Positions 1 through 64,000 of a DNA stretch of 64,000 nucleotides are shown here, piece after piece. The stretch lies in the IMG/VR virus record IMGVR_UViG_3300008954_003475, positions 124,001 to 188,000 of that record; one strand, given 5' to 3'. A program made the translations under genes and the position numbers. The notes under the pieces were generated by a model, which was not told the DNA's origin, made no database searches, and saw only the letters and a program-made list of their open reading frames with translations. How positions within the stretch are numbered: the stretch's first letter is position 1; each line of letters begins with the position of its first letter.

Positions 1-1739
1 TCAATAGTTCTTCCTGAATACTTTTCTTTAAGGGCCGAAAAAACATCCTCTGTTCCAAAGCCTTCAGGAACTCTGATCAAATCTGTATCAACAGAAATCT
101 TAACGCCTGTCTTAATCTCAATCTCTTTTTGAATTATATTTTCTAATACAAATTTATCATTATCTCCCCTGGATACAAAAACAAGTTTTTTATTTGTATC
201 TGTCGATATATCAGATATTTTCTTCAATGCTTTATTTCTATTTACATTATTCAGATTAGAAAAGCTCATAAATTGACTAGGGATTAATGAATATTTAAAA
301 TTAATATTTTCATAGAAACCCTTTGATACTAAATTATTTAATCTAATATCTACAAAAGCTTCTTTATCAATCGAAAAGGTTTCATCATATAGACCTCTAA
401 ATATTTTATCATCCCTATCTGGAGGCCTATGCCTATACAGTCTAATCTTTGCTTTATTATCTATAATTAAATTATCAATATCAAATGCAACTATATCTTT
501 TATACTATCATTATTTAATGATGCCTTTTTAACTATTGTTTTTGCAGAATTTTCATCATCATTTATAACATAAATCTTATTATTTAAAATATTATAAAAG
601 CCAGAATTTAATAAATTAGAACGCTTAAAAATAACTTTATCTACACCAATTCCATTAATTATATTTGATATCTTTGATAAATCTTTATCAAGACCTGCTC
701 CATAATCTATATACATTAAATTAGATTCTTTAATACCAAGAACATCAGAGAGTCCTCCGGATATCTCTAAAACGTTTTTAACCCCAGAGCACCCATATAC
801 GCCCAAAGATCCTGGTTTAATATTTTTGCAAATCTTTTTAATTTTTGAATTATCATCTATAAAAATAATATCAATTGGATAATTAACACTTCCCATGTGA
901 TAACAAACGTCTGTAGGCTTATCATATGGAAATAATAATCCGGATTCCTTTTCTAATTTAGAATAAACTTGGAGGCCATCAATTTTTTCTTTATATGTTT
1001 TTGCCACATCACACTTAAAAACAATAGATGCATCATTGATATTGTCTTTCCCATAGCACCTAACAACTGCCGTTTTGTTTAAATCATTTCGTGAAACAAT
1101 ATACTTGCCAATCTTATCTATATGTTTATCTGTAATAATAAATCCTAATTTTTCTATAGAAGAAGATATGTCTATTGAGTTACTCGTAACAATAAACCCA
1201 TGGCCAACCGGTCTGAGGTGGTCGCAGATGTTGCCCAAAACTATCTCTAAAGAATCTTCTTCAGATGGCGTGCTGGTTATATAAAAACCATCAAATTTAT
1301 TTCTAAAAGTATGAAACATTGGATTTCCATATTCTTGATGAAAATTATGTAAATTTACTTTACTCGTTGCATTTTTAGATAAATTAATTAAATTATGACC
1401 TGCTTTTAAAATAACAGAAGCATTATCATCTGTCTGTTCTCCAATCCCCAAAACTGTTGATCCTCGCCTAAGCAGCCGCATAAACTTGTTGGAAAGATTT
1501 GCCAAAGCTTGATACTCATCATCTTCTATATCTGAATATAAATCTTCTGCCGGAAAAAATATACCTCCAGAGTATCCCACAGGGGCTTGCTCTTCAGGAG
1601 TTGTAGATATTTGAGCCACCATCATATCATAACGAGGCTGTGCATCCATATGTATATCCATGTGCGCATCTCCCGATGCAGACATAGATCCCATCTCAAG
1701 CTCTGGATCTCCAATATATGGCCAAGATAACTTTCTCAT
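1..1739 (-). CDS. DUF192-domain protein with an N-terminal degenerate SAM-methyltransferase-like region (3' end runs off the window)
   Basis: Not in the ORF track; translated by hand from ATG at 1739 (MRKLSWPYIGD...) and open to position 1. Contains CDVAKTYKEKIDGLQ..GLLFPY..YHMGSVNYPIDIIFID..VLEISGG (DUF192 pattern). AGGAG lies upstream. Confidence 0.7.
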   Translation of the reverse strand, partial: MRKLSWPYIGDPELEMGSMSASGDAHMDIHMDAQPRYDMMVAQISTTPEEQAPVGYSGGIFFPAEDLYSDIEDDEYQALANLSNKFMRLLRRGSTVLGIGEQTDDNASVILKAGHNLINLSKNATSKVNLHNFHQEYGNPMFHTFRNKFDGFYITSTPSEEDSLEIVLGNICDHLRPVGHGFIVTSNSIDISSSIEKLGFIITDKHIDKIGKYIVSRNDLNKTAVVRCYGKDNINDASIVFKCDVAKTYKEKIDGLQVYSKLEKESGLLFPYDKPTDVCYHMGSVNYPIDIIFIDDNSKIKKICKNIKPGSLGVYGCSGVKNVLEISGGLSDVLGIKESNLMYIDYGAGLDKDLSKISNIINGIGVDKVIFKRSNLLNSGFYNILNNKIYVINDDENSAKTIVKKASLNNDSIKDIVAFDIDNLIIDNKAKIRLYRHRPPDRDDKIFRGLYDETFSIDKEAFVDIRLNNLVSKGFYENINFKYSLIPSQFMSFSNLNNVNRNKALKKISDISTDTNKKLVFVSRGDNDKFVLENIIQKEIEIKTGVKISVDTDLIRVPEGFGTEDVFSALKEKYSGRTI

Positions 1740-1794
1740 TTCTTAACTTTTAACTCCTAATAACTATATAATCTATACTAAAAATAGCAGAATA

Positions 1795-2094
1795 TTATAA
1801 CCTTATCATTAGCTCGCTTAAAACAATATTTATAAAATATGGATCTTTTCCATTCAAAATATTCTTAACAAGACTAAGACTGACCCCTATAGCGGCCCCT
1901 CCCGGAGACTTCTTGCCTGCAATCTCCATTACATTAAACTCTTCTAATTTTTTTGAAACATTACTATACGACCTTACTCGGGCCTCAGGGGACATGCTGC
2001 TTATCATAATCTTTATTATACTATGCAGCTGTTCCGCTACATAAGTAGGGTTTTGTTCAAGCAATTGCGCTTCTTTCTCTAATCTACTTGACAT
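1795..2094 (-). CDS. hypothetical protein, probably virion-associated
   Basis: 99-aa ORF overlapping the upstream gene; begins MSSRLEKEAQ (K-x-A). Confidence 0.6.
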   Translation of the reverse strand: MSSRLEKEAQLLEQNPTYVAEQLHSIIKIMISSMSPEARVRSYSNVSKKLEEFNVMEIAGKKSPGGAAIGVSLSLVKNILNGKDPYFINIVLSELMIRL

Positions 2095-2638
2095 ACTCTT
2101 TAACCCTTGAAACGCTTCCTTGGTAAGCCTTTCTTCTTGCCGTTGCCTCGTTTTCTTCTAAATTATTATATAACTTTAATAATTTATTAAACTCAAGAGT
2201 AGCTTCGATCAATATATCATCTTTGTCCAAAACATCAGAATCTACAATCTTTACTAGCAAATCTCTAAATAATGCAGAATAATCTATATTTTTTTGCACT
2301 GCTATCTTTTTTATTAAAAAGTCTGCAAAATTTGCCAAAGCAACATCCTCTTCTTTGTCCATTTCGTCTGCCATAGCAATCATCATTTGCATTAAATCAT
2401 CATAATCTAATTGTTTTATTCTTTTTCTTTTTATTTTCTCCGTAAAAAACGGCCTCTCCTCTTCCTCTGTGTGCGTAGGGGGCATAACAGGCTCTCCGGG
2501 GGCTGCAAAACCCCTTCCTATGCCTACGCCCGGGTTTCCAGTCAAACCCTCCTCTGCCTCTGTCACGCTTGGAAGATCACAGGATTTAACCTTTGGTTTT
2601 AACCTTAGCCTTTTATTTCTATAAGATATCTTCTTCAT
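2084..2638 (-). CDS. hypothetical protein carrying the shared LA..LD..G...A...D motif
   Basis: 184-aa ORF containing MIAMADEMDKEEDVALANFADFLIKKIA. Confidence 0.65.
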   Translation of the reverse strand: MKKISYRNKRLRLKPKVKSCDLPSVTEAEEGLTGNPGVGIGRGFAAPGEPVMPPTHTEEEERPFFTEKIKRKRIKQLDYDDLMQMMIAMADEMDKEEDVALANFADFLIKKIAVQKNIDYSALFRDLLVKIVDSDVLDKDDILIEATLEFNKLLKLYNNLEENEATARRKAYQGSVSRVKEYVK

Positions 2639-2648
2639 CTTTCAAAAC

Positions 2649-4310
2649 CTACTTAAGCCCGCGCTTAACTTTTCCAAAGTCAGAAGACACAACCCTATCC
2701 GATAAAGACTTGCCTTTTCTCTTTTTTACCTTAAACTTGTTTCCCTTAGAATCCCTCAACCTTCCCCCTCCAAGAACTAAATCTGCAGGAGTAAAAGCAA
2801 CCGCCTCTCCACTTGGAGAGACAGTTTCATACAAAGGAGTCGTTGATGATGCACTTGAAAGCTTTACTAGATCATCAAATGTTGTATCATTATTTGCCAT
2901 AATGCTTATATCTTCATTAACAGTTCTTATATTCATTAATTTAACCAAATCTGAAGCTTTTGCAGTTTCTTGCAAAATAGCTGAAGGATTAAAATAAATA
3001 GTAAGCTTTGCTCCTTCTGATGTATTTTCTGATGAAACATTTGTTATAAACTTTGGAAGATCTGTACTTATATCTTTTAATGTTTTTATTTTATTATTTT
3101 TCATAAAATATAAAAAATAATCCATATCTTTGCCAACCGGCTTTACATATCTCGCCATTGGTCCGGTCAAAACCAAGCTAACAACCGGAATATTTGTAGG
3201 ATCTAACAATCGCCTGTTTATCACTATCTCTCCTGGGTTTGCGCCAACACTAGATCCGCCCCCAGGCCTTACCCTGCTAATCTCAATCCCTTTAACAACC
3301 TCATTAAATGAAGGCAGCTTCGCTTCTCCGCCACCCCCCTCCTGCACGCTCTTGCCAGACTCTGTTGCCCCCGACTTATTCTCATCCGAACCTGCATCTC
3401 TAACAGACTCTGCAGAACCACCTCTGTCAAGGCCTTTAACGAGTTGCCACCAATCATCTATGGCCCGATAAAGCCCGCCAAGCTGCACGATGTCATCTGA
3501 TTGACCTCCGGCCGTGAAATCACTATCGTTATTGACGCCTTCAATACTAACCTGACCCTCTTGTGCTTGCTTGTTCATACTGGTAGAAGAAAATCTTGCA
3601 CCGACACCTTCGTAGTCAATGCTTGAACCAGCACCAACCTTCTCTTTAAAAGAGACTATAGCATCAAATTTTGACCTAAGCAATGGTATTAACTTATTCA
3701 AGATAAGCTTATGAGGACTCTCTCCGGGGGCTAATCCTAAAAAATCTGTCGTTCTAGCTGATTCGTCCAAACTTTTATATTCTATTGCTAAAGATTTCGT
3801 TTCTGATGTATTATTTGTTATATTTTTCGAAATAGAAGTATTTTTAACAAGATTCATAAATGCTTCAAAATTATCACTATAAAGACTTTTAGATGGCTGT
3901 ATTATATATTGTTGAAATGCTCGCTTAGAATTTTCATTTACCTTATTATTGTCAAACTCCATAGTAGATTCGGTTTTAACTCGCCTTTCCAAAAGCCGAC
4001 CCGTCGATCCGGTCATTAGAGCCAGGCCTCTAAAAATTCCACTAATGATAGATCCCTCTATTCCGCTGTATGATGCAAAGTCTTTGCGAATACCTTTTTC
4101 AATACCTTTATCTACAGCTTTTAAGGCCGCTGTCATTAATCGTCCATCAATATCAAACTGCTCTGCCCCAGAACCTTTACCTCCCGGGGCAGAGTTAGCA
4201 GGCTGCGCTGGTGGCGCTCCTGACTCATTCTCTATATTTATAGACTCATCACTGGTGTCTACACTTACACCTTCGCCCATGTCTATTCCTCTTTTTGTAA
4301 AATTACTCAT
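2649..4310 (-). CDS. hypothetical protein downstream of the portal gene (probable head/internal protein)
   Basis: Start reassigned to ATG 4310 (MSNFTKRG; AGGTG upstream; no overlap with portal). 553 aa with Gly/Ser-rich linkers and a basic C-terminus. Confidence 0.65.
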   Translation of the reverse strand: MSNFTKRGIDMGEGVSVDTSDESINIENESGAPPAQPANSAPGGKGSGAEQFDIDGRLMTAALKAVDKGIEKGIRKDFASYSGIEGSIISGIFRGLALMTGSTGRLLERRVKTESTMEFDNNKVNENSKRAFQQYIIQPSKSLYSDNFEAFMNLVKNTSISKNITNNTSETKSLAIEYKSLDESARTTDFLGLAPGESPHKLILNKLIPLLRSKFDAIVSFKEKVGAGSSIDYEGVGARFSSTSMNKQAQEGQVSIEGVNNDSDFTAGGQSDDIVQLGGLYRAIDDWWQLVKGLDRGGSAESVRDAGSDENKSGATESGKSVQEGGGGEAKLPSFNEVVKGIEISRVRPGGGSSVGANPGEIVINRRLLDPTNIPVVSLVLTGPMARYVKPVGKDMDYFLYFMKNNKIKTLKDISTDLPKFITNVSSENTSEGAKLTIYFNPSAILQETAKASDLVKLMNIRTVNEDISIMANNDTTFDDLVKLSSASSTTPLYETVSPSGEAVAFTPADLVLGGGRLRDSKGNKFKVKKRKGKSLSDRVVSSDFGKVKRGLK

Positions 4311-4317
4311 AAAGCAC

Positions 4318-6018
4318 CTACAACTCTCCACCTGGAGGCTCGCCACCGGGTGGAGGTGGAGCGCCACCGCCCATGTCTCCGCCGCCCGGCGGAACCCCAG
4401 GAAGCCCCTCGCCCCCGGCTGGAGCCGCGCCAAGTCCTTCGGGAGGCTCTGATATCACCTTGCCTGGGTCCAGTCCTAACAACTCTGACAACTTCATATT
4501 GCCCAATACTTGTTGCTCTTTGGCAAAAATCTGTTCATCAATCATTTCTTCTCGTATTCTTCTGCGCTCATCCTCATATCCAAGCCCAAGGCTTCTATGC
4601 AGAGTCTGTAGCGATACCTGCTTATTTCCAACAAACTGTCCGATTGCTGTAATAAAATCAGCCATATCATATAGGTTCATATGATTAAAGTCAATCGATG
4701 GAACCAACAACCTTTTCTCTCCATCTTTATATTCGAAAAAATCTTGAAGTTCACATATTGGTGCAAAGATCTTTCTCTCAAGCCACTTCTTCATCATGTT
4801 TCTAAATATGTCATACCTTTGCCTAAGAACCTCAAGCCCAACAGAGGAGCTTGCGTATGTGGCAGCCTCTTGGTCCATCAAGGCCTTTGGAGTCATAAGG
4901 CCTGCATATAAGTTGTTTATTATAAGCTCAACATCTGTTCCAATCTCTAAAACACCTCCGGAAAAACCATTTCGTTCAATTTTAACACCGTTATGTGTTA
5001 CGATTTTAAAGTCCTTGTCATACTGAGCCTCTTCTAATAGGTCTTTAAACGCCTCTATATCAGCCTGTGTTGGCCTGTAATCACCCTCACCGCCTAGCGT
5101 GACCAGGGTAAGAGGGTTGACCATTCCATCGGCCTGTGCGAACTTGCTTTCTCTTAATTTATCATAAAGCATTAGATCTTTATAAACAGATACTATGACA
5201 GAGGTTCCTCTAACATCATATGGCGAACTTAATAATTTAAGATGTGATATATTAAATGCATCTAATGGAATATTTTGACCTCTTCTAACATAATCTACAA
5301 TATGTTTTGGAATATACTTTCTAAGAGATAAATCAGCAGGAGATGTTGAATTTATAATTCTTTGCAAATTTGCATCTGGCCTAAGGGATACAAGGGTATG
5401 GTTTCCTATTACAGACTTCTTTACGTGTACATAATCTGGATTTAATATAGTTATCCTACTCCATGTTCCAAGACTCTCATCTAACTCCGCATAAGGAAAT
5501 GCTTCACCCATCTTCCAAAACTCTAAAGCCGCACCATAAACAACGGAATACAAGTCAATTTTTTCTGCCATCTCCATAAAAAATTGCTGTACTCTTTTGT
5601 TTTTGCATGTAATATTTATCTTGCTTATCGGATACGAAGCATGAAGATTGATAGCGTTTCTAACAATTGGGTGTGTATCATAAAAAACACGATTCCATGC
5701 ATTCATGGTTACGCGATCACGCGGTAAGTTTAGATTCGCTAATTGAAATAATGGAGAATAAATCTCTGGCGACATCCTGTCTGTTGTAGAGGATGTCGAA
5801 GGTCCCGCCATAGGGGACGCTACAGAGGCGTTCTTTAGAAAGTTTAAACTATTTTTTCTGAACCCAGGGCTGTGTGCAACACTTCCGTAAATTTTAACTT
5901 CAGATTGTGCATCAAGCTGCTTATTCGCAGCATCTGTAATTTGCGCACGCCTAACCTCAGAGATAGAGTCGGCTGCCTTTTTTGAAATTTGTGTTGGCGG
6001 TCTGTTAATCCTTCTCAT
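4318..6018 (-). CDS. portal protein
   Basis: 566 aa directly downstream of terminase; segments FYDTHPIVRNAINLHASYP, GEAFPY, ILNPDYV and RGTSVI resemble large-phage portals; Pro/Gly-rich C-terminal tail. Confidence 0.8.
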   Translation of the reverse strand: MRRINRPPTQISKKAADSISEVRRAQITDAANKQLDAQSEVKIYGSVAHSPGFRKNSLNFLKNASVASPMAGPSTSSTTDRMSPEIYSPLFQLANLNLPRDRVTMNAWNRVFYDTHPIVRNAINLHASYPISKINITCKNKRVQQFFMEMAEKIDLYSVVYGAALEFWKMGEAFPYAELDESLGTWSRITILNPDYVHVKKSVIGNHTLVSLRPDANLQRIINSTSPADLSLRKYIPKHIVDYVRRGQNIPLDAFNISHLKLLSSPYDVRGTSVIVSVYKDLMLYDKLRESKFAQADGMVNPLTLVTLGGEGDYRPTQADIEAFKDLLEEAQYDKDFKIVTHNGVKIERNGFSGGVLEIGTDVELIINNLYAGLMTPKALMDQEAATYASSSVGLEVLRQRYDIFRNMMKKWLERKIFAPICELQDFFEYKDGEKRLLVPSIDFNHMNLYDMADFITAIGQFVGNKQVSLQTLHRSLGLGYEDERRRIREEMIDEQIFAKEQQVLGNMKLSELLGLDPGKVISEPPEGLGAAPAGGEGLPGVPPGGGDMGGGAPPPPGGEPPGGEL

Positions 6019-6021
6019 ATT

Positions 6022-7794
6022 CTATACTCTCCTTGTAACCTTAGCCAATGTAGATCTTAAATAATTTGATTGTCTCTCTAAACCAGGTTTAATAGTAAAA
6101 CCCTTCGTAAGATCAAACTTATATGCCATATAAGCATACATGAGGGCCATCAGTCCATCATTTGGCGCTGATCCTTTTACAAAAGTCTTTATTGGTTGGC
6201 CCCCAGTTATTCTGACCTTTGACTCCATAGATGTGCAATGATCTATTAGCCACTCTACATGCTCATAGCTCTTCCATGGAAATCTTATTTTACCCTTTCT
6301 AAACAAATCAAACAGTTCGTCAATTAAAAGATCTTTATTATAAGAAATTATTAATTCATCCTCTCTGTATTTCATAGGCTTTATCAAACTTCCGCTTCCT
6401 TGTGCTCCAAGAAATCTTTCTCTATAAAGAGACTGAAGATCTCCAACCACATCTTGGCCAAAAAACCAATCAGATACGCCGCGTTGAACGCCAAAGCGTC
6501 TATACATCTCTTTTATTGTATCTTTTTTGAAAGAGAAATTATTTTTACGCAACTTATGAGCATGCTCTATCGACAACGCCCCGTCTGGTTGCGCTGATAA
6601 TACAACAACGCACGAATAAGACTGACCACCTTTAGAGTTGGGATCGTCCTCTTTGCCTCCCCAATCAACCCCCAGGTAAACAGCCTTATCTCTTGGGTTA
6701 ATTTTTTTAGCAAAGCTTCTGTCTGGATCTCTACACTTGTCATAAATCTCCGCCTTAGTAAGAGGTGATCCTGCGCCAGAGTAAAACTCTCCAACTACTT
6801 CATTTTTCCAAATCCTTTCTGTTTGAGCCGGATTATTTTCCGGCATTAATTTTTCAATATTTTCTTTTGTAAAATAAGGAATATATAACTGATTTATATG
6901 AAAACCTACAAATTCGCAATTATCTGGATCAGCAGAACCAACCCACTTACCTCGCTCAGTTGCCTCAACCTTCTTCTGCTTGGTTCCACACAGAGGACAC
7001 TGAATTATATTTTCATGCAACCAAATAGACTTCCATCTATCATCTTCTGGCAAATAAAAGGGATACGTTTCTCCGCAATTTATGCACCCCAAATGATAAT
7101 ATCGTTGATCTGACATATCCCAAATGGTAGAAAAATAACTACCCCTTTGTTTCGGGGTTCCAAAGAAAACTTGAACACCCTGGCCGGTGGGGCCATACTT
7201 TGCCGCTGTTAAAATCTTTGTAGCATTTCCAATGGCATGACCAAACATATCCTGAACTTCGTCAAAAAAGACTATATCCGCTGTCATACCACGAATTCTA
7301 TCACCATCTGTGCCCAAACTGTCTATCCATAAAGTACCTTTATTAAATTGCTTCATGGTTAAATTGTCAACAGAGTTTGAGCTAATTAATTTATTTTTAT
7401 TTATAAAATCATTCTTAGCCGTTCTGATTAATGTTTCAAGCTTATCTTGTGAAAACTTCTTCACCTGCCCGAGGGCCGGAAAAAGGTGAACAACTCTAAT
7501 ATTCGGCTTATCAAACAGGCCGCTATTCGTAAAAAACAAATCAAGAGCGCCAGCCATAACGGTTGCACCAACCTGACGGCCCTTCTTTATAACAACTGGC
7601 TTTCCATCTTTTCTTGTTGCTTGCAAAGCAATATACCGATATATATCGGCCATAAACTTCCACCCATTATCAAGAACTCTAAACTCTGCTCCGTCTAAAG
7701 TTAGATTATTTTGAACAAAGTGTGCTGGGTCGAAGTCTAAGAAGCTTTCTTTGAGTTGTTCAAAAAGTTTTTCTTGACTTTGTTTCTTTGACAT
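6022..7794 (-). CDS. terL: terminase large subunit (GpA-like)
   Basis: Walker A-like KKGRQVGAT, Walker B VFFDEV, coupling motif GTP, Zn ribbon CINC...CPLC, nuclease motif LGVDWG, C-terminal NDGLMAL. Confidence 0.9.
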   Translation of the reverse strand: MSKKQSQEKLFEQLKESFLDFDPAHFVQNNLTLDGAEFRVLDNGWKFMADIYRYIALQATRKDGKPVVIKKGRQVGATVMAGALDLFFTNSGLFDKPNIRVVHLFPALGQVKKFSQDKLETLIRTAKNDFINKNKLISSNSVDNLTMKQFNKGTLWIDSLGTDGDRIRGMTADIVFFDEVQDMFGHAIGNATKILTAAKYGPTGQGVQVFFGTPKQRGSYFSTIWDMSDQRYYHLGCINCGETYPFYLPEDDRWKSIWLHENIIQCPLCGTKQKKVEATERGKWVGSADPDNCEFVGFHINQLYIPYFTKENIEKLMPENNPAQTERIWKNEVVGEFYSGAGSPLTKAEIYDKCRDPDRSFAKKINPRDKAVYLGVDWGGKEDDPNSKGGQSYSCVVVLSAQPDGALSIEHAHKLRKNNFSFKKDTIKEMYRRFGVQRGVSDWFFGQDVVGDLQSLYRERFLGAQGSGSLIKPMKYREDELIISYNKDLLIDELFDLFRKGKIRFPWKSYEHVEWLIDHCTSMESKVRITGGQPIKTFVKGSAPNDGLMALMYAYMAYKFDLTKGFTIKPGLERQSNYLRSTLAKVTRRV

Positions 7795-8384
7795 TATGGT
7801 CCGGTTTGAGCATGATTCATGTAATCTGCAGTGTCATCATCAAATGATGATGGCATATCTGCCTCAGATACATATTCTACTATTTCCGGACCTTTTTTGT
7901 GTTTATTTAAGAGCTTTTCAACTATAGCTTTAAACTTGCCATTGTCAAGCTTTCCTTCTATTCTATCATATCCAAGATTTGGATGTTCGCGACAATGAGT
8001 AATAACTGTTCCATAATTTGCATCTGGACGATCTTCTGCAAAATCTTTAATATATTTTAAGATATTTCTAAGGGCATCAACATTGTTGCCACGTTCTTTT
8101 TTTGTCTTACATGGGCCACAACCGCCAGTACAGCCACCGCCGCAACCTGCCTCTTTTATATTCTCTTCCGTATTGGTATTTACACTTTTAACAAGATCAA
8201 ATCCTGCACGAGCCTTTAGGTCTGCCATCTTCTCTTCGATTGTATCAAAATCTTTCCTCTTCTTCATAATAGAACGAAGATTGCTGAGATAATCAGCATT
8301 CTTTTCTAAATTATTGGCAAAGTCATTAACCCAACTAACCGTTGTGCTATATTCTTCACTTAAATTTTGTCTTTTTACTTTCAT
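7794..8384 (-). CDS. hypothetical protein with a Cys/Gly cluster
   Basis: 196 aa with GCGGGCTGGCGPC; stop overlaps the terL start. Confidence 0.65.
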   Translation of the reverse strand: MKVKRQNLSEEYSTTVSWVNDFANNLEKNADYLSNLRSIMKKRKDFDTIEEKMADLKARAGFDLVKSVNTNTEENIKEAGCGGGCTGGCGPCKTKKERGNNVDALRNILKYIKDFAEDRPDANYGTVITHCREHPNLGYDRIEGKLDNGKFKAIVEKLLNKHKKGPEIVEYVSEADMPSSFDDDTADYMNHAQTGP

Positions 8385-8416
8385 TAAATTGACCTTTAAA
8401 TTTGCTAACCCTTTAC

Positions 8417-8920
8417 TTACTCAGAAAGTATACCAGTTACACCGCTAGGAAGATCTGTTGCTCCGCCGGCCATATCCAACCACTTTGACCATTCTCCGCC
8501 TGTTGCCAACGGCGCTGTTTGTCCGGGAGCTGAAAGAATATCTTCAAAGCCAGGAAGCTTTAACTTTCCGCTCATAAGCATTTCTAACAAAATGCCTTTA
8601 AACTCTTCATTTGCCAAAAGAAGATTCATAACACTACTTTTTTGTTTAGTATCCAAAGCTATAACCGCATCTGCCAATTTTTCTGGAGACATATGCTCTG
8701 CAATATCTGCCAGCTTTCCCGCACCAACGGTATCAGCCACACCGCCAAGGCGTTCTGGATCCCAGTTTTTAACCACATTTTCAGCCATCCGAGTTTTTGC
8801 ATCTTCAAAAAGACCCTCTTTCTTTTCAGCAGCCTTAATAATCCTGTCTACAAGATCCGCCTCCTTAAGAAGCCCCTTGCTATCCAAACTATTCGCCAAA
8901 TTTACCAAATCTTTTAACAT
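8417..8920 (-). CDS. hypothetical protein with the shared motif at its N-terminus
   Basis: Begins MLKDLVNLANSLDSKGLLKEADLVDRIIKAA; GGAGG RBS. Confidence 0.7.
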   Translation of the reverse strand: MLKDLVNLANSLDSKGLLKEADLVDRIIKAAEKKEGLFEDAKTRMAENVVKNWDPERLGGVADTVGAGKLADIAEHMSPEKLADAVIALDTKQKSSVMNLLLANEEFKGILLEMLMSGKLKLPGFEDILSAPGQTAPLATGGEWSKWLDMAGGATDLPSGVTGILSE

Positions 8921-8929
8921 CTCATCCTC

Positions 8930-9973
8930 CTAGGCAAAGTAATTTCTCAAAAAATCAACGCCGGCCTTGCCCTCGCCCTTCTTGGCGTCATCGCCGGTAT
9001 CATTTGGGGAAAATGTTCCACGATCCTTAAAGATATGAAACCCACTATCCATACATAGCTGCATTATTGCAAGCTCTTCTCTGTCATCAATAGAGTACTT
9101 ATTAGACAAAAAGCCATAAACATCTTCCATCGAATGGCCGCCTGATACATGTGCATTAATCATAATTCCAGAAATAGCCCGCTCAAAGGGAGATACTGCT
9201 ATAACTATATTATTCGGAGTAGCGGCCTCCTTTGTAAGCTCACCGTATTCAATCTCTCTGCCAGAAGCATTGATCCACTTCGGAATGCCATTGGCACCTA
9301 CAGAGGCTTTCTTGTCATGCTCGTCTTTCACCATCTTCTTCAGCTTTCCAATATGTTTCTTGAGAACTAATACGTCCTTCATTATATTTACCCGAACACC
9401 CTCTAGGGCTTGAATGTCTAATACATTATCTGAATCTTCACGAATAGCTCTTGAGATTTGAGAATTCAACTTATCCAAGAAGCTTGTAGCTCGCTCGCAG
9501 CCGACCATGCTTCTTCCGTCATGCTGAGGGATGTTTCCAGGATATTGTTCATGAACATATTCCATAAATTTAGACAAGTCTCCATCATCTGCGTAATTGG
9601 TCTCTTGCTCATCTTCATCCTCGTCTAGTTCTTCAGATCTCAATTGTGAGCCGGGAACTAAATCAGATAAAGAAACATCTCCATGCTCCTCTAAGAATTC
9701 AGTTATATCCTTATCTAACCCCTCCATCTCGCCGCCGAGTTCTCCAAGGCTGCCTTCCCCCTCTGTAAAGGGCTCAAGGACATCCTCAAGGGTTCCGTCA
9801 CCTAAATCATCTGTTCCCACGGCAGAAGCCATGCCCGCCCCGAAGATTTCCTCTTCAGACAGGCCTTCAAACATATCGTCTTCTGCATAACCAGTAAGAT
9901 CGCCTTCCACGTAAGATGTTTGATCTAATTCAGATTCTTTAAAAATTGTTGTTGTCTTAAAATTATTAGCCAT
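8930..9973 (-). CDS. acidic hypothetical protein, head module
   Basis: 347 aa with a very acidic N-terminal half; AGGAG RBS. Confidence 0.7.
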   Translation of the reverse strand: MANNFKTTTIFKESELDQTSYVEGDLTGYAEDDMFEGLSEEEIFGAGMASAVGTDDLGDGTLEDVLEPFTEGEGSLGELGGEMEGLDKDITEFLEEHGDVSLSDLVPGSQLRSEELDEDEDEQETNYADDGDLSKFMEYVHEQYPGNIPQHDGRSMVGCERATSFLDKLNSQISRAIREDSDNVLDIQALEGVRVNIMKDVLVLKKHIGKLKKMVKDEHDKKASVGANGIPKWINASGREIEYGELTKEAATPNNIVIAVSPFERAISGIMINAHVSGGHSMEDVYGFLSNKYSIDDREELAIMQLCMDSGFHIFKDRGTFSPNDTGDDAKKGEGKAGVDFLRNYFA

Positions 9974-9981
9974 TTTTTCTC

Positions 9982-10416
9982 CTATCCTACTAAGCTATAA
10001 AGTCCGTAATATACGTTTCTACTTTCATTATTATCAGAATAATAATCTAACGGATAACCATACTGAGCCTCTGGCATATTTCCTATCATAATATGCGGGT
10101 ACAAAGGACTGCCATTTAACCCAACATTACCTGCAGGAATAGTAGATTGCTTTGAGTCATACTTGCAGTCAACAGAGTCCTTCTCTTCGAAAATCATGTC
10201 TGCAAAAGGGCACTTCGAATACTCTTCGACCATAAGCATTATTTCCAAATTATTATCCGCAATCTCTCTAGCGTCTTCTTTGTTATCAGCAGCTTCCAAC
10301 GGAGTCATGCTAAGAATAGCTGATTTTTTCGAATCTTTTGCCACTCCACCAGCTATTTTGCATCCTGCAGCAACAGGCAGGCCGAATGGGCATCTGGTCG
10401 TTTTTCCTCTAATCAT
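9982..10416 (-). CDS. hypothetical Cys-containing protein
   Basis: 144 aa; CPFGL..C and CPFA..C suggest a metal site. Confidence 0.6.
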   Translation of the reverse strand: MIRGKTTRCPFGLPVAAGCKIAGGVAKDSKKSAILSMTPLEAADNKEDAREIADNNLEIMLMVEEYSKCPFADMIFEEKDSVDCKYDSKQSTIPAGNVGLNGSPLYPHIMIGNMPEAQYGYPLDYYSDNNESRNVYYGLYSLVG

Positions 10417-10457
10417 AATTAATTATATCCTACTAAATGAAGAAAGTATTAGTAAGT

Positions 10458-11363
10458 CTAAATATTCAATGATTTTAATTTATATTCTGTTAAATTAATT
10501 GCATCATCTAAATATTTATTAACCAACTTTCTTTTAATAACCTCTTCTTTGAAAACGCCAACCAACGGTACGGTTGGAAGCAGCTTCATCTCAGACAAAT
10601 AATGCATTGTTATATCTGAATTATCATTAATTGATTCTGCAATTATTGAAGTAAGGAAAGCCTCTTTTAAAGCCCACTTATTTTCTCCAGTAAAACTTTC
10701 TCTATTATTTCTTGCAAAATCAATAATTTCATCATCAATAGAAAACTCATAACGAGCAGCAAAATTGATGGCTCTATAAATACGCCTAATATCATCACCA
10801 AGAGCAATTCTTGCAGGAACATTTGTTCTTATAATCTTTGCTTCTAAGTCTTCTTTGCCTTTGTTTGTAAAGTCAATAATTTCATCATCAAAAAATCTTT
10901 TATGTAAAGTATTTATTGTAAACTCTCTACTGTAAACTTCAAATAATTTTTCATCTTTAATATTTAGCTCTTTCATTATATACTCAACAACATCATCAGA
11001 TATAAAATTGCTTGAAAAATCAAACATTATATCATCTAAATAAACAGAAACATGTCCATCGCTGAAAAGCTTAAAGTTACTATTTAATTCATTAGCCAAA
11101 GTTATAGCCAACCTTGTTATATCGGCATCATTAGTTGTTATATCTATATCTCTATAATCTTCAACAGGAGCATTTCCGCCTTCCATCTGAAGAACCTGAA
11201 GCCTTCGGCTAACGCGACCCCTTGCCTCAAAAGCCCTCTCTTGCGCCTCTCCTATTCTGTTTAAATACAAAACCCTAGGAACTCCACCAACTATGTACGG
11301 TTCCGCTATATAGTTTTCTTTACAAATTTTTAATATTTTTGAATATATATCATCAAAATTCAT
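10458..11363 (-). CDS. tRNA nucleotidyltransferase / poly(A) polymerase family (class II CCA-adding-like), divergent
   Basis: YIVGGVPR, DIDITT (catalytic DxD), REFTINTL, DFTNKGKEDL, DDIRRIYRAINFAARY. Confidence 0.85.
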   Translation of the reverse strand: MNFDDIYSKILKICKENYIAEPYIVGGVPRVLYLNRIGEAQERAFEARGRVSRRLQVLQMEGGNAPVEDYRDIDITTNDADITRLAITLANELNSNFKLFSDGHVSVYLDDIMFDFSSNFISDDVVEYIMKELNIKDEKLFEVYSREFTINTLHKRFFDDEIIDFTNKGKEDLEAKIIRTNVPARIALGDDIRRIYRAINFAARYEFSIDDEIIDFARNNRESFTGENKWALKEAFLTSIIAESINDNSDITMHYLSEMKLLPTVPLVGVFKEEVIKRKLVNKYLDDAINLTEYKLKSLNI

Positions 11364-11388
11364 TAGAGCCCCTATTGTTTATAACTCT

Positions 11389-12936
11389 TTATACGGGCGG
11401 CCCTAAATCATCCGCTTCCGGCACCTGTTCCGCCTCAGGCGCAGGCTCTGCCACAGCCTCCTCTTCGGCCCCTGGAATCCCGCTTTGAGCATCGGCCATA
11501 GTCTTTGCGTTAGCAAGTTGTCCCATCATCTTTGTAACCCTTGTAAGAGCGTAAGAGAATGAGTCAATCAATTTGCTTTGTGACTCTGCAAGCTCTGGAA
11601 ACATAGATGCAATACCTATTTTGTCCAGCATAATATCAAACTCGGCTAATTGGCGAATAATACGCCTATCCGCAAGCATTCCCGCCACCTCGTCAAGCTT
11701 TCTGGCAGCATCTTCAACGCTTATATCTCCAGCCAACTCATCGTACTCCCCGGGTCTCGCCCCAGGAAGTGGGGTTATGTCTTCAAAGCTAGCCGCCTCT
11801 ACATCATCAGACTTTGGAATTCCATCCATAGGACCAGGAGGAGACTCCTCTTCTGCCGGGGCTTCACCCAAAGCTTCTGCCGGGGCTTCACCCAAAGCTT
11901 CTGCCGGGGCTTCACCCAAAGCTTCTGCCGGGGCTTCTGCCGGCATCTCTTCAGGAACTTCTTGAGCAATTTTCTTTAAAATTTCCGCACCTTCAGTGCA
12001 GCCAAACTTATTAAGCTTATTTGCAGTATTGTGAGTTACGTCAGATAGTGTACTGCTAAGCTTTAACATTTGAACTTGAAGACTTAAATGCATAAGATGT
12101 TCCGCAAGAGTCTTATAGGTCTCCGAATCCATATACTCATCTGTTCTCAAAAGCTTATCTATACGTCGTATTGCCGTATGAAGCTTTGACTTCCAAGAGC
12201 CAAATCGCTCACCGCGATGAGCCTTTCGCTCTGAGGCTTCTGCCGTCTCATCAAAAACAGATCCGTGAAAACTATCTCCCGGCATATTATTACCCTGACC
12301 TTTGTTTAAATATGCGCTTTGTCCTCCATGATAATACGGAGTTCCGCCTTGACCAAGGTTACTCATGTAAACAGATTCTTTTTTCATGTACTCATCCTCT
12401 TTTGAACTATATTTTAAATGCTCACCAGTGCTATAATATTTAAACCACTTTATAAACTTCAAATCTTCATCGCTATCTATATCTAAAAAATTACTATAAT
12501 AATCTAATGCATTTTGTTTTGTCATTTCATTTTTTGCTACAGAATCATAAATCAAATGAACTGTTTTTAGCCATCTATTTATATCAAATTCATCTTCTAT
12601 ATTTTCTCTATAATAATCAACATTAGGATATGCAATCTTTATTATCTTTTTATCTTTAGTTTTGCAACGAACAACGCTATAGTAAGCATCATTTAAATTA
12701 TTAATGTTTAACTTCAATAATTCTTTCTTTTCTTCTAAAGAAAGAACTATATTTAACTCTTTTGCTGCCTTTTTTATAAAAAAATGCCTTTCAAACTTTT
12801 TGTTACTATCAACACCCAAAGCAGTTAGGTGGACAGACTTCTCTGCAAGTTTATCAAACGCAGGCGTACTAGACGAAACAGGCATAGCTGCCAACTTTTT
12901 TATAAAAAAGTCATTTATTTCGTCTAGATTGCTCAT
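11389..12936 (-). CDS. hypothetical protein (possible scaffold/internal head protein) with EAPAEALG repeats
   Basis: 515 aa with several K-x-A sites, a motif variant TANKLNKFGCTEGAEILKKIAQ and a helical acidic C-terminus. Confidence 0.7.
   Translation of the reverse strand: MSNLDEINDFFIKKLAAMPVSSSTPAFDKLAEKSVHLTALGVDSNKKFERHFFIKKAAKELNIVLSLEEKKELLKLNINNLNDAYYSVVRCKTKDKKIIKIAYPNVDYYRENIEDEFDINRWLKTVHLIYDSVAKNEMTKQNALDYYSNFLDIDSDEDLKFIKWFKYYSTGEHLKYSSKEDEYMKKESVYMSNLGQGGTPYYHGGQSAYLNKGQGNNMPGDSFHGSVFDETAEASERKAHRGERFGSWKSKLHTAIRRIDKLLRTDEYMDSETYKTLAEHLMHLSLQVQMLKLSSTLSDVTHNTANKLNKFGCTEGAEILKKIAQEVPEEMPAEAPAEALGEAPAEALGEAPAEALGEAPAEEESPPGPMDGIPKSDDVEAASFEDITPLPGARPGEYDELAGDISVEDAARKLDEVAGMLADRRIIRQLAEFDIMLDKIGIASMFPELAESQSKLIDSFSYALTRVTKMMGQLANAKTMADAQSGIPGAEEEAVAEPAPEAEQVPEADDLGPPV
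11850..11937. repeat. 24-bp coding tandem repeat, about 3.7 copies
   Basis: cttctgccggggcttcacccaaag at 11850, 11874 and 11898 plus a partial copy; encodes EAPAEALG. Confidence 0.95.
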
Positions 12937-13175
12937 CTTTCCTCTATTCTTTTAACCAAGCCATCAATTTGGTCGAACCATTCCCTCTTCTCTTCTACTC
13001 TCTGCTCTTTTGTATTATATTTAATATATTCTAAAAATGTCTTCAAATGATTATCGGAAATCTTTTCGTCATCTGGATAAAGACTAAGATTATCTTTTAG
13101 CCATTCCTCTAAGGAAATTAAGCTATTAAGATTATCTAAGTTAAGAACTTTATATACCTTTCCGTTAAGTAACAT
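12933..13175 (-). CDS. hypothetical protein
   Basis: 80-aa ORF overlapping both neighbours. Confidence 0.6.
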   Translation of the reverse strand: MLLNGKVYKVLNLDNLNSLISLEEWLKDNLSLYPDDEKISDNHLKTFLEYIKYNTKEQRVEEKREWFDQIDGLVKRIEER

Positions 13176-13851
13176 CTATAACTTCTCCGTGTATTTTGTC
13201 CAAATCCGAACCATCCAATTGTCTCATTTTTACATCCAGCCTATCTACAAAAACAGATACAAGATCTGGGTTTAATTCTTGCAACACATCCAACACGGCC
13301 TCCTTCAAAACTCTGGCTTGTTCATTTACTACACTAATATTAATATTATGCTCAATCTTTTTATCTGCAACGCCTTCAATATACTTCTTCCAATCCTGCA
13401 TAAGGGCTTTCATGGTATTGATATATTCAATAAAAATCTTGTCTTCCCTGAGAGAGCCTCCTTCTTGTAACATATTATAATAGTATTCTATTCTTGAATT
13501 TATAAGACTATCCATTTCAAGAAGCCTTCTTGTTACATCCAATTCAGATGAGGCAATCTCTTCAAGCTTTTGCTGATACGATGACGAAGCCTTTATGATC
13601 ATTCTGGCCTCAGCCTCTGACGCCTCTCTGTCTATCTCTCCTCTTCTGTTTTTGATATCATCTAAAACTTCGCCTTTAATATTTAAATGCTCTGCTCTAA
13701 ACTTTTGAAGAGTCATGTATGAAATATGCAGACGCCTTGTTCTTGGATATTTCTCTTTAAGCCAACGCTCAACCTCTTTAACAGAATCACCCTCTAACAG
13801 CTTGCTTATAACTAATTCTTTATCCGGATGATTTAAAATTTTCTTGCTCAT
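13165..13851 (-). CDS. putative terminase small subunit / HTH DNA-binding protein
   Basis: N-terminal helical HTH-like region (ILNHPDKELVISKLLEGDSVKEVERWL..ISYMTL), central coiled coil, C-terminal beta-like KKIEHNINISV; lies in the packaging module. Function inferred. Confidence 0.45.
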   Translation of the reverse strand: MSKKILNHPDKELVISKLLEGDSVKEVERWLKEKYPRTRRLHISYMTLQKFRAEHLNIKGEVLDDIKNRRGEIDREASEAEARMIIKASSSYQQKLEEIASSELDVTRRLLEMDSLINSRIEYYYNMLQEGGSLREDKIFIEYINTMKALMQDWKKYIEGVADKKIEHNINISVVNEQARVLKEAVLDVLQELNPDLVSVFVDRLDVKMRQLDGSDLDKIHGEVIDVT

Positions 13852-13860
13852 GTTTACCTC

Positions 13861-13899
13861 AAAATAAAAAGTCCTAGCTTTATATTACTAAGCCAGGAC
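13861..13899 (-). terminator. rho-independent terminator
   Basis: Minus strand GTCCTGGCTT-AGTAATATA-AAGCTAGGAC followed by TTTTTATTTT. Confidence 0.7.
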
Positions 13900-13923
13900 C
13901 TCTCTCTGTATTTTTAATATAAG

Positions 13924-14061
13924 TTATTTAGATAAATGCTCTTCTACCTGTTTTAAGCTCCACATCTTTGTCATACCATGACGACTCATCGCCTCAATCG
14001 TTTCCATGCCTAATATGCCATCTACTTCTAGAGATTCGTTCATTATTTTATTCAACTTGCT
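13924..14061 (-). pseudogene. in-frame peptidoglycan-binding-domain extension beyond the TAA of the 14062-15162 gene
   Basis: Reads GDSGNVMKL*SKLNKIMNESLEVDGILGMETIEAM...HLSK*; the stop sits where PG_binding_1 has LQ. Confidence 0.65.
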
Positions 14062-15162
14062 TTAAAGCTTCATAACATTGCCTGAGTCACCCCAGTCAGA
14101 GTGAAACATGCCCGCATTCTTTCTTAAAAGCACATCTAGATATGTAGCCTCTTTTGTCAGGCCTTTTCTGTCCAAATGTGTTGCAAGCTTGATGAGATTA
14201 TTGATTGCCTCAGAGGAGAAAGAGCTCATGCTCCCCATTCCGTCTACAATTGCCGCCTCTTCCTCGCTCAAATTGCCGTTAGTCATTTGCGCAAGCCTGC
14301 TTGAGTCTAGCTTATAATCCGAAGATGGATCCTCATGAGCCTTTAATAGTGCTGCAACCTCACCTGTGGTGAGCGGGCGATTCTCCCTGTCCTTAGCTTC
14401 GGCATCAGAAGGCTCATCGGCACCCGGCTCATGAACAATCGCATGCCCAGTGTCCAGTCCAAGCTTTTCTCTTACCCATGGGTCAGACTTATCAAGGCCT
14501 CTCATGCTTTTCTGAACCTCCTCTGTAGGAAGATCATCCGGCCCAAGGCCGGCCTCCTCCATCTTCATCTGCATTAAAGTCATTATCTCTTGTGTTGACA
14601 AAGCGTCGGCTGGATCTGGACCAGAATAAGTAAAGGCAGAATTCTTTCTTAAAAGCACGTCTAGATATGTAGCCTCTTTTTTCAGGCCCTTTCTGTCTAA
14701 ATGTGTTGCAAGATGCATTATACTTGTTTGAAGCGCCGCATGACCAGGAGGGAAGTCTCTTCCGTCCTCTGTCTTAAAGCCTTCGTTGTAATCATAAATC
14801 TTATTTGTATAAGGATCTTGAAATACACCATCAGACACTCTCTTCGCCTGCACGCCCACACGATCTGGCGAATAGCGAGTAGACAAATGTGTGGCTACAT
14901 ACTCCGTTGGCACATAAGAATCCTCATGCTCTGGACCAATGCCATACAGGCCCTCTCTGTCCCTTGAGACTGGATCTCCACCTCTTTGGGCTAGATATCT
15001 ATCACGGGTTGCATACTCAGCTACATTGGATTGAAAGTGCTGAAAAGCCCCATGTTGATCTCCAAGAGCAAACTTCTCAAGAGTTTCTAATCTACTCTCT
15101 TTGCCATCTTCCAATGCCAACTTTTCAATATACTCTAATCTGTTCTCTCTATCTTTAATCAT
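14062..15162 (-). CDS. hypothetical virion-type protein with two copies of the shared motif
   Basis: 366 aa; LATHLDRKGL.KEATYLDVLLRKN occurs twice; HLSTRYSPDRVG region. Confidence 0.75.
   Translation of the reverse strand: MIKDRENRLEYIEKLALEDGKESRLETLEKFALGDQHGAFQHFQSNVAEYATRDRYLAQRGGDPVSRDREGLYGIGPEHEDSYVPTEYVATHLSTRYSPDRVGVQAKRVSDGVFQDPYTNKIYDYNEGFKTEDGRDFPPGHAALQTSIMHLATHLDRKGLKKEATYLDVLLRKNSAFTYSGPDPADALSTQEIMTLMQMKMEEAGLGPDDLPTEEVQKSMRGLDKSDPWVREKLGLDTGHAIVHEPGADEPSDAEAKDRENRPLTTGEVAALLKAHEDPSSDYKLDSSRLAQMTNGNLSEEEAAIVDGMGSMSSFSSEAINNLIKLATHLDRKGLTKEATYLDVLLRKNAGMFHSDWGDSGNVMKL
14116..14712. repeat. 72-bp intragenic direct repeat (14116-14187 and 14641-14712)
   Basis: The two copies differ at 4 positions and encode the shared motif. 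Confidence 0.9.
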
Positions 15163-15174
15163 TTCAATACCCTA

Positions 15175-16734
15175 TTATGACAATGCAATCTTCGAAGTAG
15201 AAATCATAGCTCCAGACTCAGCAAGATTATCCCTCTGAGCCTTTCTTCGTGCCGGAACGGGTCGACCCTTGTGATCAAAGCCTACTTTGCTCACAGGTAG
15301 CCCAAGCTTTGGACAATAAGGCTGTATAGACGTTGGAAGCTGCACAAGGTCTCCGTTCGCAAGAGCCTGCTTAATCAAAGCATCTCTCTCCGTTCCTTCT
15401 GACGAATGCTTTAACAGCTTTGAAAACTTATCCAATGCAGATAAATATTGCTGACCATCAAACTTCTCCCCAATAACGGAAAGGGCATCTTCGGCCTGTC
15501 TATAATCATTGTTTGAAACACCATTGATAATTCTATCAACAAGTTGGCCATAAGAAAGGCGAGTCATCTCTTCGGCCTCTCTAGAAACTTTGCTTATATC
15601 ATTCTTGTGGTCAGAAGCCTTCATAATCGACCTGAGTCCATCTTCATTTAGCCTATAAGATTTTCCGCTAACAATAAAACTGCTTGGAATTACAGGCTTG
15701 CCATTTGGCATATCAACCGGAACATTAATCTCAACTCTGCCATGAGCAGTTGGAATGTCTGCAGCAAAAGTTAAAGTCTTATCTGTTGAGGAGGCTACGC
15801 GAACCTGTGGATTTGGAACTCCATACCCAGAAAGCTCAACGGCCACTACGCCAGTTGCCATCTTTATTTGCTCTACACCAAAAGAGGAGGCTGCCGCAAC
15901 CAAGTCGTTCTCAAGATCTGCATACTTCTCAAGGCTCACAGGAACAACGGGGGTGTCCACCTTGAAATCACTAACGCTTCTTTGAGATGCAAACTTGTTT
16001 ACATTTGTCTTTTTTCTGAAATTATTTGTATCTTTAATATAAACATAAAGATTCTCTTTATTTAGCTTTACAAGCTCATCTCCTTGTACAAAATGATTGG
16101 GAAGAGCAGGAATGCCATTTGTAACCTGAACTGGAATTGGAACATTCACTTGAGTAAAGTCAGACGTATCAATTGAGGCGTTGCAAAGAATGAAGTGATC
16201 ATTCGTGCGAACAGCCGTTACCTCTTGTGGAACACAACCTAATGAAACTAACTGTAACTTAGCAAACTTCTCCGCCTTCCTAACTGTGTTATCAGAAAGT
16301 GCAGAGAAAGAAGATTGCTTATCTAGCGAAAATACTCCCGCTAATTCTTTGGAGAACTCATTCTCTTCGTACAATGGACTTAACTTCTCTCCATAGGGAA
16401 TTCTAGCGCCAGATGCGCCAGAGTCTTCAAGCTTTATGGTTGCATGCTTATCTGGAAGAAGATCTCCAACTTCCTTTCTGAAGTTAGACCTTCCGCCGCC
16501 GAGGCCATAAAGGTGATCATAAATTTCTGAAATTTCCCTCTGAGTTATAAATTTATTATCAGACCTTCTGTTAGCTATAACATCACGCATGTGACAAATC
16601 AATGTATCCTTAGAGTTTAGAGCGGCAGCCTTCTCCAGTCTGTTTACTACATAAGTAGTTGTAAATGTTTTACCATTCTCCAATACGTCCAAAGCTCTCT
16701 TAGCTTGCGCTACAATTCTGTTAATTTCTTTCAT
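15175..16734 (-). CDS. hypothetical protein with an internally duplicated beta-rich domain
   Basis: VNVPIPVQVTNGIPALPNHFVQG..LNKENL versus VEINVPVDMPNGKPVIPSSFIVSG..LNEDGL. Confidence 0.7.
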   Translation of the reverse strand: MKEINRIVAQAKRALDVLENGKTFTTTYVVNRLEKAAALNSKDTLICHMRDVIANRRSDNKFITQREISEIYDHLYGLGGGRSNFRKEVGDLLPDKHATIKLEDSGASGARIPYGEKLSPLYEENEFSKELAGVFSLDKQSSFSALSDNTVRKAEKFAKLQLVSLGCVPQEVTAVRTNDHFILCNASIDTSDFTQVNVPIPVQVTNGIPALPNHFVQGDELVKLNKENLYVYIKDTNNFRKKTNVNKFASQRSVSDFKVDTPVVPVSLEKYADLENDLVAAASSFGVEQIKMATGVVAVELSGYGVPNPQVRVASSTDKTLTFAADIPTAHGRVEINVPVDMPNGKPVIPSSFIVSGKSYRLNEDGLRSIMKASDHKNDISKVSREAEEMTRLSYGQLVDRIINGVSNNDYRQAEDALSVIGEKFDGQQYLSALDKFSKLLKHSSEGTERDALIKQALANGDLVQLPTSIQPYCPKLGLPVSKVGFDHKGRPVPARRKAQRDNLAESGAMISTSKIALS

Positions 16735-16750
16735 TATTTTATTCCCTTAT

Positions 16751-17227
16751 CTAATTAGACTTTAATATTTCCGGAAAAAGACTTCCAAGAGTATCTGCTT
16801 TTGCCTTTGACTGACTGGAAACGACTTTTTTAACAAACTCACTATCTGTATTTGCTACATCTAATAATGCAGATTTAAATGTAAAAATATCATCACCATT
16901 AAATCCATATTCTTCTGATGAAAAGCTACAAATTGGAACATCTTTATAAGAAAGAGTTACGTTATTATGATCATAATTGCTAGCCGCAGTCCAATCTCCG
17001 CCCTCTTTTGTTTGATATTTAGGATCAGAGCTTCGAACCAAAAAGGAGTTGCCGTCAACTTCCTCGACCTTCCATAAATCATTATATTGATCACCCAATA
17101 CTTTGTACATATCAAATGCAACCTTTTTAATTTTTAAATCTTCAGACAAAGGAATTCTATCCTTTGTTGAGATATCAGAAGATTGCTTTTTCAAAAGCCT
17201 AATAAGTACTTCGTCTAATTCAGACAT
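16751..17227 (-). CDS. hypothetical protein
   Basis: 158-aa ORF; AGGAG RBS. Confidence 0.65.
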   Translation of the reverse strand: MSELDEVLIRLLKKQSSDISTKDRIPLSEDLKIKKVAFDMYKVLGDQYNDLWKVEEVDGNSFLVRSSDPKYQTKEGGDWTAASNYDHNNVTLSYKDVPICSFSSEEYGFNGDDIFTFKSALLDVANTDSEFVKKVVSSQSKAKADTLGSLFPEILKSN

Positions 17228-17343
17228 GAATGCTCTCCTTGCTGTAAAATTTGTCTTTATTAATAGAAAAGAAAACTCTATATATTTACTGAATTACCTT
17301 AACTAATAGACCCTTTTCAATTGCTATCAAAAAAATTAGTAGG

Positions 17344-17781
17344 CTATTCAACTTCGCCTTTATTAATTTTTGCAATCTCAGCTAAAATTTCAGTTATCCT
17401 AGGATGTGTTTTGCATATCTTTTGAAGCTTTTTAACTATACCGCCATAGCGCTTCTTTTGATTTTTATAATCTATATTTCCATGCATAGCCTTATGCACG
17501 GCCGATTGGGTAATGCCCAAATGTTCGGCTATCTCATTTTGAGTTTTGCCCATGAGCCTCATAAACAATATCTTTTTCTGATGCTCTGTTAAAAACTCTC
17601 CATTTACTATCTCATAGATCTCATCTAACAATTCTTCTTTTAAATCACTTATCTTTTCATCACAAGAATTGTCCATAAGAACCCGGCCCATGCCTCGTTC
17701 ATTTGAAAAATTATTTAACTTAGCAGACTCAAATGAGATTTCAACAATCTTATATTGATATGATTTACTCTTTTTACCCAC
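17344..17781 (-). CDS. sigma-70 region 4 / LuxR-type HTH DNA-binding protein
   Basis: LTEHQKKILFMRLMGKTQNEIAEHLGITQSAVHK; no region 2 visible. Confidence 0.75.
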   Translation of the reverse strand: MGKKSKSYQYKIVEISFESAKLNNFSNERGMGRVLMDNSCDEKISDLKEELLDEIYEIVNGEFLTEHQKKILFMRLMGKTQNEIAEHLGITQSAVHKAMHGNIDYKNQKKRYGGIVKKLQKICKTHPRITEILAEIAKINKGEVE

Positions 17782-17786
17782 TTACC

Positions 17787-18545
17787 CTACCACGTTTCTG
17801 GAATTATTTGCTTAAAATCCTTAGCAAATGTTTGCTTATTTTTTGATAAATCCGAAAAATATTCATCAACATCCTTGTATGAATCTGGAACTTTTAAAAA
17901 CCTTAATCTAATTCCTCTGTTTATATATTTAGAATATACTCTCTCAACAGACCTTGAGCCAGCTTCATCTGAATCCAATATAAACGTTATCCTGTCTGTG
18001 TATCTTGCAAGCTTTAAAAAATGATTTTGAGAAAAGGCTGTTCCACAAATAGCTACAGAGTTTAAAAAGTTATTTTTACTCATAGATATTTGATCAAAGT
18101 AACCTTCTAAAACATATACATTATTAGATTTTAAGATATGCTCTTTTGCATGATTAAGCCCATACAAAATATTTGACTTTTTATAAGATGAATTCTTATA
18201 CTTCGGAATTCCTAAATAATTTCTTTCATCGTCAGCAAGAAGGGTTCTGCCGCTTATTCCGATTGGCTCATTATATTCTGAATAAATTGGAAAGATTAAA
18301 TAAAAGTAATCAGAAAAGTCACTTCCTTTTGAATAGTTTAAAATATTTAATTTATTTAATAAATCTTCAGAAACATATTTTGTTAAAACAGATGGATTTT
18401 GAGGAAAAAAGCCAATATTATTCTTTGTAATAGACTCTTTATCTAATTGCCTATCTTTTACAAGATACTCTAAACACTTATTAGAATTTTTAAGATTGCT
18501 ATGACAAATGTCTATCAAATGTCCTACTCCTTCATTCTGAGTCAT
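17787..18545 (-). CDS. dnaG: DNA primase catalytic core (DnaG Toprim), lacking the Zn-binding domain
   Basis: LIFPI, ISGR, PKYKNS, LYGL, VLEGYFD, GTAF, LDSDEAG, KDVDE; only 252 aa. Confidence 0.9.
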   Translation of the reverse strand: MTQNEGVGHLIDICHSNLKNSNKCLEYLVKDRQLDKESITKNNIGFFPQNPSVLTKYVSEDLLNKLNILNYSKGSDFSDYFYLIFPIYSEYNEPIGISGRTLLADDERNYLGIPKYKNSSYKKSNILYGLNHAKEHILKSNNVYVLEGYFDQISMSKNNFLNSVAICGTAFSQNHFLKLARYTDRITFILDSDEAGSRSVERVYSKYINRGIRLRFLKVPDSYKDVDEYFSDLSKNKQTFAKDFKQIIPETW

Positions 18546-18900
18546 TGCTTTCCACCTTGCTTAACACCCTCTGTGTCTCTTCAACCGCCTTTATCATATG
18601 TTGTGTTACATCGATCTTGCACCCAACCTGATCATTCGAGCAGCCCTTTCCGACCAAAACTCCATTAATAAACTGTGTTTCAACGTCTTGTTCGCAGGTC
18701 TTGCACGGAAAGACAAACGCCTTTTTCTTTTTAGACCTAAGGATATCTCCATTAGCCTTCATCGCCAACTTTGAATATGGCGACACATCAACAAGGACCT
18801 CTCCACACTCATTGCACATTACATCATCTGTATCTATATCTAAAGAACCATCTGTAAATCCATCACTAAACTTACACTTCTGATTACATCTTACAATCAT
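18532..18900 (-). CDS. multi-CxxC Zn-ribbon protein
   Basis: CNQKC, CNEC, CKTC, C..C in 122 aa; overlaps the primase start. Confidence 0.7.
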   Translation of the reverse strand: MIVRCNQKCKFSDGFTDGSLDIDTDDVMCNECGEVLVDVSPYSKLAMKANGDILRSKKKKAFVFPCKTCEQDVETQFINGVLVGKGCSNDQVGCKIDVTQHMIKAVEETQRVLSKVESNDSE

Positions 18901-18909
18901 ACTTCCTCC

Positions 18910-20070
18910 TCATTCTATGGAATTTATCAATGGATTAACGTCCTCTGCTGCCCCATCTGTTTCAAGAGCGCCAACGATAGGGTCTTTATATCCTAAATAT
19001 ATATCTCTAACCTCTTGATCATTAGCTTGTACAAAGCTGTCTCCGGATTCAACAAATGCCAATAAAGCTTTATCTCGGCCTCGTATCTTTTCTCCATTTA
19101 TAAGATAGCTCTGACTGCTTGGCCTTTCTATTAGGCCATACTTTACAGACAGATCAAAAACTTCTTCCTCGGCATTTACAATTCCTTTTTTATATTCTAC
19201 TTTATATTCGGCTTTGCGAAATGGCGCTCCAACCTTATTCTTCTGAATCTTAGCTCTAACCGTATGCCCAATCCGACCTCCCTCATCATCTTTTATAACC
19301 GAATCTGCACTAAAAACAGGAGCCATATTTATCATTAAACTGCATGCATGCTTAAGAGCCTTACCTCCAGGAGAGGTCGTTGGATCTCCAAACATTTGGC
19401 CTAAATTAACACGAACCTGATTAATGCCTATGAAGGCAACATTCGCTTGAGCAACAACCGGAGTAAGCTTCTTCAGCTCTGTGGACAAAAACCGTGGAAT
19501 TGGAGCCATATTTGCCTTGCCTATATCTGCAGAAATTTCCAATGGAGTATTCAAAACAGCTATTGAATCAAGAACTATTATTCCAAGATTTCTAAACCTA
19601 GGATCCTTCCCCTCTATAATATGATCCAAAATTCCCTTCATATTTTTTGATGCTTTTTTAGTTTTAGAATTAACCTTCATCGTTCCAATTAGTCCTTGGA
19701 AAATAGCTCTTGCATCATTAGTCTTTATCACCATAACCCTGGATATGTCTACGCCCTGATTCTGTGCCCACTCTGGATCATAAGTATATTCCGCATCTAT
19801 AAAAAGAGCTGTATTATCAGGATTCTCATCCAAGTAACTCTTTATGCACGATAAGGCAAGCATTGTTTTTCCAGAACTCTCTTGACCTGCAAGCTGAGTG
19901 ATCCTTCCCATAGGGATTCCGCCTATGCCTATCGACTCATCGAGCGCAGGACTGCCTGTACTTATTGCATCATATTTTGTAGAAATATTTCCATCGAAAA
20001 AGATCGTATCTTCCCCAAAGAAATTAACAATTTCTTTCTCGGCCTCAGAGGCCGTTATTTTTATCGACAT
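18910..20070 (-). CDS. recA: RecA/UvsX recombinase
   Basis: GQESSGKT, FIDAE, VLDSIA, INQVR, GGKALK, KNKV; start moved to ATG 20070 with a GGAG RBS. Confidence 0.95.
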   Translation of the reverse strand: MSIKITASEAEKEIVNFFGEDTIFFDGNISTKYDAISTGSPALDESIGIGGIPMGRITQLAGQESSGKTMLALSCIKSYLDENPDNTALFIDAEYTYDPEWAQNQGVDISRVMVIKTNDARAIFQGLIGTMKVNSKTKKASKNMKGILDHIIEGKDPRFRNLGIIVLDSIAVLNTPLEISADIGKANMAPIPRFLSTELKKLTPVVAQANVAFIGINQVRVNLGQMFGDPTTSPGGKALKHACSLMINMAPVFSADSVIKDDEGGRIGHTVRAKIQKNKVGAPFRKAEYKVEYKKGIVNAEEEVFDLSVKYGLIERPSSQSYLINGEKIRGRDKALLAFVESGDSFVQANDQEVRDIYLGYKDPIVGALETDGAAEDVNPLINSIE

Positions 20071-20081
20071 ATTCAACTCCT

Positions 20082-21737
20082 TTAATATTTGTGTCTCAAA
20101 GTACCCTCTTCTGGAGGGCGCCACCCCGTAGGCGGCTGCCAGCTTGACGGATTATTTGCCTGTTCCGATACAATCGCCTCTGTATTTATAAGAAGCAACG
20201 AAATACTTGCAGCATTCTGCAAAGCTATTCTCGACACCTTTTTCGGATCAATAACTCCGGCCTTAACCAAATCTTCAAACTTTCCATTAACAGCATTATA
20301 TCCAAGGTTAGAATTTCTTGATTTCAAAACTCGTTCAACAACTGCCTCATAATCTTCACATGCATTTTCAACGATTTGTCTAATCGGACGAATACATGCA
20401 TCTAAAAGAACCTTTGCCGCAGGAACCAGATCGGCATCCAAGCCTGACAAGCTAACTTTCTTAGCGGCCCTCAGAAGGGCAATGCCACCACCCGGAACAA
20501 AGCCCTCCTCTATGGCCGCCCTTGTTGCACAAATAGAGTCTTCAACCCTATCCCCCTTCTCTCTCAGCTCAAGCTCGGTTGAGTAGCCTACAGTCACAAT
20601 GGCTGCTTTATTTTGCAAATAAGCCATCCTTTTTCTTACATCAAGCCTAGCAGAATCTCCTATCAACTTGTCTAAGTCCTTCTGATAAATAGTTAGACGC
20701 TCATCTATTCTTGCTTGATCTTTTCTTCCCTCTAATATCTTAGTTAAATATTTATTTACAATAACCTTCTTTGCAAAGCCCAAATCCTCAACCTTAGCCT
20801 TTGATAAAGGATTTCCCAACTCTGTTCCGAATATTTTCGTTCCAGTAAGAATAGACATACACTCAAGCCATTCCGTTCTGCTTCCAGGGTCTATGCCTGT
20901 GGGCGGAAGATTAACGGCAACGGCTTTAATTCTTCCTAATTTATTATTTGCAACCAATGTAGCCAACGCTTCTTGCTTTACTGCTTTTGCTATAATCAAA
21001 ACTGGCAAGCTGTTATTTGATAATTCGTTAAGAAGGTCTATACAAGAAGACATTGACGTAATATCTTCATCACAAATTAAAATATTACAATTCTCAATCA
21101 CAACATCCGCCTGCTGTTCTTCTGTTAAAAATGCAGAAGTTACATAGCCGCTCTCAACCTCTACGCCGTCTACAAACCTAACCGAAGTATCTGGGCCTGG
21201 ACATGCCTCTGCGGCAACGGTCCCTTCTAAACCAACCGTATGAAATGCCTCTGCTATCTTATCGCCTATCTCTTGATCATTGTTTGCAGAAATTGTCGCA
21301 ATATTCCTAAGGGTCTCTAAATCACTTACCTCAGTTGCCATATCATTTAGATTAGTCACAACCTGCTTTACAGCCCACTGAACGCCCCGCTTGAAAAAGA
21401 GAGGACTATAATTATCATCTATTAACTCATTTCCTCTTTTTAAAATCTCATGAGCCAAAACAGTGGCAGTAGTTGTTCCGTCTCCGGCAATAGCTGCAGT
21501 TCGACCCGCAGCTTCTTTCACCAACTGACACGCCAGCTCTTCCACCGGGTGTTCAAGAGTTACCTCTCTAGCAACAGTTACACCATCCTTAGTTATAACG
21601 GGCGCTCCAACATATTTCCCCAGAATTACATTCTTACCTTGAGGCCCCATCGTAACGCCAACAGTCTTTGCGAGCTTTTCTGCTCCAGAAAGAAGCGCTG
21701 ATCGAGCTTCTTTGTTATAAGTTAAATCTTTAGCCAT
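20082..21737 (-). CDS. groEL: GroEL-like chaperonin
   Basis: TMGPQGKNV, ITKDGVTVA, GDGTTTATVLA, ISANND, VPGGG, GVIDP; no GGM tail. Confidence 0.95.
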   Translation of the reverse strand: MAKDLTYNKEARSALLSGAEKLAKTVGVTMGPQGKNVILGKYVGAPVITKDGVTVAREVTLEHPVEELACQLVKEAAGRTAAIAGDGTTTATVLAHEILKRGNELIDDNYSPLFFKRGVQWAVKQVVTNLNDMATEVSDLETLRNIATISANNDQEIGDKIAEAFHTVGLEGTVAAEACPGPDTSVRFVDGVEVESGYVTSAFLTEEQQADVVIENCNILICDEDITSMSSCIDLLNELSNNSLPVLIIAKAVKQEALATLVANNKLGRIKAVAVNLPPTGIDPGSRTEWLECMSILTGTKIFGTELGNPLSKAKVEDLGFAKKVIVNKYLTKILEGRKDQARIDERLTIYQKDLDKLIGDSARLDVRKRMAYLQNKAAIVTVGYSTELELREKGDRVEDSICATRAAIEEGFVPGGGIALLRAAKKVSLSGLDADLVPAAKVLLDACIRPIRQIVENACEDYEAVVERVLKSRNSNLGYNAVNGKFEDLVKAGVIDPKKVSRIALQNAASISLLLINTEAIVSEQANNPSSWQPPTGWRPPEEGTLRHKY

Positions 21738-22272
21738 TGTTTCTTTCCTTAAAAATATATGTTAACGCTACAGCCATAGCGTCCGCTTCATCATAACACT
21801 CTTTAGCTATTTTACCATTTTTATTATTTCTCAAACTAAAATTAGAAAAGTATTTTTTTATAAATTCGAAGCACTCTTCTTTCGATGAAATTTTGTAACC
21901 AGCCTCTTTTGAGAGCATAGATCTGATTGTTACGACCGCATATCTATGCGGCTCATACTTTAAACCCTTTAGGCAAGCTATAGAGATTAGCTCATTAAAA
22001 ACAGACAAAACAATTATTGTTCTTGCCGTACTTCTTCCTGCTGGAAATTTATTCGCATATGCTTCTGATGCAACAGAATCTGGCATCTTTTCTACTAAAA
22101 GATCACAGACTTCATCATGCGCACTTAAAGCTCTAACTGCCAAAGAACCTTTATTGCTCTTTGGAGGTTTTATGTGTCCGTACTCTTTTAGCTCTATTGT
22201 CTGATCATCATACTCAAGCAGCGACCAACCAATAGTGCTAGACGATATATCTAATCCTAAAACTGTTTTCAT
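21730..22272 (-). CDS. ruvC: RuvC-like Holliday junction resolvase
   Basis: VLGLDISSSTIGW, central E, C-terminal DEADAMAVA. Confidence 0.85.
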   Translation of the reverse strand: MKTVLGLDISSSTIGWSLLEYDDQTIELKEYGHIKPPKSNKGSLAVRALSAHDEVCDLLVEKMPDSVASEAYANKFPAGRSTARTIIVLSVFNELISIACLKGLKYEPHRYAVVTIRSMLSKEAGYKISSKEECFEFIKKYFSNFSLRNNKNGKIAKECYDEADAMAVALTYIFKERNNG

Positions 22273-22273
22273 A

Positions 22274-22309
22274 ATAAAAGGCGCATAGAGATTCTACTCT
22301 ATGCGCCTT
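22274..22309 (-). terminator. hairpin terminator downstream of the SSB gene
   Basis: 13-bp perfect stem aaggcgcatagag/ctctatgcgcctt, 6-nt loop, T-rich tail on the minus strand. Confidence 0.75.
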
Positions 22310-22352
22310 AAACTATCTCAAAAAAGTTCTTATGAACTATTCTCTGAAAGAC

Positions 22353-22961
22353 CTACTCGAAATCAAAATCGAAATCATCATCTGTTGCTGTTACAACATC
22401 TGCAGTTCCGGTTTCAGCACTCCAGCCCATAACCTCTAAAACATCAGAGGCTTCAGCGGGAGAAATAAGCTTCTCGACATTCACTCTGTCATTAAAGTCT
22501 ACGAATGTAGCCTTAAAGTCAGAGGACAACGGTTCCTTTGGATTCGGAGTAACGCTATAAAGCGGCTGAGAACCCTTTGGACCCTTGAAGATAGTTACGT
22601 CATAAGCCGTAACCTTGCCCCAACGACTGTTATTATACAAAGCCTTAACTCCGTTATAAATCTGTGGACCAACTTCGAGAATGCGAAATTCATCATCCGT
22701 TCTGTCGAGGACCTTTATCAGCCATCGCGCTTGACGCCGAAAGCCTGAATCCTCAAGCCTGCGGACAAGATCTGGATGATCAACCGGACTGTTCACCTTT
22801 CGTCGTGAACCATCTGGCGTAACCACCCAATGAATATAAAACTGAACCGGGTTACCCATAACCCGAACTGTGTTCTCACCCTCTTCTAACCGCAAGAAGT
22901 CGGACTTTGTTCCCGAATCTGCGGCATTCCAATCAACTTCTCCAAATACCATACTTGTCAT
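22353..22961 (-). CDS. single-stranded DNA-binding protein (gp32-like)
   Basis: DFLRLEEGENTVRVMG, ILEVGPQIY, YDVTIFK..YSV; acidic/aromatic tail DDDFDFDFE; replication gene context. Confidence 0.75.
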   Translation of the reverse strand: MTSMVFGEVDWNAADSGTKSDFLRLEEGENTVRVMGNPVQFYIHWVVTPDGSRRKVNSPVDHPDLVRRLEDSGFRRQARWLIKVLDRTDDEFRILEVGPQIYNGVKALYNNSRWGKVTAYDVTIFKGPKGSQPLYSVTPNPKEPLSSDFKATFVDFNDRVNVEKLISPAEASDVLEVMGWSAETGTADVVTATDDDFDFDFE

Positions 22962-23041
22962 TTCTTTCTCCTAATTATCTGTGACACTGTCACGTTCTGT
23001 GGCTTAACCGTAGAATTACGGATTGTTGCCATGTTTTAGTT

Positions 23042-23602
23042 TTAGCCCCACTCTATATCATCGGCATCACCGCCGAAGTCATCAGGCTTAACTGATCTGG
23101 TGGGAAATGGATCAGCCTCAACGCCTACACTATTATACCCTACTCCACTAGCGTTTTCAATAGAATAATCTCTTCGTAAAAATGTTTTTAAAGCATAATG
23201 CCAACCTGAAAAATAACTGGCCTTATTCTCAAGCCACTTCTTACACGCCTTTGCAAGAGTTAGCTGATTACAAGCATCAATATAATCATCATCAGCTTGA
23301 GCGTGCCACTCTTTATCCTTTACAGTTTTGAAACCAGCCTCTTTTGCTTTATGCAAAGCAGCATTTGACCATGTTTTATTTTTATTAGACTCTAAAAACC
23401 CAATCCATCTATCAATTTGAACAATCTTTTCCTGACACAGATTCTGGCCCTCAAGGGTATAGAGCAAACCTTTCTCTGCTATATTCGAATCGACCACCCC
23501 ATTGGTCGGCAACAAGCTTATAACATCTTCTATCGGAGAAATATCGATATCCTCAATAGAAAATGAATTTATTGAAATTTTTTCATGAAGTTTCGACACC
23601 AT
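23042..23602 (-). CDS. UvsY-like recombination mediator (putative)
   Basis: Helical protein with KTVKDKEWHAQADDDY..KKWLE..W.YALK pattern; adjacent to SSB and near recA. Confidence 0.5.
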   Translation of the reverse strand: MVSKLHEKISINSFSIEDIDISPIEDVISLLPTNGVVDSNIAEKGLLYTLEGQNLCQEKIVQIDRWIGFLESNKNKTWSNAALHKAKEAGFKTVKDKEWHAQADDDYIDACNQLTLAKACKKWLENKASYFSGWHYALKTFLRRDYSIENASGVGYNSVGVEADPFPTRSVKPDDFGGDADDIEWG

Positions 23603-23939
23603 CTTCTCCTAATATTTTTTCTTCTAATCGCTCTAGGCGCTCAACCATATTATTCACAGCCATAAAATTGTCAACTTTAGTTTCAAAGTCCATAATCTTA
23701 TTTATCTTTCGGTCCAAAGCTCTAACCCTTTGATTCATCATAACATTTAATAGAAAAAAGATTACTCCCATAGAAATAGTTTTATTTACAGGCGGATTAA
23801 CAGAAGTTATTATCCCATTTTTATCTGTTTTGAACAAACCTACGAAGTCTGTGTCTCCAAACTGTTCTTTCAAACTTTTGTAATATTCAAATTCGCCATC
23901 GCTTAATTCTAGGCGTTTATTTCCAACTGCCCTTATCAC
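23583..23939 (-). CDS. hypothetical protein
   Basis: 118-aa ORF with overlapping start/stop and a C-terminal coiled coil. Confidence 0.6.
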   Translation of the reverse strand: MIRAVGNKRLELSDGEFEYYKSLKEQFGDTDFVGLFKTDKNGIITSVNPPVNKTISMGVIFFLLNVMMNQRVRALDRKINKIMDFETKVDNFMAVNNMVERLERLEEKILGEDGVETS

Positions 23940-24448
23940 TCCGTGACCCTCCGAACTGTTGGACCCGTACCTGCAACGGCCTTTTCCTTAGCAATACGCT
24001 TCAGCCTTGCCACCTTCAAATCTAAATCAGCACCCTCTGCCTCTTCGTCCATCTTGGATAACATTTCATTTCTCACTTCGTCTCTTATGCTGTCATAATC
24101 ATCTTCGTCACCTTGACCTTGGCCGGCTGCATCCTCAAACTCTTCAATCTCCCCTTCTCCATCGCTCAAAGCAGAGCCCTCTTGGAACTCCTGAACATCA
24201 TCGGAAGAAGCTTCTTCCGATCTTGTCGGGAAAAACTCTGTCAACATAAACAATGTTATATCAAAAATCAAATCCTCATTTAACTCTTGAGAAAATGATT
24301 GCTCTAAGATTCTGCTCTTTAAAAGCCTAAGTCTTTGCATGTGCAGATCTCCGAAAAGAGCAGCTCCACAAGACGGGCAGCAATTTTTGACGAGACTATG
24401 CCGCATAGTCTCAACAACTTCAAATTCACACCTTTTACAAGTAATCAT
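23936..24448 (-). CDS. Zn-ribbon protein with an acidic linker
   Basis: CKRC...CPSC at the N-terminus; ATGA-coupled to dnaE. Confidence 0.65.
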   Translation of the reverse strand: MITCKRCEFEVVETMRHSLVKNCCPSCGAALFGDLHMQRLRLLKSRILEQSFSQELNEDLIFDITLFMLTEFFPTRSEEASSDDVQEFQEGSALSDGEGEIEEFEDAAGQGQGDEDDYDSIRDEVRNEMLSKMDEEAEGADLDLKVARLKRIAKEKAVAGTGPTVRRVTE

Positions 24449-27400
24449 ACCTCTCTCCCATATACCCTCTCAAGAGAAGAAAGGGCTAAATCTTTTTGGT
24501 CCAAATAAGTATTGACTCTACATATGGCCTTAATTGGAATGCCGTCTTTCAACATAGTCCTATACTTTGCATAATCTTCGGCCCATAACGTTAAGCCACA
24601 AGTATCACCATTTATATCTTCCACAAGATATTTGGCAAACTTCTTGCCTACATTTTTACCATTTTTAATCTTAAATTCCTTAATTTTTGTTTTTATTATA
24701 GCTTCAATCTTTATTCTAGATCCACTATTCAAAGTGTCAATCTGCGACAAAGGCGTTACCAAAGAACCGCCCGAGAAAAAACTCTTAAAAACTTCGTGCA
24801 AATTTCCGCTCAAGGATCTTCCCAACACCTCTCTTTCGAAAAGAAGCGTCTCTTTTCTATCCCAACCCTCTTCTATCTTTCCAAACTCTAGTCCAGACAC
24901 TATCTCTCGAAATTCATTTGAATCTTTTGAAATAGAATGAACCTCAAATAATTCTGTTCTTCTATCTTTTGGAATCTTCTTTAGATTCGGATTATGTTTA
25001 AAAATTCTTGATTCAATCATCTTCTTAATTGCATTTTTAGCCTTCGAACGATACTTCTGATAATTATCATGCATATCCTTTCTTGTTCTGTCAAAACAAT
25101 CTAACGCTCCTGCTTTCGAAAGAGACTGTATAACCGTCTTCCCAACTGTTCTGCTGTCGTTTCTAGACAAGAAATCTGGATAATTTTCATAAGGCTGATT
25201 TTCCATTATACTCTCTATAGCCTTATCTCCAACACCTTTTATTGCAGATATTCCAGTTGAGATATTTCCATCTTCTAATATCTTATACCTGCCAACACTG
25301 TGATTTACGTTTGGCGGCAAAACCTCGATCCCCATCTTTCGACATTCATCAAGATACTCTTGCACTTTATCACTATTTGGATCTTCCGAATTTATTAATG
25401 CACACATAAATTGAGATGGATAATGACACTTTAACCATGCGGTATAAAAAGAAATGATAGAATAAGAAATCGAATGTGACTTATTAAAAGCATATCCGCC
25501 AAGCGGCTCTATATACGACTTCCAAATTTTGCACGCTATCTCATATGACATCTTACTGTATTCCATACAGTCTTTAACAAAGTTTGTTTCTGTGCGCAAA
25601 ACAAGCCTTGGATCCTTGCCCTTTAGCTTGCTTATCTTTCTCAAAGCATCAGCTTGATTCAAGTCCCATCCTGCGCAATCTTGCGCAATAATCATCGCCT
25701 GCTCTTCATACACCAAAACACCATAGGTCTTTTCCAAAGCTCTTTTTAAATTAGGATGCTCATATGTAGCCTTCTCCATTCCAAGCCTTCTCTTTGCATA
25801 GCGCTTCCTTTCGGCTGGCTTACAAGAGGGTCTTCCTATTGCGTTAATTGCAGATATATCTTCTATATTTTTAGGTTTAAGCCTTATACAGAAAGGCGTC
25901 AAAGAAGATTCTAATTGAAATAATCCAACAGTTTTACCCCGACCAATCATAGCATAGGCCTTTTCATCCTTCATGTCTATGTCTTCTACCGTAAGCTTTT
26001 CCCCAGTAGTTTCTTCAATAAGTTTAAATGCATTATCTATTACAGTAAGCGTCTTTAGGCCTAAAAGATCCATCTTTATAAGACCATTCTCTTCACACCT
26101 AGTCTTTTCCCACTGCGTTATATTGTGCCCTTCCTTATCTATTCTCAAAGGAATAGTTTCATATAATGCATTTTCACCAATAACCACACCTGCTGCATGC
26201 ATTGACCAGTTTCTTGTAAGATTTTGCAATTTAGACGCATACGCGTACAACTCTGGATATTGGCTCATATACTCTGACAGCTGTGTGCTTTCAGACATTG
26301 CATCATCTAGAGTTTCTGCATCAGGCATAATAGCCGTTATTGTATTTGCAATTTTAAAAGCAGAAGATTTATCCCCACCAAGCCTCAAACTTCTCGCAAC
26401 ATCTTTAATCACAACCCTTGGAGATAGAGTGCTCCAGTTAGATATAGAAGCAACTTTGTCCGATCCATACTTATCTTTTATATAATCTTTCACAATTCCA
26501 GGATCAGAAAAATCAGAATCAATATCTGGAAAAGACTTCTTTTGATTATTGTGAAATCTTTCAAAAATTAAGTCATACTCTATCGGGTCAACATTTGTTA
26601 TGCCTGTAAGATACGCTACAAGCGAACCAGCCGCCGAACCGCGAGCAGGGCCTACCGGCATTCTTTCCTTTGCCCAATTAACATAGTCTGCAACGATCAA
26701 CATATAGGATGAAAAATTCTTATCTTCCAATACAGACAACTCTGTCTTTACCCTCTCCCAATACTCATCTCTATCATCGTTGTCAAGATGAGACAGCTTA
26801 TCCTTAAAACCCTCGATGCACTTGTATCGAAGATATGCTTTATCATCCGGAACATTAGATCCCAAATTATCCTTCCACTCTCTGAACTCTTTAAAGTCTG
26901 GTTCTTCAGAAACGGAAAAAACAGGCAGCATGGCGCCTTTTGGTTTTATATAAGAAGGCTCAGCACATGCATTCATAATCTTTAATGAATTTTGCATACC
27001 TATTTCGGCAATCTTTGGACCAAAAAAATCAATAATTTCATTATGTGTTTTTAGATACATATCTTGAACACCATAACGAAACCTATCTGGATCATCTATT
27101 GCTTTTTTATCTTTGATAGCAAGCATGCAATCATGAAACTTTGCATGCTCCCTGTCTCTATAGTGAGCATCACAAGTTATGACATAAGGAATGTTATAAT
27201 CACTAGAAATTTTCAACAAAGACTCATTAAGTTTTATTTGATTTACTTCTTTTCCATTTTTATTTACAGCATAAAGACTGTGCGGCTGAAGTTCCAAAAA
27301 AAATCTATCTTTAAAAATACCATTCAATCTTTTAATATGCGACAAAGCCAAATCTTCTTCTTGCTCCGTTATAAGAGTTTTTGCCACGATACCATTGCAA

Positions 27401-27816
27401 CAAGCCGTTAATGCAAAAACTCCTTCATTATAATTCTCTATATGCTCCCAAGATATTCTAGGAGTTTGCTTTCCCATATATCCAGAAACCTGGTTTTGAT
27501 ATGATAAATAATTAAGCCTAAGAATATTTTTAAAACCAACTTCACTATTAGCCAAAAGAACCAAGTGATAAGACTTCTTGCTAGTTAAATCGTCTGTAAA
27601 ATATGCCTCCATCCCAGGAATAAGCTTTACACCAGTCTCTTGACTGGCTTTCCAAGCATCATATAATGCAGTCAATGTTCCATGATCTGTAACAGCAACT
27701 GCGGGATGACCAACCTCTTTAGCTCTTCTGAACAAATCATAAGTATCGTTCATCCCATCCAATGGGCTTCCTAGCTCTGTATGATTATGCAAAGATACAA
27801 AGGGACCTTTTACCAT
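24445..27816 (-). CDS. dnaE: DNA polymerase III alpha subunit (family C, DnaE)
   Basis: PHP domain (LHNHT, TDHG, GMEAY, CDAHY), GPARGSAAGS, FPDIDSDF, HAAGVV, KMDLLGL, YAFNKSH, C-terminal OB fold. Confidence 0.97.
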   Translation of the reverse strand: MVKGPFVSLHNHTELGSPLDGMNDTYDLFRRAKEVGHPAVAVTDHGTLTALYDAWKASQETGVKLIPGMEAYFTDDLTSKKSYHLVLLANSEVGFKNILRLNYLSYQNQVSGYMGKQTPRISWEHIENYNEGVFALTACCNGIVAKTLITEQEEDLALSHIKRLNGIFKDRFFLELQPHSLYAVNKNGKEVNQIKLNESLLKISSDYNIPYVITCDAHYRDREHAKFHDCMLAIKDKKAIDDPDRFRYGVQDMYLKTHNEIIDFFGPKIAEIGMQNSLKIMNACAEPSYIKPKGAMLPVFSVSEEPDFKEFREWKDNLGSNVPDDKAYLRYKCIEGFKDKLSHLDNDDRDEYWERVKTELSVLEDKNFSSYMLIVADYVNWAKERMPVGPARGSAAGSLVAYLTGITNVDPIEYDLIFERFHNNQKKSFPDIDSDFSDPGIVKDYIKDKYGSDKVASISNWSTLSPRVVIKDVARSLRLGGDKSSAFKIANTITAIMPDAETLDDAMSESTQLSEYMSQYPELYAYASKLQNLTRNWSMHAAGVVIGENALYETIPLRIDKEGHNITQWEKTRCEENGLIKMDLLGLKTLTVIDNAFKLIEETTGEKLTVEDIDMKDEKAYAMIGRGKTVGLFQLESSLTPFCIRLKPKNIEDISAINAIGRPSCKPAERKRYAKRRLGMEKATYEHPNLKRALEKTYGVLVYEEQAMIIAQDCAGWDLNQADALRKISKLKGKDPRLVLRTETNFVKDCMEYSKMSYEIACKIWKSYIEPLGGYAFNKSHSISYSIISFYTAWLKCHYPSQFMCALINSEDPNSDKVQEYLDECRKMGIEVLPPNVNHSVGRYKILEDGNISTGISAIKGVGDKAIESIMENQPYENYPDFLSRNDSRTVGKTVIQSLSKAGALDCFDRTRKDMHDNYQKYRSKAKNAIKKMIESRIFKHNPNLKKIPKDRRTELFEVHSISKDSNEFREIVSGLEFGKIEEGWDRKETLLFEREVLGRSLSGNLHEVFKSFFSGGSLVTPLSQIDTLNSGSRIKIEAIIKTKIKEFKIKNGKNVGKKFAKYLVEDINGDTCGLTLWAEDYAKYRTMLKDGIPIKAICRVNTYLDQKDLALSSLERVYGREV

Positions 27817-27855
27817 CTTGACTCCAAATTAAATAATCTTATAACGAATAACCAA

Positions 27856-27879
27856 GTCGCCACCCTTGAAGGTGGCGAC
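27856..27879 (-). terminator. GC-rich hairpin upstream of dnaE (possible terminator or RNA stability element)
   Basis: gtcgccacc-cttgaa-ggtggcgac; the U-tail is weak. Confidence 0.5.
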
Positions 27880-27931
27880 CTATAAATAGTATATTCACAC
27901 AAAACTAAAATGCTACATTATTTTTGTTAAT

Positions 27932-28213
27932 TCAATCAACAAATAAATCAACGATATTATCGTAGATTTCATTTACGACATCCATATCAAGCTCTTGTCT
28001 TGCAACCCGCAAAGCTTGAGTTAATTCCTTTTTGGGAATGCTTTTTCTCTTTAGAAAGTCTGCAGACCACTCTCGCCTTGAGTCTTGCAGGTCTTTTATC
28101 TGTTGCTCATAAACCATAAACTGATTTACATAATCCTTTACATCTTCTATGGACCAAGTTGTGTTCTCTTCTGCTTCAGCCTCTTCTTCATTAAAAATAC
28201 GTACAATGCTCAT
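27932..28213 (-). CDS. GapR/T4 DsbA-like small DNA-binding protein (putative)
   Basis: VKDYVNQFMVYEQQIKDLQDSRREWSADFLKRKSIPKKELTQALRVAR fits the coiled-coil plus helix pattern of the family. Confidence 0.5.
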   Translation of the reverse strand: MSIVRIFNEEEAEAEENTTWSIEDVKDYVNQFMVYEQQIKDLQDSRREWSADFLKRKSIPKKELTQALRVARQELDMDVVNEIYDNIVDLFVD

Positions 28214-28229
28214 ATCTACTCCTCAATAT

Positions 28230-31200
28230 TTATTTGGTTAATTTTAGCCACAAAGCTTGCAGCTCCGTGCTTTGTATTATACCACTACGATAAATATGTC
28301 TCTTTAGATTTTCAGAATATTTTATAAGATTAAATCTGTGAAAACCTTGACGCTCTATGCCCGTAATATCTTGAGCTAATTCATTTAGCATATGATTTAT
28401 CAAATACTCACTAAGCGCCTCAGCATACTTTTGTGCTCCAATATGCTTTGTTTTTTTCAAAATCTTAACAAATCTTGCAAGCTCCTTTGGATCCTCTGGA
28501 ACAGGATAATATCTCTGAGAATTCGGTATTCCCTCAAAGGCTTCAAACGCATAAAGATCATCTGCGGTAAGAATCGTTTCCGAATCAGGATCTCTAGCCT
28601 CTTCCAGGCGCTTCTTCTTTTTGTCCGGTGCAAAGATAACGTTTAACATCTTTATATAAGCATGAGGCTCTTCAGTGTCTACATCAACCTCGCTACTTAA
28701 TCCGACCGGATAATATGAACTAGTACCCTTTACCCATGATCCAAATCTATCAAACATTTTTCCGCCTGATAAATTAACTGCAGAAGTTCGTCTTTTCGGA
28801 CTCAACCCCATCCACGGGAAGCCGTCACCCCCAGAATAAGATCCCTCATCATCGTCATCTCCGATTTTATAGCCAAACAATCTTTCGCATTCTTTTCTTG
28901 TGATGGACCCATTTCTAAAAAGCCTATTAACAGGGTCAAGCAAATCAGTTGGATCTATATATCTCCCTCCAAGCTCTTCGCCTATAAGTCTTGCTAGTTT
29001 GTCTAGCCCATGAACATTAATTAAAAATTGCTCGATAGCCTCCATAGTCTCATTGACAACCTCCGGGCCATCTTCCGCATTCCACAATTGGTGTCCGCCG
29101 AACTCTGGTCCATATTGAGGATTCATAGCCGATATCATCCTATGCATTGTAACCCAATCAACAAGCGGCAAATATGCCGAAACTCTTGGGGAAAACTTAT
29201 CTGAAGCATGGGCAGCGCCAAGGGTTCCTATACTCTTTCTGTCAACCTTTGTACCGCTCTTTGAGTTTTCAACATAGTATGGAAGCCCCCGGTATGTATT
29301 GTGCAGGCTGGATATGACCTCTTTATATCGATCCGTTATCATCCCTCTTTCAGCATCATTTGCTGCCAAGCTAAGGTCATGACTCATCTTGCTGTAAGCT
29401 AAGTTTATTTCTCTTAGCAGCGTAAAAGCAGCATCTGGAGGATCTCTAAGTAAAAAGTCTGATACATCTAACTCTATCATATCTCCCGGCCTTGAGGTCG
29501 GGAGAGATATGGGAATTCTGGCCCCAATTATTGGAAAGATCTTATTCTTCTTTGAGTCATTATTTTCATAATCCAAAGGAATTGGCACGCCAACATTATT
29601 TACCCCATTTACAGGACTAGGCGGAAACAAATTATCTGTTCCACTTCTTATCGCCAGCGGCCCAATGTGAAGGCCGGCCTGAGAGTCATATCCAAGCTCT
29701 GAATTCTGATATCCCATAACAGCCTCTTCTTCAAGAACAGCCGAAGTTCCCGGATGATATATCAAACTAACTCCAGACTTAACTCCAGCATTTGTTTTTC
29801 TATCCGCCATCTTATAGTGATCTGTTGAAACCTGATAAATCTTCCAGCCGTTTGCCCTATATTCTTCTGGCAATCTATCATAAAGATCTTCTAGCTCTAT
29901 CGACATTGGAAGATTTTTATTTGAAAGAACATATATATTGTTCAAACTTGAAGGCTCTGGAATATTAATATTAAAATCATGATAAACAGCCCCCCTGCCT
30001 GTTAGCGCAAAAATTGGATAATAATCTTCCCGCCCCTTATACTCGACCAGATATGCTCCAAACAAGGGAACCAAACTATTTGGATCAACAGGCTCAGAAT
30101 CACTAGAGCCAAAATGTTCTGCATATTTTCCATCTGAATTAAGACTTATGGTTGTTATTGGAGGATTTGACATGACATTATCAACAATCAACCTTGCCCT
30201 ATCAACATCTGCCTCTAATGCAGTAGAGCTATCCAAAACCTCATTAAACTCACCCTGGATATACTCTATAGCTTTTTTCATATATATTTGAGAAGAACAC
30301 GCTGTTCTCATTCTAAACATTTCATCCTGAAGAGCTGTTACGCAACCTACAATATTATCAAAATGCATTTCATAAAAAACATTAATCTTGTCTTCACTCA
30401 TCGTCATAGATCTAATAACTCCCGGGTCGAGACCTATTGTTAACGAGTCTAAGTTTTGACGCTCTAAGTTTAAAACCTTATCCGCACTGGACAAATCAAT
30501 CCCTATCGAATAACCTATATACTCTTTAGAGTTTAAATCACGCATATAAAAGTTATACACTCTAGATACTGCATCGGCAAGATACAAGGCAGAAGATGCC
30601 TGCAAGACTCTTGCCATGAATTCTTTCCCCTTCATCTTTGGAATCATAAGTCCAGGATTACTGCTGGACAGAATTCTGCTTTCTTGCTCTCTAGTTAAAT
30701 CCGGAACGAATGTGCTCCTAAAGTTATCTAGCAAAGTTCTTATATTATTTCCACCATAGCTCAAGGCTGCGATATGATCTAGTGCTAATCTGTTATTTTC
30801 AAACAAAGTAAGCTCATAGCTTCTAGACTCTTCTGGGCCAAGCTGGTCTGTTGCTGCGCTAATTACTGAATGCACTATATTATTCATTATCTTTTCATTA
30901 CTAATAATATCAAACGACTCGCCCCAAACCCCAATCAGCCTAAGGTCCAAGCCATCGAGTCTTTTGTAGTATTTTTCTTTAAACTTTTGCAAAGCAGAAT
31001 CTACAAGGGATGTCAACTCAATCGGAAGATCAGACCCCTCTTCGTCTTCTTGTTCAATACTTCTAACTATAACATCTATAATGGACCTAGCCGATTCAAG
31101 CATTGCATGCTCATCTGACTCTTCAAGCAAAATAGGAGACCCTATCAATGCTCCTTTTATATCCAAAGTTGTAGACATTGCGAGCCAATCCTGTATATTG

Positions 31201-34200
31201 ACAATAAAGGATTTAAGAGTCCTTCCAACGGGCGAAGTTATTCTCACAAGACCTCCCACACCGTCCTCTATCAAATCATCTTTGGCCCTATCAAATACTC
31301 CAGCGGCCTCTTGATTGTCAAACCTTTGCTTTGCAGCTTTAGTTCCAGAGTCTACACCTCTAAGCTTTCCTTCCGAATCCTTCTTTCCTCCCGGATCTAA
31401 TGCTGAGCCTCTATTCTCATCAATCACCTTTATAGTGTCTGGATCACGAGCTTCTTTTTGCCTCGTAGAGCTTAATCGGTACCCCTCTTCAGACCCCCAA
31501 AGATATTGTTTTGGTACCGCTCCAAAGCTGTATGATCCCTCTCCGTAATGATCACTAAACGCAACTCTGCTTACCTTATCTACCCTATCGACCCAGTCTT
31601 CATATGAAAGCCTTCTGTCGTCCCCACTCAATGTAGCCCATTCTTCAACCGGAACTATATAACTGCTACCATTTTTGCTTCTTAATTTAAGCGTACTCTG
31701 AAAATTATCATAACCTTCGGAAAAAAGAAGGCCAGAGTCAATTATCTCTTTCCATGTATATACCGCTCTTCTTCTGTTTCTAAGGTTAATACCCGTATGT
31801 GTTCTTCCAAAAAAGACAGAATCTTTTATTGTAAACCTATGGCTATGTGGACACACAAGTTTTATATCTCCCAATATATCCATCCTGGTCAATGCGGATT
31901 CCACGCCCTGATCGTCTGACCATTGACCAACGGAAGCGCCTAAGTTTGCCGGTGAAGCCATAGCTAATGCTAAGATATTTGAAAGCCTATTGAGTCGTCC
32001 AGACTTTTCAAGCTCGGCAACAGCAGCTGTTGGGCTTTCTATGTTTGAAACAAAAGGAAGAATATCATCAATATCTACTCCAAGGTAAATCAACGTCTCA
32101 ATCAAATTTGTCATAAAAAACTTTGAAAACTCATTATTCTCTTCAGCCTTAGACACTAAATCTTTTATAATCCCAGGCAAAGAGCCTTCTTCGTTCGCGC
32201 TTCTGCTGAACGATGACAGACTAGTTTGAGCTCCACAAACAAAATAAGACAAAGTTCCTTCTTCAATATCTGCGTAACTTCCATCTGAATTCACAGGAAG
32301 CCGAATGTGTCCTGCAGAAATTTTATCTTCAGTTACAGGGCCGGCAATAGGCGTTGCTATATAAGAATATTTCTTCATATATTCTTTATATTTTTTTCTA
32401 AATGTAAGCGGACTCCTATCCTCCTCTGGAATTACAATTCTAGCAGGACAATTAAAATACTTATTAGAAAACTTCCACCCACCGCCGCGTCTGCGTCTAA
32501 GCTCTTCAACGAAACCTAGCTTTTGCTCTTCTGTTATACTTCCAAGCTGTATAGCCTCATCCAATTGAGCCTCTAAGCGTTCTTCCGGATCCTCCTCCAT
32601 ACTTCCAAGCCTTGTGGACTGCAGACTTTCTGGCGACACCCCATGAGCATCAGGCCCCAGCAGGGGCGTTGCGTCTATGGCTAGGCCGCACTTAAACCTA
32701 GCCCTTGTCTCTGAGACCTCACCCAGACTTGATGGGCGATCTTCAATGCTTGAGTATGGACACTTATATTTAAAATTAGAAACCTCTTTCTTTCTTGTAG
32801 GAATAGGTCTTGCGCCCATCAGTCGTAACGCCCAAGATCTTCTCTGCACTCCCTCGATATGCTTTGATCTAGAACCCGAATGCACCAACGCCTCTATCTC
32901 AGACCAAGACATCGACCCCTCGCCTCTTTCGGCCAAGGTAGGCGGAGGGTCAAACGATTCAACCGCATTAAGTTCGTCCAATGTTATTAAGCTATTATCT
33001 TCGACTCTAAACAGACTATACCTATCATCTTCATATTCTGAATACTCTCTTAAATCTATCCGACTAGGCCTGCCCTCAACTCCTGGGGTATCTTGTCTTT
33101 TTCTGGTATATATCTTTGTTCCACAAATTGCACAATCAGCATAATTCCAACTAGTAGTCACAACTCCAAAGGCTTTTTTGTAAGCGCCCTCTTGAAGCAT
33201 ATTTCTCTTTATAGAACCAGCAAGATAGGTTGACAAAGAGGATCTCAACCAACCGCTGCTATCACTGCTGTTGAAAAACTTTTTTAACTTACTTGTAAGT
33301 TGATGCTCTAAATCTTCTGCATATATATTCTTCCACTCATCATATGTTTCTCGCAATTTTTTTGATAATTTATACTGATATGCTTCCGATTCTATATCTA
33401 CAAACACTAATCCTATTGCTAAATCATAAAAAAGCCTAAACAACTGTGATGTCTCATCTTTTATTACATTAGAAATCTTATATGTATCTCTAAAGTCTGA
33501 TACATCTACGCCCTGCCCTTTTAGCTTATAAACCAAGCTTAGAGCATGACTATCTCTCTTCTTTATAGCTGCAGCTATATCATCTAAAGATCCGGAGAAG
33601 GACTGCCTCTGAGTCTCAAACTCTCTAAGTCTTTGATGAAAATTTTCAAAGCTCTCTCCTGCTAACTTGCCCTTGCTTTTTCTGACTGCATTATTTAAAG
33701 AGCTCAAAGAGGAAACCAATGCCTGAATAATTCCTTGCATTTTTTCTACAGAAAAAACCAGCTTAGGCGGATCAGAAGATTCATCTACGCTAAAAGAAAC
33801 AGCGTTATCTCCAAGCTCTTCAAAGATTGGGTGAAAATTTAAAGCATTAACATTCTCATCTTCTTCTTGAGCTTTTGCCAGCCTATTTACATAAGAGTCT
33901 TCAGATTCGTCTGACTCAAAGAACTTTTGTTCTAAATTCATATTTAAATACAAATTATGTATAACAGAAATATCATCTCTTATTTTGACATTCTTCTTAA
34001 GTATGTCATCCACAGGTCGTGAAATTGGTATACCGCCTATGGTCGGCACAGGAACAGCTTCTGGCTCAGCTTCGGGCTCAGCACCTGGCTCACTCAGTGT
34101 TATGGAAATATCTGAAAAATCATCTTTAACAAAATTAGAAAAACCATATGCTACAACAAACAACTGCACGGGCTCTTCGAATGGACTAATGCTATCTAAG

Positions 34201-34595
34201 TCTAAACTAAAACCTGAAATAATCTCCGAAAGCTCTTCAGCTACAGCCTCAAGGCCCCCAGACGCAAACGCCCCTCCTAATGATTCTGTTAAATCTTTTA
34301 TAGAAAGACCGCCCTGTTCGGTTGAATCTTCCTCTATCTCGACATACTCAGGATCATCCTCATCTTCTGATTCACCACCAAAACTAGGAACCCACTCAGC
34401 GCCCTGCAAATCCTCTTCGTCTTCGTATGCGCCCTCATCTTCTAACTCTTCATCTTCATCTGCAGCGGACATCAGAACTGCCATCTCTACTGCTCTGTTA
34501 AGGTTAGAGTGTAAATTCCCCAAAGAAACAAGAAATTCATCCAGGTTGTCATCCCCTACCTGACTTATAACCACCTGTATCTTCTCGTTGTCCAT
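28230..34595 (-). CDS. giant orphan protein (2121 aa) with a sigma-region-2-like segment and several Cys motifs
   Basis: Uninterrupted ORF with AGGAGG RBS; acidic N-terminus; CAIC, KCP, KCG, NCP, VCG, VCPHSH. Confidence 0.8.
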   Translation of the reverse strand: MDNEKIQVVISQVGDDNLDEFLVSLGNLHSNLNRAVEMAVLMSAADEDEELEDEGAYEDEEDLQGAEWVPSFGGESEDEDDPEYVEIEEDSTEQGGLSIKDLTESLGGAFASGGLEAVAEELSEIISGFSLDLDSISPFEEPVQLFVVAYGFSNFVKDDFSDISITLSEPGAEPEAEPEAVPVPTIGGIPISRPVDDILKKNVKIRDDISVIHNLYLNMNLEQKFFESDESEDSYVNRLAKAQEEDENVNALNFHPIFEELGDNAVSFSVDESSDPPKLVFSVEKMQGIIQALVSSLSSLNNAVRKSKGKLAGESFENFHQRLREFETQRQSFSGSLDDIAAAIKKRDSHALSLVYKLKGQGVDVSDFRDTYKISNVIKDETSQLFRLFYDLAIGLVFVDIESEAYQYKLSKKLRETYDEWKNIYAEDLEHQLTSKLKKFFNSSDSSGWLRSSLSTYLAGSIKRNMLQEGAYKKAFGVVTTSWNYADCAICGTKIYTRKRQDTPGVEGRPSRIDLREYSEYEDDRYSLFRVEDNSLITLDELNAVESFDPPPTLAERGEGSMSWSEIEALVHSGSRSKHIEGVQRRSWALRLMGARPIPTRKKEVSNFKYKCPYSSIEDRPSSLGEVSETRARFKCGLAIDATPLLGPDAHGVSPESLQSTRLGSMEEDPEERLEAQLDEAIQLGSITEEQKLGFVEELRRRRGGGWKFSNKYFNCPARIVIPEEDRSPLTFRKKYKEYMKKYSYIATPIAGPVTEDKISAGHIRLPVNSDGSYADIEEGTLSYFVCGAQTSLSSFSRSANEEGSLPGIIKDLVSKAEENNEFSKFFMTNLIETLIYLGVDIDDILPFVSNIESPTAAVAELEKSGRLNRLSNILALAMASPANLGASVGQWSDDQGVESALTRMDILGDIKLVCPHSHRFTIKDSVFFGRTHTGINLRNRRRAVYTWKEIIDSGLLFSEGYDNFQSTLKLRSKNGSSYIVPVEEWATLSGDDRRLSYEDWVDRVDKVSRVAFSDHYGEGSYSFGAVPKQYLWGSEEGYRLSSTRQKEARDPDTIKVIDENRGSALDPGGKKDSEGKLRGVDSGTKAAKQRFDNQEAAGVFDRAKDDLIEDGVGGLVRITSPVGRTLKSFIVNIQDWLAMSTTLDIKGALIGSPILLEESDEHAMLESARSIIDVIVRSIEQEDEEGSDLPIELTSLVDSALQKFKEKYYKRLDGLDLRLIGVWGESFDIISNEKIMNNIVHSVISAATDQLGPEESRSYELTLFENNRLALDHIAALSYGGNNIRTLLDNFRSTFVPDLTREQESRILSSSNPGLMIPKMKGKEFMARVLQASSALYLADAVSRVYNFYMRDLNSKEYIGYSIGIDLSSADKVLNLERQNLDSLTIGLDPGVIRSMTMSEDKINVFYEMHFDNIVGCVTALQDEMFRMRTACSSQIYMKKAIEYIQGEFNEVLDSSTALEADVDRARLIVDNVMSNPPITTISLNSDGKYAEHFGSSDSEPVDPNSLVPLFGAYLVEYKGREDYYPIFALTGRGAVYHDFNINIPEPSSLNNIYVLSNKNLPMSIELEDLYDRLPEEYRANGWKIYQVSTDHYKMADRKTNAGVKSGVSLIYHPGTSAVLEEEAVMGYQNSELGYDSQAGLHIGPLAIRSGTDNLFPPSPVNGVNNVGVPIPLDYENNDSKKNKIFPIIGARIPISLPTSRPGDMIELDVSDFLLRDPPDAAFTLLREINLAYSKMSHDLSLAANDAERGMITDRYKEVISSLHNTYRGLPYYVENSKSGTKVDRKSIGTLGAAHASDKFSPRVSAYLPLVDWVTMHRMISAMNPQYGPEFGGHQLWNAEDGPEVVNETMEAIEQFLINVHGLDKLARLIGEELGGRYIDPTDLLDPVNRLFRNGSITRKECERLFGYKIGDDDDEGSYSGGDGFPWMGLSPKRRTSAVNLSGGKMFDRFGSWVKGTSSYYPVGLSSEVDVDTEEPHAYIKMLNVIFAPDKKKKRLEEARDPDSETILTADDLYAFEAFEGIPNSQRYYPVPEDPKELARFVKILKKTKHIGAQKYAEALSEYLINHMLNELAQDITGIERQGFHRFNLIKYSENLKRHIYRSGIIQSTELQALWLKLTK

Positions 34596-34604
34596 GCGCC
34601 TCCT

Positions 34605-35954
34605 CTACTCTCCAAGCTTTTTAACTTTCTCTACCCTATCAATCCTATCTTTATCTTGTAAAGTAATAGGATGAAAAAGACTTTTATAATCATCTCTTAT
34701 TTCTTTTATTAGTAAATCAATCCAGCCGCAAGCTTCTTTGATATGTTCCGACTCAGACCTTGTTGCGGCAATAAGTATTTTACTAGACTCAGAACAAATA
34801 GACATCTTTCCTTTATCCATTTTATTTATTTTATCTAAGATTGAAAGATTCCCAAAGTCAATACCATCAACGAGCGGTTCGTCCTCTAATTCAAAAAGTG
34901 ATAATGCCTCTCTTAATAAGAAATTATTATCTATATTTTGATTAAATGCCCATACTGGCTTTGAGGCTATTGCTTTGTAATAATCATTATTTATACTAAG
35001 ATTAAAAAATTCTTTTTCCATAATACTATTTATGGAAATACCGTTATTTGTCCAAAGATCTAAATACAAAAGATTTATAGCCTCATTTCCAATACGGCGA
35101 ATTGGAGTGACCATCGCAACTCCTCTTTTGATATTTTTTTTATTTACTGGCCTCTTATTTTTGCCAAAAAAAACCTTATCTTTTGTAAGAACTCTTTTTA
35201 GACAATAGCTATCCGGATATTTGTCTACTACGTTTACTAATGGATAAATGGTATGAACAAAATTATTATGCCCTAATGTTCCATTTATTAACAAAGGAAC
35301 TTCTTTAATCCCATTGTTATAATGATTAAAAAGTTCATACTTAATATCTGTAAAAAAATTATCAAGAGATTTTCTTAATTCATCATATAACTCAAAAGAC
35401 ATTTGACCTATCGCAAGAAGGGGTCCAATTTTTTTTGTTTTATGATAAATAAATCTAGAAAGACAATATAACAAGATCTGTATTCTTGCCCGCTTTTTCG
35501 CCAAACTAACGCCCTCTGTCTCGGACAGGCTATCTATTCCTGCCGGTATTATTTCATCGGCATTCTTTAATTTAGACTTTATATATTCATTTTGTAATAA
35601 ATTAATTTCTTTTATTTTTATATCCAATAAATATTTATACAAATCTTCATAATACTCATTCTTCTTTTTCAAAGAAGATATATGACGATCAGAAACAAGT
35701 CTTGTTTTTGTTACTATATTTTTGGAAAAGTTCCTTTCGAACTGCGACCTATCTGTCTTAAACAAAGACATAGCATGCTTTAATTCATCTAGATCTTTAA
35801 AGCTATTTTTTTCAAAAGGATAATCAATAAAATCTTTTTCTATTGAAATCAATCTATACTTATATTCTTTATTTGTTCTCTCTTCCAATAAGGAAATTTT
35901 GTATCTAGAAATATCCTTTTCATCTTTTATATATTTTAAAAAATCATCATTCAT
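34605..35954 (-). CDS. hypothetical protein (AT-rich, Lys-rich)
   Basis: 449-aa ORF between the sigma factor and the giant ORF; no motif recognised. Confidence 0.7.
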   Translation of the reverse strand: MNDDFLKYIKDEKDISRYKISLLEERTNKEYKYRLISIEKDFIDYPFEKNSFKDLDELKHAMSLFKTDRSQFERNFSKNIVTKTRLVSDRHISSLKKKNEYYEDLYKYLLDIKIKEINLLQNEYIKSKLKNADEIIPAGIDSLSETEGVSLAKKRARIQILLYCLSRFIYHKTKKIGPLLAIGQMSFELYDELRKSLDNFFTDIKYELFNHYNNGIKEVPLLINGTLGHNNFVHTIYPLVNVVDKYPDSYCLKRVLTKDKVFFGKNKRPVNKKNIKRGVAMVTPIRRIGNEAINLLYLDLWTNNGISINSIMEKEFFNLSINNDYYKAIASKPVWAFNQNIDNNFLLREALSLFELEDEPLVDGIDFGNLSILDKINKMDKGKMSICSESSKILIAATRSESEHIKEACGWIDLLIKEIRDDYKSLFHPITLQDKDRIDRVEKVKKLGE

Positions 35955-35956
35955 TT

Positions 35957-36754
35957 TTAATCAAGATATTCTGCCAATAAGTCTTTTATTATTTTATATC
36001 TATCAAGCTTCTTAAGCCTCATGCTTGCGGCCCAACCGGTGAGGCCCACCTTCTTTGCTGCATCTTTTATAGAAAAACCCTCAAGGCATACCATCTTTAA
36101 TATTTCAGCTGTCTTATTATCTATTATCTCTGATAATCTTTCTATAGCAATCTCAAGATCGATCCGGTCATAGACGGTGGTGGTGTCTGCATACAAACTA
36201 TCCGTTTCTGCCAAAGAGCTTTGAAACTCGGCATACTCTTCTCCGCTTCCAGGATCTGTTTTCGGCATAGAACTGAAAACAAGTTCTTCTCTAGATTTTC
36301 TATAATTTGGCTTATACTCCTGATTGCACTGTTCGCAAAGATGTCTTGAAACAACAGAATTGTTTTTTGGATTTCTTATCTTCTTAAGAGCTATAAGGCC
36401 ACCGCATTCGCATAGGTCTCCAGCTATTTTCTCATAAAGACTAAAGGCATCATTTGACAACTTATTAACACTCTTTATTTTTGAAACTAATTTATTTCTA
36501 AGATGCGTATGAAGAAAGGTGCTAAGCTTAACATTCTTACTTGTGTCAAAAGCATTTATACCCTCTATAATTATTATAGATAATTCTTGCTTTATATCTT
36601 CAAAGTTATATCCTGGCATATATGTTTTAGATGCCCACTTGCAAAGCAATGGATCAATTCTTTCAAGAACCCTGTTATACCCTTGCTTGGTGGTGGTATT
36701 AACATAAACATCTTCATCATACATTCTAACCACACCTTCATATTCACGCTTCAT
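35957..36754 (-). CDS. sigma-70-family sigma factor with a Zn-ribbon insertion
   Basis: Region 2 EDIKQEL..FDTSKNVKLSTFLHTHLRN; CECG..CEQC insert; region 4 ILKMVCLEGFSIKDAAKKVGLT. Start moved to ATG 36754 (AGGAG RBS). Confidence 0.85.
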   Translation of the reverse strand: MKREYEGVVRMYDEDVYVNTTTKQGYNRVLERIDPLLCKWASKTYMPGYNFEDIKQELSIIIIEGINAFDTSKNVKLSTFLHTHLRNKLVSKIKSVNKLSNDAFSLYEKIAGDLCECGGLIALKKIRNPKNNSVVSRHLCEQCNQEYKPNYRKSREELVFSSMPKTDPGSGEEYAEFQSSLAETDSLYADTTTVYDRIDLEIAIERLSEIIDNKTAEILKMVCLEGFSIKDAAKKVGLTGWAASMRLKKLDRYKIIKDLLAEYLD

Positions 36755-36762
36755 ATAAACTC

Positions 36763-37527
36763 CTATTCTGCCCAAGCATCTTGGCATATCGGCTTGTAAT
36801 CACACCACCTGCAAAGTGCCGATGGTTTTTTAACCCAGGTTGAATCAGTATCGATAAAACCTGCTCTTTTTATAATATTCTTCTCACAACTCTTTAGATC
36901 ATCCATTGTGAACGTGTAATCATAAGACTTGCAGTCATGCTTTAACATGATGAAAGAACCATGAACAATCTTAACATCTTTAAACCTTCGCCTTAAAGCT
37001 TCCGAATAAACAAGCAGCTGAAAATCTGTCAAGTACTTGGCGTTCTTGCTAGTCTTATAATCAACAACTCTATATTCTCCCGGGCCGACCAAGTCAACCC
37101 TGTCAATAAAGCCTCTAATCAAAGTGTTCTGATCTGTTTTGAAATTAAATGGCATCTCGATACCAATAACATTGGGAGTGCCTTCGGCTCTGATCTTATC
37201 CAAATAAGTTTGCATAATGCCCCTGAGACAAACTAGCCCTGGAGTGTCCCCATTTGGAGTCCAAACACGTTCCTCAAGAAGATTTATATCAAACTCTTTA
37301 ACGGCAGTCTTGAAACATTCTTTCATCAGAATAGAATATTGATTCTCGCCTATTTTTTCTTCTTTTATTTTTTTATGGAAAAGCTCTAAAACCCTATGCG
37401 CGCAAGAGCCAAACTCTGTAAACCCCCACTTTTGCTGGGGTAAATCAGGCTTTTCTATATATCTATAATGATATTTCTTAGGACACTTCTCATAGGTATC
37501 CATTGATGATACAGATAATTTTAACAA
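36763..37527 (-). CDS. PD-(D/E)XK exonuclease (RecB/AddB/Cas4-like, Fe-S type)
   Basis: CPKKY, GSCAH..LE, GFIDRVD, VVDYKT, QLLVY, CRWCDYKPIC. Confidence 0.9.
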   Translation of the reverse strand: MLKLSVSSMDTYEKCPKKYHYRYIEKPDLPQQKWGFTEFGSCAHRVLELFHKKIKEEKIGENQYSILMKECFKTAVKEFDINLLEERVWTPNGDTPGLVCLRGIMQTYLDKIRAEGTPNVIGIEMPFNFKTDQNTLIRGFIDRVDLVGPGEYRVVDYKTSKNAKYLTDFQLLVYSEALRRRFKDVKIVHGSFIMLKHDCKSYDYTFTMDDLKSCEKNIIKRAGFIDTDSTWVKKPSALCRWCDYKPICQDAWAE

Positions 37528-37549
37528 AACAAACTCCTTAAAAGATTTT

Positions 37550-38425
37550 TTAGAACAACTGACTCATAGCCCGATCCTGTATCCACCTATAAACAAATTT
37601 GGATCCTACATTCGGGCCAACACTTAACTCTGTCCGCTCTATCTTCTGAATTGATTTAATCCATCTAGACTCTAAACTTTCCCAGTAATAAGAAATATAT
37701 ATTCCAGTCGATGGATTGTAATAACTTCTAACATAGTTCCCCGTCACAATAGGCTCTTGTTGCCCAAGTCTTTCTTCATAGAATTTACTTGTGGGCCCAA
37801 AAGTACTATAAGGACGATTCACTATCTTGACAACTTGATTTTCAAATTTAGCATCAGTTGATCCATCTATGATTATAAATCTAGCACTTGGATCAAATTC
37901 TACATTATCATTTGGCGTTGACTCTACAGTCTCTATACTTATGGGCGAAGATTCTGAAAAGTTAACAAAAGGAATAGAAGTCTTTTTGTCATCCAACATT
38001 ACTCCTCCAGAGTCTGTTCTGGAGGCTTTTATCTCTAAGTCTGAAAACGCAACAGCTACCTCTTGAGCTTCATTTCCATCAGCATCAAATGACAGACTGT
38101 CTACAACCTCTGCCCCATAAGAAAGAATAGAAATACCTTCATCTCCTAAGTACCTCGGACCATCAAGATCAGTTGAATCTGTTTTGTACTCTTCTTCAAG
38201 AATAGCAGATGAATCATCTAAAGATATAGCAATTGCTTTCAATGTAAAAGCAGAACCATTTGTTGGCAGATACACATTGTCAACCGCTATTAAAGAAGTT
38301 TCGTCCGGGTCTGTTCCGTCCAAAGTATAATATACCGTTGCTGGATTGCTTGTTGAAAAAGAAACATATTCTGGAAAACCAGAAATATATTCAACAGTGC
38401 TTTCTTCTAAAGTTAATACTATCAT
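37550..38425 (-). CDS. protein with an N-terminal chitobiase/Fn3-like (CHB_HEX_C-type) domain, probably structural
   Basis: VSFSTSNPATVYYTLDGTDPDETS..TLKAIA. Confidence 0.65.
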   Translation of the reverse strand: MIVLTLEESTVEYISGFPEYVSFSTSNPATVYYTLDGTDPDETSLIAVDNVYLPTNGSAFTLKAIAISLDDSSAILEEEYKTDSTDLDGPRYLGDEGISILSYGAEVVDSLSFDADGNEAQEVAVAFSDLEIKASRTDSGGVMLDDKKTSIPFVNFSESSPISIETVESTPNDNVEFDPSARFIIIDGSTDAKFENQVVKIVNRPYSTFGPTSKFYEERLGQQEPIVTGNYVRSYYNPSTGIYISYYWESLESRWIKSIQKIERTELSVGPNVGSKFVYRWIQDRAMSQLF

Positions 38426-38458
38426 ATTATCCTCACATGTTATGAGAAAATTAGCAGA

Positions 38459-40564
38459 CTATCGAGTTATAAACTCAAGTTCGCTTTCCCCATTAATCTT
38501 TGTAATATTAACTACATTGTCAAACTTTTCTTTCAAAGATTCATCATGAGTAATTACCAAAATCTTATATTTATCCTCTAAAGATTTTATTACATTTACA
38601 AACAGAGTCTCTACACCAAACCTATCCAGCGGAGAGTTGACTTCATCTAAAAGCAAAAACTCTAGAGAAGAACCGCCATACCTGCTTGATATATCACTTA
38701 GCGCAACCCTAAGGGCCAGAGAGATTCTGAACTTCTCTCCACCGCTGAGTGACTTAAAGTTTTGTAAATGTCCATCTTTTCTTACTTTAAGATCTAAAGT
38801 TTCAATGATAGAGGTTCCATCTGCCCCAAGTCTTTGTGTTTCCAAAACAATAATAACTGGCTCATTACATATTGATGCCAATATAGTATTTGCGCTCTTC
38901 TCAAGATCTTCTATAACAGCGTCTAATAAAATCGTCTGAATACCTCCCTTGCCAAATATCTTTGCAAGCTTATCAAACAACGCGGATCTCTCCATCTTTT
39001 TAGCGACCTTGTTTTTATCAGACCTCATTTTAGATTCTTGCTCTTTAAGCAGAGAAGCTCTTTCCGTCAGCCTTCCCATCTTCTTGTCTTCCTCAGACAC
39101 ATCCTCTACAACACTATCCTTTTCCTCTCTAAGTTGTCCCAGCTTTAACCTTAAGCTTTGAAAATCTTCATTCTTAATAGATTCCAAAATATCCATATTA
39201 GTTTTTAATTTAAACTTTGCCTTATCCAAAGAGGAATCAACCTTCTCCAAAGACTTATTAGCATCTTCCAAACCAACTACAACCAAATCTAACTTGTAAG
39301 TTAATGATCCAATATTTGTATCAATTTCTTTTAATTCATTATTATCTTTTCTTATTGCAAGCCACTTATCAACCTCCTTCTCTAAAGATCGAACTTCCTT
39401 GTTGGCCTCTCCAGATTGAAACTTATAGTGCTTAACCTTAAAATTGTGATCGCCCTCTAGCTTTCTAAAAAGCTTATTATCAATAGTTTGATTGCAAACA
39501 TAACATTCATCAGAAGAAACGTTTATTTCCCCCAACGACTTAAGAGCCTCTTCCGAAGATGCCTTTTGCGACTTATAATGAGTAAGTTGCGCTCTTAGGT
39601 CTTCAATCTTTCCATCTGGAATCTCTATAGCTTTTCTGTTTTTTATTTTCTTTTTTAAAGTATTTATCTTTTTATCAATTTCTTTTTTATCAACTTTATA
39701 TTTTTCTACAGATTCTGCAGCAGAAGATGATTTATCAGAAAACTCTTTACATTCTTGTTTTAAAATCTTTATTTGATCAATAACCTTATCATATGTGTCC
39801 GTATCAAGAGACTTCTTTATAACCGTATATTTCTTGCTCAAAGAATCAATCTGCTCAAATAAGACTTTCTTCTTTGAGCTAAGCTCATTAGCCTTCTTCT
39901 TTGACTCTTTGATTTCAATATTTGTAGTTTGAAGCTTTTCAACTACCGAATCATATTCTTCTACTGACTTCTTTAAAACCTTACACTCTATATTGATATC
40001 TCTGACCTTTTTTCTAGCAGCTTTTTCATAATCATCCCACCTAGAGATATCAACAATAGACTTTAAAATCTCCTTCTTTCTTGAAGGATCTGACTCTGCA
40101 AATTCAGAAATATCATTCTGCCTAAAGTAAACAGAGTTTATAAAGGTTTTATTATCTAATTTTATTGTTGATTCAATCTTATCATTTGTATCTCCAGATG
40201 TAGAGCAAGATATATCTTGCCACTCGCCAGACTTATCTAACATAGAAAACTCAACTGTTGAGGTTGAATTTGCGCGATTTCTGAATCTTTCAACAAGATA
40301 GCTTTCTCCATCATGCTTAAACTCAAGAGACACAGAGCAGGTTGTCTCGCCCCATCGAATTATATCATCCATCATGGCTGCTCTAGACTTGTTGAACAAA
40401 CACCAAAGAATTGCCTCAAAGATCGCGCTCTTGCCCGAACCGTTAGACTTATTGTAATTCCCTTCTGTATTCCCAATAAGAAGTGCTGAATTAAATTTAG
40501 AAAAATCTATTTCACTATCTTTGTGAGAAAAGAAGTTTTCCAATCTAAGTTTAGATGGTATCAT
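38459..40564 (-). CDS. sbcC: SbcC/Rad50/gp46-like SMC ATPase
   Basis: NGSGKS, Q-loop FRQ, coiled coils, Zn hook CYVC, LSGGE, LLLDE, ITH. Confidence 0.95.
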   Translation of the reverse strand: MIPSKLRLENFFSHKDSEIDFSKFNSALLIGNTEGNYNKSNGSGKSAIFEAILWCLFNKSRAAMMDDIIRWGETTCSVSLEFKHDGESYLVERFRNRANSTSTVEFSMLDKSGEWQDISCSTSGDTNDKIESTIKLDNKTFINSVYFRQNDISEFAESDPSRKKEILKSIVDISRWDDYEKAARKKVRDINIECKVLKKSVEEYDSVVEKLQTTNIEIKESKKKANELSSKKKVLFEQIDSLSKKYTVIKKSLDTDTYDKVIDQIKILKQECKEFSDKSSSAAESVEKYKVDKKEIDKKINTLKKKIKNRKAIEIPDGKIEDLRAQLTHYKSQKASSEEALKSLGEINVSSDECYVCNQTIDNKLFRKLEGDHNFKVKHYKFQSGEANKEVRSLEKEVDKWLAIRKDNNELKEIDTNIGSLTYKLDLVVVGLEDANKSLEKVDSSLDKAKFKLKTNMDILESIKNEDFQSLRLKLGQLREEKDSVVEDVSEEDKKMGRLTERASLLKEQESKMRSDKNKVAKKMERSALFDKLAKIFGKGGIQTILLDAVIEDLEKSANTILASICNEPVIIVLETQRLGADGTSIIETLDLKVRKDGHLQNFKSLSGGEKFRISLALRVALSDISSRYGGSSLEFLLLDEVNSPLDRFGVETLFVNVIKSLEDKYKILVITHDESLKEKFDNVVNITKINGESELEFITR

Positions 40565-41730
40565 ACTTCTCCCATTATTATCTTAGCCTCTTTAATCAAA
40601 GCTTTTTCGTATTCTTTTTCAATGCCTTGTGAATCAACAAAGGCCTTAAACATCGAAAAATCATCTTTATGATCTAATATAGAATTATCTCTGACAAGCC
40701 TTTGCACAATTGTTTCTATACCAATTTTCGAAACATGGAAAGCTCCAAGATTATAAAGAGCTGATTGAATCAACTCCTTATCCATAGCTGGCAGGACCTT
40801 TTCATCAACTGCAAACTTGAACCTAACAATCTTATCTTTTACATCATGTTCTTCCAAAGAGTTATCGATAGCATCATTTATTTCCGAAAAGTCAACCCCC
40901 GATAAGTTGACAGAAGCATCTAGCAAATCTCTTACCGGAATTTTACAAAACTTTGCTTTTTTCTTTGAAATATCATAATCAACAAAATACTTATCTACCC
41001 CTGCATCTCCAAAGTTAGATCGCTCCATAGAACCTGTATACACACACACGGGCGCTTGCTTGCGCAAAACCCTAAACTGGTGCAGGTGGCCCATCATAGT
41101 AATGTCGCAACCCTTAAAGGCTGATGGGCTTGCCATGACTTCTGTTCCGCCATAATCATTATAGCTTCCTTCATAAAAGAAGTTGTGACCGACAGATACT
41201 ATTGGATCATCATTTGAAATTGACCCTATAAGCTCTCTGACCTGTGAATCATATGCTTCGGATTGCTCCTTTGTGTTGCTTCCCTCGTACATCTTTCTAT
41301 CTCTATAAGGAAGCAAAATCAAGTTTACCTTTTGATTCTTTGCATTACAAACCTCTACAACCTCTGGCTCAAGCAGCATTCTAACGTTTGGATATTCTGC
41401 TGCAGATAAGGAAACTATAGAGCTTGTAAAGCTCGTTCCACTCTTCTTATAGTCATGGTTACCCATGATTACAAATGTTGCTATATTTGCATTCGACAAC
41501 CGCTTCAACGCCTTGTCCACAATATTCATATGCTCAATGCTCGGATCTCTTTGTTCAAACATATCTCCCGTCTGAACAAAGACATCAGCTTTTGTTTTAA
41601 TTGTATGGTCAATTATATAATTAAGAGTTTTCTCATAATCATCAACCCTAGTATTTCCGCCTGCCCCATTCGACCTTCCAAGGCCAAATACAGCACCGAT
41701 ATGAGTGTCTCCACAAACAACTATTCTCAT
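40561..41730 (-). CDS. sbcD: SbcD/Mre11/gp47-like nuclease
   Basis: GDTHIG, TGDMF, MGNHD, GH, MGHLH, YTGS. Confidence 0.93.
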   Translation of the reverse strand: MRIVVCGDTHIGAVFGLGRSNGAGGNTRVDDYEKTLNYIIDHTIKTKADVFVQTGDMFEQRDPSIEHMNIVDKALKRLSNANIATFVIMGNHDYKKSGTSFTSSIVSLSAAEYPNVRMLLEPEVVEVCNAKNQKVNLILLPYRDRKMYEGSNTKEQSEAYDSQVRELIGSISNDDPIVSVGHNFFYEGSYNDYGGTEVMASPSAFKGCDITMMGHLHQFRVLRKQAPVCVYTGSMERSNFGDAGVDKYFVDYDISKKKAKFCKIPVRDLLDASVNLSGVDFSEINDAIDNSLEEHDVKDKIVRFKFAVDEKVLPAMDKELIQSALYNLGAFHVSKIGIETIVQRLVRDNSILDHKDDFSMFKAFVDSQGIEKEYEKALIKEAKIIMGEV

Positions 41731-42266
41731 TTGTTAGAATACCTCCTACGTATAGTAACCTTTACTTTCTTAAGTAATTTCTTTGCAGCTTGAACATTCT
41801 TTCGATCAATAGTCTCTAGATATTCATCTGTCTTTTTCATAAGCTTTTCTACCCATTCAATATCATCTGAATGCATAGCCTGTGTTCTTCTAAACACATG
41901 TGACAACTCCAAGAGTTGTGAGAAATTTGAAACATGCTTTTTTCTAGCAACCTTTGTAACTTTGGCTGGATCAACAATCTTTGATAGCTCAATCAAAGAT
42001 GTAGAAAAATCAACCCCTTTACATAGAATATAAAAGTCTATGACATTATTCGAAGCACCACAGCCAAAGCAATAAAAATTATTATTGTCCTCATCTATAT
42101 AAAGCGAACCAGTCCTTTCGGAACCACTCTTGTGTTCCTTGGATGGACACTTACACCTGTGCGTAAAATTGCCACTGTTCACTTGCTCTAAAGCAATTGA
42201 AAACTTGCTGGCTAATTCTGTTATACTTACAGCTATGTTTATTTCTTCTTTCGAATATTTAATCAA
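41727..42266 (-). CDS. stand-alone primase-type CHC2 zinc-finger protein
   Basis: CP..EH....ERTGSLYI.....FYCFGCGASNNVIDF....GVDF followed by a short helical C-terminus. Confidence 0.85.
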   Translation of the reverse strand: MIKYSKEEINIAVSITELASKFSIALEQVNSGNFTHRCKCPSKEHKSGSERTGSLYIDEDNNNFYCFGCGASNNVIDFYILCKGVDFSTSLIELSKIVDPAKVTKVARKKHVSNFSQLLELSHVFRRTQAMHSDDIEWVEKLMKKTDEYLETIDRKNVQAAKKLLKKVKVTIRRRYSNK

Positions 42267-43354
42267 GATAAAAACCTATTCCAAAATGAAGTCTTCTTCT
42301 TTCCTGGTTTAATTTTATCAATTTCTTTTTGAATATCAGTTATAAATGGCGCTCTAAAAAGCATTGGCTTCGATAGGGTTCCGTCTAAATACAGCCCTGT
42401 TCCAACATCTGTTATCTTTTCTGCACCGCCTCGATCAAGAATAACCCTACTGTCAACAGCTGATGCTACTTTTAACGCCACTCTTCCAGAGAAGTTCGCT
42501 TTAATTAATCCCGATATTACTCTACACGATGGCCTTTGTGTTGCCAAAATAATTGAGATCCCTGCGGCTCGGCCCTTTTGGGCGACAAGACACAAGGTCT
42601 TTTGTATATCCTTATCTTGCAAAACAATGTCTGCCCACTCATCAACGATAACAACAACGGGCTTCATCCTGTTTCTATGATCTGCTCGCTTATTATATTC
42701 AATAACACTTCTTGTTCCAGACTTTTGCAGATATGAAAATCTTGTCTCCATAAGAGATCTAACCTCTTCTATAATCTCCCCAGCATCTTCTGCAGAGTTA
42801 ACAATAGATTTTACAGAAGATAGATTCTCATACGCTCCAAACTCTACCATCTTGGGATCTACCAAATATAATATGGCATCCGATCCCAATAGAGAAAGGA
42901 TAAAGCTGTGAAGCAAGACGCTCTTTCCAGAGCCTGTCGTTCCCCCTACAAGTAGGTTCGGTAACGAATTCAGATCAACAAACGAAAACTCTCCTAATGA
43001 ATCTACTCCCAAGGCAACTGGTGCATAATAATTCTTTGGAAAAGAATTAAACACCTGTTCAAAGCTGGGAGAAATTATCTCTTCCCTTTGCATTTCAATT
43101 CTATAAATTCCATCCTTCATAACTGGAAACCCAGTAGGATGGGAATGTGAAGACATTGCCATACCAATATCTACCAATACTCTATCGAGTCTTGATGATC
43201 TAATTCCATTGGCTAACTTTATATCATATACATCAAAAAATCTCTTTTGATCTAGTTTAACAGAGTTAGCCTTTATACCAAAGGATTTAAGCAGTCCAAA
43301 TAGCTTTTCTTCCTTTTTTGGTTCAAATATCTCTATCACTCCGGACGTTTTCAT
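42263..43354 (-). CDS. FtsK/SpoIIIE-like DNA translocase (soluble motor only)
   Basis: LPNLLVGGTTGSGKS, DPKMVE, VIVDEWAD, GRAAG, ATQRP, DSRVILD..GAE; no transmembrane or gamma domain. Confidence 0.9.
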   Translation of the reverse strand: MKTSGVIEIFEPKKEEKLFGLLKSFGIKANSVKLDQKRFFDVYDIKLANGIRSSRLDRVLVDIGMAMSSHSHPTGFPVMKDGIYRIEMQREEIISPSFEQVFNSFPKNYYAPVALGVDSLGEFSFVDLNSLPNLLVGGTTGSGKSVLLHSFILSLLGSDAILYLVDPKMVEFGAYENLSSVKSIVNSAEDAGEIIEEVRSLMETRFSYLQKSGTRSVIEYNKRADHRNRMKPVVVIVDEWADIVLQDKDIQKTLCLVAQKGRAAGISIILATQRPSCRVISGLIKANFSGRVALKVASAVDSRVILDRGGAEKITDVGTGLYLDGTLSKPMLFRAPFITDIQKEIDKIKPGKKKTSFWNRFLS

Positions 43355-43541
43355 TAAGGCTCCTTATTTCAGATAAAATATCCTGAAGGGCTTCGCGGCA
43401 CCCTACAAGACCAATATAGACACCGTTGGAGGATGGAGCAACAGAAAATTTCTTGCTTTCATCTTCGATCTTTCTGATTCTTTTATTTGCCTCAGCTATC
43501 TTATCCAAGATAAGTTTTATAGCTCTATTCTTAAATGTCAT
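43323..43541 (-). CDS. hypothetical protein
   Basis: 72-aa helical ORF within the operon. Confidence 0.55.
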   Translation of the reverse strand: MTFKNRAIKLILDKIAEANKRIRKIEDESKKFSVAPSSNGVYIGLVGCREALQDILSEIRSLNENVRSDRDI

Positions 43542-43904
43542 TTAATTTTTAGATTTAATCTTTGGATTCTTTTTAAGCCTATTGATTTCTCGCCTTAACT
43601 CTCTAATTTCTACTTCTAATTTTACATTTTCATCGCTAAGCTTCAAGCTTGATCTTAATGCCAAAATGATTAATCCAAATATTCCTTCGCCGGGGTTTAC
43701 CCCGTCTAGCTCATCGGCTGCAACAAGCAGTCTGTTTAAAACAGAAACAACATTATTATGATAGGCAGGCGTTTGATTGTCTGGATGTGTTTTGTCTGCA
43801 AGTAACTGCTTAAAGTCATTAAACGCTTTCTCCACATCGCTTTGCGCCTTAACCTTCTTGGCATCTATATATTTTGTATTCGTTGGAACTTTTACGTCTG
43901 ACAT
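43542..43904 (-). CDS. hypothetical coiled-coil protein
   Basis: Start moved to ATG 43904 (AGAGGA RBS); NPGEG motif and C-terminal coiled coil. Confidence 0.6.
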   Translation of the reverse strand: MSDVKVPTNTKYIDAKKVKAQSDVEKAFNDFKQLLADKTHPDNQTPAYHNNVVSVLNRLLVAADELDGVNPGEGIFGLIILALRSSLKLSDENVKLEVEIRELRREINRLKKNPKIKSKN

Positions 43905-44227
43905 ATGTAATCCTCTTTTAAAATTAACATAATATACAAGCCGCATCTTTTATGCATTCGCAAAAAGGCCTGTATTTTATGTAGCATATCTTCGTCAATA
44001 ATACTAAATTGTTTATATAAAAAGTTAATTATATTAACACACTTGTTATAGTCATAGCAGGGTGAATCGAATAATCCACAAGCATTCTCTAAGAATCCAA
44101 AGATCTTATCCTTGTATGCCTTTTCTATCTTTGACAAATCAACCAAAGCATTTGAGGTTGACTCGCAATATATAAAGTTATCAGGATCTGTATATCCATT
44201 ACAACCCAAGATTAAATAGGCATTCAA
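43892..44227 (-). CDS. hypothetical protein
   Basis: 111 aa; TTG start with GGAG RBS. Confidence 0.6.
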   Translation of the reverse strand: MNAYLILGCNGYTDPDNFIYCESTSNALVDLSKIEKAYKDKIFGFLENACGLFDSPCYDYNKCVNIINFLYKQFSIIDEDMLHKIQAFLRMHKRCGLYIMLILKEDYICQT

Positions 44228-44268
44228 AATTAGACTCCGGCATTCTGTGCTATTTATATTTTACTGCT

Positions 44269-46515
44269 TTACGCCCAAATCCACTGCAGCCTTGCCCCTA
44301 CAAAATAAAGATGACTTGTATTGAAAAGCCCCGCTGATGTAGTGTCATCTATTTGGTCTACCCAGAGTCTAAATTGAAATAATCCACAATTTGAACCATC
44401 TACCTCTATTTCTTTTGAGGAAAAATCACTAATAGCATGGTACCACCCCATAGAAGAAAATGCTGATGTATAATCATGTAGGTTTTCTCTTACAATTCCT
44501 GATGACGGATGATTGTTGGTCCACACAGTGCCTGTAACAAGCTCTCCATTTGCAAATTCATGCATAGAATCATTTGAGGTTGGTGCATTATGATATAGTT
44601 TTACTCTAAACACTGGCTCAACCACCTGTGCTGATAAATCCATAACAAAATAAGCAGTTATCCTACAATTCAATGGGGCAGATGCTGAAAATCCAGCCAC
44701 ACTGTCTGGGCCAGGTGTGGTCGCATGAGCGCCGGTCATCACCCCTGATGCTGTTAGTGCTTGACTCAGAGGTATTGGAACTGTAGTATAATATTTGTTT
44801 GCGCCACCATTGTTGTCCCTCAAGGCTCTCATCCCAGTCTCTCTGCTGCCATCATTTACGATAATCGTTTCAGCAAACTTTCCATAAATATCTTTGGACG
44901 GAACCCAAGACTCAGCCCCAACCCATTGGGTTGCCATGTGCGAACCACCACCGCCAGACCCTGTTGCTGTAATGGTGATTGTATCAGCACCAACAGAGGC
45001 CGAGTCAGAAGAGACTAGATCTATACCACTTCCTGCTACCAGAGTCAATGTGTCTGACGAAGAAACGGGAGAAACAGGAGATCCGCTGTGAGTGCCTCCG
45101 CTTGAATCAACTCCGATTGAACTATATAAATTCTGATCTACATTTGGAGAAGCATTTGTAATGGTTAAAGTATCTCCAGAAATCGCAGTGCTTATGCTAG
45201 AACCGTCTCCAGCAATAGTTAAGTTATCTGTGGTTGAATTGGCAGTGGCAGTGCTTGCATCATCCGCAGTAAATGTTGCCCACAAGTCTTGATCCGATCC
45301 AATAGAGGAATCAATATACACATCGCCTGTAGACGAATCCCATACCATAACATCGCCAGTACTCGCTGTTAAAGTATTTATTCTAATCGGAGGATTGCTT
45401 GTGTCTTGTACATGCAAAGCTCTTCCTGGAGAGGTCCCTATGCCAACCTTTCCATCCCCCAATATCTTAAGGATATTTGCTCCGGTCCCACTGCCATCAT
45501 TATCTCCATACCAAACATTGAAAACTGCATTTTCAGGACTTCCATCTGCACTAGATAATCCGTATATCGTCCAGTCATAACTACCCCCTGTTGGGCCAGC
45601 TGTGCCTTCCGTATTTGTAAAAGAGATTCTCCCACCCCATTGGCTTTCTTCATGAATTAGAATTGAGGGATTTGTACCAGAGTTAGTCGCACCAACTGTA
45701 AGAAAGCCCTGAGGATCTTCTTCGCCTATGCCAACCTTACCACTTTGCAAAACAGTCATAAGAAGAGTTCCGGAGTCTTGACCGCCGCTGCCATCCTGCG
45801 GGGTTACGCCCATGTTCGCACCTGTCGGACCTACAATGTCAAAGCTCTTGGACAAAGTGGAGTAGTCATTGCCATTGTTATCAATAACAACACGGACACT
45901 TCCGAAGCTTTCAAGACTCAAGGTGTCAACGCTAGAGTGTAAGTTTCCAAGCCTTGCATAAGTAGAATCAGATACATCTATATAAACCTTGGAATTATCG
46001 GCCACTATAACTCTTCCTGAGTCATATTCATACACGAATCCCGAATCGCCCCCAAAGGCTCCATCTTCATTGTATTGAACATGAGTATCGGAACCGCCTG
46101 CCGCCATAGATAAATCAAGATAGAAATCCCCTGCGGCATCCATATATGGTATACAAGGGTTTACACCCCCTGCGGCTATTGCTGCATCAATCTCTGACTG
46201 ACTATACCCTTGAACATTTTTGGCCTGAACAGCTGCGGTTGTACCGCCAAAGCCTCCAAGGTTGCCATGCATCAACTGGCCTCTAACATGCTTGCGTCCC
46301 GATGAAGTATCTGGAGATAAACTGACCCTTGCAGCATGTCCGTCGATGTGTTGACCATCATGAACATGGCCTCCTAAGGAGGGGTGAAACTCATCATCCT
46401 CAGGGGCTACAACTCCGGCATACTCTCCTCCATAAAGGGAGTTTGCAAACTCTGCAGTTACAACGGTAACTGCCGTTGTATGCTTAGTTAATTTTGCATC
46501 ACTATCTACTGACAT
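44269..46515 (-). CDS. tail fibre / receptor-binding-like protein
   Basis: GGSDTHVQYNEDGAFGG, two GKVGIG repeats, Thr/Ser-rich TLTI segments; N-terminus shared with the next gene. Confidence 0.7.
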   Translation of the reverse strand: MSVDSDAKLTKHTTAVTVVTAEFANSLYGGEYAGVVAPEDDEFHPSLGGHVHDGQHIDGHAARVSLSPDTSSGRKHVRGQLMHGNLGGFGGTTAAVQAKNVQGYSQSEIDAAIAAGGVNPCIPYMDAAGDFYLDLSMAAGGSDTHVQYNEDGAFGGDSGFVYEYDSGRVIVADNSKVYIDVSDSTYARLGNLHSSVDTLSLESFGSVRVVIDNNGNDYSTLSKSFDIVGPTGANMGVTPQDGSGGQDSGTLLMTVLQSGKVGIGEEDPQGFLTVGATNSGTNPSILIHEESQWGGRISFTNTEGTAGPTGGSYDWTIYGLSSADGSPENAVFNVWYGDNDGSGTGANILKILGDGKVGIGTSPGRALHVQDTSNPPIRINTLTASTGDVMVWDSSTGDVYIDSSIGSDQDLWATFTADDASTATANSTTDNLTIAGDGSSISTAISGDTLTITNASPNVDQNLYSSIGVDSSGGTHSGSPVSPVSSSDTLTLVAGSGIDLVSSDSASVGADTITITATGSGGGGSHMATQWVGAESWVPSKDIYGKFAETIIVNDGSRETGMRALRDNNGGANKYYTTVPIPLSQALTASGVMTGAHATTPGPDSVAGFSASAPLNCRITAYFVMDLSAQVVEPVFRVKLYHNAPTSNDSMHEFANGELVTGTVWTNNHPSSGIVRENLHDYTSAFSSMGWYHAISDFSSKEIEVDGSNCGLFQFRLWVDQIDDTTSAGLFNTSHLYFVGARLQWIWA

Positions 46516-46533
46516 TAGAATCCTCTATAGTAT

Positions 46534-49500
46534 TTATGGAAGTGTATCAAAATTGCCATCCCAATATAGTCCATTTTCAATAAGCTCTACGTTTATAACT
46601 GCAGATGATAAATTTGGTCGAGCCCCATCAGGCTTAGGAGAGTAGACTCCAGCGTTGTAATTTTCTCTTATAATAAATTTCACAGTAGGATAATCAGGAA
46701 AAGAAGAAGCAGAAGACGATGTCCACGGCGGGGAAGCACTTTCGTCAGTTGGTCCATGAGTTATGATGAAACTGAAATCATGCGATGTTCCTATTGCGTC
46801 TGGATCTGTCCCGCCCATAGTAACCGGATACCCTCCGGCACCTGTAGGATAATAAAAAAATGTAAAATGAGCGACTTCAACACCGCCACCTTCGCTGGCA
46901 AGTCGTGGCAAAAATACCCCTTTTGCGCCAAACATTGTAGCATTCTGCATCCCCCCGCCGCTCTTCCACGCTTTGCAGTGTAGTAATCCTTTTACTTCAA
47001 ACATATAGGCATGGCCCGTCTTTAACTGAAGGCGGGTACCTGCCCCATCTGCTGTAAGCTCATAAAACGGCAAACCATTAGAGTCTAAATGCGGACCAAA
47101 ACTAGAAACAGTTCCTAGGTTTGGAACCGTAGCTGGCGCATCTACCGTATAAGACCAGTGACCTCTGGCTACAAAATTGCTTCGTTGTGCAGACCCAGCA
47201 CCGCAGTTCATAAGAGGCGCACCTCCCATGGTGGTTACAGCTCCAGTGGCCGGCTCTCCCGCTGCTGCTGCAGCCTCTATATCAAAGGGCATCCCGCTTT
47301 GAGCGGCCATACCAAAGTGATGAGCCCTTGCCCCTGCTCCATATGCTATTGCATGCTTGGTTGAATTAGCTGGCGTATCAAGCGATAATGATATTGTATT
47401 TCCTTCTCCATTAAGTATAGAGCAATTATGATTGTTAGCCGTTATTGTATTTTTATATCCACATAAAACAGAATTAAAGTTTGTGCCTTGCGCTATGACA
47501 TTTGATGCGCCACCCCCAATGAAGGCATGATTACTATTTGCAATGACATTGAGTTCTCCACCGACAATCGAGTTTTTGGTAGATGCCTCATCTATATAAT
47601 TTCCTGCACCACCTCCTACAAAGCACATCTTGGCTCCATTGTTAATATAATTTCCTGCACCACCTCCTACAAAAGACTGGTCTGCATCGGACAGGTAGTT
47701 TCCATCCCCACCAACTATAACTCCATCTTGGGATTTATTTATATAATTATTTTTACCAGCACCTATAAAAGAAAACGGCGCAGAGTCTCCCGTCTCTCCT
47801 ATCTCATTGCTTTGGCCAGCACCTACAAAAGAGTGAGTGCTGGCTTTTATTTTGTTTTCTTGTCCTGAACATATAGCAGCATATCCGGAAGGAGTAGCTC
47901 CATTGCTGATTACATTTAAACTGCCACCAGCTATTACTGAAAAACTGCCTTTGGTTATTGAACAATCTGATCCACCAACTATGCTTGCACTGGCAGACAT
48001 AGAAATGGCCGAGTTTAACCCTGCCCCTATAAAGGCTGAAGAAGATTGGTTTGAATTTGTCCCACTGATTCCACAATTATTTCCTCCAGAAATAGCTGCA
48101 CGAGAAGAGTATGCTCCTACAGAATTAGACTCACCACCCGAAACTGTAGAGTGTTGCGAGCTTATAGAGTTATCCTGACCCCCTCCAATCGCGGAGTGTT
48201 GCGAGCTTATAGAGTTACTCTGACCACCAGCTATTGTTGAATAAGTAGATGCAGACTCTATGTAGCATGAGCTACCGCCGCCTATAACAGAGTGAGTAGA
48301 TGCTCCATAAATACTGTTAGTCTGACCGCCGCCTATAACAGAGTGAGGAGATGCTCCATAAATATTATTTTGTTGACCGCCGGTTACAGAAGAATGAGGA
48401 GATACTTCGTGTACGTTATTGCTCTGACCTCCAGTTACAGAAGAATGAGTAGATGTTCCATAGACATTATTTCCCTGGCCTCCACCTACAACAGAATAAG
48501 GAGATGTTCCATAGACGTTATTATTCCGACCCCCACTTACGGTCGAATAAGAAGATGCTTGATTTAAGCCATCTACTCCAATATCGTTTTGATACCCGCC
48601 GGCGACTACTGAATATTCAGAACCATCTAAAATCTTATTTTCATACCCGCCACCTATGTTTGAATAATCTGGCTTAGCCCCTACTGAGTCATCAATTATA
48701 TTTGACTGCCCACCACCAATAGATGCGTGGGCAGCATTAGCTTGGTTTCCTTGCCCGCCGAGAACCGCCGCCCAATCGGAATCTGAGTCATTGCTATCTC
48801 CTCCGGCTGTTGCAGAACAATACCCATCAGCAGTGTTGTAACTGCCTCCGCCTATGGCTCCAAAATCCCCACCTGAAGAATTGCCTTGACCACCGCCTAT
48901 AGCCGAATGTGTTACATTTACAGTATTGCCTTGACCACCGCTAACCGTTGAATAGTTTCCAAGCGCATTATTACCACTGCCTCCGCCGACAGTTGAAGAA
49001 AGTTTGGATGCAGTATTGCTGCCGCCTCCGCCTACAGTTGAAGAAGCTTCGGACGCAGTATTTCCTGTACCTCCGCCTACAGTTGAAGAAGCTTCGGACG
49101 CAGTATTTCCTGTACCTCCGCCTACAGTTGAAGAATTGCCGCTAGCAGTATTGGCACTTCCGCCACTTACAACAGAATGGCTTCCGGAAGCTGTATTGTT
49201 CTGACCAAAGGCCGCAGAATAACTACCTCTGTTTGAATTAGTATCAGTACCATCCCATTGTAGCCCGCTAGCAGAGCCTGCTCTAAATGCAGCAGTAGAT
49301 TTGTCGAATATGATTCTGTTATTGCCCTCAGTTCCGCCGCCCGCATGCATAGACTCAAGCGATTCAGATCCAAATACAAAATCATATCCATCGTCTGCAT
49401 CCCATAAGCCGTCCGAACCTTCTACGCGCTGCCTTATAAGCATATGTTCGCCTTCGGTAGTATGCGGAGTATGAGCGCTCGATGGGCTTTCTATCTCGTG

Positions 49501-49911
49501 AAACGTAAAGTCTTCACGCACAATTCTCAGATCTAGATAATAATACTTAAGACTATCTGTGTCACTTATTATGTATTCAGGGATTGCATCATCAGGAGCC
49601 TCTCCGGTGGACGACTCAGCCCATCTTTCTACGTTGTTCTTATAGACAGCAGCAGCAGAAGAATCGCGAGAGCCCAAGTTGGCATGCTGCAACTGATCTT
49701 CTACATGATCTTGCAAATGAATCTTTTGAAGGTGACCATCAGCATGATCTCCATCGTGTACGTGTCCGCGCACACGTGGATCATTCGGATCTAATGATGC
49801 GGCCTCTCCCGAACCATATAGACCTCCAAAGATTGAATTTGCAAAATCAGATGTAACTACAGTAACTGTAGATTCAAACTTTGTAAGTGTTGCATCACTA
49901 TCTACTGACAT
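46534..49911 (-). CDS. tail fibre / adhesin-like protein with Gly-rich beta-solenoid repeats
   Basis: Dozens of S.(I/V)GGG..N repeats of 15-17 aa; AFRAG..W motif precedes the repeats. Confidence 0.75.
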   Translation of the reverse strand: MSVDSDATLTKFESTVTVVTSDFANSIFGGLYGSGEAASLDPNDPRVRGHVHDGDHADGHLQKIHLQDHVEDQLQHANLGSRDSSAAAVYKNNVERWAESSTGEAPDDAIPEYIISDTDSLKYYYLDLRIVREDFTFHEIESPSSAHTPHTTEGEHMLIRQRVEGSDGLWDADDGYDFVFGSESLESMHAGGGTEGNNRIIFDKSTAAFRAGSASGLQWDGTDTNSNRGSYSAAFGQNNTASGSHSVVSGGSANTASGNSSTVGGGTGNTASEASSTVGGGTGNTASEASSTVGGGGSNTASKLSSTVGGGSGNNALGNYSTVSGGQGNTVNVTHSAIGGGQGNSSGGDFGAIGGGSYNTADGYCSATAGGDSNDSDSDWAAVLGGQGNQANAAHASIGGGQSNIIDDSVGAKPDYSNIGGGYENKILDGSEYSVVAGGYQNDIGVDGLNQASSYSTVSGGRNNNVYGTSPYSVVGGGQGNNVYGTSTHSSVTGGQSNNVHEVSPHSSVTGGQQNNIYGASPHSVIGGGQTNSIYGASTHSVIGGGSSCYIESASTYSTIAGGQSNSISSQHSAIGGGQDNSISSQHSTVSGGESNSVGAYSSRAAISGGNNCGISGTNSNQSSSAFIGAGLNSAISMSASASIVGGSDCSITKGSFSVIAGGSLNVISNGATPSGYAAICSGQENKIKASTHSFVGAGQSNEIGETGDSAPFSFIGAGKNNYINKSQDGVIVGGDGNYLSDADQSFVGGGAGNYINNGAKMCFVGGGAGNYIDEASTKNSIVGGELNVIANSNHAFIGGGASNVIAQGTNFNSVLCGYKNTITANNHNCSILNGEGNTISLSLDTPANSTKHAIAYGAGARAHHFGMAAQSGMPFDIEAAAAAGEPATGAVTTMGGAPLMNCGAGSAQRSNFVARGHWSYTVDAPATVPNLGTVSSFGPHLDSNGLPFYELTADGAGTRLQLKTGHAYMFEVKGLLHCKAWKSGGGMQNATMFGAKGVFLPRLASEGGGVEVAHFTFFYYPTGAGGYPVTMGGTDPDAIGTSHDFSFIITHGPTDESASPPWTSSSASSFPDYPTVKFIIRENYNAGVYSPKPDGARPNLSSAVINVELIENGLYWDGNFDTLP
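49025..49135. repeat. 45-bp perfect coding tandem repeat, about 2.5 copies
   Basis: cctccgcctacagttgaagaagcttcggacgcagtatttcctgta at 49025 and 49070, partial copy at 49115; encodes SSTVGGGTGNTASEA. Confidence 0.95.
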
Positions 49912-49920
49912 TCCAATCCC

Positions 49921-50205
49921 TTAGTCTAACTTTTTAAAATGCTTTTTGATTTTATCACTAACCTTAAATTTTACAGACTTATAAGGTTTTAATACCATCT
50001 CCTCTTGTGTCTTTGGGTTTCTAACAGGACGCGAAGCGTGTGTGTACAAATAATACTTTCCAAACCCTACGATAGAAACTTCGCCATCTTCTTCTAATGA
50101 TTCAATAATTGTATCAATTAATGAATCAATAACCTGCAAAGCTTCTTTCTGAGACAAGAGAGTTTTTGCCGCGACCTTTTTTGCTAAATCTTTTTTATTT
50201 ACCAT
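49921..50205 (-). CDS. hup: HU/IHF family DNA-binding protein
   Basis: NKKDLAKKVA, VSIVGFGKY, RPVRNPKTQE, VKFK.S; start probably ATG 50205. Confidence 0.92.
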   Translation of the reverse strand: MVNKKDLAKKVAAKTLLSQKEALQVIDSLIDTIIESLEEDGEVSIVGFGKYYLYTHASRPVRNPKTQEEMVLKPYKSVKFKVSDKIKKHFKKLD

Positions 50206-50274
50206 ACTTATAACCCTTTTAAGCACAAGTGTGCATGCGTATATAACGATACAATCTCAAATATTAATAGTACA

Positions 50275-50487
50275 TTATATCATATCATCTTCGTCAAAAG
50301 ATCCTGCATGCTTCTTTGATTGCTCGTAATCAGCCTCCAGGTCTTCTCTTTTGTCAAAATAGTACCTATAGACTCTTGCTAAGTCAGACTCGTCCATTCC
50401 TGTCGGATCAATGCCGTAATTTTCATACATCTCATCAACTTTTTTTTTAATCTTTTCTACTTCTGTTAATGACACCGATCTCTCCAC
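50275..50487 (-). CDS. hypothetical protein
   Basis: 70-aa acidic ORF within the operon. Confidence 0.55.
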   Translation of the reverse strand: MERSVSLTEVEKIKKKVDEMYENYGIDPTGMDESDLARVYRYYFDKREDLEADYEQSKKHAGSFDEDDMI

Positions 50488-50496
50488 CTTCTACTC

Positions 50497-50877
50497 TCAA
50501 GAATTATCTGCCTTTTTAACTATATGTCTACATATATCAATCATGTCTTCTTTTGACATTTTTAGCTTTAATGCATTCACACAGTATGCGCACCATACAA
50601 CATTTCCTTTTACATAACCTAATTTTGGATTTACACAATCTAAAGACATCTTAAACGGATCATGCGTTCTATCTTTATTTTCTTTTACAATATTTAACTT
50701 TATATCAGAATAAAAACATCTTCCGTTTTGTACTTCAAATAAATCCATTATATACTCTTTTGTTATATCAAAAGATATATCTTTCTTTTTAGCCCTATTA
50801 CGAGCGTTTTGAACAGCTCTTCCAAACATAATGCTTGGATAGTCTAAACATTTTTGCCGCCAAACACCAACGCTCAT
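50497..50877 (-). CDS. HNH/His-Me-finger-like phage protein
   Basis: QNGRCFYS...SLDC....GYVKGNVVWC...N..K pattern. Confidence 0.7.
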   Translation of the reverse strand: MSVGVWRQKCLDYPSIMFGRAVQNARNRAKKKDISFDITKEYIMDLFEVQNGRCFYSDIKLNIVKENKDRTHDPFKMSLDCVNPKLGYVKGNVVWCAYCVNALKLKMSKEDMIDICRHIVKKADNS

Positions 50878-51128
50878 TCTTCCCCCAGGGGTTTGTTAAA
50901 CACATTAACCATTATCTTTTCGCCATTCTTTGCGGCAGCTGCCTTAGCAACCGTCCTAATAGCATTGGCTATGCGCCCTTGTTTTCCAATAACTTTTCCA
51001 ACATCATCTTTGCCGACCTTAACCTCAAAGAGCCGACCCTTGTCTGACTCTGCCTCTGTAACACTTACGGTATCTACATCATCTACGATGCTTGTAACCA
51101 TAGTCTTTATTAATGCTTCAATACTCAT
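50874..51128 (-). CDS. khpA: KhpA (UPF0109) single-KH RNA-binding protein
   Basis: IVDDVDTVSV..EVKVGKDDVGKVIGKQGRIANAIRTV with an intact GxxG loop; 84 aa. Confidence 0.9.
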   Translation of the reverse strand: MSIEALIKTMVTSIVDDVDTVSVTEAESDKGRLFEVKVGKDDVGKVIGKQGRIANAIRTVAKAAAAKNGEKIMVNVFNKPLGEE

Positions 51129-51129
51129 T

Positions 51130-51651
51130 TTATCTCTCCTCTATTTCAATAGAATGTAATAATCCTTCTTCTTTTCTTGGAATCAAGATCTCAAGAAGCC
51201 CATTTTCCATGGAAGCATCAGCTTTTGATAAGTCAAATGCAGGATTTATAAAATATTTTGTTTTAAAATTCCTTCTAGCAATACCACGAACTATTATACC
51301 ATGTTGAACTCCAATCTTTGGAGACTTAGCTGGATATTCATCTTCATCATCTTTTGTAATAAGACCAGAAGGCTCTGTAGTATCTACTTTAGATCCCAAC
51401 CCATTTATATGAAGTTCATTGTTTTTAATGGCAACCTCAACATCATTCGGAGAATATCCGGCTAAAGCAAAAGCCATATGAAAACCTTTATCATCACACC
51501 ACTGGTCACACCTTGGAAACTTTCCGGCAGATGAAACCTTTTTGTGAGAGGATATATCTCTAAAGAATTCATCATCTGACCATAAAAGGTCTAAAAGCCT
51601 GCCCGGTATAGATACTCTATTCAGTGTTTCTTTCATCATCTTTCTCTCCAT
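51130..51651 (-). CDS. Hsp20/alpha-crystallin small heat-shock protein
   Basis: ALAGYSPNDVEV, RGIARRNF, ASMENGLLEILIP. Confidence 0.9.
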   Translation of the reverse strand: MERKMMKETLNRVSIPGRLLDLLWSDDEFFRDISSHKKVSSAGKFPRCDQWCDDKGFHMAFALAGYSPNDVEVAIKNNELHINGLGSKVDTTEPSGLITKDDEDEYPAKSPKIGVQHGIIVRGIARRNFKTKYFINPAFDLSKADASMENGLLEILIPRKEEGLLHSIEIEER

Positions 51652-51949
51652 CTTCTAACATAGTGTCAAAGTAAAAACCAATTGCAAAAACCGCTTCTAC
51701 AATATTTGATATTGACCAACTAAACAAACTTGAAATCGAAGCTCCCCATAACGGATTTATATCCGAATAGAAAGAAGCTACTAGCCCAACCCAAAATCCA
51801 AGACACATTGGGCAATTAACCATCTTTCCTAAGAAGGTTGACTTTTCAGATACAAAATCTCTAACTGGCTCAAATATATCACTTGATGCAAGTATTGTCG
51901 TTAGACCTGCGCATCCAAATATAAAAACAATTAAATCAACTATATTCAT
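51617..51949 (-). CDS. DUF1360-like membrane protein
   Basis: Hydrophobic helices with IFEPVR and CPMCLGFW. Confidence 0.7.
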   Translation of the reverse strand: MNIVDLIVFIFGCAGLTTILASSDIFEPVRDFVSEKSTFLGKMVNCPMCLGFWVGLVASFYSDINPLWGASISSLFSWSISNIVEAVFAIGFYFDTMLEDGEKDDERNTE

Positions 51950-52029
51950 ATATAACTCCGACTAATTTATATATACTTAAAAAACGTATTAATATCAATT
52001 AATTTTTAAGTATACAAGCATTAAACATC

Positions 52030-52058
52030 CTTATAAATAATCTAAATATTTATGTCAA
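52030..52058 (-). promoter_or_regulatory. sigma-70 consensus promoter
   Basis: Minus strand TTGACA-17 nt-TATAAG upstream of the DUF1360/Hsp20/KhpA/HU genes. Confidence 0.8.
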
Positions 52059-52101
52059 GCTTTTGCCCGGAATTTTCTCGTAAAAAGCAGAGAAACAAAC
52101 A

Positions 52102-52800
52102 CTATTTAGAATTACGGTAAGCGGCCACAGAGATAGGCCATAAATCTGTGGCTATATCCAGACAAGCTTTAGCCACCTGCTGAATCTCCCACTGTGCCCC
52201 TTCATGCGTCCTAAGATCAATAAACTTCAAAAGATTATTAAGATTTGTTGTCCCATAATACTCAGTATACATATTCTGCGGAAGAACCCCTCTAGCCTGC
52301 TCTCTGCAAACGCCAGCTTCAATCAGCCTGTTATATAGCTTAATACTTATATCATTGTGCAGCCTAACAGCCTCCGACGCGACCTGCGCTGAATATGTAT
52401 CTCTCGGATAGCTAACCAACGGATTGATGAGGTCACTCTCAACACTTGCCTGCCTATTTGATTTATGCTGTGTTCTGAATTCTTTTGGCTCATAAAATTT
52501 AATATTTATATTGGTATACCTTCTGGATATCTCATTAAATGACCAAGTTCTGTGTCTATGATGTTGGCTGCGAATAAACAAAGGAACACGAAAACGAAAG
52601 GTAACAACATTATGTTCTAAGGTAGAAGTATGTTTGTTCTTAATCAAGTAACCAATAAGCTTCTCGTCCTTAGCGTCAAGTGTATTCTTTTGTTCTCCAA
52701 AAGAAACCCTTGCGCTGTTTACAACAGTAAGGTCGCTACCCATATAATCAACAAGCTCTACCTTGCCAATCCCATCATTATACAGATCAATCCTCGCCAC
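52102..52800 (-). CDS. thyX: FAD-dependent thymidylate synthase
   Basis: ARVSF, HTSTLEH, RHRTWSFNEISRRY, EQARGVLP, LR....AQWEI. Confidence 0.95.
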   Translation of the reverse strand: MARIDLYNDGIGKVELVDYMGSDLTVVNSARVSFGEQKNTLDAKDEKLIGYLIKNKHTSTLEHNVVTFRFRVPLFIRSQHHRHRTWSFNEISRRYTNINIKFYEPKEFRTQHKSNRQASVESDLINPLVSYPRDTYSAQVASEAVRLHNDISIKLYNRLIEAGVCREQARGVLPQNMYTEYYGTTNLNNLLKFIDLRTHEGAQWEIQQVAKACLDIATDLWPISVAAYRNSK

Positions 52801-53998
52801 GCTCTCCCCTTCCGGTACAGGTCAAGAACAACTGTCGTTGTTCATCAAACATAATATTTGCAGCCTCCGTAACGTCTTTCGCCGTTACACTTTCCAGACT
52901 CTTCATATAATCCTCTATATCTGGGAGGCCAAAAAGCTTTCGCTTAACCGCCCAATAACAAAGACTATAGCTATCTTCCATGGCAGAATAAAATGATGAT
53001 CTCATTTTATTTTTGGCTCGCTGCACTTCTTCTTCCGTTGGTAATTCTATTTTAATCCTAGACAACTCGGTGTCCACAGTTTCAACTGCTTCCTGAACAT
53101 TGTCTTGTCTTGTTGATAGCTCTATCAAACTTAATGCTCCATGCTGCCAATCGTTATAAGCCGTAGACACTCCATACACTAAGCCGCGCTTCTCCCTGAC
53201 CTCTGTGAACAGCCTACAGTCCATCCCTCGTCCCATAATGGTCATAAGCACCTGTATAGCCCCCTCATGTTCAGAGGCTGTGTTTGCCGCTGGCATACCC
53301 ATCCATACATAAGTATGTTCTATACCATCCTTTGCAAGCTCTAAATATCTGCTTTCATCATAAGTCGTATCTTTAAAATTATATGATCTCTTTATTTTTC
53401 CATTTGGCTTTCCAAAATATTTTCTAAGCAATTCCTTTGATTGCTTTTTATTTAAATTACTACAAAGAGAAACAACAGCATCTTTTCTTTGACAGAATTG
53501 AGAATGGAATCTTCTTACTTCATCACAAGTAAACTCTTCAATGCTTTCTTGAGTTCCAATAACAGGTATCTGAATATAATTATCAAAGAAGTTCTTTGAA
53601 AAGTTTTGCCAAATAAACATCATTGGATCATCACCTGATGAAATCTCTTCCTCCTTAACTACTTCTTTTTCCTTTAAAAACTCTTCCTCTGGAAAGATTG
53701 GATTGAAAACCATATCAGAAAGAATTTCTATACAGGGTTCTAGATTTTCATACGGAACGGTTATGTAATATGCAACAGATTCATGTGAAGTAAAAGCATT
53801 TGAATGACCTCCAAGAAAAGCTATCTCTCTTTGCAGTTGCACACTGTCTCTTTTCGCTGTGCCTTTAAACAAAGAATGCTCAAGCATATGGGCCATGCCT
53901 GAGCTATATCCGCCAATGGGTTCAACTCTTGAACCAGCATTGAAAGCAACCATTATCGTTGCTAATCTACTATGTGTCTTAGAGGTTACATGAATCAT
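52787..53998 (-). CDS. M16 family zinc peptidase
   Basis: AGS, HMLEH (HxxEH), NAFT, EKEVVKEE, RLFTEVREKRGLVY; start moved to ATG 53998 (AGGAGG RBS). Confidence 0.92.
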   Translation of the reverse strand: MIHVTSKTHSRLATIMVAFNAGSRVEPIGGYSSGMAHMLEHSLFKGTAKRDSVQLQREIAFLGGHSNAFTSHESVAYYITVPYENLEPCIEILSDMVFNPIFPEEEFLKEKEVVKEEEISSGDDPMMFIWQNFSKNFFDNYIQIPVIGTQESIEEFTCDEVRRFHSQFCQRKDAVVSLCSNLNKKQSKELLRKYFGKPNGKIKRSYNFKDTTYDESRYLELAKDGIEHTYVWMGMPAANTASEHEGAIQVLMTIMGRGMDCRLFTEVREKRGLVYGVSTAYNDWQHGALSLIELSTRQDNVQEAVETVDTELSRIKIELPTEEEVQRAKNKMRSSFYSAMEDSYSLCYWAVKRKLFGLPDIEDYMKSLESVTAKDVTEAANIMFDEQRQLFLTCTGRGERGED

Positions 53999-54016
53999 TA
54001 ACCGCCTCCTTAAGAT

Positions 54017-54051
54017 AAAAAAAGGGTGGAGACATTGTGTCTCCACCCTTT
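54017..54051 (-). terminator. rho-independent terminator
   Basis: aaagggtggagaca-ttg-tgtctccacccttt with a T run on the minus strand, directly after the VWA gene. Confidence 0.85.
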
Positions 54052-54054
54052 ATA

Positions 54055-55197
54055 CTACCGATTTTTTTGTTCAATAACTACTTTCTTTCCATACGGAAAC
54101 TCTACATCCTTATCTTGGTCACAGACTGCCCACAAGACTCTTGTTTTAGGTCTATCTGGAAACGGAGCGTAACCATCTGTAAATACAACCAGACCGTCAT
54201 ACTTCTTTTCGTCTGCTAACTCAATCACAGGATGAAAGCAAGTCCCGCCTCGACCCTTTATATCAATCTTTCTTGCTTTCTTACCGAAAGGTTCAGGGTC
54301 GCCATAGATTTGAGTATCGAACTGAACAAAGTCCACTTTTACATGGTCAATCATTCCATTTAACTCAGTAGCAAAATACTCAAGCTGTGTATCAGATACA
54401 GAACCTGATGTATCGAAGGCCACTAGCAGCTTGCTAGTATAGTTTCTCTTTGTGCCTGGAGAGGCAATACCATAGCGCCTATTAGGACGCATACGGGTAT
54501 GCTTCCGACCCATAAGAATCAACTTATTAATAAACCATCTAACTTCCTTTTTCCAATTAACAATTGGCTTATTAGCGGCAATAATCTGTGCAGCAAGGTT
54601 TCCGGCAATATTGCCCCAGCCCTTCTTCTCCTGCTCTTTAATCGCCTTTTCTGCAATGTTTCTAATCTTTTCTTCTACAATATCATCATCGAATTCATCC
54701 CACATAGAATGGTCGTCAACAGTATCTCCTTTGCCCTCAATAAGAGTATCGAAGTCTTTGCCTTCGCCTTCACACTCTTTCTTCAACTTCTCGTAATACC
54801 ATTCCGAAGATTGATTAGACTCCAAGTTGAACTGATGCGGATACAAAGCACCTTCTGGAAGGCCCTCAATATGACAATTGATAGCACAGTCAGCTGCAAT
54901 ATTGTATCCTCGCGGATTATATGCAAAGTGCTTTGCGCGTGTAAGATGATGAAGCAAAATATGCAAAGCCTCATGCTTCAATACACTACGCAACTCTGTT
55001 GGAGACAGAGTGTCAATAAAGTCTGGATTATAATACAAGGCTAAGTCAACCCTGCGAATAACTCCAACCGCCAAAGTCGGAACCTTCTTTGTTTCCTTTT
55101 TATTCAAATGGAGGAAAACCTCTCCATACAAAGGCTGGAATGTTACGAGTTTAGAAATCGCTGATTCTAGCCTATTTTTCACTTGGGTATTAGCCAT
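54055..55197 (-). CDS. DUF2201-type metallopeptidase plus VWA domain protein
   Basis: HEALH, NIAAD.AIN, DDH..W, MIDAS DTSGS, GRGGT, FTDG. Confidence 0.9.
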   Translation of the reverse strand: MANTQVKNRLESAISKLVTFQPLYGEVFLHLNKKETKKVPTLAVGVIRRVDLALYYNPDFIDTLSPTELRSVLKHEALHILLHHLTRAKHFAYNPRGYNIAADCAINCHIEGLPEGALYPHQFNLESNQSSEWYYEKLKKECEGEGKDFDTLIEGKGDTVDDHSMWDEFDDDIVEEKIRNIAEKAIKEQEKKGWGNIAGNLAAQIIAANKPIVNWKKEVRWFINKLILMGRKHTRMRPNRRYGIASPGTKRNYTSKLLVAFDTSGSVSDTQLEYFATELNGMIDHVKVDFVQFDTQIYGDPEPFGKKARKIDIKGRGGTCFHPVIELADEKKYDGLVVFTDGYAPFPDRPKTRVLWAVCDQDKDVEFPYGKKVVIEQKNR

Positions 55198-55263
55198 AAT
55201 ATCCTCCTAAAGACTTGAGACACCTGATTCCCTGTGCCTCCCTGTGGGGATGAAGTTTTGTGC

Positions 55264-56340
55264 TTAAGAAGAAAGGTAAATCTTCTTCAAGTGCTCACGG
55301 AAATCTTCATCATTCTGCCATTCCATAACAATCTTCTTGCTCTTTTGACCGCCAAGAAGTCCGACCCAAGCCTGCGATGCAACATCACAAGGAAGCATCA
55401 TAAAGAATTCTCTCAAATTCTTCCGCTGCTTTTCCTTAGTCTTAGTCAAAGACCGTTCGTTAACCTCTGCAACAACAGAGCGAGAAAGAGCCGCGACAAC
55501 CTCAATGTCATTACATGCGGCTTCAACCTTATCCTTCACCTTCTCAAAGCTGTCAAGAATATCGGAAGGACGCAGTTGAGAGAATTCGTTAGTCAGAAAC
55601 TTCTGAAACATAACAGCAATCTCTCTGCCTACCCAACCCTTTGTAACCTGAGTTAGCATACCATCATCAGTCCGCGAGTCAAGCCCCATTCCAATAAGAG
55701 TATCACTGAAGGCAACCCAACTTCTACGAGAAGGATAAATCCTTCCTGCTTCGAGGTTTCCAACAGGAGGGTCTAGCAGGTTTTGATTGCGGTTAATAAA
55801 CTCTACCACAGCCTCATGCACATCGGTTGCTCTGGCCCATTCCATCCACTCATTAGCAGAAGGGTCAAAGTCAATATGAAACCACCTATCATGCAAAGCT
55901 GGGTCTAGCTCAACAACATCGTAATCATCATCGGAGTTAACCGCAGCTACAACGCGCCAACCATCCGGCAGCCTTTCTCCGTCCAAACGTCGGTCTAGAC
56001 AGATTTCGAACACAGCTTGCAGTACATCCTTTGATGCTCGATTCAATTCATCAAAGAACAAGATTCCTTGACTACCCTGTGCCCGAGGCCACCACTCTTG
56101 CTTAAGAAAGCGAGTAATGTTTTCTTTAGCATCGAGATATGGCATACCCTTAATGTCGCCAACCTCACACTGTGAAAGGCGAACGTCCCAAAAACCACAA
56201 GGCTTTCCGCTCGCTTCCTCAATTTCTTCTGCAACCTGACGAACAACAGAGGACTTGCCAACACCATGCTTCGCATGAAGCATGATAGACTTATCCATCG
56301 GCATTGTTTTCAGAATTTCCTTAGTCTGATCAATATTCAT
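55264..56340 (-). CDS. MoxR-like AAA+ ATPase
   Basis: HGVGKS, FFDELNRA, AAVN, DPALHDR, PSRRSW; paired with the VWA gene. Confidence 0.9.
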   Translation of the reverse strand: MNIDQTKEILKTMPMDKSIMLHAKHGVGKSSVVRQVAEEIEEASGKPCGFWDVRLSQCEVGDIKGMPYLDAKENITRFLKQEWWPRAQGSQGILFFDELNRASKDVLQAVFEICLDRRLDGERLPDGWRVVAAVNSDDDYDVVELDPALHDRWFHIDFDPSANEWMEWARATDVHEAVVEFINRNQNLLDPPVGNLEAGRIYPSRRSWVAFSDTLIGMGLDSRTDDGMLTQVTKGWVGREIAVMFQKFLTNEFSQLRPSDILDSFEKVKDKVEAACNDIEVVAALSRSVVAEVNERSLTKTKEKQRKNLREFFMMLPCDVASQAWVGLLGGQKSKKIVMEWQNDEDFREHLKKIYLSS

Positions 56341-56433
56341 TTTTTCTCCTTTTCAATAAGAAAGCAACTTTATGGAGAATTATCCCCACACCAATCCATA
56401 GTTGATGTAAAATCATAATTAAAAAATATTACC

Positions 56434-56799
56434 TCACCCTTCATCTGAGATATTAGATGATTCATCTGGAAGATCTGATATAGCTTCTTTGATACCAGTT
56501 AATCTTTCCTTAAAGTTTTTCAGAGATCCAACCAACTCTTGCAAGGAGTCTGCGTCATACCCTGCCGTATCTGTTGCATCTGTTGCACCTGACACACCCC
56601 CTGTCATTTGTGGTGTTAGAAAGGTGGACAACGTATCCTTTATAGAGCTAAGACCATCTGCACCAAACAAACCATCTTCGCCATCCATCAAGCTATCAGC
56701 AAAGCTTGTAGCTTCTTCAAACCTCGTCTCTATATTGGACAGCCTTTCTTCAATTGAAGAAAGTTTATCTAAAACTTCTTTTTGAAATGTCTTTGACAT
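56434..56799 (-). CDS. hypothetical coiled-coil protein
   Basis: 121-aa ORF; AGGAG RBS. Confidence 0.6.
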   Translation of the reverse strand: MSKTFQKEVLDKLSSIEERLSNIETRFEEATSFADSLMDGEDGLFGADGLSSIKDTLSTFLTPQMTGGVSGATDATDTAGYDADSLQELVGSLKNFKERLTGIKEAISDLPDESSNISDEG

Positions 56800-56810
56800 A
56801 TTATATACTC

Positions 56811-57911
56811 CTATTTCTTTGTTCCAAAAGCATGTGATTCCTCTAACGCAGAAGGCGTCAATCTTACGAAAAGAGAATTCTCTCTTAAACTATTTATACT
56901 TAATGCGTTTGCATAAGTCATGGCCGACCTTAGCCCTCCGCAAAACTCTTCTAATATATAGTAAGCCTTGCCTTTCAATGGAACATATGTCGAAACACCC
57001 TCTGCGCAGGTCCCCGGTCTTAACCCGCCTCTTCTGTCATCTTGAACTTCTTTAGACGCCATTCCTCGATATACTTTCATACTCTTTCCTTCTATGACAG
57101 CAATCTCTCCCGGTGACTCTAATGTTCCCGCAAAAATCCTACCAGCCATTACCGCATCTGCTCCGGCAGCAATGCTCTTAACTAAGTCTGCTGGATACCT
57201 TATTCCTCCATCTGCAATAATAGATACATTAGAAAGATTAGAGTCTGCCAATTTAGCCTTATAGCAATCCACAACAGATGCCAAGGTAGGGATGCCAACG
57301 CCAGTCATAATTCTTGTCTTACAAATAGAGCCACCACCGATGCCCACTCTTATCGCATCTGCCCCGGCATTGGCAAGAAAACGAAAGCCCTCCCCTGTGG
57401 CAACATTCCCAACCAACAGTGGCAACTCTCCATTGGTTTCCTGCTTAATCCAATCAATCATATCTCTCATTATAGAAGAATAACCATTAGCTACGTCTAT
57501 AGCGATCCAATCTATATCTTTCATAAACAAATTATAAAGAGTTCTAAATCTTTGCTTTTCTTCCTTGCCTATCCCAATGGCTATAGCAACCGGAGAATAA
57601 CCATCATCCGTATTCGTATTGTTATATTCAACTATATGCTTTAGTTCTCCAGCTTGTTCCGAAGGAGACATAAATCTGTGAACAATGCCCATAGCGCCTC
57701 GCCTACCGAGAGACAGGGCCATTTCAGAGCCTGTAACAGTATCCATTGGAGAGGATATTATCGGAACATTCAAAGTGAATGGACCTAATTTAGATGCCAA
57801 ATTCGGATCAAGCCTAGACTTTACTGTTGAGTATCTAGGAACCAACATTACATCATCAAAGGATGGCGGCTCTCCAGATTCATTTAAAGATAAGGGTGTC
57901 CATGTTTTCAT
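56811..57911 (-). CDS. guaB: IMP dehydrogenase / GMP reductase family, CBS-less
   Basis: [31 protein letters not shown] (catalytic Cys), IADGGI, YRGMAS, AEGV. Confidence 0.88.
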
Positions 57912-58531
57912 CGTTGTGCCTCATAATATTCTTGAAATGCATCGGCAAAATCTTCTGTATCAGAAGGCCAATATCTAGCTATACACATCCTGTCCCACCA
58001 GTAATGGGACATTTCATGAGCAAGTAATGCATCATTAATGTCGGAGTTTATATTTGCCACTAATAAAACCGAATTCTTTTCAATTTCCAACGTAGAATCG
58101 TAATACCCCCAAAGAACTGTGCTTTTTATACCAGACTCTACAAAGTAATCCGAAAATCTGCCTCTATCATAAAGCACACTTCTATCTACAACAAAGATAT
58201 GTATATTATAATTCTCTCTACAATCTCTATATGGAATATCTTTTGCTCTAAGAAATTGTTTCAATACAGTCCAAGAGTCTTTCATAATATACTTTACATG
58301 CTGCGGACTATGATGAACATACAAAGATTTATCAACACCTCTATCGGAAGCTTGATAAGACAATGTAAACTCAACACTCCTATCTGACAACTGTATATCA
58401 CCACTCTCTTGTTCTACAGTTTGTATGTCAGATAGAAAACTCGGCTTGTATGCATCAGCATAACAAAGGGTTGGAATTATTAATGTAGCTAATAAATAAC
58501 TAGCGCTCTTTAATCTTGAAGTTACGTTCAT
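57908..58531 (-). CDS. exported HExxH metalloprotease-like protein
   Basis: Signal-peptide-like N-terminus (RLKSASYLLATLIIPTLCYA), WGYY, LAHEMSHYWW, EDFA; start probably ATG 58531. Confidence 0.65.
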   Translation of the reverse strand: MNVTSRLKSASYLLATLIIPTLCYADAYKPSFLSDIQTVEQESGDIQLSDRSVEFTLSYQASDRGVDKSLYVHHSPQHVKYIMKDSWTVLKQFLRAKDIPYRDCRENYNIHIFVVDRSVLYDRGRFSDYFVESGIKSTVLWGYYDSTLEIEKNSVLLVANINSDINDALLAHEMSHYWWDRMCIARYWPSDTEDFADAFQEYYEAQR

Positions 58532-58691
58532 TTGAGGTTCCTCTGGATTGACCAAGAACCTCAATCTTCAAGTTCTTGTTCATCCTAAGCATTTCTACAT
58601 GCTCTAAGGGAACCCTTCCATGCAAGTAAACAGCCTTGGTATCAAGGTTGGTTACTCTAATCCTTAAGTTAATATATTTATCTTTATTCAT
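58500..58691 (-). CDS. hypothetical protein
   Basis: 63-aa basic ORF with AGGTG upstream. Confidence 0.5.
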   Translation of the reverse strand: MNKDKYINLRIRVTNLDTKAVYLHGRVPLEHVEMLRMNKNLKIEVLGQSRGTSNERNFKIKER

Positions 58692-58699
58692 AAAATCAC

Positions 58700-59614
58700 C
58701 TATTCACTGCTATCAACCATGCTCTGCAATCTGTTCGCAAGATAATAATGTCCAGAAGCAGAAGGCATCAGCCAAGGAAGATTGTCCTTAGAGAGACAGT
58801 CTAGTAGATTGGACACGACCTCTCTGTCTGTACAATCTACAAACAACATAACCTTCCTTTCCAATGCGTCAACCTCTTTCTGAACAAAAGCTGCCAAAGC
58901 TACAGATTCTCTCTTCGTATCCCGCTCAAGCCTTTTAACTCTGTACTTTTTATCTGAAATTTCTCTAGAGAACTTATTAGTTATACTCCTTTTGATATTC
59001 TTGGGAGAAGACTTTGCAATCTTCTTTAAAAGATTATCTGAAAGAGCACTATTATCAAAAGCACTCTCTAAAATATGAAGCTTTGTATTGACAGCGCCCT
59101 TTTCGCGCTTCACCTTGCTCCATACATAATCATAAAAAGCAGAGTCTGTTGAGCTACACATACCTGCATGATGCCAAATCATATACAGTTTGTGCTTATC
59201 TTCTTCCAAAGCAAACTTGCACATTTCCGATAAATAGTCAAAGTTTTTATCGACCTGTGGAAGCAGTCTGACTCTAAGACGATTATCTTCTTCATCCTCA
59301 TTAACCTTAATAAGGCTATACATATCTGTAACAAACTTTAAGCAAAAGTCCTGTGTCAAAGACTCAATCCTTGTAGTTGAATTGCAGACTCTCTCTGCTA
59401 TGTTTAGCAACTCGTCTCTTGTGTCTGGATAATTCTTCCAAATAAATCCAAACGTAGCGTTTGTAATAATCTTTTCTGCATCCTTACTTTTCCAGTAGGA
59501 ATCAATATCGTTAATCGCATTTGGAATAGCATAGTTCATCACCGTTGTGATGAAATCATCATTAACATCAAACTTGCTATCAAAGGTTACTTGTTTAAAT
59601 ACTTTATTAGACAT
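58700..59614 (-). CDS. hypothetical helical protein
   Basis: 304-aa ORF; AGGAG RBS. Confidence 0.7.
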   Translation of the reverse strand: MSNKVFKQVTFDSKFDVNDDFITTVMNYAIPNAINDIDSYWKSKDAEKIITNATFGFIWKNYPDTRDELLNIAERVCNSTTRIESLTQDFCLKFVTDMYSLIKVNEDEEDNRLRVRLLPQVDKNFDYLSEMCKFALEEDKHKLYMIWHHAGMCSSTDSAFYDYVWSKVKREKGAVNTKLHILESAFDNSALSDNLLKKIAKSSPKNIKRSITNKFSREISDKKYRVKRLERDTKRESVALAAFVQKEVDALERKVMLFVDCTDREVVSNLLDCLSKDNLPWLMPSASGHYYLANRLQSMVDSSE

Positions 59615-59622
59615 ATTGTCTC

Positions 59623-60354
59623 CTATCGTCCAGCGGTGATTCTTCGTTCAAATTGACGAGAAATCCAGTTATTTTTAACATTTCTATTTGCAACAAGCAT
59701 TGGCAAATAATCAAGAGGAATCTTCTCTAACAACAAAGAGAATGGCCCTCGGGCAATTTCTTTTGTGAATCCCTTTAGCTTGCTGTAATAATAAGGCGCT
59801 CTTGCAAGACCTTCGTATCTAATGTCTGCAATCTTATCGTCTAACATTTCATCTAGACACTCAACGGGGCCTAACCTATTGTAGTAAATCTTTCTAACCT
59901 TCTTACACTTATGCCCCTTCAACTTTCTAAGAGCTTTAATGCTACAAAAGGTTACAGCCATCACCTGACTATCGCCACTTCCATTTATTGCAACTTCATC
60001 AATAAGTGAAATATCTGTATAAAGACCCTTTTGTATTACCAAGGACTTTGCCAAGTCTACATCAGATTCCTTTAGAATCTTATCCCCTATCTCTACATGC
60101 ATTGGAAGCATGTAGGCTAGAACCTTTTGAGCCATCCAATAACCACGATTCCAACTTCTAGTGCGATCTGAGTCTGCAAAGACAATCTCAAAAAGATTTG
60201 AATCTAAACAAACTTTTTCTAAGTCACTCTTTTTCACAGAAGAGCAAACAGCTTGCATCTTCTCATCCAAATCTGACCATGAAGCTGACGCAGAAAGCTC
60301 TTCAAGATCATTAGCAAGTTTCTTCAAACTAGGACTCATTTTTGTTTGACTCAT
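59623..60354 (-). CDS. hypothetical helical-repeat-like protein
   Basis: 243-aa ORF with HEAT-like segments (CKKVRKIYYNRL, DKIADIRYEGL). Confidence 0.65.
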   Translation of the reverse strand: MSQTKMSPSLKKLANDLEELSASASWSDLDEKMQAVCSSVKKSDLEKVCLDSNLFEIVFADSDRTRSWNRGYWMAQKVLAYMLPMHVEIGDKILKESDVDLAKSLVIQKGLYTDISLIDEVAINGSGDSQVMAVTFCSIKALRKLKGHKCKKVRKIYYNRLGPVECLDEMLDDKIADIRYEGLARAPYYYSKLKGFTKEIARGPFSLLLEKIPLDYLPMLVANRNVKNNWISRQFERRITAGR

Positions 60355-61186
60355 CAGTCACTCCAGTGTTTAATACATTTAAATCAGCTACTCTAAAACC
60401 AGATGCATTCTTGTGTCCACCGCCACCAAACTCAGCAGCAATCACAGATACATCATCACCATCTTCTTTCGACCTAAGCGAAAACCTATAACTCTCTCCA
60501 TCATAATAATACGCAGCAGCAAAAGGCTCTCCGTCTGCTAACTCTGATGCCATTTCTGATTGAAAAAATGGAGCGTTAACAATGGGAACTTCTTTGCCTA
60601 AAATATTTGTTCTATAAGAATTTAACAAAAGAGATCTAATCAAGTTTCTCTTGTACTGCAAGATTCCTTCTCCCATATTCTTTACGCGTTTCCATCTAAT
60701 AGATTCTGCTGCATCTAAATAACTATGTAGCATATCCCAATTATCAAATGTTTTCTCGAAAGAATCTACGGCAGACAGCACTTCTTCTGTAAATGGAAGT
60801 TCCCACTTCCACAAGTCTCTATCTTCAACATACTGAATAAGGAGAGGAACATTATCATCTGGAAACAAATAATCCCAAGCCAAATATGCTCCAGAATGAT
60901 TCATATCAAAATAACAAAACTCTAAATCTCCCGAATGTTCTTGAGCCGACTTATGATGATCTAACACAACAAGGCTGCTAGCCTCTTGTTCCATTTCCAG
61001 CATTATAGCCCTATCATATGAAAAGTCAACAATAAATACATCACGATCTTTAACGCAAGGTCTTTCCTCGCCATGAGTAACAGGGATATATTCAGCACTC
61101 GCTCCAAACTTTCGCCTAAAAGCCCATGCTGCACCGAATCCATCGGGACAATTAGCATGGTATAAAACCATTATTTTATCTGACAT
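60329..61186 (-). CDS. DHH/DHHA1 phosphoesterase
   Basis: YHANCPDG, VDFS, LDHH, SGA.L.W, EDRDLW, FSLRS, GGGGHKNASG. Confidence 0.92.
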   Translation of the reverse strand: MSDKIMVLYHANCPDGFGAAWAFRRKFGASAEYIPVTHGEERPCVKDRDVFIVDFSYDRAIMLEMEQEASSLVVLDHHKSAQEHSGDLEFCYFDMNHSGAYLAWDYLFPDDNVPLLIQYVEDRDLWKWELPFTEEVLSAVDSFEKTFDNWDMLHSYLDAAESIRWKRVKNMGEGILQYKRNLIRSLLLNSYRTNILGKEVPIVNAPFFQSEMASELADGEPFAAAYYYDGESYRFSLRSKEDGDDVSVIAAEFGGGGHKNASGFRVADLNVLNTGVTDESNKNES

Positions 61187-62202
61187 TAAATTACCTCTGG
61201 TGAATACGAAAACTTAACATACTCTACAAGGGGTGAGTTGTTTCGTATTGTTGTTTCAACAAAGCTTATCATTTCGTCTAAGCTTAAGAACCTAACCAAT
61301 CTTCCACCATAACTGAGCTTAAAATGCCCTAATTCATTTATTATATCACACTTACTTATAACAAGGTTTGTTGTCCCTGTTATGTTAACTGCTCTAATTA
61401 GCATATCCAGATTGAGCCAATTAACCTTTCTTCTTCTTCCGGTCGTGACTCCAAACTCTTGACCTAAATCTGTAAGAGCCTTTAACACAGGATCTTCAAG
61501 CAATCTATTTGGGAACCTTGGGTCCTCTCCGCTCTTTGTATCATAGATCTTTGCAACGCCCCAAACCTTATTAATCTTCTGAGTTGGAAAGCCTATGCTG
61601 CAAGCTCCATAAGGCAATGTGATACTTGATGTTACATAAGGATAAAGTCCATTATCAATATCAAGCCAAACACCTTGGGCTCCTTCACATAACAGATTGC
61701 CATTTAATTCTTCATTCCAAACAAAGTCTTTGTCTAAAACATCAACGGCAAGAGTTCCAACCCTTGCTGCTTTATCTGCATAACAAGGGGCTATGCCTCG
61801 ACCTGTTGTGCCAAGCTTTGCTGCCAAATGTTCTTTATCAAAAGCTATATGTTCCTCTGTAACAATATGGCAATTTGGAGCCACCTTTACTAATGACGTA
61901 TCAAAACCACTTTTTGATAAATAGTCAATCTCTTTATAAAAAGATTCTGGATTCAAAACACATCCTGGGCCTATAAGGGACTGAACTCCATGAAAAACTC
62001 CAGATGGAATCAAGTGAGTTTTGTACTTCTCTCCTTCTACGAATACGGTGTGTCCAGCATTATTTCCACCGCCCCAACGGGCAACTATATCATAATAATT
62101 AGAACCATCTTCATTCTTTGTAGAAGCTAACTGACTGGTGACTTTTCCTTTAGATTCATCCCCCCAAGCTAGTCCTACAACTATATCTGCTATATCAATC
62201 AT
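61186..62202 (-). CDS. purA: adenylosuccinate synthetase (short form)
   Basis: WGDESKGK, GGNNAGHT, GTTGRGI, EGAQG, YPYVTSS, GVTTGRRR; start probably ATG 62202. Confidence 0.93.
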   Translation of the reverse strand: MIDIADIVVGLAWGDESKGKVTSQLASTKNEDGSNYYDIVARWGGGNNAGHTVFVEGEKYKTHLIPSGVFHGVQSLIGPGCVLNPESFYKEIDYLSKSGFDTSLVKVAPNCHIVTEEHIAFDKEHLAAKLGTTGRGIAPCYADKAARVGTLAVDVLDKDFVWNEELNGNLLCEGAQGVWLDIDNGLYPYVTSSITLPYGACSIGFPTQKINKVWGVAKIYDTKSGEDPRFPNRLLEDPVLKALTDLGQEFGVTTGRRRKVNWLNLDMLIRAVNITGTTNLVISKCDIINELGHFKLSYGGRLVRFLSLDEMISFVETTIRNNSPLVEYVKFSYSPEVI

Positions 62203-62797
62203 CGCTATCCTCTTCGCTTCCATTAAGAATGTTTATAACCTTCTTAATTTTACTGGGACGGCGAAGAAAAGTAATACCCTCTTTATGAGTAGAAACAGTT
62301 GCTGTGAATGTAATCATTTCACCTACATTAAAGCTATGTGCCTTAGATGTTTTGAAATACCACTTCCAACCTCTTTCGTCAACACAGATGATAGCTGGCA
62401 TAGGATATTCGGTATTCATCTTTGCTTCTGCAATCTTATAAATACCAAGCGGTCCAAGATCTAATCTTGCTCCAACCTCAACATCAGGCTCGTCTAACAT
62501 GGTTGCTTTCACAATTGAGTCAACCCATCTATTGAGAGATCCAATCCACTTCTCAGTTAGTCTATGAGGATTTTCTGTAACAACAGAAATGCTTGATTTA
62601 AGAAACTCATTGTTTGGACTTTCTTGTAGCTTTACAGCAAGAAGGGGAATAACCATAGGGTTTAATTGCTCTAGGTTTTCTTGACCTACTCTGGCGGTAT
62701 CAACCCCGCTCTTCTTGCGTCTATTGGTGGCAGACTTTCTGGACTTCTTTTTCTTTCGTCCATCACTAAAGATATTTATCATAAGAAAACCCCGCAC
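62195..62797 (-). CDS. hypothetical protein with a basic N-terminus and OB-fold-like C-terminus
   Basis: RKKKKSRKS; ..GEMITFTATV..H....T.LRRP. Confidence 0.6.
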   Translation of the reverse strand: MRGFLMINIFSDGRKKKKSRKSATNRRKKSGVDTARVGQENLEQLNPMVIPLLAVKLQESPNNEFLKSSISVVTENPHRLTEKWIGSLNRWVDSIVKATMLDEPDVEVGARLDLGPLGIYKIAEAKMNTEYPMPAIICVDERGWKWYFKTSKAHSFNVGEMITFTATVSTHKEGITFLRRPSKIKKVINILNGSEEDSDD

Positions 62798-62855
62798 CTA
62801 TCTGGTACAGGGTATTCGATGAAAAAACTATATTAGTTTATTTTATGTATGTTGC

Positions 62856-64000
62856 TTATAGCCTACGACTTGTACGACTTGGCGGATATCCTGCTGCGGC
62901 TCTTTCTCGCGGAGTCATTCTTCTCCACTCTCTTTTTTGCTCCCTAGTCATATTATCCCAGTCTCTTCTTTGACCTCTTCTTGCCTCTTCTCTAAGATAT
63001 CGCCGTTGTCTACGAGTTGTAGTACCTGAATCTCTAAGGTTGTTATTCACAGCAGATCTCTCTCTATCTGAAAAAGAACTTCTCTGCTCCGGAATAAGCT
63101 GGCGTCTATAAGTAATAGGGATCCACAGCTTTGCGTCTACTGCTGCATTTCCAATCGGAGGTTTCGGATCTGTTGTATTTTTCTTTTTATTGGTAAAGAA
63201 AAATACAGGAATCATTCTATTCTCTGCTGTATCATGAAATGCCCCTACGGAGCCATCCCTATCTCCGTTTGTCTTACCTTTAATCTCCGCTGCAGGATAG
63301 CCTCTAAAGCTACCACTCTGTCCCGCTTGTCCTGTCTGCCCTGCGCCACCAGACTCAGGCGTAAAGGTTGAAAGGGCAATGCTGAAAGCACTTCCTGTAT
63401 TGTCGTTATCATAAGCTGTTCTGACAGCAGCTTTGTTTGCGCCTCTTCCCAATACTGCAGTTGCAGTTGCTTTATCTAGAGGAAGATCTAATCCTGTTCC
63501 GTCAAATAATTTCGTTCTGGCCTCAAGAGGAAAGGACTCTGTTGCGGGGAACATGAGATAGCTTTCAAGCATCCTATCTCCATCTGTACCCTGTATCCCT
63601 CCGGTGTCCAGCCTTCCTGATAACATCCGTAAAGCTTCTTCTGCTGTTTCCGGAAGAGCACCCTTATCTGCTTTGGCCCAAGCCTGTTTAGATTTAGGTC
63701 CAAAATACCCATCGGGTACCAAATCTTTATCGCTATCATCTTTATACCCAAGCTCTTTAAGCTTCTCCTGAACAGCCTCTGCTGCATCTGATTTAAACAG
63801 CTTACCATCTTTCTTAAAAGGAGTAGCGGCCTGTGCAGCTTGTTGCTGACCGCCTTGCTGATCGCCTTGCTGATCGCCTTGCTGATCGCCTTGCTCCGAA
63901 CTTCTACTGCTTAAGTGATGCCAGTCTCCAGGCCCGTCAGTCTTTTCATAAACAGCAGATGCCGCCGTGGAGCTCCAACTCCCTTTAGGTAACTTTTTCC
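62856..64000 (-). CDS. peptidoglycan-binding-domain protein with an Arg-rich tail (5' end outside the window)
   Basis: The frame stays open upstream of the track start to 63998: ...VQEKLKELGY......LVPDGYFGPKSKQAW; C-terminus RRQRRYLREEARRGQRR. Confidence 0.7.
   Translation of the reverse strand, partial: KKLPKGSWSSTAASAVYEKTDGPGDWHHLSSRSSEQGDQQGDQQGDQQGGQQQAAQAATPFKKDGKLFKSDAAEAVQEKLKELGYKDDSDKDLVPDGYFGPKSKQAWAKADKGALPETAEEALRMLSGRLDTGGIQGTDGDRMLESYLMFPATESFPLEARTKLFDGTGLDLPLDKATATAVLGRGANKAAVRTAYDNDNTGSAFSIALSTFTPESGGAGQTGQAGQSGSFRGYPAAEIKGKTNGDRDGSVGAFHDTAENRMIPVFFFTNKKKNTTDPKPPIGNAAVDAKLWIPITYRRQLIPEQRSSFSDRERSAVNNNLRDSGTTTRRQRRYLREEARRGQRRDWDNMTREQKREWRRMTPRERAAAGYPPSRTSRRL
63843..63895. 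repeat. 12-bp coding tandem repeat
   Basis: cgccttgctgat x3 plus partial copies; encodes QQGD. Confidence 0.9.

What the first reader, a model, noticed from the sequence alone, without database searches (positions are those of the whole stretch)
2084..15162. A roughly 27-aa helical motif ending in K-x-[A/S] is shared by unrelated head-module proteins: candidate capsid-targeting signal
Seen: LVNLANSLDSKGLLKEADLVDRIIKAA (N-terminus of 8417-8920), HLATHLDRKGLKKEATYLDVLLRKNS and KLATHLDRKGLTKEATYLDVLLRKNA (14062-15162), MIAMADEMDKEEDVALANFADFLIKKIA (2084-2638) and a variant TANKLNKFGCTEGAEILKKIAQ (11389-12936). The rest of these proteins looks unrelated. Known: T4 internal proteins use a short capsid-targeting sequence that the prohead protease removes. 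Inference: this is a portable docking tag that recruits varied cargo into the prohead and is then cleaved off.
Basis: partly seen in the sequence, partly recalled or inferred. Interest (0 to 1): 0.75.

Follow-up and report, generated by a model that had tools for sequence, protein, structure and literature searches.

The report
Portable helical-hairpin tag of marine jumbo phages
A 31-residue helix-turn-helix "label" that no searched database or paper describes is attached to more than two thousand otherwise unrelated protein clusters, in one group of uncultured marine giant phages; it most likely docks these proteins to a shared partner, perhaps the assembling virus particle, but that partner is not yet known.

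Summary
The motif is real and far from chance. A profile built from the copies scores 36-62 bits on eight places in the 222-kb genome; the next best six-frame match is about 6 bits.

- Three are strong: window 8417-8920 (one) and 14062-15162 (two).
- One (2084-2638) is a remote homolog by profile-profile comparison (probability 92.7%, P 4e-7).
- One (11389-12936) is not significant.

More copies lie outside the window.

The motif folds as a helical hairpin (AlphaFold2 pLDDT 93) and is under selection at the peptide level. It sits on proteins that share nothing else: 5 of 528 pairs are similar outside it.

It occurs in 2,086 protein clusters from metagenomes, mostly at the exact N-terminus and often in tandem arrays of small variable genes. 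Every contig examined belongs to one clade of marine jumbo phages. It is absent from Pfam, PHROGs, the PDB, 50,697 GenBank phage records and 185,579 prokaryote genomes.

The "portable tag" idea is well supported. Capsid targeting is plausible by analogy with the capsid-targeting signals of T4 and P1, but it is not shown. Removal by the protease is not supported as a general rule: a third of copies are internal or C-terminal, and no consistent cleavage site follows the tag.

The parts
8822..8920 (-). Tag copy, subtype A, at the exact N-terminus (residues 1-33) of the 167-aa protein 8417-8920, two genes upstream of the large terminase
   Evidence: 52-57 bits with profiles built from the copies. 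hhalign P 1e-17. Coordinates checked.
14635..14733 (-). Tag copy 1, internal (residues 144-176), of the conserved 366-aa protein 14062-15162
   Evidence: 47-70 bits. In G002 the gene is split: the N-domain ORF keeps only a degenerate remnant at this position, and a separate ORF starting with a good tag follows directly.
14107..14205 (-). Tag copy 2, near the C-terminus (residues 320-352), of the 366-aa protein
   Evidence: 53-69 bits. Homologs carry 2-3 copies.
2288..2395 (-). Degenerate tag-like hairpin (residues 82-117) of the 184-aa head-module protein 2084-2638
   Evidence: HMMER 4.9 bits. hhalign probability 92.7%, P 4.4e-7, 36 columns in register with a 26-member family profile. It is the most conserved block of the family.
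11959..12030 (-). Tag-like block (residues 303-326) of the 515-aa protein 11389-12936; homology to the tag not demonstrated
   Evidence: hhalign P 0.022-0.026. The block ends in KIAQE (KIAQQ in one, KFAQE in another) across six orthologs, and a variable Pro/Glu/Ala linker follows.
62856..64000 (-). C-terminal part of a 502-aa tagged protein. Its divergent N-terminal tag lies just beyond the window end (genome 188266-188364). It is the first of five consecutive tagged genes (genome 186856-193380).
   Evidence: PG_binding_1-like stretch at residues 193-228, E 4.5e-4, below the Pfam cutoff.
6022..7794 (-). Large terminase (context)
   Evidence: PF05876 at 2e-14; phrog_675 at 1e-60.
4318..6018 (-). 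Portal protein (context)
   Evidence: phrog_16240 at 5e-52.

Best explanation
The motif is a self-contained protein module of 31-33 residues: helix, a four-residue turn centred on an invariant glycine, then a second helix. The consensus is M-[IL]-K-E-L-[IV]-K-L-A-N-H-L-D-x-K-G-[LF]-x-K-E-A-D-Y-L-D-x-I-I-K-K-A.

It belongs to one clade of uncultured marine jumbo phages. Their contigs reach 345 kb and their major capsid proteins are 84-89% identical to this one.

Recombination has placed it on thousands of unrelated, mostly small and acidic proteins. It is usually at the exact N-terminus, sometimes internal, C-terminal or in 2-3 copies.

Its exposed polar residues are nearly invariant, and its hydrophobic face is wider than a two-helix hairpin needs for its own core. 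I therefore infer that it docks all these proteins onto one conserved phage-encoded partner.

The most likely purpose is to load them into or onto the assembling virion so that they travel with the DNA. In that case it works like the T4 and P1 capsid-targeting sequences, but as a folded domain rather than a short leader.

Shown: the module, its fold prediction, its portability, its clade restriction and selection on the peptide.
Inferred: that it is a docking module.
Speculative: that the destination is the prohead, and that it is ever cleaved.
For: Motif reality and spread:
- Eight copies score 36-62 bits with the metagenome-wide profile (nine when the divergent 502-aa N-terminal copy, 42-53 bits only with profiles that include it, is counted). 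The genome background is about 6 bits.
- 2,086 clusters of a library of 1.84 billion protein representatives match at E<=1e-3, and 154 at E<=1e-10.
- Related contigs give 8-23 matches each, often in tandem arrays of small genes that each start with the tag.

Fold: AlphaFold2 on 70 tags gives pLDDT 92.8, with helices at 2-14 and 18-35.

Selection on the peptide: pairwise differences are 0.60 at third codon positions against 0.26 at second. Of identical residues, 52% use different codons.

Cargo:
- Unrelated to each other: 5 of 528 pairs are similar outside the tag.
- Almost no Pfam domains.
- More acidic than untagged proteins: median pI 4.9 against 5.6.

Cassette behaviour: the tag is kept and the cargo replaced at a syntenic locus, and a gene is split next to a tag.

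Clade restriction:
- Every tag-bearing contig that includes the head module has this major capsid protein at 84-89% identity.
- No tag in GenBank phages or in 185,579 prokaryote genomes.

Circumstantial points for a virion destination:
- Tagged genes flank the terminase and portal genes.
- A conserved head-module protein carries a degenerate tag as its best-conserved block.
- Some cargo has peptidoglycan-binding-type modules without signal peptides: a PG_binding_1-like stretch and LysM.
- Variable genes sharing only a leader is the pattern of T-even internal proteins (PMC3012670).
- A 30-residue N-terminal signal suffices for capsid targeting in P1 (PMC9024508).
Against: - No virion, expression or binding data exist for any member.
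- The co-folding job gave no answer.
- A third of copies are internal or C-terminal, unlike T4 or P1 leaders.
- Several tagged genes lie next to metabolic or replication genes, not head genes.
- The large arrays of tagged genes sit in regions of many small ORFs, which in other phages are often early regions.
- About 4% of tagged proteins have a membrane-span-like segment, which fits poorly with packaging inside a capsid.
- No common promoter was seen upstream of tagged genes.
Confidence: 0.45

Rival explanations
1. The tag is a docking module for a hub that is not part of the virion. Candidates are a phage chaperone or AAA+ machine (the genome has two GroEL-like genes and a MoxR-like ATPase), a replication or transcription compartment, or a host target. 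The small variable proteins would then be host-takeover or anti-defence factors acting inside the infected cell.
For: - The arrays of tagged small genes lie in regions of many small ORFs.
- Tagged genes lie next to metabolic and replication genes.
- The tag works in any position in a protein.
- There are two chaperonin-like genes and a conserved ATPase.
Against: - No known chaperonin or AAA+ recognition signal is a folded 31-residue hairpin (general knowledge).
- This does not explain the degenerate tag in a head-module protein or the tagged genes beside the terminase.
- It does not explain peptidoglycan-binding-type cargo without signal peptides.
Confidence: 0.22
2. The tag is a self-association module. 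Single hairpins would pair into four-helix bundles, so tagged proteins form mixed oligomers, and proteins with 2-3 tags act as cross-linkers. This could operate inside or outside a capsid.
For: - The hydrophobic faces are wider than a lone hairpin needs (positions 5, 6, 8, 9, 12 and 21, 24, 27, 28, 31).
- Conserved proteins carry 2-3 copies.
- A 190-aa head-module protein has two tandem hairpins of similar pattern, predicted at pLDDT 93-98.
Against:
- The link to the 190-aa protein is weak (hhalign P 2e-4 to 4e-3, HMMER nothing).
- Near-invariant exposed polar residues suggest one specific partner surface rather than generic bundling.
Confidence: 0.15
3. The tag docks accessory proteins on the outside of the virion (capsid surface, neck or tail) as exchangeable decoration or adhesion modules, rather than loading them inside the head.
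For: - Cargo matches include LysM, dockerin-like and EF-hand domains and a PG_binding_1-like stretch, all typical of extracellular proteins.
- The tag is independent of position in the protein.
Against: - The domain matches are few (1-2 of 150 each) and weak.
- Most cargo is short and predicted to be poorly ordered.
- No Ig-like or fibre domains were seen.
Confidence: 0.1
4. The similarity is chance, low complexity, or a remnant of recent gene duplication with no function of its own.
Against: - There is a 30-bit gap between the copies and the background.
- There are 2,086 clusters with nearly invariant polar positions.
- Synonymous codon turnover sits beneath conserved residues.
- The cargo proteins are unrelated.
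Confidence: 0.01

Closest known systems
T4 capsid-targeting sequence (CTS) of the internal proteins IPI-III and Alt (PMC3012670; PMC5694885)
   Same: A conserved leader is shared by a highly diverse set of proteins that have nothing else in common. The genes are variable between related phages. The proposed role is recruitment to the assembling head.
   Different: - The T4 CTS is 10-20 residues, always N-terminal, and removed by the prohead protease after Glu.
- This tag is a 31-residue predicted folded hairpin.
- It is internal or C-terminal in a third of copies.
- It has no consistent cleavage site.
- Its packaging role is untested.
Phage P1 DarB N-terminal packaging signal (PMC9024508)
   Same: About 30 N-terminal residues are sufficient to send a heterologous protein into the capsid, which is the same length class as this tag.
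   Different: The cited paper shows the P1 signal for DarB only. No sequence family is shared across many cargo proteins, and no sequence similarity to this tag was tested here.
P22-type scaffolding-protein coat-binding helix-turn-helix domain (from my own knowledge, not retrieved here)
   Same: A helical hairpin of about 30 residues docks a protein to the inner capsid surface.
   Different: It sits at the C-terminus of one scaffolding protein, not on many cargo proteins. Binding of this tag to the capsid protein could not be shown. No sequence match to any PDB chain.
Encapsulin cargo-loading peptides (from my own knowledge)
   Same: A portable terminal peptide addresses varied cargo to the interior of an HK97-fold shell.
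   Different: Those are short, extended peptides of about 10 residues in cellular nanocompartments. This is a folded hairpin in a tailed phage.
TPR / Sel1-like helical repeat
   Same: A helix-turn-helix unit of about 34 residues with small or hydrophobic residues at similar spacings. Foldseek's top (non-significant) matches for the tandem-hairpin 190-aa protein are TPR proteins.
   Different: No Pfam TPR or Sel1 model matches any tag even at E<=10. Tags are mostly single units, not arrays.

Membership tests
T4-type capsid-targeting sequence / head-protein propeptide | A short leader at the N-terminus, shared by otherwise unrelated proteins | tested here: inconclusive
   120 of 205 copies are N-terminal and the cargo is unrelated. 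But 85 copies are internal or C-terminal, and the module is 31 residues and predicted folded.
T4-type capsid-targeting sequence / head-protein propeptide | Removed by the prohead protease at a consensus site (after Glu in L/I-x-E or A-x-E) | tested here: not met
   [AGS]-x-E ending at tag position 33 occurs in 26 of 160 tags. None occurs within positions 31-45 in 90 of 160. Actual cleavage cannot be tested with these tools.
T4-type capsid-targeting sequence / head-protein propeptide | Necessary and sufficient for incorporation into the prohead | not testable with these tools
   There is no cultured member. It is absent from 50,697 GenBank phage records.
T4-type capsid-targeting sequence / head-protein propeptide | Cargo genes form variable clusters that differ between related phages | tested here: met
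   Tandem arrays occur in G001 at 53-62 kb, in G002 at 151-162 kb and in L006. Cargo is replaced at a syntenic locus.
Scaffolding-protein coat-binding helix-turn-helix | Helix-turn-helix of about 30 residues | tested here: met
   AlphaFold2 pLDDT 92.8, helices at 2-14 and 18-35.
Scaffolding-protein coat-binding helix-turn-helix | Binds the major capsid protein | tested here: inconclusive
   The complex job with capsid protein + 190-aa protein + tag gave no answer (score 0.00; the chains themselves folded poorly).
TPR / Sel1 repeats | Match to the family profile and occurrence in tandem arrays | tested here: not met
   No Pfam match to any of nine tags at E<=10. 101 of 150 proteins have a single copy.
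SAP / HeH / Rho_N helix-extended-loop-helix motifs | Match to the family profile | tested here: not met
   No Pfam match at E<=10. The turn is 3-4 residues, not an extended loop.
Any curated protein family (Pfam, PHROGs, PDB sequences) | Significant profile or sequence match over the tag | tested here: not met
   Searches gave no match over the tag.

The most novel reading that the evidence does not exclude
A cosmopolitan clade of marine jumbo phages uses one folded 31-residue address label to load some thirty different, fast-evolving proteins per genome into the virion for co-injection with the DNA. These would be small acidic proteins, cell-wall-binding proteins and a zinc-peptidase-like protein. 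This would be a natural, modular protein-delivery system, far larger in repertoire than the internal proteins of T4. The label would be related to a hairpin in the phage's own head-assembly proteins.
Probability: 0.3. Interest if true: 0.85.

Novelty: new variant of a known kind. Interest (0 to 1): 0.68.

Why it matters
If the tag is an address label for the virion, it marks the full set of proteins these abundant ocean phages inject. That means over 2,000 uncharacterised protein clusters, likely rich in anti-defence and host-takeover functions, could be read off from sequence alone. It would also give a compact folded tag for packaging foreign proteins into large capsids.

Even if the partner is something else, the tag defines a large undescribed domain family. 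It also makes a clear experiment possible: find what a single conserved 31-residue hairpin binds.

Tried and rejected
- **Pfam, PHROGs and PDB sequence searches** of the tag and of the tagged proteins found nothing over the tag.
- **tblastn of the consensus** against GenBank phages gave no match. A scan of 185,579 prokaryote genomes gave none either.
- **Literature search** for the motif strings found no papers. A search for the genome length returned only irrelevant papers. A search for jumbo-phage N-terminal signals found nothing pertinent.
- **Complex prediction** with major capsid protein + 190-aa head protein + tag gave no answer. The score was 0.00 and the chains themselves were poorly folded. 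This is not evidence either way.
- **ESM Atlas look-ups** gave only unnamed viral clusters.
- **Foldseek** of the 190-aa protein model found no significant match; TPR proteins came at E about 0.4.
- **Homology between the tag and the two C-terminal hairpins of the 190-aa protein** is suggestive in register. hhalign gives P 2e-4 and 2e-3 on the excised repeats, but P 0.004 on the full length, and HMMER finds nothing, so I do not claim it.
- **A shared promoter** upstream of tagged genes was not seen.
- **A common protease site:** the pattern [ILVM][ILVM]-K-x-A-[QSA] occurs 8 times against 2.7 +/- 1.6 in shuffles, mostly in head proteins and tags. It was defined after the fact, and one hit is clearly chance.
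- **Pfam and PDB searches of the protease region** gave no match; only a PHROG match supports it.
Full report
**Setting.** The window is bases 124,001-188,000 of a single 221,878-bp virus contig. Nearly all genes are on the minus strand.

It carries these head and packaging genes:
- a gpA-type large terminase (window 6022-7794) and a portal (4318-6018);
- just below the window, a major capsid protein at genome 113500-114552 (phrog_2522, 1e-69; 46% identical to gp27 of Bacillus phage G over residues 46-348);
- a 1150-aa protein whose residues 126-221 match a head-maturation-protease PHROG (1.4e-11), followed by a long acidic, repeat-rich region.

The contig is a fragment.
- Its first 103.8 kb is 100% identical to the last 103.8 kb of IMG/VR contig G001, which adds about 117 kb.
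- Its first gene is cut at the contig end but complete in G001.
- Capsid-protein homologs sit on contigs up to 345,675 bp.
- A 316-kb contig (G002), estimated 94% complete, is syntenic with it.

**Is the motif there, and is it more than chance?** Yes.
- A profile built from the three clear copies, searched against all six-frame stretches of the genome, found those three at 57-70 bits. It found four further copies outside the window at 11-18 bits.
- After one iteration all seven scored 47-53 bits, and the next stretch scored 6.5 bits.
- Two divergent copies in neighbouring paralogs bring the total to nine.
- With a profile made from 168 metagenomic copies, eight genome copies score 36-62 bits and the background starts at about 6 bits.

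The copy in the 184-aa protein (2084-2638) scores only 4.9 bits with HMMER. I then compared the tag profile with ortholog-pair profiles of about 150 proteins of the genome. It was the best hit after the true copies (P 3.3e-5, all 36 columns in register). With a 26-member family alignment the probability rose to 92.7% and P fell to 4.4e-7. The matching block is the most conserved part of that family.

The block in the 515-aa protein (11389-12936) is not significant (P 0.022). It is conserved in six orthologs and ends in K-I-A-Q-E (one ortholog has KIAQQ, another KFAQE) before a variable linker.

**What the motif is.** AlphaFold2 on an alignment of 70 copies predicts helix 2-14, a turn at 15-17 and helix 18-35, with mean pLDDT 92.8.

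Across 205 copies the following positions are nearly fixed: L5, L8, A9, N10, H11, L12, D13, G16, K19, E20, A21, D22, Y23, L24, D25, K29 and A31. Conservation stops abruptly after position 31.

Two subtypes coexist in one genome.
- Subtype A has K-G-[LF]-x-K-E-A-D-Y-L-D.
- Subtype B has I-G-H-[RG]-D-L-A-D-[KR]-L-D and usually ends K-[ST]-A-Q.

Selection acts on the peptide, not the DNA. Pairwise differences are 0.37, 0.26 and 0.60 at codon positions 1, 2 and 3, and 52% of identical residues use different codons.

No Pfam, PHROG or PDB sequence matches the tag.

**How widespread it is.** The nine-copy profile matched 2,086 clusters (E<=1e-3) among 1.84 billion protein representatives, 154 of them at E<=1e-10.

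In the best 150 proteins most copies are at residues 1-33 and are followed by completely different sequences. The proteins are 40-970 aa long. The copies divide as follows:

| Position of copy | Number (of 205) |
|---|---|
| N-terminal | 120 |
| Internal | 66 |
| C-terminal | 19 |

This list favours multi-copy proteins, because scores add up.

Only about 9 of the 85 non-N-terminal copies begin with Met, so they are real internal copies.

Five IMG/VR contigs of 109-317 kb gave 8-23 matches each, often as runs of adjacent small genes that each begin with the tag. Counting G001's unique part, the complete genome of the present phage would carry about thirty.

Each tag-bearing contig that includes the head module encodes this major capsid protein at 84-89% identity. 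The tag is absent from 50,697 GenBank phage records and from one genome of each of 185,579 prokaryote species. No paper in the searched library contains the motif strings.

**The cargo.**
- Among 33 tagged proteins of three contigs, 5 of 528 pairs share similarity outside the tag, all within one paralog cluster.
- Only 9 Pfam families matched any of the 150 proteins, each in 1-2 members. They include LysM, EF-hand and dockerin-like domains.
- Cargo is more acidic than untagged proteins (median pI 4.9 against 5.6). Six of 150 proteins have a membrane-span-like segment.

Five consecutive genes at genome 186,856-193,380 carry subtype-B or divergent tags. The first of them runs into the window at 62856.
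- Three share a stretch resembling the PG_binding_1 domain. It was matched by Pfam only in the 502-aa protein (E 4.5e-4, below the cutoff) and recognised in the other two by their similarity to it.
- Two end in arginine-rich tails.
- Two share a C-terminal tail.
- One has an H-E-x-x-H zinc-peptidase-like domain in front of an internal tag, and this architecture is conserved in six homologs.

**Modularity.**
- At the locus two genes upstream of the terminase, the G002 protein keeps the tag but has an unrelated remainder.
- The 366-aa protein with two tags corresponds in G002 to two ORFs with overlapping stop and start codons. The first ORF keeps only a degenerate remnant where this genome has its first tag, and the second ORF begins with a good tag.
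- Both observations fit a cassette-like module.

**What it most likely does.** A two-helix hairpin with such a wide hydrophobic face and such fixed polar surface residues is best explained as a docking module for one conserved partner. The partner is probably phage-encoded, because the tag occurs only in this clade.

The best analogy is the capsid-targeting sequence of T-even internal proteins. [quoted passage not shown] A second analogy is the 30-residue N-terminal signal of P1 DarB, which suffices to send a reporter into the capsid (PMC9024508).

Circumstantial support for a virion destination:
- tagged genes sit beside the terminase and portal genes;
- a conserved head-module protein has a degenerate tag as its core;
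- cell-wall-binding-type cargo lacks signal peptides.

Points against, or neutral:
- there are no direct data;
- internal and C-terminal copies exist;
- some tagged genes lie among metabolic and replication genes, and the arrays sit in small-ORF regions;
- a few cargo proteins have membrane-span-like segments;
- the co-folding job gave no answer.

I put virion targeting at about 0.45.

**Cleavage.**
- Giant-phage and T4 prohead proteases cut after Glu in A-x-E or L/I-x-E (PMC5694885).
- Here an [AGS]-x-E ending exactly at tag position 33 is enriched (26 of 160 tags, against 2.2% per position in cargo). But 90 of 160 tags have none within 15 residues.
- K-x-A-Q(-E/D) recurs at domain boundaries in five unrelated families, including the protease/scaffold-like protein and the 190-aa head protein. 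The capsid protein has an invariant I-V-K-Y-A-S at residues 23-28.
- These are hints found after the fact. General removal of the tag is not supported.

**Verdict.** The portable-tag reading is well supported. The capsid destination is plausible but unproven, and the cleavage step is doubtful.

The tag is an undescribed domain family confined to an abundant group of ocean jumbo phages.

Noticed in passing
window 61186-62223 (-) and 60329-61186 (-): The first gene matches phrog_1211, annotated '2-aminooxy adenylosuccinate synthetase' (3e-66). I take this to be PurZ-like. It sits next to a DHH phosphoesterase (phrog_4771, 6e-84). Together they may be a 2-aminoadenine (Z-base) DNA pathway.
   Followed up: no
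window 20082-21737 (-) and L001 12654-14258 (-) (genome 198654-200258): There are two GroEL-like chaperonin genes in one phage genome, of 551 and 534 aa. They were recognised from the sequence only.
   Followed up: no
whole contig G000; G001 119.5-223.4 kb: The window's contig is incomplete. Its first 103.8 kb is identical to the end of IMG/VR contig G001, which adds about 117 kb including the main array of tagged genes. Capsid homologs lie on contigs up to 345,675 bp, so the real genome is probably 330-345 kb.
   Followed up: partly
L001 6427-7380 (-) (genome 192427-193380): This 317-aa protein has an H-E-x-x-H plus downstream G-G-E-G-x-A-E zinc-peptidase-like domain in front of an internal tag. 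The architecture is conserved in six metagenomic homologs. Its N-terminus reads M-x-x-K-x-A-Q-P, like the end of a subtype-B tag.
   Followed up: partly
L029 13208-13780 (-) (genome 119208-119780): This 190-aa head-module protein has 65 homologs. It has a conserved 30-residue N-terminus ending K-x-A-Q, an acidic variable linker and a C-terminal three-helix domain predicted at pLDDT 93-98. That domain is made of two hairpins whose pattern resembles the tag. It is possibly a core or scaffold protein.
   Followed up: partly
L029 17472-19739 (-) (genome 123472-125739; its last 1739 bases are window 1-1739): A 755-aa head-module protein has a DUF192 domain (PF02643, 2.8e-18) at residues 242-339 and matches PDB 3m7a.
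   Followed up: no
genome 42017-98016 and window 28230-34595: There is a series of giant ORFs of 3319, 2738, 2121, 1970, 1777 and 1533 aa, conserved with G002. Their function was not examined.
   Followed up: no
window 10458-11363 (-): A tRNA-nucleotidyltransferase-like gene (phrog_2244, 6e-11) lies among the genes upstream of the terminase.
   Followed up: no
L029 7500-8552 (-) (genome 113500-114552): Similarity of the major capsid protein to Bacillus phage G gp27 starts only at residue 46. The first 45 residues are conserved within the marine clade and may be a propeptide.
   Followed up: no

What the first reader, a model, noticed from the sequence alone, without database searches (positions are those of the whole stretch)
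13924..14100. Peptidoglycan-binding domain interrupted by an in-frame TAA at the conserved Gln position
Seen: TGG GGT GAC TCA GGC AAT GTT ATG AAG CTT TAA AGC AAG TTG AAT... gives WGDSGNVMKL*SKLNKIMNESLEVDGILGMETIEAM, open for 45 more codons and followed by a terminator. Known: the PG_binding_1 pattern is G..G..V..LQ..L......VDG.FG..T..A, so the stop replaces Q (CAA to TAA). Inference: a recent nonsense mutation, a population variant or assembly error, or regulated readthrough giving forms with and without cell-wall binding. The intact downstream frame suggests the change is recent or the extension is still expressed.
Basis: partly seen in the sequence, partly recalled or inferred. Interest (0 to 1): 0.6.

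Follow-up and report, generated by a model that had tools for sequence, protein, structure and literature searches.

The report
Cell-wall-binding tail silenced by alternative stops
An uncultured marine jumbo phage has recently gained a small peptidoglycan-binding-like tail on one protein, and every sampled copy has it switched off by one of two different premature stop codons, which points to selection against making the tail rather than to a sequencing error or a special genetic code.

Summary
A minus-strand gene (14062-15162, 366 aa) stops at TAA 14062-14064. The frame stays open for 45 more codons, then comes a second TAA and a terminator hairpin.

- **Genome:** a 222-kb marine jumbo-phage record that uses the standard code. 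TAA is its commonest stop and no suppressor tRNA was found.
- **Not an error:** 12 loci fetched from independently assembled samples carry the same TAA.
- **Origin of the tail:** it lies in a 194-nt segment that the closest relative (86% identical protein) lacks. Nearly all 64 family members end just before it.
- **Identity of the tail:** a divergent, shortened PG_binding_1-like module, below Pfam's cut-off. An exhaustive search, a local profile and a fold model all support this assignment. The TAA sits exactly at the conserved Gln.
- **Second allele:** They carry TAG instead of TGG (Trp357) ten codons upstream and differ from the window nowhere else in 2.7 kb.

So there are two alleles, each with one stop, and no intact allele was seen. 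The best reading is two independent knock-outs of a recently acquired module. Readthrough has no positive support.

The parts
14062..15162 (-). Host gene as it terminates in this allele (366 aa). It belongs to an uncharacterised protein family of marine jumbo phages, with a conserved N-terminal domain and repeated helical hairpins of the type LATHLD.KGL.KEA.YLD.LL.K.
   Evidence: ORF list. 64 homologues. Alignment A2. AF2 pLDDT 72.6 with no fold match.
13921..14114 (-). Lineage-specific 194-nt segment. It replaces 16 nt, including the TGA stop, of the closest relative L026. It holds the 17-residue tail, the TAA, the 45 open codons and the second TAA.
   Evidence: DNA alignments A1 and A3 and BLAST breakpoints. 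Most family members end at or just after the last LL(R/K)K motif.
13927..14091 (-). Divergent, shortened PG_binding_1-like module (codons 358-412), interrupted at codon 367.
   Evidence: Pfam below threshold. Atlas features 0.93. The exhaustive phmmer search finds six true PG_binding_1 proteins. Local profile 26.0 bits, aligned across the stop. AF2 three-helix model at pLDDT 82, with PG-binding domains as top structural neighbours at Z 4.3-4.8.
14062..14064 (-). TAA, codon 367, at the invariant Gln position of the LQ motif. It is CAA in allele B (L035, L036).
14092..14094 (-). TGG, Trp357, intact in this allele. It is TAG in allele B.
13927..14061 (-). 45-codon open frame after the TAA. Its codon usage lies between this genome's coding and non-coding sequence. 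Neither the internal TTG nor the internal ATG has a Shine-Dalgarno motif.
13924..13926 (-). Second TAA, which closes the module's frame.
13861..13905 (-). Intrinsic-terminator-like hairpin plus U-run. It is shared almost unchanged with L026 and lies after the module, not after the first TAA.
   Evidence: Fold and alignment. The simple scanner missed it; I counted a 9-nt loop by eye, above its stated limit of 8.

Best explanation
The TAA is a genuine nonsense codon that works as a terminator.

**Shown.** This phage lineage carries a 194-nt 3' segment that its relatives lack. The segment removed the original stop of an otherwise conserved gene and fused a small PG_binding_1-like three-helix module to the protein's C-terminus. 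In every genome sampled, the module is cut off by one premature stop.
- Allele A (the window and most samples): Gln367 CAA has become TAA.
- Allele B: Trp357 TGG has become TAG.
- The two alleles differ at no other base in 2.7 kb.

**Inferred.**
- An intact TGG...CAA form existed very recently.
- It was knocked out twice independently.
- Selection therefore disfavours the fused module. One possible reason is that the family's conserved C-terminal helical hairpin normally sits at the free C-terminus.
- The protein made is the 366-aa form (356 aa in allele B). Both are close to the canonical family length and lack cell-wall binding.
For: - **Standard code.** ORFs of at least 100 aa under table 11 cover 94% of the record. 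TAA ends 86 of 175 long ORFs.
- **The TAA is real.** It is identical in 12 fetched loci and in contigs from three runs.
- **Relatives lack the module.** This holds for L026 and nearly all of the 64 homologues. None was found in five related jumbo-phage records, in viral contigs, or beyond its own cluster among 1.84 billion representative proteins.
- **Module identity.**
- **Allele B.** It has CAA plus TAG and exactly two differences in 2709 and 1559 nt.
- **Non-random pattern.** The chance that two random substitutions are both stop/sense changes inside the 62-codon module is about 1e-5.
- **No intact form found.** The exact-sequence cluster holds only 366-, 283- and 265-aa members. No hit covers the extension.
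- **Efficient stop contexts.** TAA-A and TAG-G are the commonest four-base contexts for TAA and for TAG at natural gene ends in this genome.
Against: - Allele B is known only from two short contigs (three samples). Linkage to the rest of the genome and hitch-hiking cannot be judged.
- Only assembled contigs were available at depth 3.6-7, so a minority intact allele could exist unseen.
- The probability calculation is post hoc.
- Partial intact proteins of 100-226 aa would have escaped the length-filtered searches.
- The function of the host protein is unknown, so the reason why the fusion would be harmful is conjecture.
- The module's frame carries no second lesion. That is also what a functional extension would show, although overall divergence is so low that decay is not yet expected.
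Confidence: 0.65

Rival explanations
1. Functional leaky termination. A single stop near the start of the module is kept by selection, so that a small fraction of the protein carries the cell-wall-binding tail. The stop has merely moved between codon 357 (UAG) and codon 367 (UAA).
For: - Both alleles have exactly one stop and an otherwise unbroken module.
- No zero-stop or two-stop allele was seen.
- The terminator lies after the module.
- Near-cognate reading of UAA by tRNA-Gln would restore the native residue (general knowledge).
Against: - UAA is the least leaky stop (general knowledge; for mammalian cells, the abstract of PMC5829715 as listed).
- TAA-A and TAG-G are the genome's most used terminator contexts for TAA and for TAG.
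- No stable structure follows the stop (z -1.5).
- No suppressor tRNA is present in this record or in relatives, including one that is 94% complete.
- The +1 and -1 frames close after 3 and 5 codons.
- No relative conserves the arrangement.
- Divergence is too low for the open frame to count as evidence of constraint.
Confidence: 0.1
2. Neutral debris. The inserted segment is a captured fragment of a foreign PG-binding gene that never functioned in this phage. The two alleles are chance variants in dead DNA.
For: - Codon usage of the extension is atypical. It falls at the 4th percentile of real coding windows, and 12% of stop-free shuffles score as well. GC3 is 0.42 against 0.31 for genes.
- The module is shortened relative to PG_binding_1 and below Pfam's cut-off.
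Against: Under neutrality it is very unlikely that the only two differences in 2.7 kb are a stop gain at one codon and a stop/sense change at another codon of the module (about 1e-5; about 1e-4 by my rough estimate without a tool, if only synonymous and module sites are counted). A two-stop intermediate followed by a precise TAA-to-CAA reversion would be needed if TAA were ancestral.
Confidence: 0.12
3. Separate small peptides. After termination, ribosomes restart at the ATG six codons downstream. This gives a 39-aa peptide in allele A and a 49-aa peptide in allele B, each carrying part of the module.
For: - Gene callers annotated both small ORFs (P0066, P0077).
- In both alleles an ATG lies six codons after the stop.
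Against: - There is no Shine-Dalgarno motif before the window's TTG or ATG, whereas 90 of 130 long ORFs have one.
- The 39-aa product lacks helix 1 of the domain.
- I see no export signal (by eye, no tool), so a cytoplasmic fragment could not reach the cell wall.
Confidence: 0.05
4. Artefact or recoding. Either an assembly or sequencing error, or TAA is read as Gln in this phage.
For: None beyond the open downstream frame.
Against: - Identical TAA in many independent assemblies.
- TAA ends about half of the long ORFs, and ORFs of at least 100 aa under table 11 cover 94% of the record.
- The only tRNA in the record is Leu(UAA anticodon).
Confidence: 0.01

Closest known systems
PG_binding_1 (PF01471) cell-wall-binding domains of endolysins from phages of Gram-negative hosts, e.g. 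phiKZ gp144 (3bkh) and Burkholderia phage AP3 endolysin (5nm7)
   Same: - The shared motif V..LQ..L...DG.(F/L)G..T..A, with Q, L, D, G and T invariant in A4.
- A predicted three-helix module.
- These domains are among the top structural neighbours: 5nm7 at Z 4.6 and 3bkh at Z 3.7.
- The same phage has a regular PG_binding_1 + Amidase_2 endolysin elsewhere.
   Different: - It scores below Pfam's cut-off (18.7 against 23 bits).
- It lacks the FQ...GL.VDG.VG third of the domain.
- It sits at the C-terminus of a non-lytic protein family of unknown function.
- It is interrupted by a stop in every sampled copy.
Programmed stop-codon readthrough that gives a C-terminally extended minor protein (Q-beta A1 protein at a leaky UGA; from general knowledge)
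   Same: An in-frame stop is followed by an open extension that could add a binding function to a fraction of the molecules.
   Different: - The stop here is UAA (or UAG in the other allele), in the genome's preferred terminator contexts.
- There is no stimulatory structure.
- There is no conservation in relatives.
- The stop's position differs between alleles.
Accessory C-terminal binding domains added to phage structural proteins by programmed frameshift (Ig-like domains; from general knowledge)
   Same: The idea of two isoforms, one with and one without an accessory binding module at the C-terminus.
   Different: The +1 and -1 frames close within 3 to 5 codons here, so no frameshift product can include the module.
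Loss-of-function nonsense polymorphism, with parallel knock-outs in natural populations (general concept)
   Same: Two independent transitions (C to T and G to A on the coding strand) each create a stop in the same small module, on an otherwise identical background.
   Different: This is seen in an uncultured jumbo phage and in a module that seems only just acquired. No intact allele was sampled.

Membership tests
PG_binding_1 (PF01471) | Score at or above Pfam's gathering cut-off (23 bits) | tested here: not met
   Window extension alone: 14.9 bits, E 0.031. X-joined piece: 14 bits. Natural CAA allele L035:468-632: 18.7 bits, E 0.002, profile positions 4-33.
PG_binding_1 (PF01471) | Sequence homology to bona fide members | tested here: met
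   phmmer of the 45-aa extension against 1.84 billion proteins gave six multi-copy PG_binding_1 proteins at E 3e-6 to 2e-4. Each is confirmed by Pfam at E 1e-28 to 1e-149. Their E-values are helped by repeated domains. The local profile gives 26.0 bits across the stop. Atlas features score 0.93 to PG_binding_1 clusters.
PG_binding_1 (PF01471) | Conserved LQ..L and DG.FG..T..AV motifs with correct spacing | tested here: met
   In A4, Q10, L13, D24, G28 and T31 are invariant in all 21 rows, including the phage module. The window's TAA is that Q.
PG_binding_1 (PF01471) | Complete domain, including the second FQ...GL.VDG.VG..T part | tested here: not met
   A4 shows no counterpart of that segment. 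The module ends in a different 20-residue helix.
PG_binding_1 (PF01471) | Three-helix bundle fold | tested here: inconclusive
   The AF2 model has three helices at pLDDT 82.4. The top VIA-align matches are PG-binding domains at Z 4.3-4.8 and Foldseek gives E above 5. Z is low, and the model used an alignment of PG_binding_1 domains.
PG_binding_1 (PF01471) | Binds peptidoglycan | not testable with these tools
   Needs a pull-down of the expressed module with purified sacculi.
Programmed stop-codon readthrough | Leaky stop and context, and/or a stimulatory 3' RNA element | tested here: not met
   UAA-A and UAG-G are the commonest four-base contexts for TAA and for TAG at natural gene ends here. 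The downstream fold has z -1.5. Rfam finds nothing.
Programmed stop-codon readthrough | Stop and downstream frame conserved among relatives | tested here: not met
   Relatives lack the module altogether. Within the species the stop sits at two different codons.
Stop-codon reassignment or suppressor-tRNA recoding in phages | The stop is rarely used as a terminator, in-frame stops occur across many genes, and a suppressor tRNA is present | tested here: not met
   TAA ends 86 of 175 long ORFs, and ORFs of at least 100 aa under table 11 cover 94% of the record. The only tRNA is Leu(UAA anticodon). Relatives carry sense tRNAs only. Only 66% of the genome is in the record.

The most novel reading that the evidence does not exclude
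The stop is a working part rather than damage. The phage may need only a trace of the cell-wall-binding isoform, made by rare readthrough. Alternatively, it may switch the module on and off at population level by reversible nonsense changes. In either case exactly one stop near the module's start would be maintained while its position drifts between UAG at codon 357 and UAA at codon 367.
Probability: 0.1. Interest if true: 0.7.

Novelty: new member of a known kind. Interest (0 to 1): 0.4.

Why it matters
On its own, this is a divergent peptidoglycan-binding-like module silenced by a nonsense codon, which is an ordinary kind of event.

What makes it worth a note is the population picture. On an otherwise identical 2.7-kb background, two alternative stops ten codons apart each truncate the same freshly acquired module, and no intact copy was sampled. 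That is a rare natural snapshot of domain gain followed by rapid, parallel loss in an uncultured jumbo phage. It also gives a concrete handle on an abundant but uncharacterised marine jumbo-phage protein family: its free C-terminus may matter.

It is a useful caution as well. An in-frame stop inside a domain in a phage genome need not mean recoding.

Tried and rejected
**Alternative code or suppressor.** Rejected.

**Assembly error.** Rejected.

**Frameshift bypass at CUU-UAA-A, a prfB-like look.** Rejected, because both shifted frames close at once.

**Donor of the module.**
- None in the same genome (tblastn).
- None in five related records.
- None in viral contigs.
- The metagenome pattern scan hit only unrelated bacterial PG_binding_1 genes.
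- The word search of residues 351-412 found nothing.

**Function of the host protein.**
- Pfam and PHROGs found nothing.
- The AF2 model had no match in PDB, BFVD or the Atlas.
- Longer family members carry no known C-terminal domains.

**Other searches that gave nothing.**
- A PDB sequence search of the tail gave chance hits only.
- The phage collection held no homologue.
- Rfam gave one sub-threshold snoRNA hit, taken as chance.
- Literature searches for the samples and for comparable cases gave nothing specific.
- The 277-kb assembly of the same phage could not be scanned for tRNAs because the record is not held.

**Restrictions I kept to.**
After that I did not send that piece to any outward tool. 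I used the natural CAA allele (L035:468-632) for Pfam and folding instead.
- The only changed code named was TAA=X, as a placeholder. No residue was assigned to a stop.

Full report
**What is in the sequence**

On the minus strand, an ORF runs from 15162 to 14062 (366 aa). It ends ...LLRKNAGMFHSDWGDSGNVMKL and then TAA at 14062-14064. The same frame continues for 45 codons (13927-14061) to a second TAA (13924-13926). A strong hairpin followed by a U-run lies just downstream, at about 13861-13905. The next gene, 228 aa, starts at 13851. At this base composition, 45 open codons after a stop have a chance of about 0.03.

**Genome and genetic code**

The window is bases 124001-188000 of a single 221,878-bp virus record.
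- GC content is 38.5%, and CheckV estimates the record as 66% complete.
- Nearly all genes lie on one strand.
- Neighbouring genes include a GroEL-like chaperonin, RecA, a primase, a sigma region-4 protein, DNA polymerase III alpha, an SbcC-like ATPase and a large terminase.
- Relatives reach 317 kb at 94% completeness, so this is a marine jumbo phage.

Under table 11, ORFs of at least 100 aa cover 94% of the record. TAA ends 86 of 175 long ORFs, against 47 for TAG and 42 for TGA. The only tRNA is Leu with anticodon UAA. Related records carry only sense tRNAs. Nothing in the genome shows another code.

**The TAA is real**

Logan contigs of three runs cover 14062-14064 without a difference. One of those runs may be the source sample, and one comes from a second study. 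Twelve loci fetched from JGI, ENA and Logan assemblies are 100% identical to the window and carry TGG...TAA.

**The tail is a lineage-specific addition**

The protein belongs to an uncharacterised family with 64 homologues in marine metagenomes and jumbo-phage contigs.
- The family has a strongly conserved N-terminal domain and repeated helical hairpins.
- Nearly all members end at or just after the last ...YLD.LL(R/K)K motif.
- The closest relative, L026, has an 86% identical protein. It ends RKNV-TGA, followed by the same terminator and the same 228-aa gene.
- BLAST breakpoints show that window 13921-14114 (194 nt) replaces 16 nt of L026.

Some more distant members carry other, unrelated C-terminal extensions, none with a Pfam domain.

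No relative of the module was found in any of these places:
- the same genome;
- five related records;
- viral contigs;
- the word-indexed protein search;
- beyond its own cluster, among 1.84 billion representative proteins.

**What the tail is**

Pfam gives only sub-threshold matches for the window's sequence. PG_binding_1 scores 14-15 bits (E 0.03-0.06) and PG_binding_3 scores E 0.04.

Several other lines of evidence agree with that assignment.
- The Atlas language-model search with the 45-aa extension alone puts PG_binding_1 clusters on top, at 0.93.
- The exhaustive phmmer search with the same 45 residues returns its own ORF, two repeat proteins taken as noise, and six proteins that Pfam confirms as multi-copy PG_binding_1 proteins.
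- A local profile of their 24 domain copies aligns without gaps across the stop and places the stop on the Q of the LQ motif.
- In that profile, the residues upstream of the stop add 3.6 bits. Only 0.3% of shuffled tails and 1.25% of natural 17-residue tails do as well.

This last test is unbiased for the upstream part, because those proteins were retrieved with the downstream part only.

**The second allele**

The exact-sequence cluster of the small downstream ORF contains a 49-aa member, P0077, that begins MKLQSK.... Its contigs are L035 (2731 nt, seen in two samples) and L036 (1559 nt). They differ from the window at exactly two bases:
- window 14064, where the codon is CAA instead of TAA;
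- window 14093, where the codon is TAG instead of TGG (Trp357).

So there are two alleles.
- **Allele A** has TGG...TAA. It is found in the window and 12 other fetched loci.
- **Allele B** has TAG...CAA.

Each has one stop in the module, ten codons apart. No intact TGG...CAA protein appears in the protein collection, and neither does a full-length allele-B protein.

If substitutions fell at random on this 2709-nt stretch, the chance that both are stop/sense changes within the 62-codon module is about 1e-5. This calculation is post hoc.

**Further tests with the natural CAA allele**

The natural piece L035:468-632 (55 aa) was used for three further tests.
- **Pfam.** PG_binding_1 scores 18.7 bits at E 0.002. 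The match now runs across the Gln but is still under the 23-bit cut-off.
- **Alignment.** With 20 true domains, Q10, L13, D24, G28 and T31 are invariant. The FQ...GL.VDG.VG third of the domain is missing.
- **Fold.** AF2 gives three helices at pLDDT 82.4. A Foldseek-independent search of 48,161 chains ranks three PG-binding domains first: 5tv7 at Z 4.8, phage AP3 endolysin 5nm7 at Z 4.6, and 4xxt at Z 4.3. Lower down the list are phiKZ gp144 (3bkh), SleB and L,D-transpeptidases.

The Z values are low, and the model was built with a PG_binding_1 alignment, so I count the fold evidence as supportive only.

**Interpretation**

The most economical history has three steps.
1. A recent recombination replaced the gene's 3' end and fused a small PG-binding-like module to it.
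2. An intact form existed briefly.
3. It was truncated twice independently, by C-to-T at codon 367 and by G-to-A at codon 357.

Passing from one allele to the other through a two-stop intermediate would need a precise neutral reversion, which is far less likely. Two independent knock-outs on an otherwise unchanged background argue that making the fused tail is disadvantageous. The family's normal ending right after the conserved hairpin suggests why, but that step is conjecture.

The product in this window is then the 366-aa protein without cell-wall binding.

**Readthrough and other rivals**

Nothing positive supports functional readthrough.
- TAA-A and TAG-G are the commonest four-base contexts for TAA and for TAG at natural gene ends in this genome.
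- No unusual structure follows the stop.
- No suppressor tRNA is seen.
- Shifted frames close within 3 to 5 codons.

Readthrough cannot be excluded, because both alleles keep exactly one stop and an unbroken module. However, divergence is too low for that to carry weight.

Independent translation of the 39-aa or 49-aa ORFs is unlikely. The window's start codons have no Shine-Dalgarno motif, and I see no export signal (by eye, no tool).

**Limits**

- Only contigs, not reads, could be laid, at depth 3.6-7.
- Allele B is known from short contigs only.
- A third of the genome is not in the record.
- The host protein's function remains unknown: no Pfam, PHROGs or fold match was found.

Noticed in passing
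window 11850-11937 (minus-strand ORF 11389-12936): A perfect 24-nt tandem repeat of 3.7 copies encodes PAEALGEA-type repeats in a 515-aa protein of unknown function. The allele-B contig L035 ends inside it, probably an assembly break.
   Followed up: partly
G000:C1:21462-22412 (-), outside the window (L022:739-1689): A 317-aa endolysin-like ORF with an N-terminal PG_binding_1 (24.9 bits) and an Amidase_2 domain. So the phage has a regular, intact cell-wall-binding lysin of its own.
   Followed up: partly
window 62856-63998 and beyond (G000:C1:186859-188367 and 188390-190720, minus strand): Two adjacent large ORFs (503-aa and 777-aa frames) each hold a weak PG_binding_1-like stretch (21.5 and 12 bits), next to low-complexity GDQQ and GAGTDP repeats. 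Function unknown.
   Followed up: partly
window 14062-15162 and homologues P0002-P0065: The host family is widespread in marine jumbo-phage contigs. It has no Pfam, PHROGs or fold match. It has a near-invariant N-terminal block (DQHG.FQHF...STRYSPDR...DPYTNK.YDYN.GF) and 2-3 copies of a helical hairpin motif. The middle and C-terminal parts vary between members.
   Followed up: partly
window 28230-34595 (-): A 2121-aa ORF with no Pfam match. It is preceded in the same frame by a 449-aa ORF ending in TAG. The junction has a canonical AGGAGG-spacer-ATG, so these are ordinary adjacent genes, not readthrough.
   Followed up: yes
G000:C1:209931-210016 (-); also G001 and G003: tRNA-Leu (anticodon UAA) is the only tRNA in this 222-kb record. 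The same tRNA type is also found in related jumbo-phage records, which otherwise carry 1-7 sense tRNAs.
   Followed up: partly
window 14043-14045 and 14071-14073: In both alleles an ATG lies exactly six codons after the allele's stop. Gene callers therefore annotate a 39-aa ORF in allele A and a 49-aa ORF in allele B. This is probably coincidence.
   Followed up: partly
window 10458-11363, 18910-20124, 20082-21737, 24445-27816: A CCA-adding/poly(A)-polymerase-like enzyme, RecA, a GroEL-type chaperonin and a DnaE-type DNA polymerase III alpha are encoded close together. This is a gene set typical of large phages.
   Followed up: no

What the first reader, a model, noticed from the sequence alone, without database searches (positions are those of the whole stretch)
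17787..42266. Split DnaG primase: catalytic core and CHC2 zinc-binding domain in separate genes about 23 kb apart
Seen: 17787-18545 has only the polymerase/Toprim core. 41727-42266 has only a DnaG-type CHC2 finger plus a helical tail and overlaps the FtsK-like and sbcD genes. Known: the DnaG Zn-binding domain is normally in the same chain and can act in trans between primase molecules. Inference: a two-subunit primase, possibly linking priming to SbcCD-dependent recombination-driven replication. Alternatively, the multi-CxxC protein overlapping the core gene (18532-18900) replaces the missing domain.
Basis: partly seen in the sequence, partly recalled or inferred. Interest (0 to 1): 0.65.

Follow-up and report, generated by a model that had tools for sequence, protein, structure and literature searches.

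The report
Two-gene DnaG primase, marine jumbo phage
An uncultured marine jumbo phage, and the whole lineage it belongs to, encodes its DNA primase as two separate proteins: a catalytic core, and a zinc-finger subunit whose helical tail is predicted to dock on that core. This layout was noted once in passing for other jumbo phages but has never been tested.

Summary
ORF 17787-18545(-) is a 252-aa DnaG catalytic core (DNAG_N + Toprim) with no zinc domain and no helicase-binding domain. ORF 41727-42266(-) is a 179-aa DnaG-type CHC2 zinc-binding domain (ZBD) followed by a three-helix tail. It lies 23.2 kb upstream on the same strand, with 4-nt overlaps to the FtsK-like and SbcD genes.

The split is not an artefact.
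- All 18 relatives' contigs long enough to hold both genes, including a complete 335-kb genome, have exactly one core and one Zn gene, 23-29 kb apart.
- None has a full-length or archaeo-eukaryotic-type (AEP) primase.
- Catalytic and zinc-ligand residues are invariant.
- Some relatives carry an intein exactly at a zinc-ligand cysteine.

A complex prediction supports binding: ipSAE 0.85 against a best control of 0.00. The contact runs through the Zn protein's tail (residues 115-144) onto the Toprim helix 173-184.

The neighbouring 8-Cys protein is a conserved double zinc ribbon, but it is absent from the complete relative, so it is unlikely to replace the ZBD. The SbcCD link rests on synteny only.

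Iyer et al. 2021 already noted, in one sentence, standalone primase zinc ribbons beside DnaG-like primases in PolB-type jumbo phages. This is therefore a new, Pol III alpha-type member of a known but uncharacterised arrangement. No biochemistry exists.

The parts
17787..18545 (-). Primase catalytic subunit: the DnaG RNA-polymerase domain (RPD), made of the N-terminal subdomain plus Toprim. 252 aa, with no ZBD, no C-terminal helical subdomain and no helicase-binding domain.
   Evidence: Pfam DNAG_N + Toprim_2. The profile aligns to Aquifex DnaG 2au3 residues 109-336 (E 2.9e-28). Invariant in 37 homologues: E147, D191/D193, D225/D227, K115-Y116-x-N118-x-S120 and R100.
41964..42266 (-). Zn subunit, residues 1-101: DnaG-type CHC2 zinc-binding domain.
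   Evidence: PF01807, E 5.5e-10. Invariant C40, H45, C66, C69 plus a GNFTH motif. VIA Z 10.3 to 2au3 and 9.8 to 1d0q.
41727..41963 (-). Zn subunit, residues 102-179: flexible linker plus a three-helix tail, the predicted docking module for the core.
   Evidence: The model has helices 115-131, 133-152 and 158-177, and the linker has pLDDT 66. Predicted interface residues 115-144 contact core residues 173-184, 91, 135, 138 and 210. Interface residues are more conserved than the rest of the tail (p=0.004).
18532..18900 (-). 122-aa double Cys4 zinc-ribbon protein with an acidic C-terminus, overlapping the core gene. A possible accessory factor, not required.
   Evidence: Eight invariant Cys. Sits directly upstream of the core in 25 of 25 close relatives. 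Absent from the complete genome G016. No Pfam, PHROG or fold match.
42263..43354 (-). FtsK/SpoIIIE-like ATPase. Its stop codon overlaps the Zn gene's TTG start.
   Evidence: PF01580, E 5.5e-31. Junction TTGA. Gene order conserved in 13 of 13 relatives.
40561..41730 (-). SbcD/Mre11-like nuclease. Its start overlaps the Zn gene's stop.
   Evidence: Metallophos. ATGA junction preceded by AGGAGG. Synteny conserved.
38459..40564 (-). SbcC/Rad50-like ATPase, downstream of SbcD.
   Evidence: ORF of 701 aa read directly. The homologue in L153 carries AAA_23/SbcC_Walker_B hits.
24445..27816 (-). Full-length DNA polymerase III alpha (PHP, NTPase, finger and HhH domains). This is the replicase the primase must serve, and it lies between the two primase genes.
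   Evidence: Pfam. Present in all six long relatives, none of which has PolB.
18910..20124 (-). RecA/UvsX-like recombinase at the head of the RecA-(8-Cys)-core-sigma-like block.
   Evidence: PF00154, E 5e-52. Order conserved.
17344..17781 (-). 145-aa sigma-70 region 4-like HTH protein immediately downstream of the core.
   Evidence: Pfam Sigma70_r4_2, E 1.5e-6. Conserved position in 25 relatives.

Best explanation
The phage makes a heterodimeric DnaG-type primase from two genes.

- **Catalytic subunit.** The 252-aa core (17787-18545) supplies the template groove and the Toprim metal site that polymerises ribonucleotides.
- **Zinc subunit.** The 179-aa Zn protein (41727-42266) supplies the CHC2 zinc-binding domain. 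In DnaG and T7 primases this domain selects the initiation trinucleotide and controls primer length.
- **How they join (inferred).** A three-helix tail on the Zn protein (residues 112-179) docks non-covalently on the Toprim helix 173-184 of the core, taking the place of the covalent ZBD-RPD linker. The roughly 12-residue flexible linker (residues 100-112) lets the ZBD swing to an active site, either in its own dimer or in a neighbouring one on the DnaB-like helicase. That helicase is encoded outside the window at G000:C1:16696-18090.

**Shown:** domain content, residue conservation, strict co-occurrence, and the absence of any other primase.

**Inferred:** binding (model only), the role of the tail, and activity.

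**Probable origin.** Duplication of a full-length gene followed by complementary loss. The Zn-protein profile aligns colinearly about 25 residues into the start of DNAG_N of full-length primases, and the core still carries that same segment.
For: 1. **Domain content.** Complementary halves of one primase family.
2. **Residue conservation.** Zinc ligands C40/H45/C66/C69 are invariant in 41 homologues. Toprim E147, D191, D193, D225, D227 and the KYxNS motif are invariant in 37 homologues. Sequence identity falls to about 45-55% across these sets.
3. **Separate in every homologue listed.** The 120 listed of 233 core homologues are about 250 aa (a few shorter fragments) and carry no PF01807. The 120 listed of 131 Zn homologues are mostly 170-194 aa and carry only PF01807. 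That search only reports proteins of 0.55-1.75 times the query length, so it could not have found fused forms.
4. **Co-occurrence.** In 13 of 15 relatives' contigs there is one Zn ORF on the same strand, 23.5-28 kb upstream of the core. The other two contigs end before the expected place. The same holds in five longer records, including G016 (335,169 bp, terminal repeats, 100% complete), G017 (99%) and G018 (94%).
5. **No other primase.** No second DNAG_N, no T7-type zinc ribbon in the window's own record, and no Prim-Pol or DNA_primase_S. The only other Toprim protein is topoisomerase IA.
6. **Complex prediction.** ipSAE 0.84/0.85/0.85 with a best control of 0.00. That mark was reached by 58 of 80 solved complexes and by 2 of 110 mismatched pairs. 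The runs agree in at least 83% of contacts and partner pLDDT is at least 80.
7. **Interface conservation.** The interface includes the near-invariant tail residues S122 and R126 and the core residues K178 and Y182. Interface residues in the tail are more conserved than the rest of the tail (entropy 1.44 against 2.11, p=0.004).
8. **Inteins.** Inteins sit exactly at the fourth zinc ligand in G016 and in at least five other 50%-identity clusters, as is typical for essential replication proteins.
9. **Precedent for action in trans.** ZBD-RPD action between separate polypeptides has biochemical support in bacterial DnaG (Larson et al. 2010, PMC2978363; Corn et al. 2005, cited there).
Against: - No experiment exists. 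Binding is a model's confidence, computed with my own alignments. The pass could partly reflect memory of intramolecular DnaG packing, especially if the tail helices are homologues of the first RPD helices.
- Neither subunit has a recognisable helicase-binding domain, so recruitment to the DnaB-like helicase is unexplained.
- The core's interface residues are no more conserved than the rest of the core, because the core is uniformly conserved.
- The tail matches only generic three-helix bundles.
- The tail's homology to the start of DNAG_N is not significant on its own.
- The window's own record is only 66% complete. The absence of other primases therefore rests on complete relatives and on Pfam models only.
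Confidence: 0.75

Rival explanations
1. The core is a self-sufficient, low-specificity primase, or it borrows a host factor. The Zn protein has a separate job inside the FtsK-like/SbcCD module, for example recognising ssDNA at processed ends or origins.
For: The Zn gene is translationally coupled to the FtsK-like and SbcD genes. That order holds even in very distant members. Standalone CHC2 proteins occur in small temperate phages, next to recombination genes and with no Toprim gene within the 7.7 kb inspected. An example is Ruminococcus phage RG-TP1 gp61.
Against: The complex prediction places the conserved tail on the core with zero-scoring controls. The ZBD is of the primase type, with ligands and flanking motifs conserved. 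The core has no other ZBD available in complete genomes.
Confidence: 0.13
2. The 8-Cys double zinc-ribbon protein (18532-18900), which overlaps the core gene, is the functional replacement for the missing ZBD or an obligatory third subunit.
For: It is conserved immediately upstream of the core in 25 of 25 close relatives and in G017-G021. It has eight invariant Cys and an acidic tail of the kind used by replisome adaptors. It overlaps the core gene by 14 nt.
Against: It is absent from the complete genome G016, where RecA is followed directly by the core, and the family profile finds no copy anywhere in that genome. It shows no similarity to primase zinc ribbons in Pfam, PHROGs or fold search. 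A genuine DnaG ZBD already exists in every genome.
Confidence: 0.07
3. The split is not functional. It is either an assembly or pseudogene artefact, or the two halves are rejoined by protein trans-splicing, as in cyanobacterial DnaE.
For: Inteins are common in this lineage, occurring in the Zn protein and topoisomerase IA, with a probable one in DnaE of G016.
Against: The two ORFs have the same lengths in hundreds of independent contigs. There are no internal stops. The Zn protein's C-terminus is a confident helical bundle, not an N-intein. The core aligns to the RPD from residue 7, which leaves no room for a C-intein.
Confidence: 0.02

Closest known systems
Bacterial DnaG primase (e.g. Aquifex aeolicus 2au3, E. 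coli DnaG)
   Same: Same CHC2 ZBD fold (Z 10.3), same RPD N-subdomain and Toprim, and the same catalytic motifs. It serves a Pol III alpha / DnaB-type replisome.
   Different: The domains lie on two polypeptides encoded 23 kb apart. There is no C-terminal helical subdomain and no DnaB-binding domain. The Zn ligand spacing is Cx4H rather than CxxH. A clade-specific three-helix tail is present on the ZBD chain.
Standalone primase-type zinc ribbon accompanying DnaG-like primases in 'group 2' jumbo phages (Iyer, Anantharaman, Krishnan, Burroughs & Aravind 2021, Viruses 13:63, PMC7824862)
   Same: A DnaG Toprim protein and a separate primase-type zinc-ribbon protein in a jumbo phage.
   Different: That note concerns T4-paradigm, PolB-type phages. 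It gives no partner-binding module, spacing or test. This lineage uses a full-length Pol III alpha and has no PolB. I could not verify whether the two zinc-ribbon families are orthologous, because no supplements are held.
ZBD acting in trans on the RPD of another primase molecule (E. coli and S. aureus DnaG chimeras, Larson et al. 2010, PMC2978363; Corn et al. 2005)
   Same: Shows that a ZBD can serve an RPD on a different polypeptide and set template specificity.
   Different: There, both molecules are full-length and are brought together by the helicase. Here, separation is obligate and a dedicated tail is predicted to provide the tether.
Phage T4 gp61 / T7 gp4 primases
   Same: Phage Toprim primases that lack a DnaG-type C-terminal helicase-binding domain. 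Weak profile match of the core and weak fold match of the ZBD to gp61.
   Different: They are single-chain and have a Cys4 zinc ribbon (PF08273), which is not found in the window's own record.
Split DnaE of cyanobacteria (split intein) and the split minimal Pol III alpha of group 2.2 jumbo phages
   Same: An essential replication enzyme encoded in two distant genes.
   Different: No split-intein halves are present here. Reconstitution is predicted to be non-covalent.
Standalone ZnF_CHCC proteins of small temperate phages (Ruminococcus phage RG-TP1 gp61; phrog_11992, phrog_18097)
   Same: A short protein with a CHC2 ZBD plus a helical extension. It aligns to Zn residues 5-152 at 26% identity.
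   Different: A 36-kb siphophage with no Toprim core in the 7.7 kb inspected. The partner is unknown.

Membership tests
DnaG-type (Toprim) primase | CHC2 zinc-binding domain (PF01807) with four zinc ligands | tested here: met
   Found on the 179-aa chain: 39.4 bits against a cut-off of 24.9. C40/H45/C66/C69 are invariant. Fold Z 10.3 to 2au3.
DnaG-type (Toprim) primase | RNA-polymerase domain: DNAG_N subdomain plus a Toprim fold with the acidic metal ligands | tested here: met
   Found on the 252-aa chain: PF08275 + PF13155. E147, D191, D193, D225, D227 and KYxNS are invariant. Profile E 2.9e-28 to 2au3.
DnaG-type (Toprim) primase | ZBD and RPD in one polypeptide | tested here: not met
   Two ORFs 23,182 bp apart. 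They are also separate in all 18 informative relatives.
DnaG-type (Toprim) primase | C-terminal DnaB-binding domain (PF10410 / PF08278) | tested here: not met
   No hit in either chain at E<=0.1. The canonical DnaG P0380 shows both domains in the same kind of scan.
DnaG-type (Toprim) primase | Template-directed oligoribonucleotide synthesis | not testable with these tools
   Needs a primer-synthesis assay.
Jumbo-phage DnaG Toprim + standalone primase zinc ribbon (Iyer et al. 2021, group 2) | A separate zinc-ribbon gene accompanying a DnaG-like Toprim protein | tested here: met
Jumbo-phage DnaG Toprim + standalone primase zinc ribbon (Iyer et al. 2021, group 2) | T4-paradigm replication with a family B polymerase | tested here: not met
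   No PF00136 in the window's own record or in six relatives, three of them at least 94% complete. A full-length Pol III alpha is present instead.
Split-intein trans-spliced enzyme (cyanobacterial DnaE type) | An N-intein at the end of the first half and a C-intein at the start of the second | tested here: not met
   The Zn C-terminus is a confident three-helix bundle. The core aligns to the RPD from residue 7. Neither window protein has an intein Pfam hit.
T7/T4-type primase | Cys4 Zn_Ribbon_Prim (PF08273) | tested here: not met
   No match in the window's own record.
Archaeo-eukaryotic primase / PrimPol as an alternative priming enzyme | A Prim-Pol (PF09250) or DNA_primase_S (PF01896) domain anywhere in the genome | tested here: not met
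   No Prim-Pol in the window's own record. Neither family is found in six relatives, including complete G016. PF01896 was not run on the window's own record.

The most novel reading that the evidence does not exclude
The Zn protein is an exchangeable specificity and regulatory subunit, not merely a detached domain.

- Its first two tail helices are a retained copy of the first helices of the RPD. This would be a signature of fission by duplication and complementary loss. They now act as a docking module on the Toprim domain.
- The free third helix recruits the DnaB-like helicase.
- Because the gene is translationally coupled to FtsK-like/SbcD/SbcC across a very deep lineage, the supply of the initiation-site reader would be tied to the expression of end-processing recombination proteins. 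That would couple lagging-strand priming to recombination-dependent replication.
Probability: 0.2. Interest if true: 0.65.

Novelty: new member of a known kind. Interest (0 to 1): 0.45.

Why it matters
If confirmed, this would be a natural, obligate two-chain DnaG primase. It would be a ready-made system for separating the two halves of priming, namely site recognition by the ZBD and catalysis by the RPD. Until now that has only been possible with engineered truncations and chimeras.

It would also document how an essential replication enzyme can be split and held together by a small helical adaptor. The lineage is abundant, uncultured and oceanic, and it runs a bacterial-type replisome of Pol III alpha, DnaB and DnaG. 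The family is large, with 191 clusters at 50% identity scoring E<=1e-10, so annotation pipelines that label either half simply 'DNA primase' mislead.

Tried and rejected
- **Close cultured relative.** Megablast and tblastn against GenBank phages found none. The best hits are full-length DnaG genes at under 35% identity. Bacillus phage 0305phi8-36 ORF236 is a normal 424-aa primase.
- **Tail as a copy of the core N-terminus.** hhalign of A1 against A2 was not significant.
- **Tail homology to full-length DnaG.** The tail-only profile finds no DnaG in PDB or Pfam. hhalign of the tail against two full-length DnaG proteins picks the start of DNAG_N each time, but only at E of about 0.1. The whole-protein profile does run through that segment in 2au3, P0379 and P0380. 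I treat the homology as likely but unproven.
- **Fold of the tail.** Only generic three-helix bundles match.
- **8-Cys protein.** No fold, Pfam, PHROG or Atlas identity.
- **Atlas search on the tail.** Uninformative.
- **Split-intein trans-splicing and the pseudogene or assembly-artefact reading.** Rejected; see the third rival explanation.
- **Second Toprim hit in relatives.** It is topoisomerase IA, not a primase.
- **The 'moraphage' paper (PMC12619734).** Checked as a possible description of this lineage; its text has no mention of Pol III, DnaB, GroEL, SbcC or FtsK, so nothing ties it to this clade.
- **Not done.** The look-up of sequencing runs and read laying were not used, because expression data would not change the verdict.
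Full report
**Setting.** The window is bases 124001-188000 of a 221,878-bp linear IMG/VR virus record, estimated 66% complete. GC content is 38.5%, and 183 of 197 called genes lie on the minus strand. No close cultured relative exists in GenBank phages.

The replication genes are of bacterial type. A full-length Pol III alpha lies at 24445-27816. A DnaB_C helicase is encoded outside the window at G000:C1:16696-18090. There is no PolB. This fits the poorly characterised marine jumbo cluster PGC_A of Weinheimer & Aylward 2022 (PMC9123017), which is marked by PF07733. It does not fit the PolB-type 'group 2' of Iyer et al. 2021.

**Observation.** Both ORFs exist as described.
- The 252-aa product of 17787-18545(-) has DNAG_N and Toprim domains only.
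- The 179-aa product of 41727-42266(-) has the DnaG CHC2 zinc ribbon only.
- They hit complementary parts of one full-length phage primase family. On phrog_6444, the Zn protein covers positions 44-145 and the core covers 130-361.
- Against Aquifex DnaG 2au3, the Zn profile covers residues 8-132 and the core profile covers 109-336.
- The Zn protein folds with pLDDT 87.8 into a ZBD plus three helices. The ZBD superposes on 2au3 (Z 10.3, rmsd 2.5 A, 89 residues) and on 1d0q (Z 9.8) (Foldseek agrees).
- The gene overlaps are real: TTGA with the FtsK-like gene, ATGA with SbcD, and 14 nt between the 8-Cys ORF and the core.

**The split is a fixed, ancient feature.**
- All 120 listed of 233 core homologues carry no zinc ribbon, and nearly all are about 250 aa. 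The 120 listed of 131 Zn homologues carry nothing but the zinc ribbon, and most are 170-194 aa. Both sets come from marine and other metagenomes, on contigs up to 422 kb. That search only reports proteins of similar length to the query, so it could not have found fused forms.
- In 13 of 15 long IMG/VR relatives there is exactly one Zn ORF on the same strand, 23.5-28 kb upstream of the core. The other two contigs end before that point.
- Five more records show the same layout at 25-29 kb. They include G016 (335,169 bp, terminal repeats, 100% complete), G017 (99%) and G018 (94%).
- These genomes have no second DNAG_N, no Prim-Pol and no DNA_primase_S. Their other Toprim protein is topoisomerase IA.
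- An exhaustive profile search shows the 'ZBD + tail' architecture is a large family. There are 5,533 hits at E<=1e-3 and 191 at E<=1e-10. Nearly all of the best 150 are 170-230 aa and cover the whole profile.
- Distant members (P0270, P0388) still sit in the FtsK-Zn-SbcD-SbcC context.

**Evidence that both halves are functional and work together.**
- Zinc ligands C40, H45, C66 and C69 are invariant, as are the catalytic residues E147, D191, D193, D225, D227 and the KYxNS motif.
- In G016 the Zn protein is 558 aa, because an intein with a homing-endonuclease-like insert is placed exactly at the fourth zinc ligand. At least five other clusters carry a large insertion at the same place, and the two I scanned show intein or LAGLIDADG hits. 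Inteins typically sit at critical sites of essential replication proteins.
That mark was reached by 58 of 80 solved complexes and by 2 of 110 mismatched pairs. The runs agree in at least 83% of contacts and partner pLDDT is at least 80. My own alignments were used, so the calibration holds only roughly.
- The interface is tail residues 115-144 against core residues 173-184 plus 91, 135, 138 and 210. It contains the near-invariant S122 and R126, and K178 and Y182. Tail interface positions are more conserved than the rest of the tail (p=0.004).
- The model supports binding; it does not show it.

**Mechanism proposed.** The core is the catalytic subunit and the Zn protein is the initiation-site reader. 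The tail replaces the covalent linker, and the flexible segment 100-112 lets the ZBD reach an active site in cis or in trans. ZBD-RPD action in trans is established for bacterial DnaG (PMC2978363). How the enzyme reaches the helicase is open. Neither chain has a DnaB-binding domain, and the third tail helix lies outside the predicted interface.

**Origin.** The whole-protein Zn profile aligns colinearly about 25 residues into the start of DNAG_N in three unrelated full-length primases: 2au3, P0379 and P0380. The core also starts with that segment. A tail-only profile picks the same place, but only at E of about 0.1, and it does not match the core's own N-terminus. Duplication followed by complementary loss is therefore plausible but unproven.

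The 122-aa protein at 18532-18900 is a real, conserved double Cys4 zinc ribbon with an acidic tail. It lies upstream of the core in 25 of 25 close relatives and in G017-G021. The complete genome G016 lacks it altogether while keeping both the core and the Zn protein. It also resembles no primase zinc ribbon. It may be an accessory factor for the primase or for RecA; it is unlikely to be the substitute ZBD.

**SbcCD link.** The FtsK-like, Zn, SbcD and SbcC genes are overlapping and syntenic across the whole family. One fused primase, P0379, also lies about 3.4 kb from a fused SbcCD-like gene in an unrelated contig. This is compatible with co-regulation of priming and recombination-dependent replication, but it is no more than synteny.

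**Prior knowledge and novelty.**
- Iyer et al. [quoted passage not shown]
- No held paper uses the phrase 'split primase', and the searches I ran found no biochemical characterisation of such a split.
- PHROGs also contains short 'DNA primase' families that match the Zn protein: phrog_18097, phrog_360 and phrog_11992.
- The finding is therefore a new member of a known but uncharacterised arrangement, in a Pol III alpha-type marine lineage.
- Three details are new: the conserved spacing of about 25 kb, the predicted three-helix tether, and the intein at the zinc ligand.

**Limits.** Nothing here was measured at the bench.

Noticed in passing
L149:1400-3076 (+) = G016:C1:47899-49575; also P0246, P0302, P0304, P0307, P0320: In the complete relative G016, the Zn protein is interrupted by an intein of about 380 aa with a homing-endonuclease-like insert. 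It sits exactly at the fourth zinc-ligand Cys of the CFGC motif. At least five other 50%-identity clusters carry an insertion at the same site.
   Followed up: partly
L150:2952-5999 (+) in G016; G016:C1:68112-69272: G016 is rich in inteins. Its topoisomerase IA carries Intein_splicing + LAGLIDADG_3 domains. Its Pol III alpha match is split into two pieces inside a 1408-aa frame, so it probably holds a further intein.
   Followed up: partly
window 18532-18900 (-): A conserved 122-aa protein with two Cys4 zinc ribbons (eight invariant Cys) and an acidic C-terminus lies between RecA and the primase core. No known family or fold matches it. It is absent from complete genome G016.
   Followed up: yes
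window 17344-17781 (-) and 35957-36787 (-): There are two separate sigma-like genes. A 145-aa protein matches only sigma-70 region 4, right after the primase core. A 276-aa protein matches only region 2, about 18 kb away next to a PD-(D/E)XK nuclease. This could be another split, or simply two divergent sigma factors.
   Followed up: no
window 20082-21737 (-) and 18910-20124 (-): A 551-aa ORF that reads as a GroEL-like chaperonin (judged from its translation; no Pfam scan was run) overlaps the start of the RecA/UvsX-like gene by 43 nt. The order GroEL-RecA-(8-Cys)-core-sigma-like appears conserved in relatives, judged by ORF sizes.
   Followed up: partly
window 28230-34595 (-); G000:C1:46676-56635, 62583-70799, 92104-98016: Very large ORFs of 2121, 3319, 2738 and 1970 aa. 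The only one scanned, the 2121-aa ORF in the window, has no Pfam match. It sits between Pol III alpha and the sigma-like and nuclease genes, inside the replication block.
   Followed up: no
whole record G000: Extreme strand bias: 183 of 197 called genes are on the minus strand, and 95% of the record is coding.
   Followed up: no
L068:6043-6489 (Ruminococcus phage RG-TP1 gp61): A small temperate siphophage encodes a 148-aa standalone CHC2 protein that aligns to residues 5-152 of the window's Zn protein. It lies beside Sak4 and ERCC4-nuclease genes, with no Toprim gene in the 7.7 kb inspected. Its partner (host DnaG?) is unknown.
   Followed up: partly
L156:316-2496 and 5906-7132: An unrelated phage-like contig has a fused SbcD-SbcC gene (726 aa) about 3.4 kb upstream of an unsplit ZBD+RPD primase (P0379, 408 aa). 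That primase is among the full-length proteins closest to the Zn-protein profile.
   Followed up: no
L059 and L063 (relatives G011, G006): An insertion of about 0.8 kb lies between the Zn gene and SbcD in two relatives. It breaks the otherwise overlapping gene pair.
   Followed up: no
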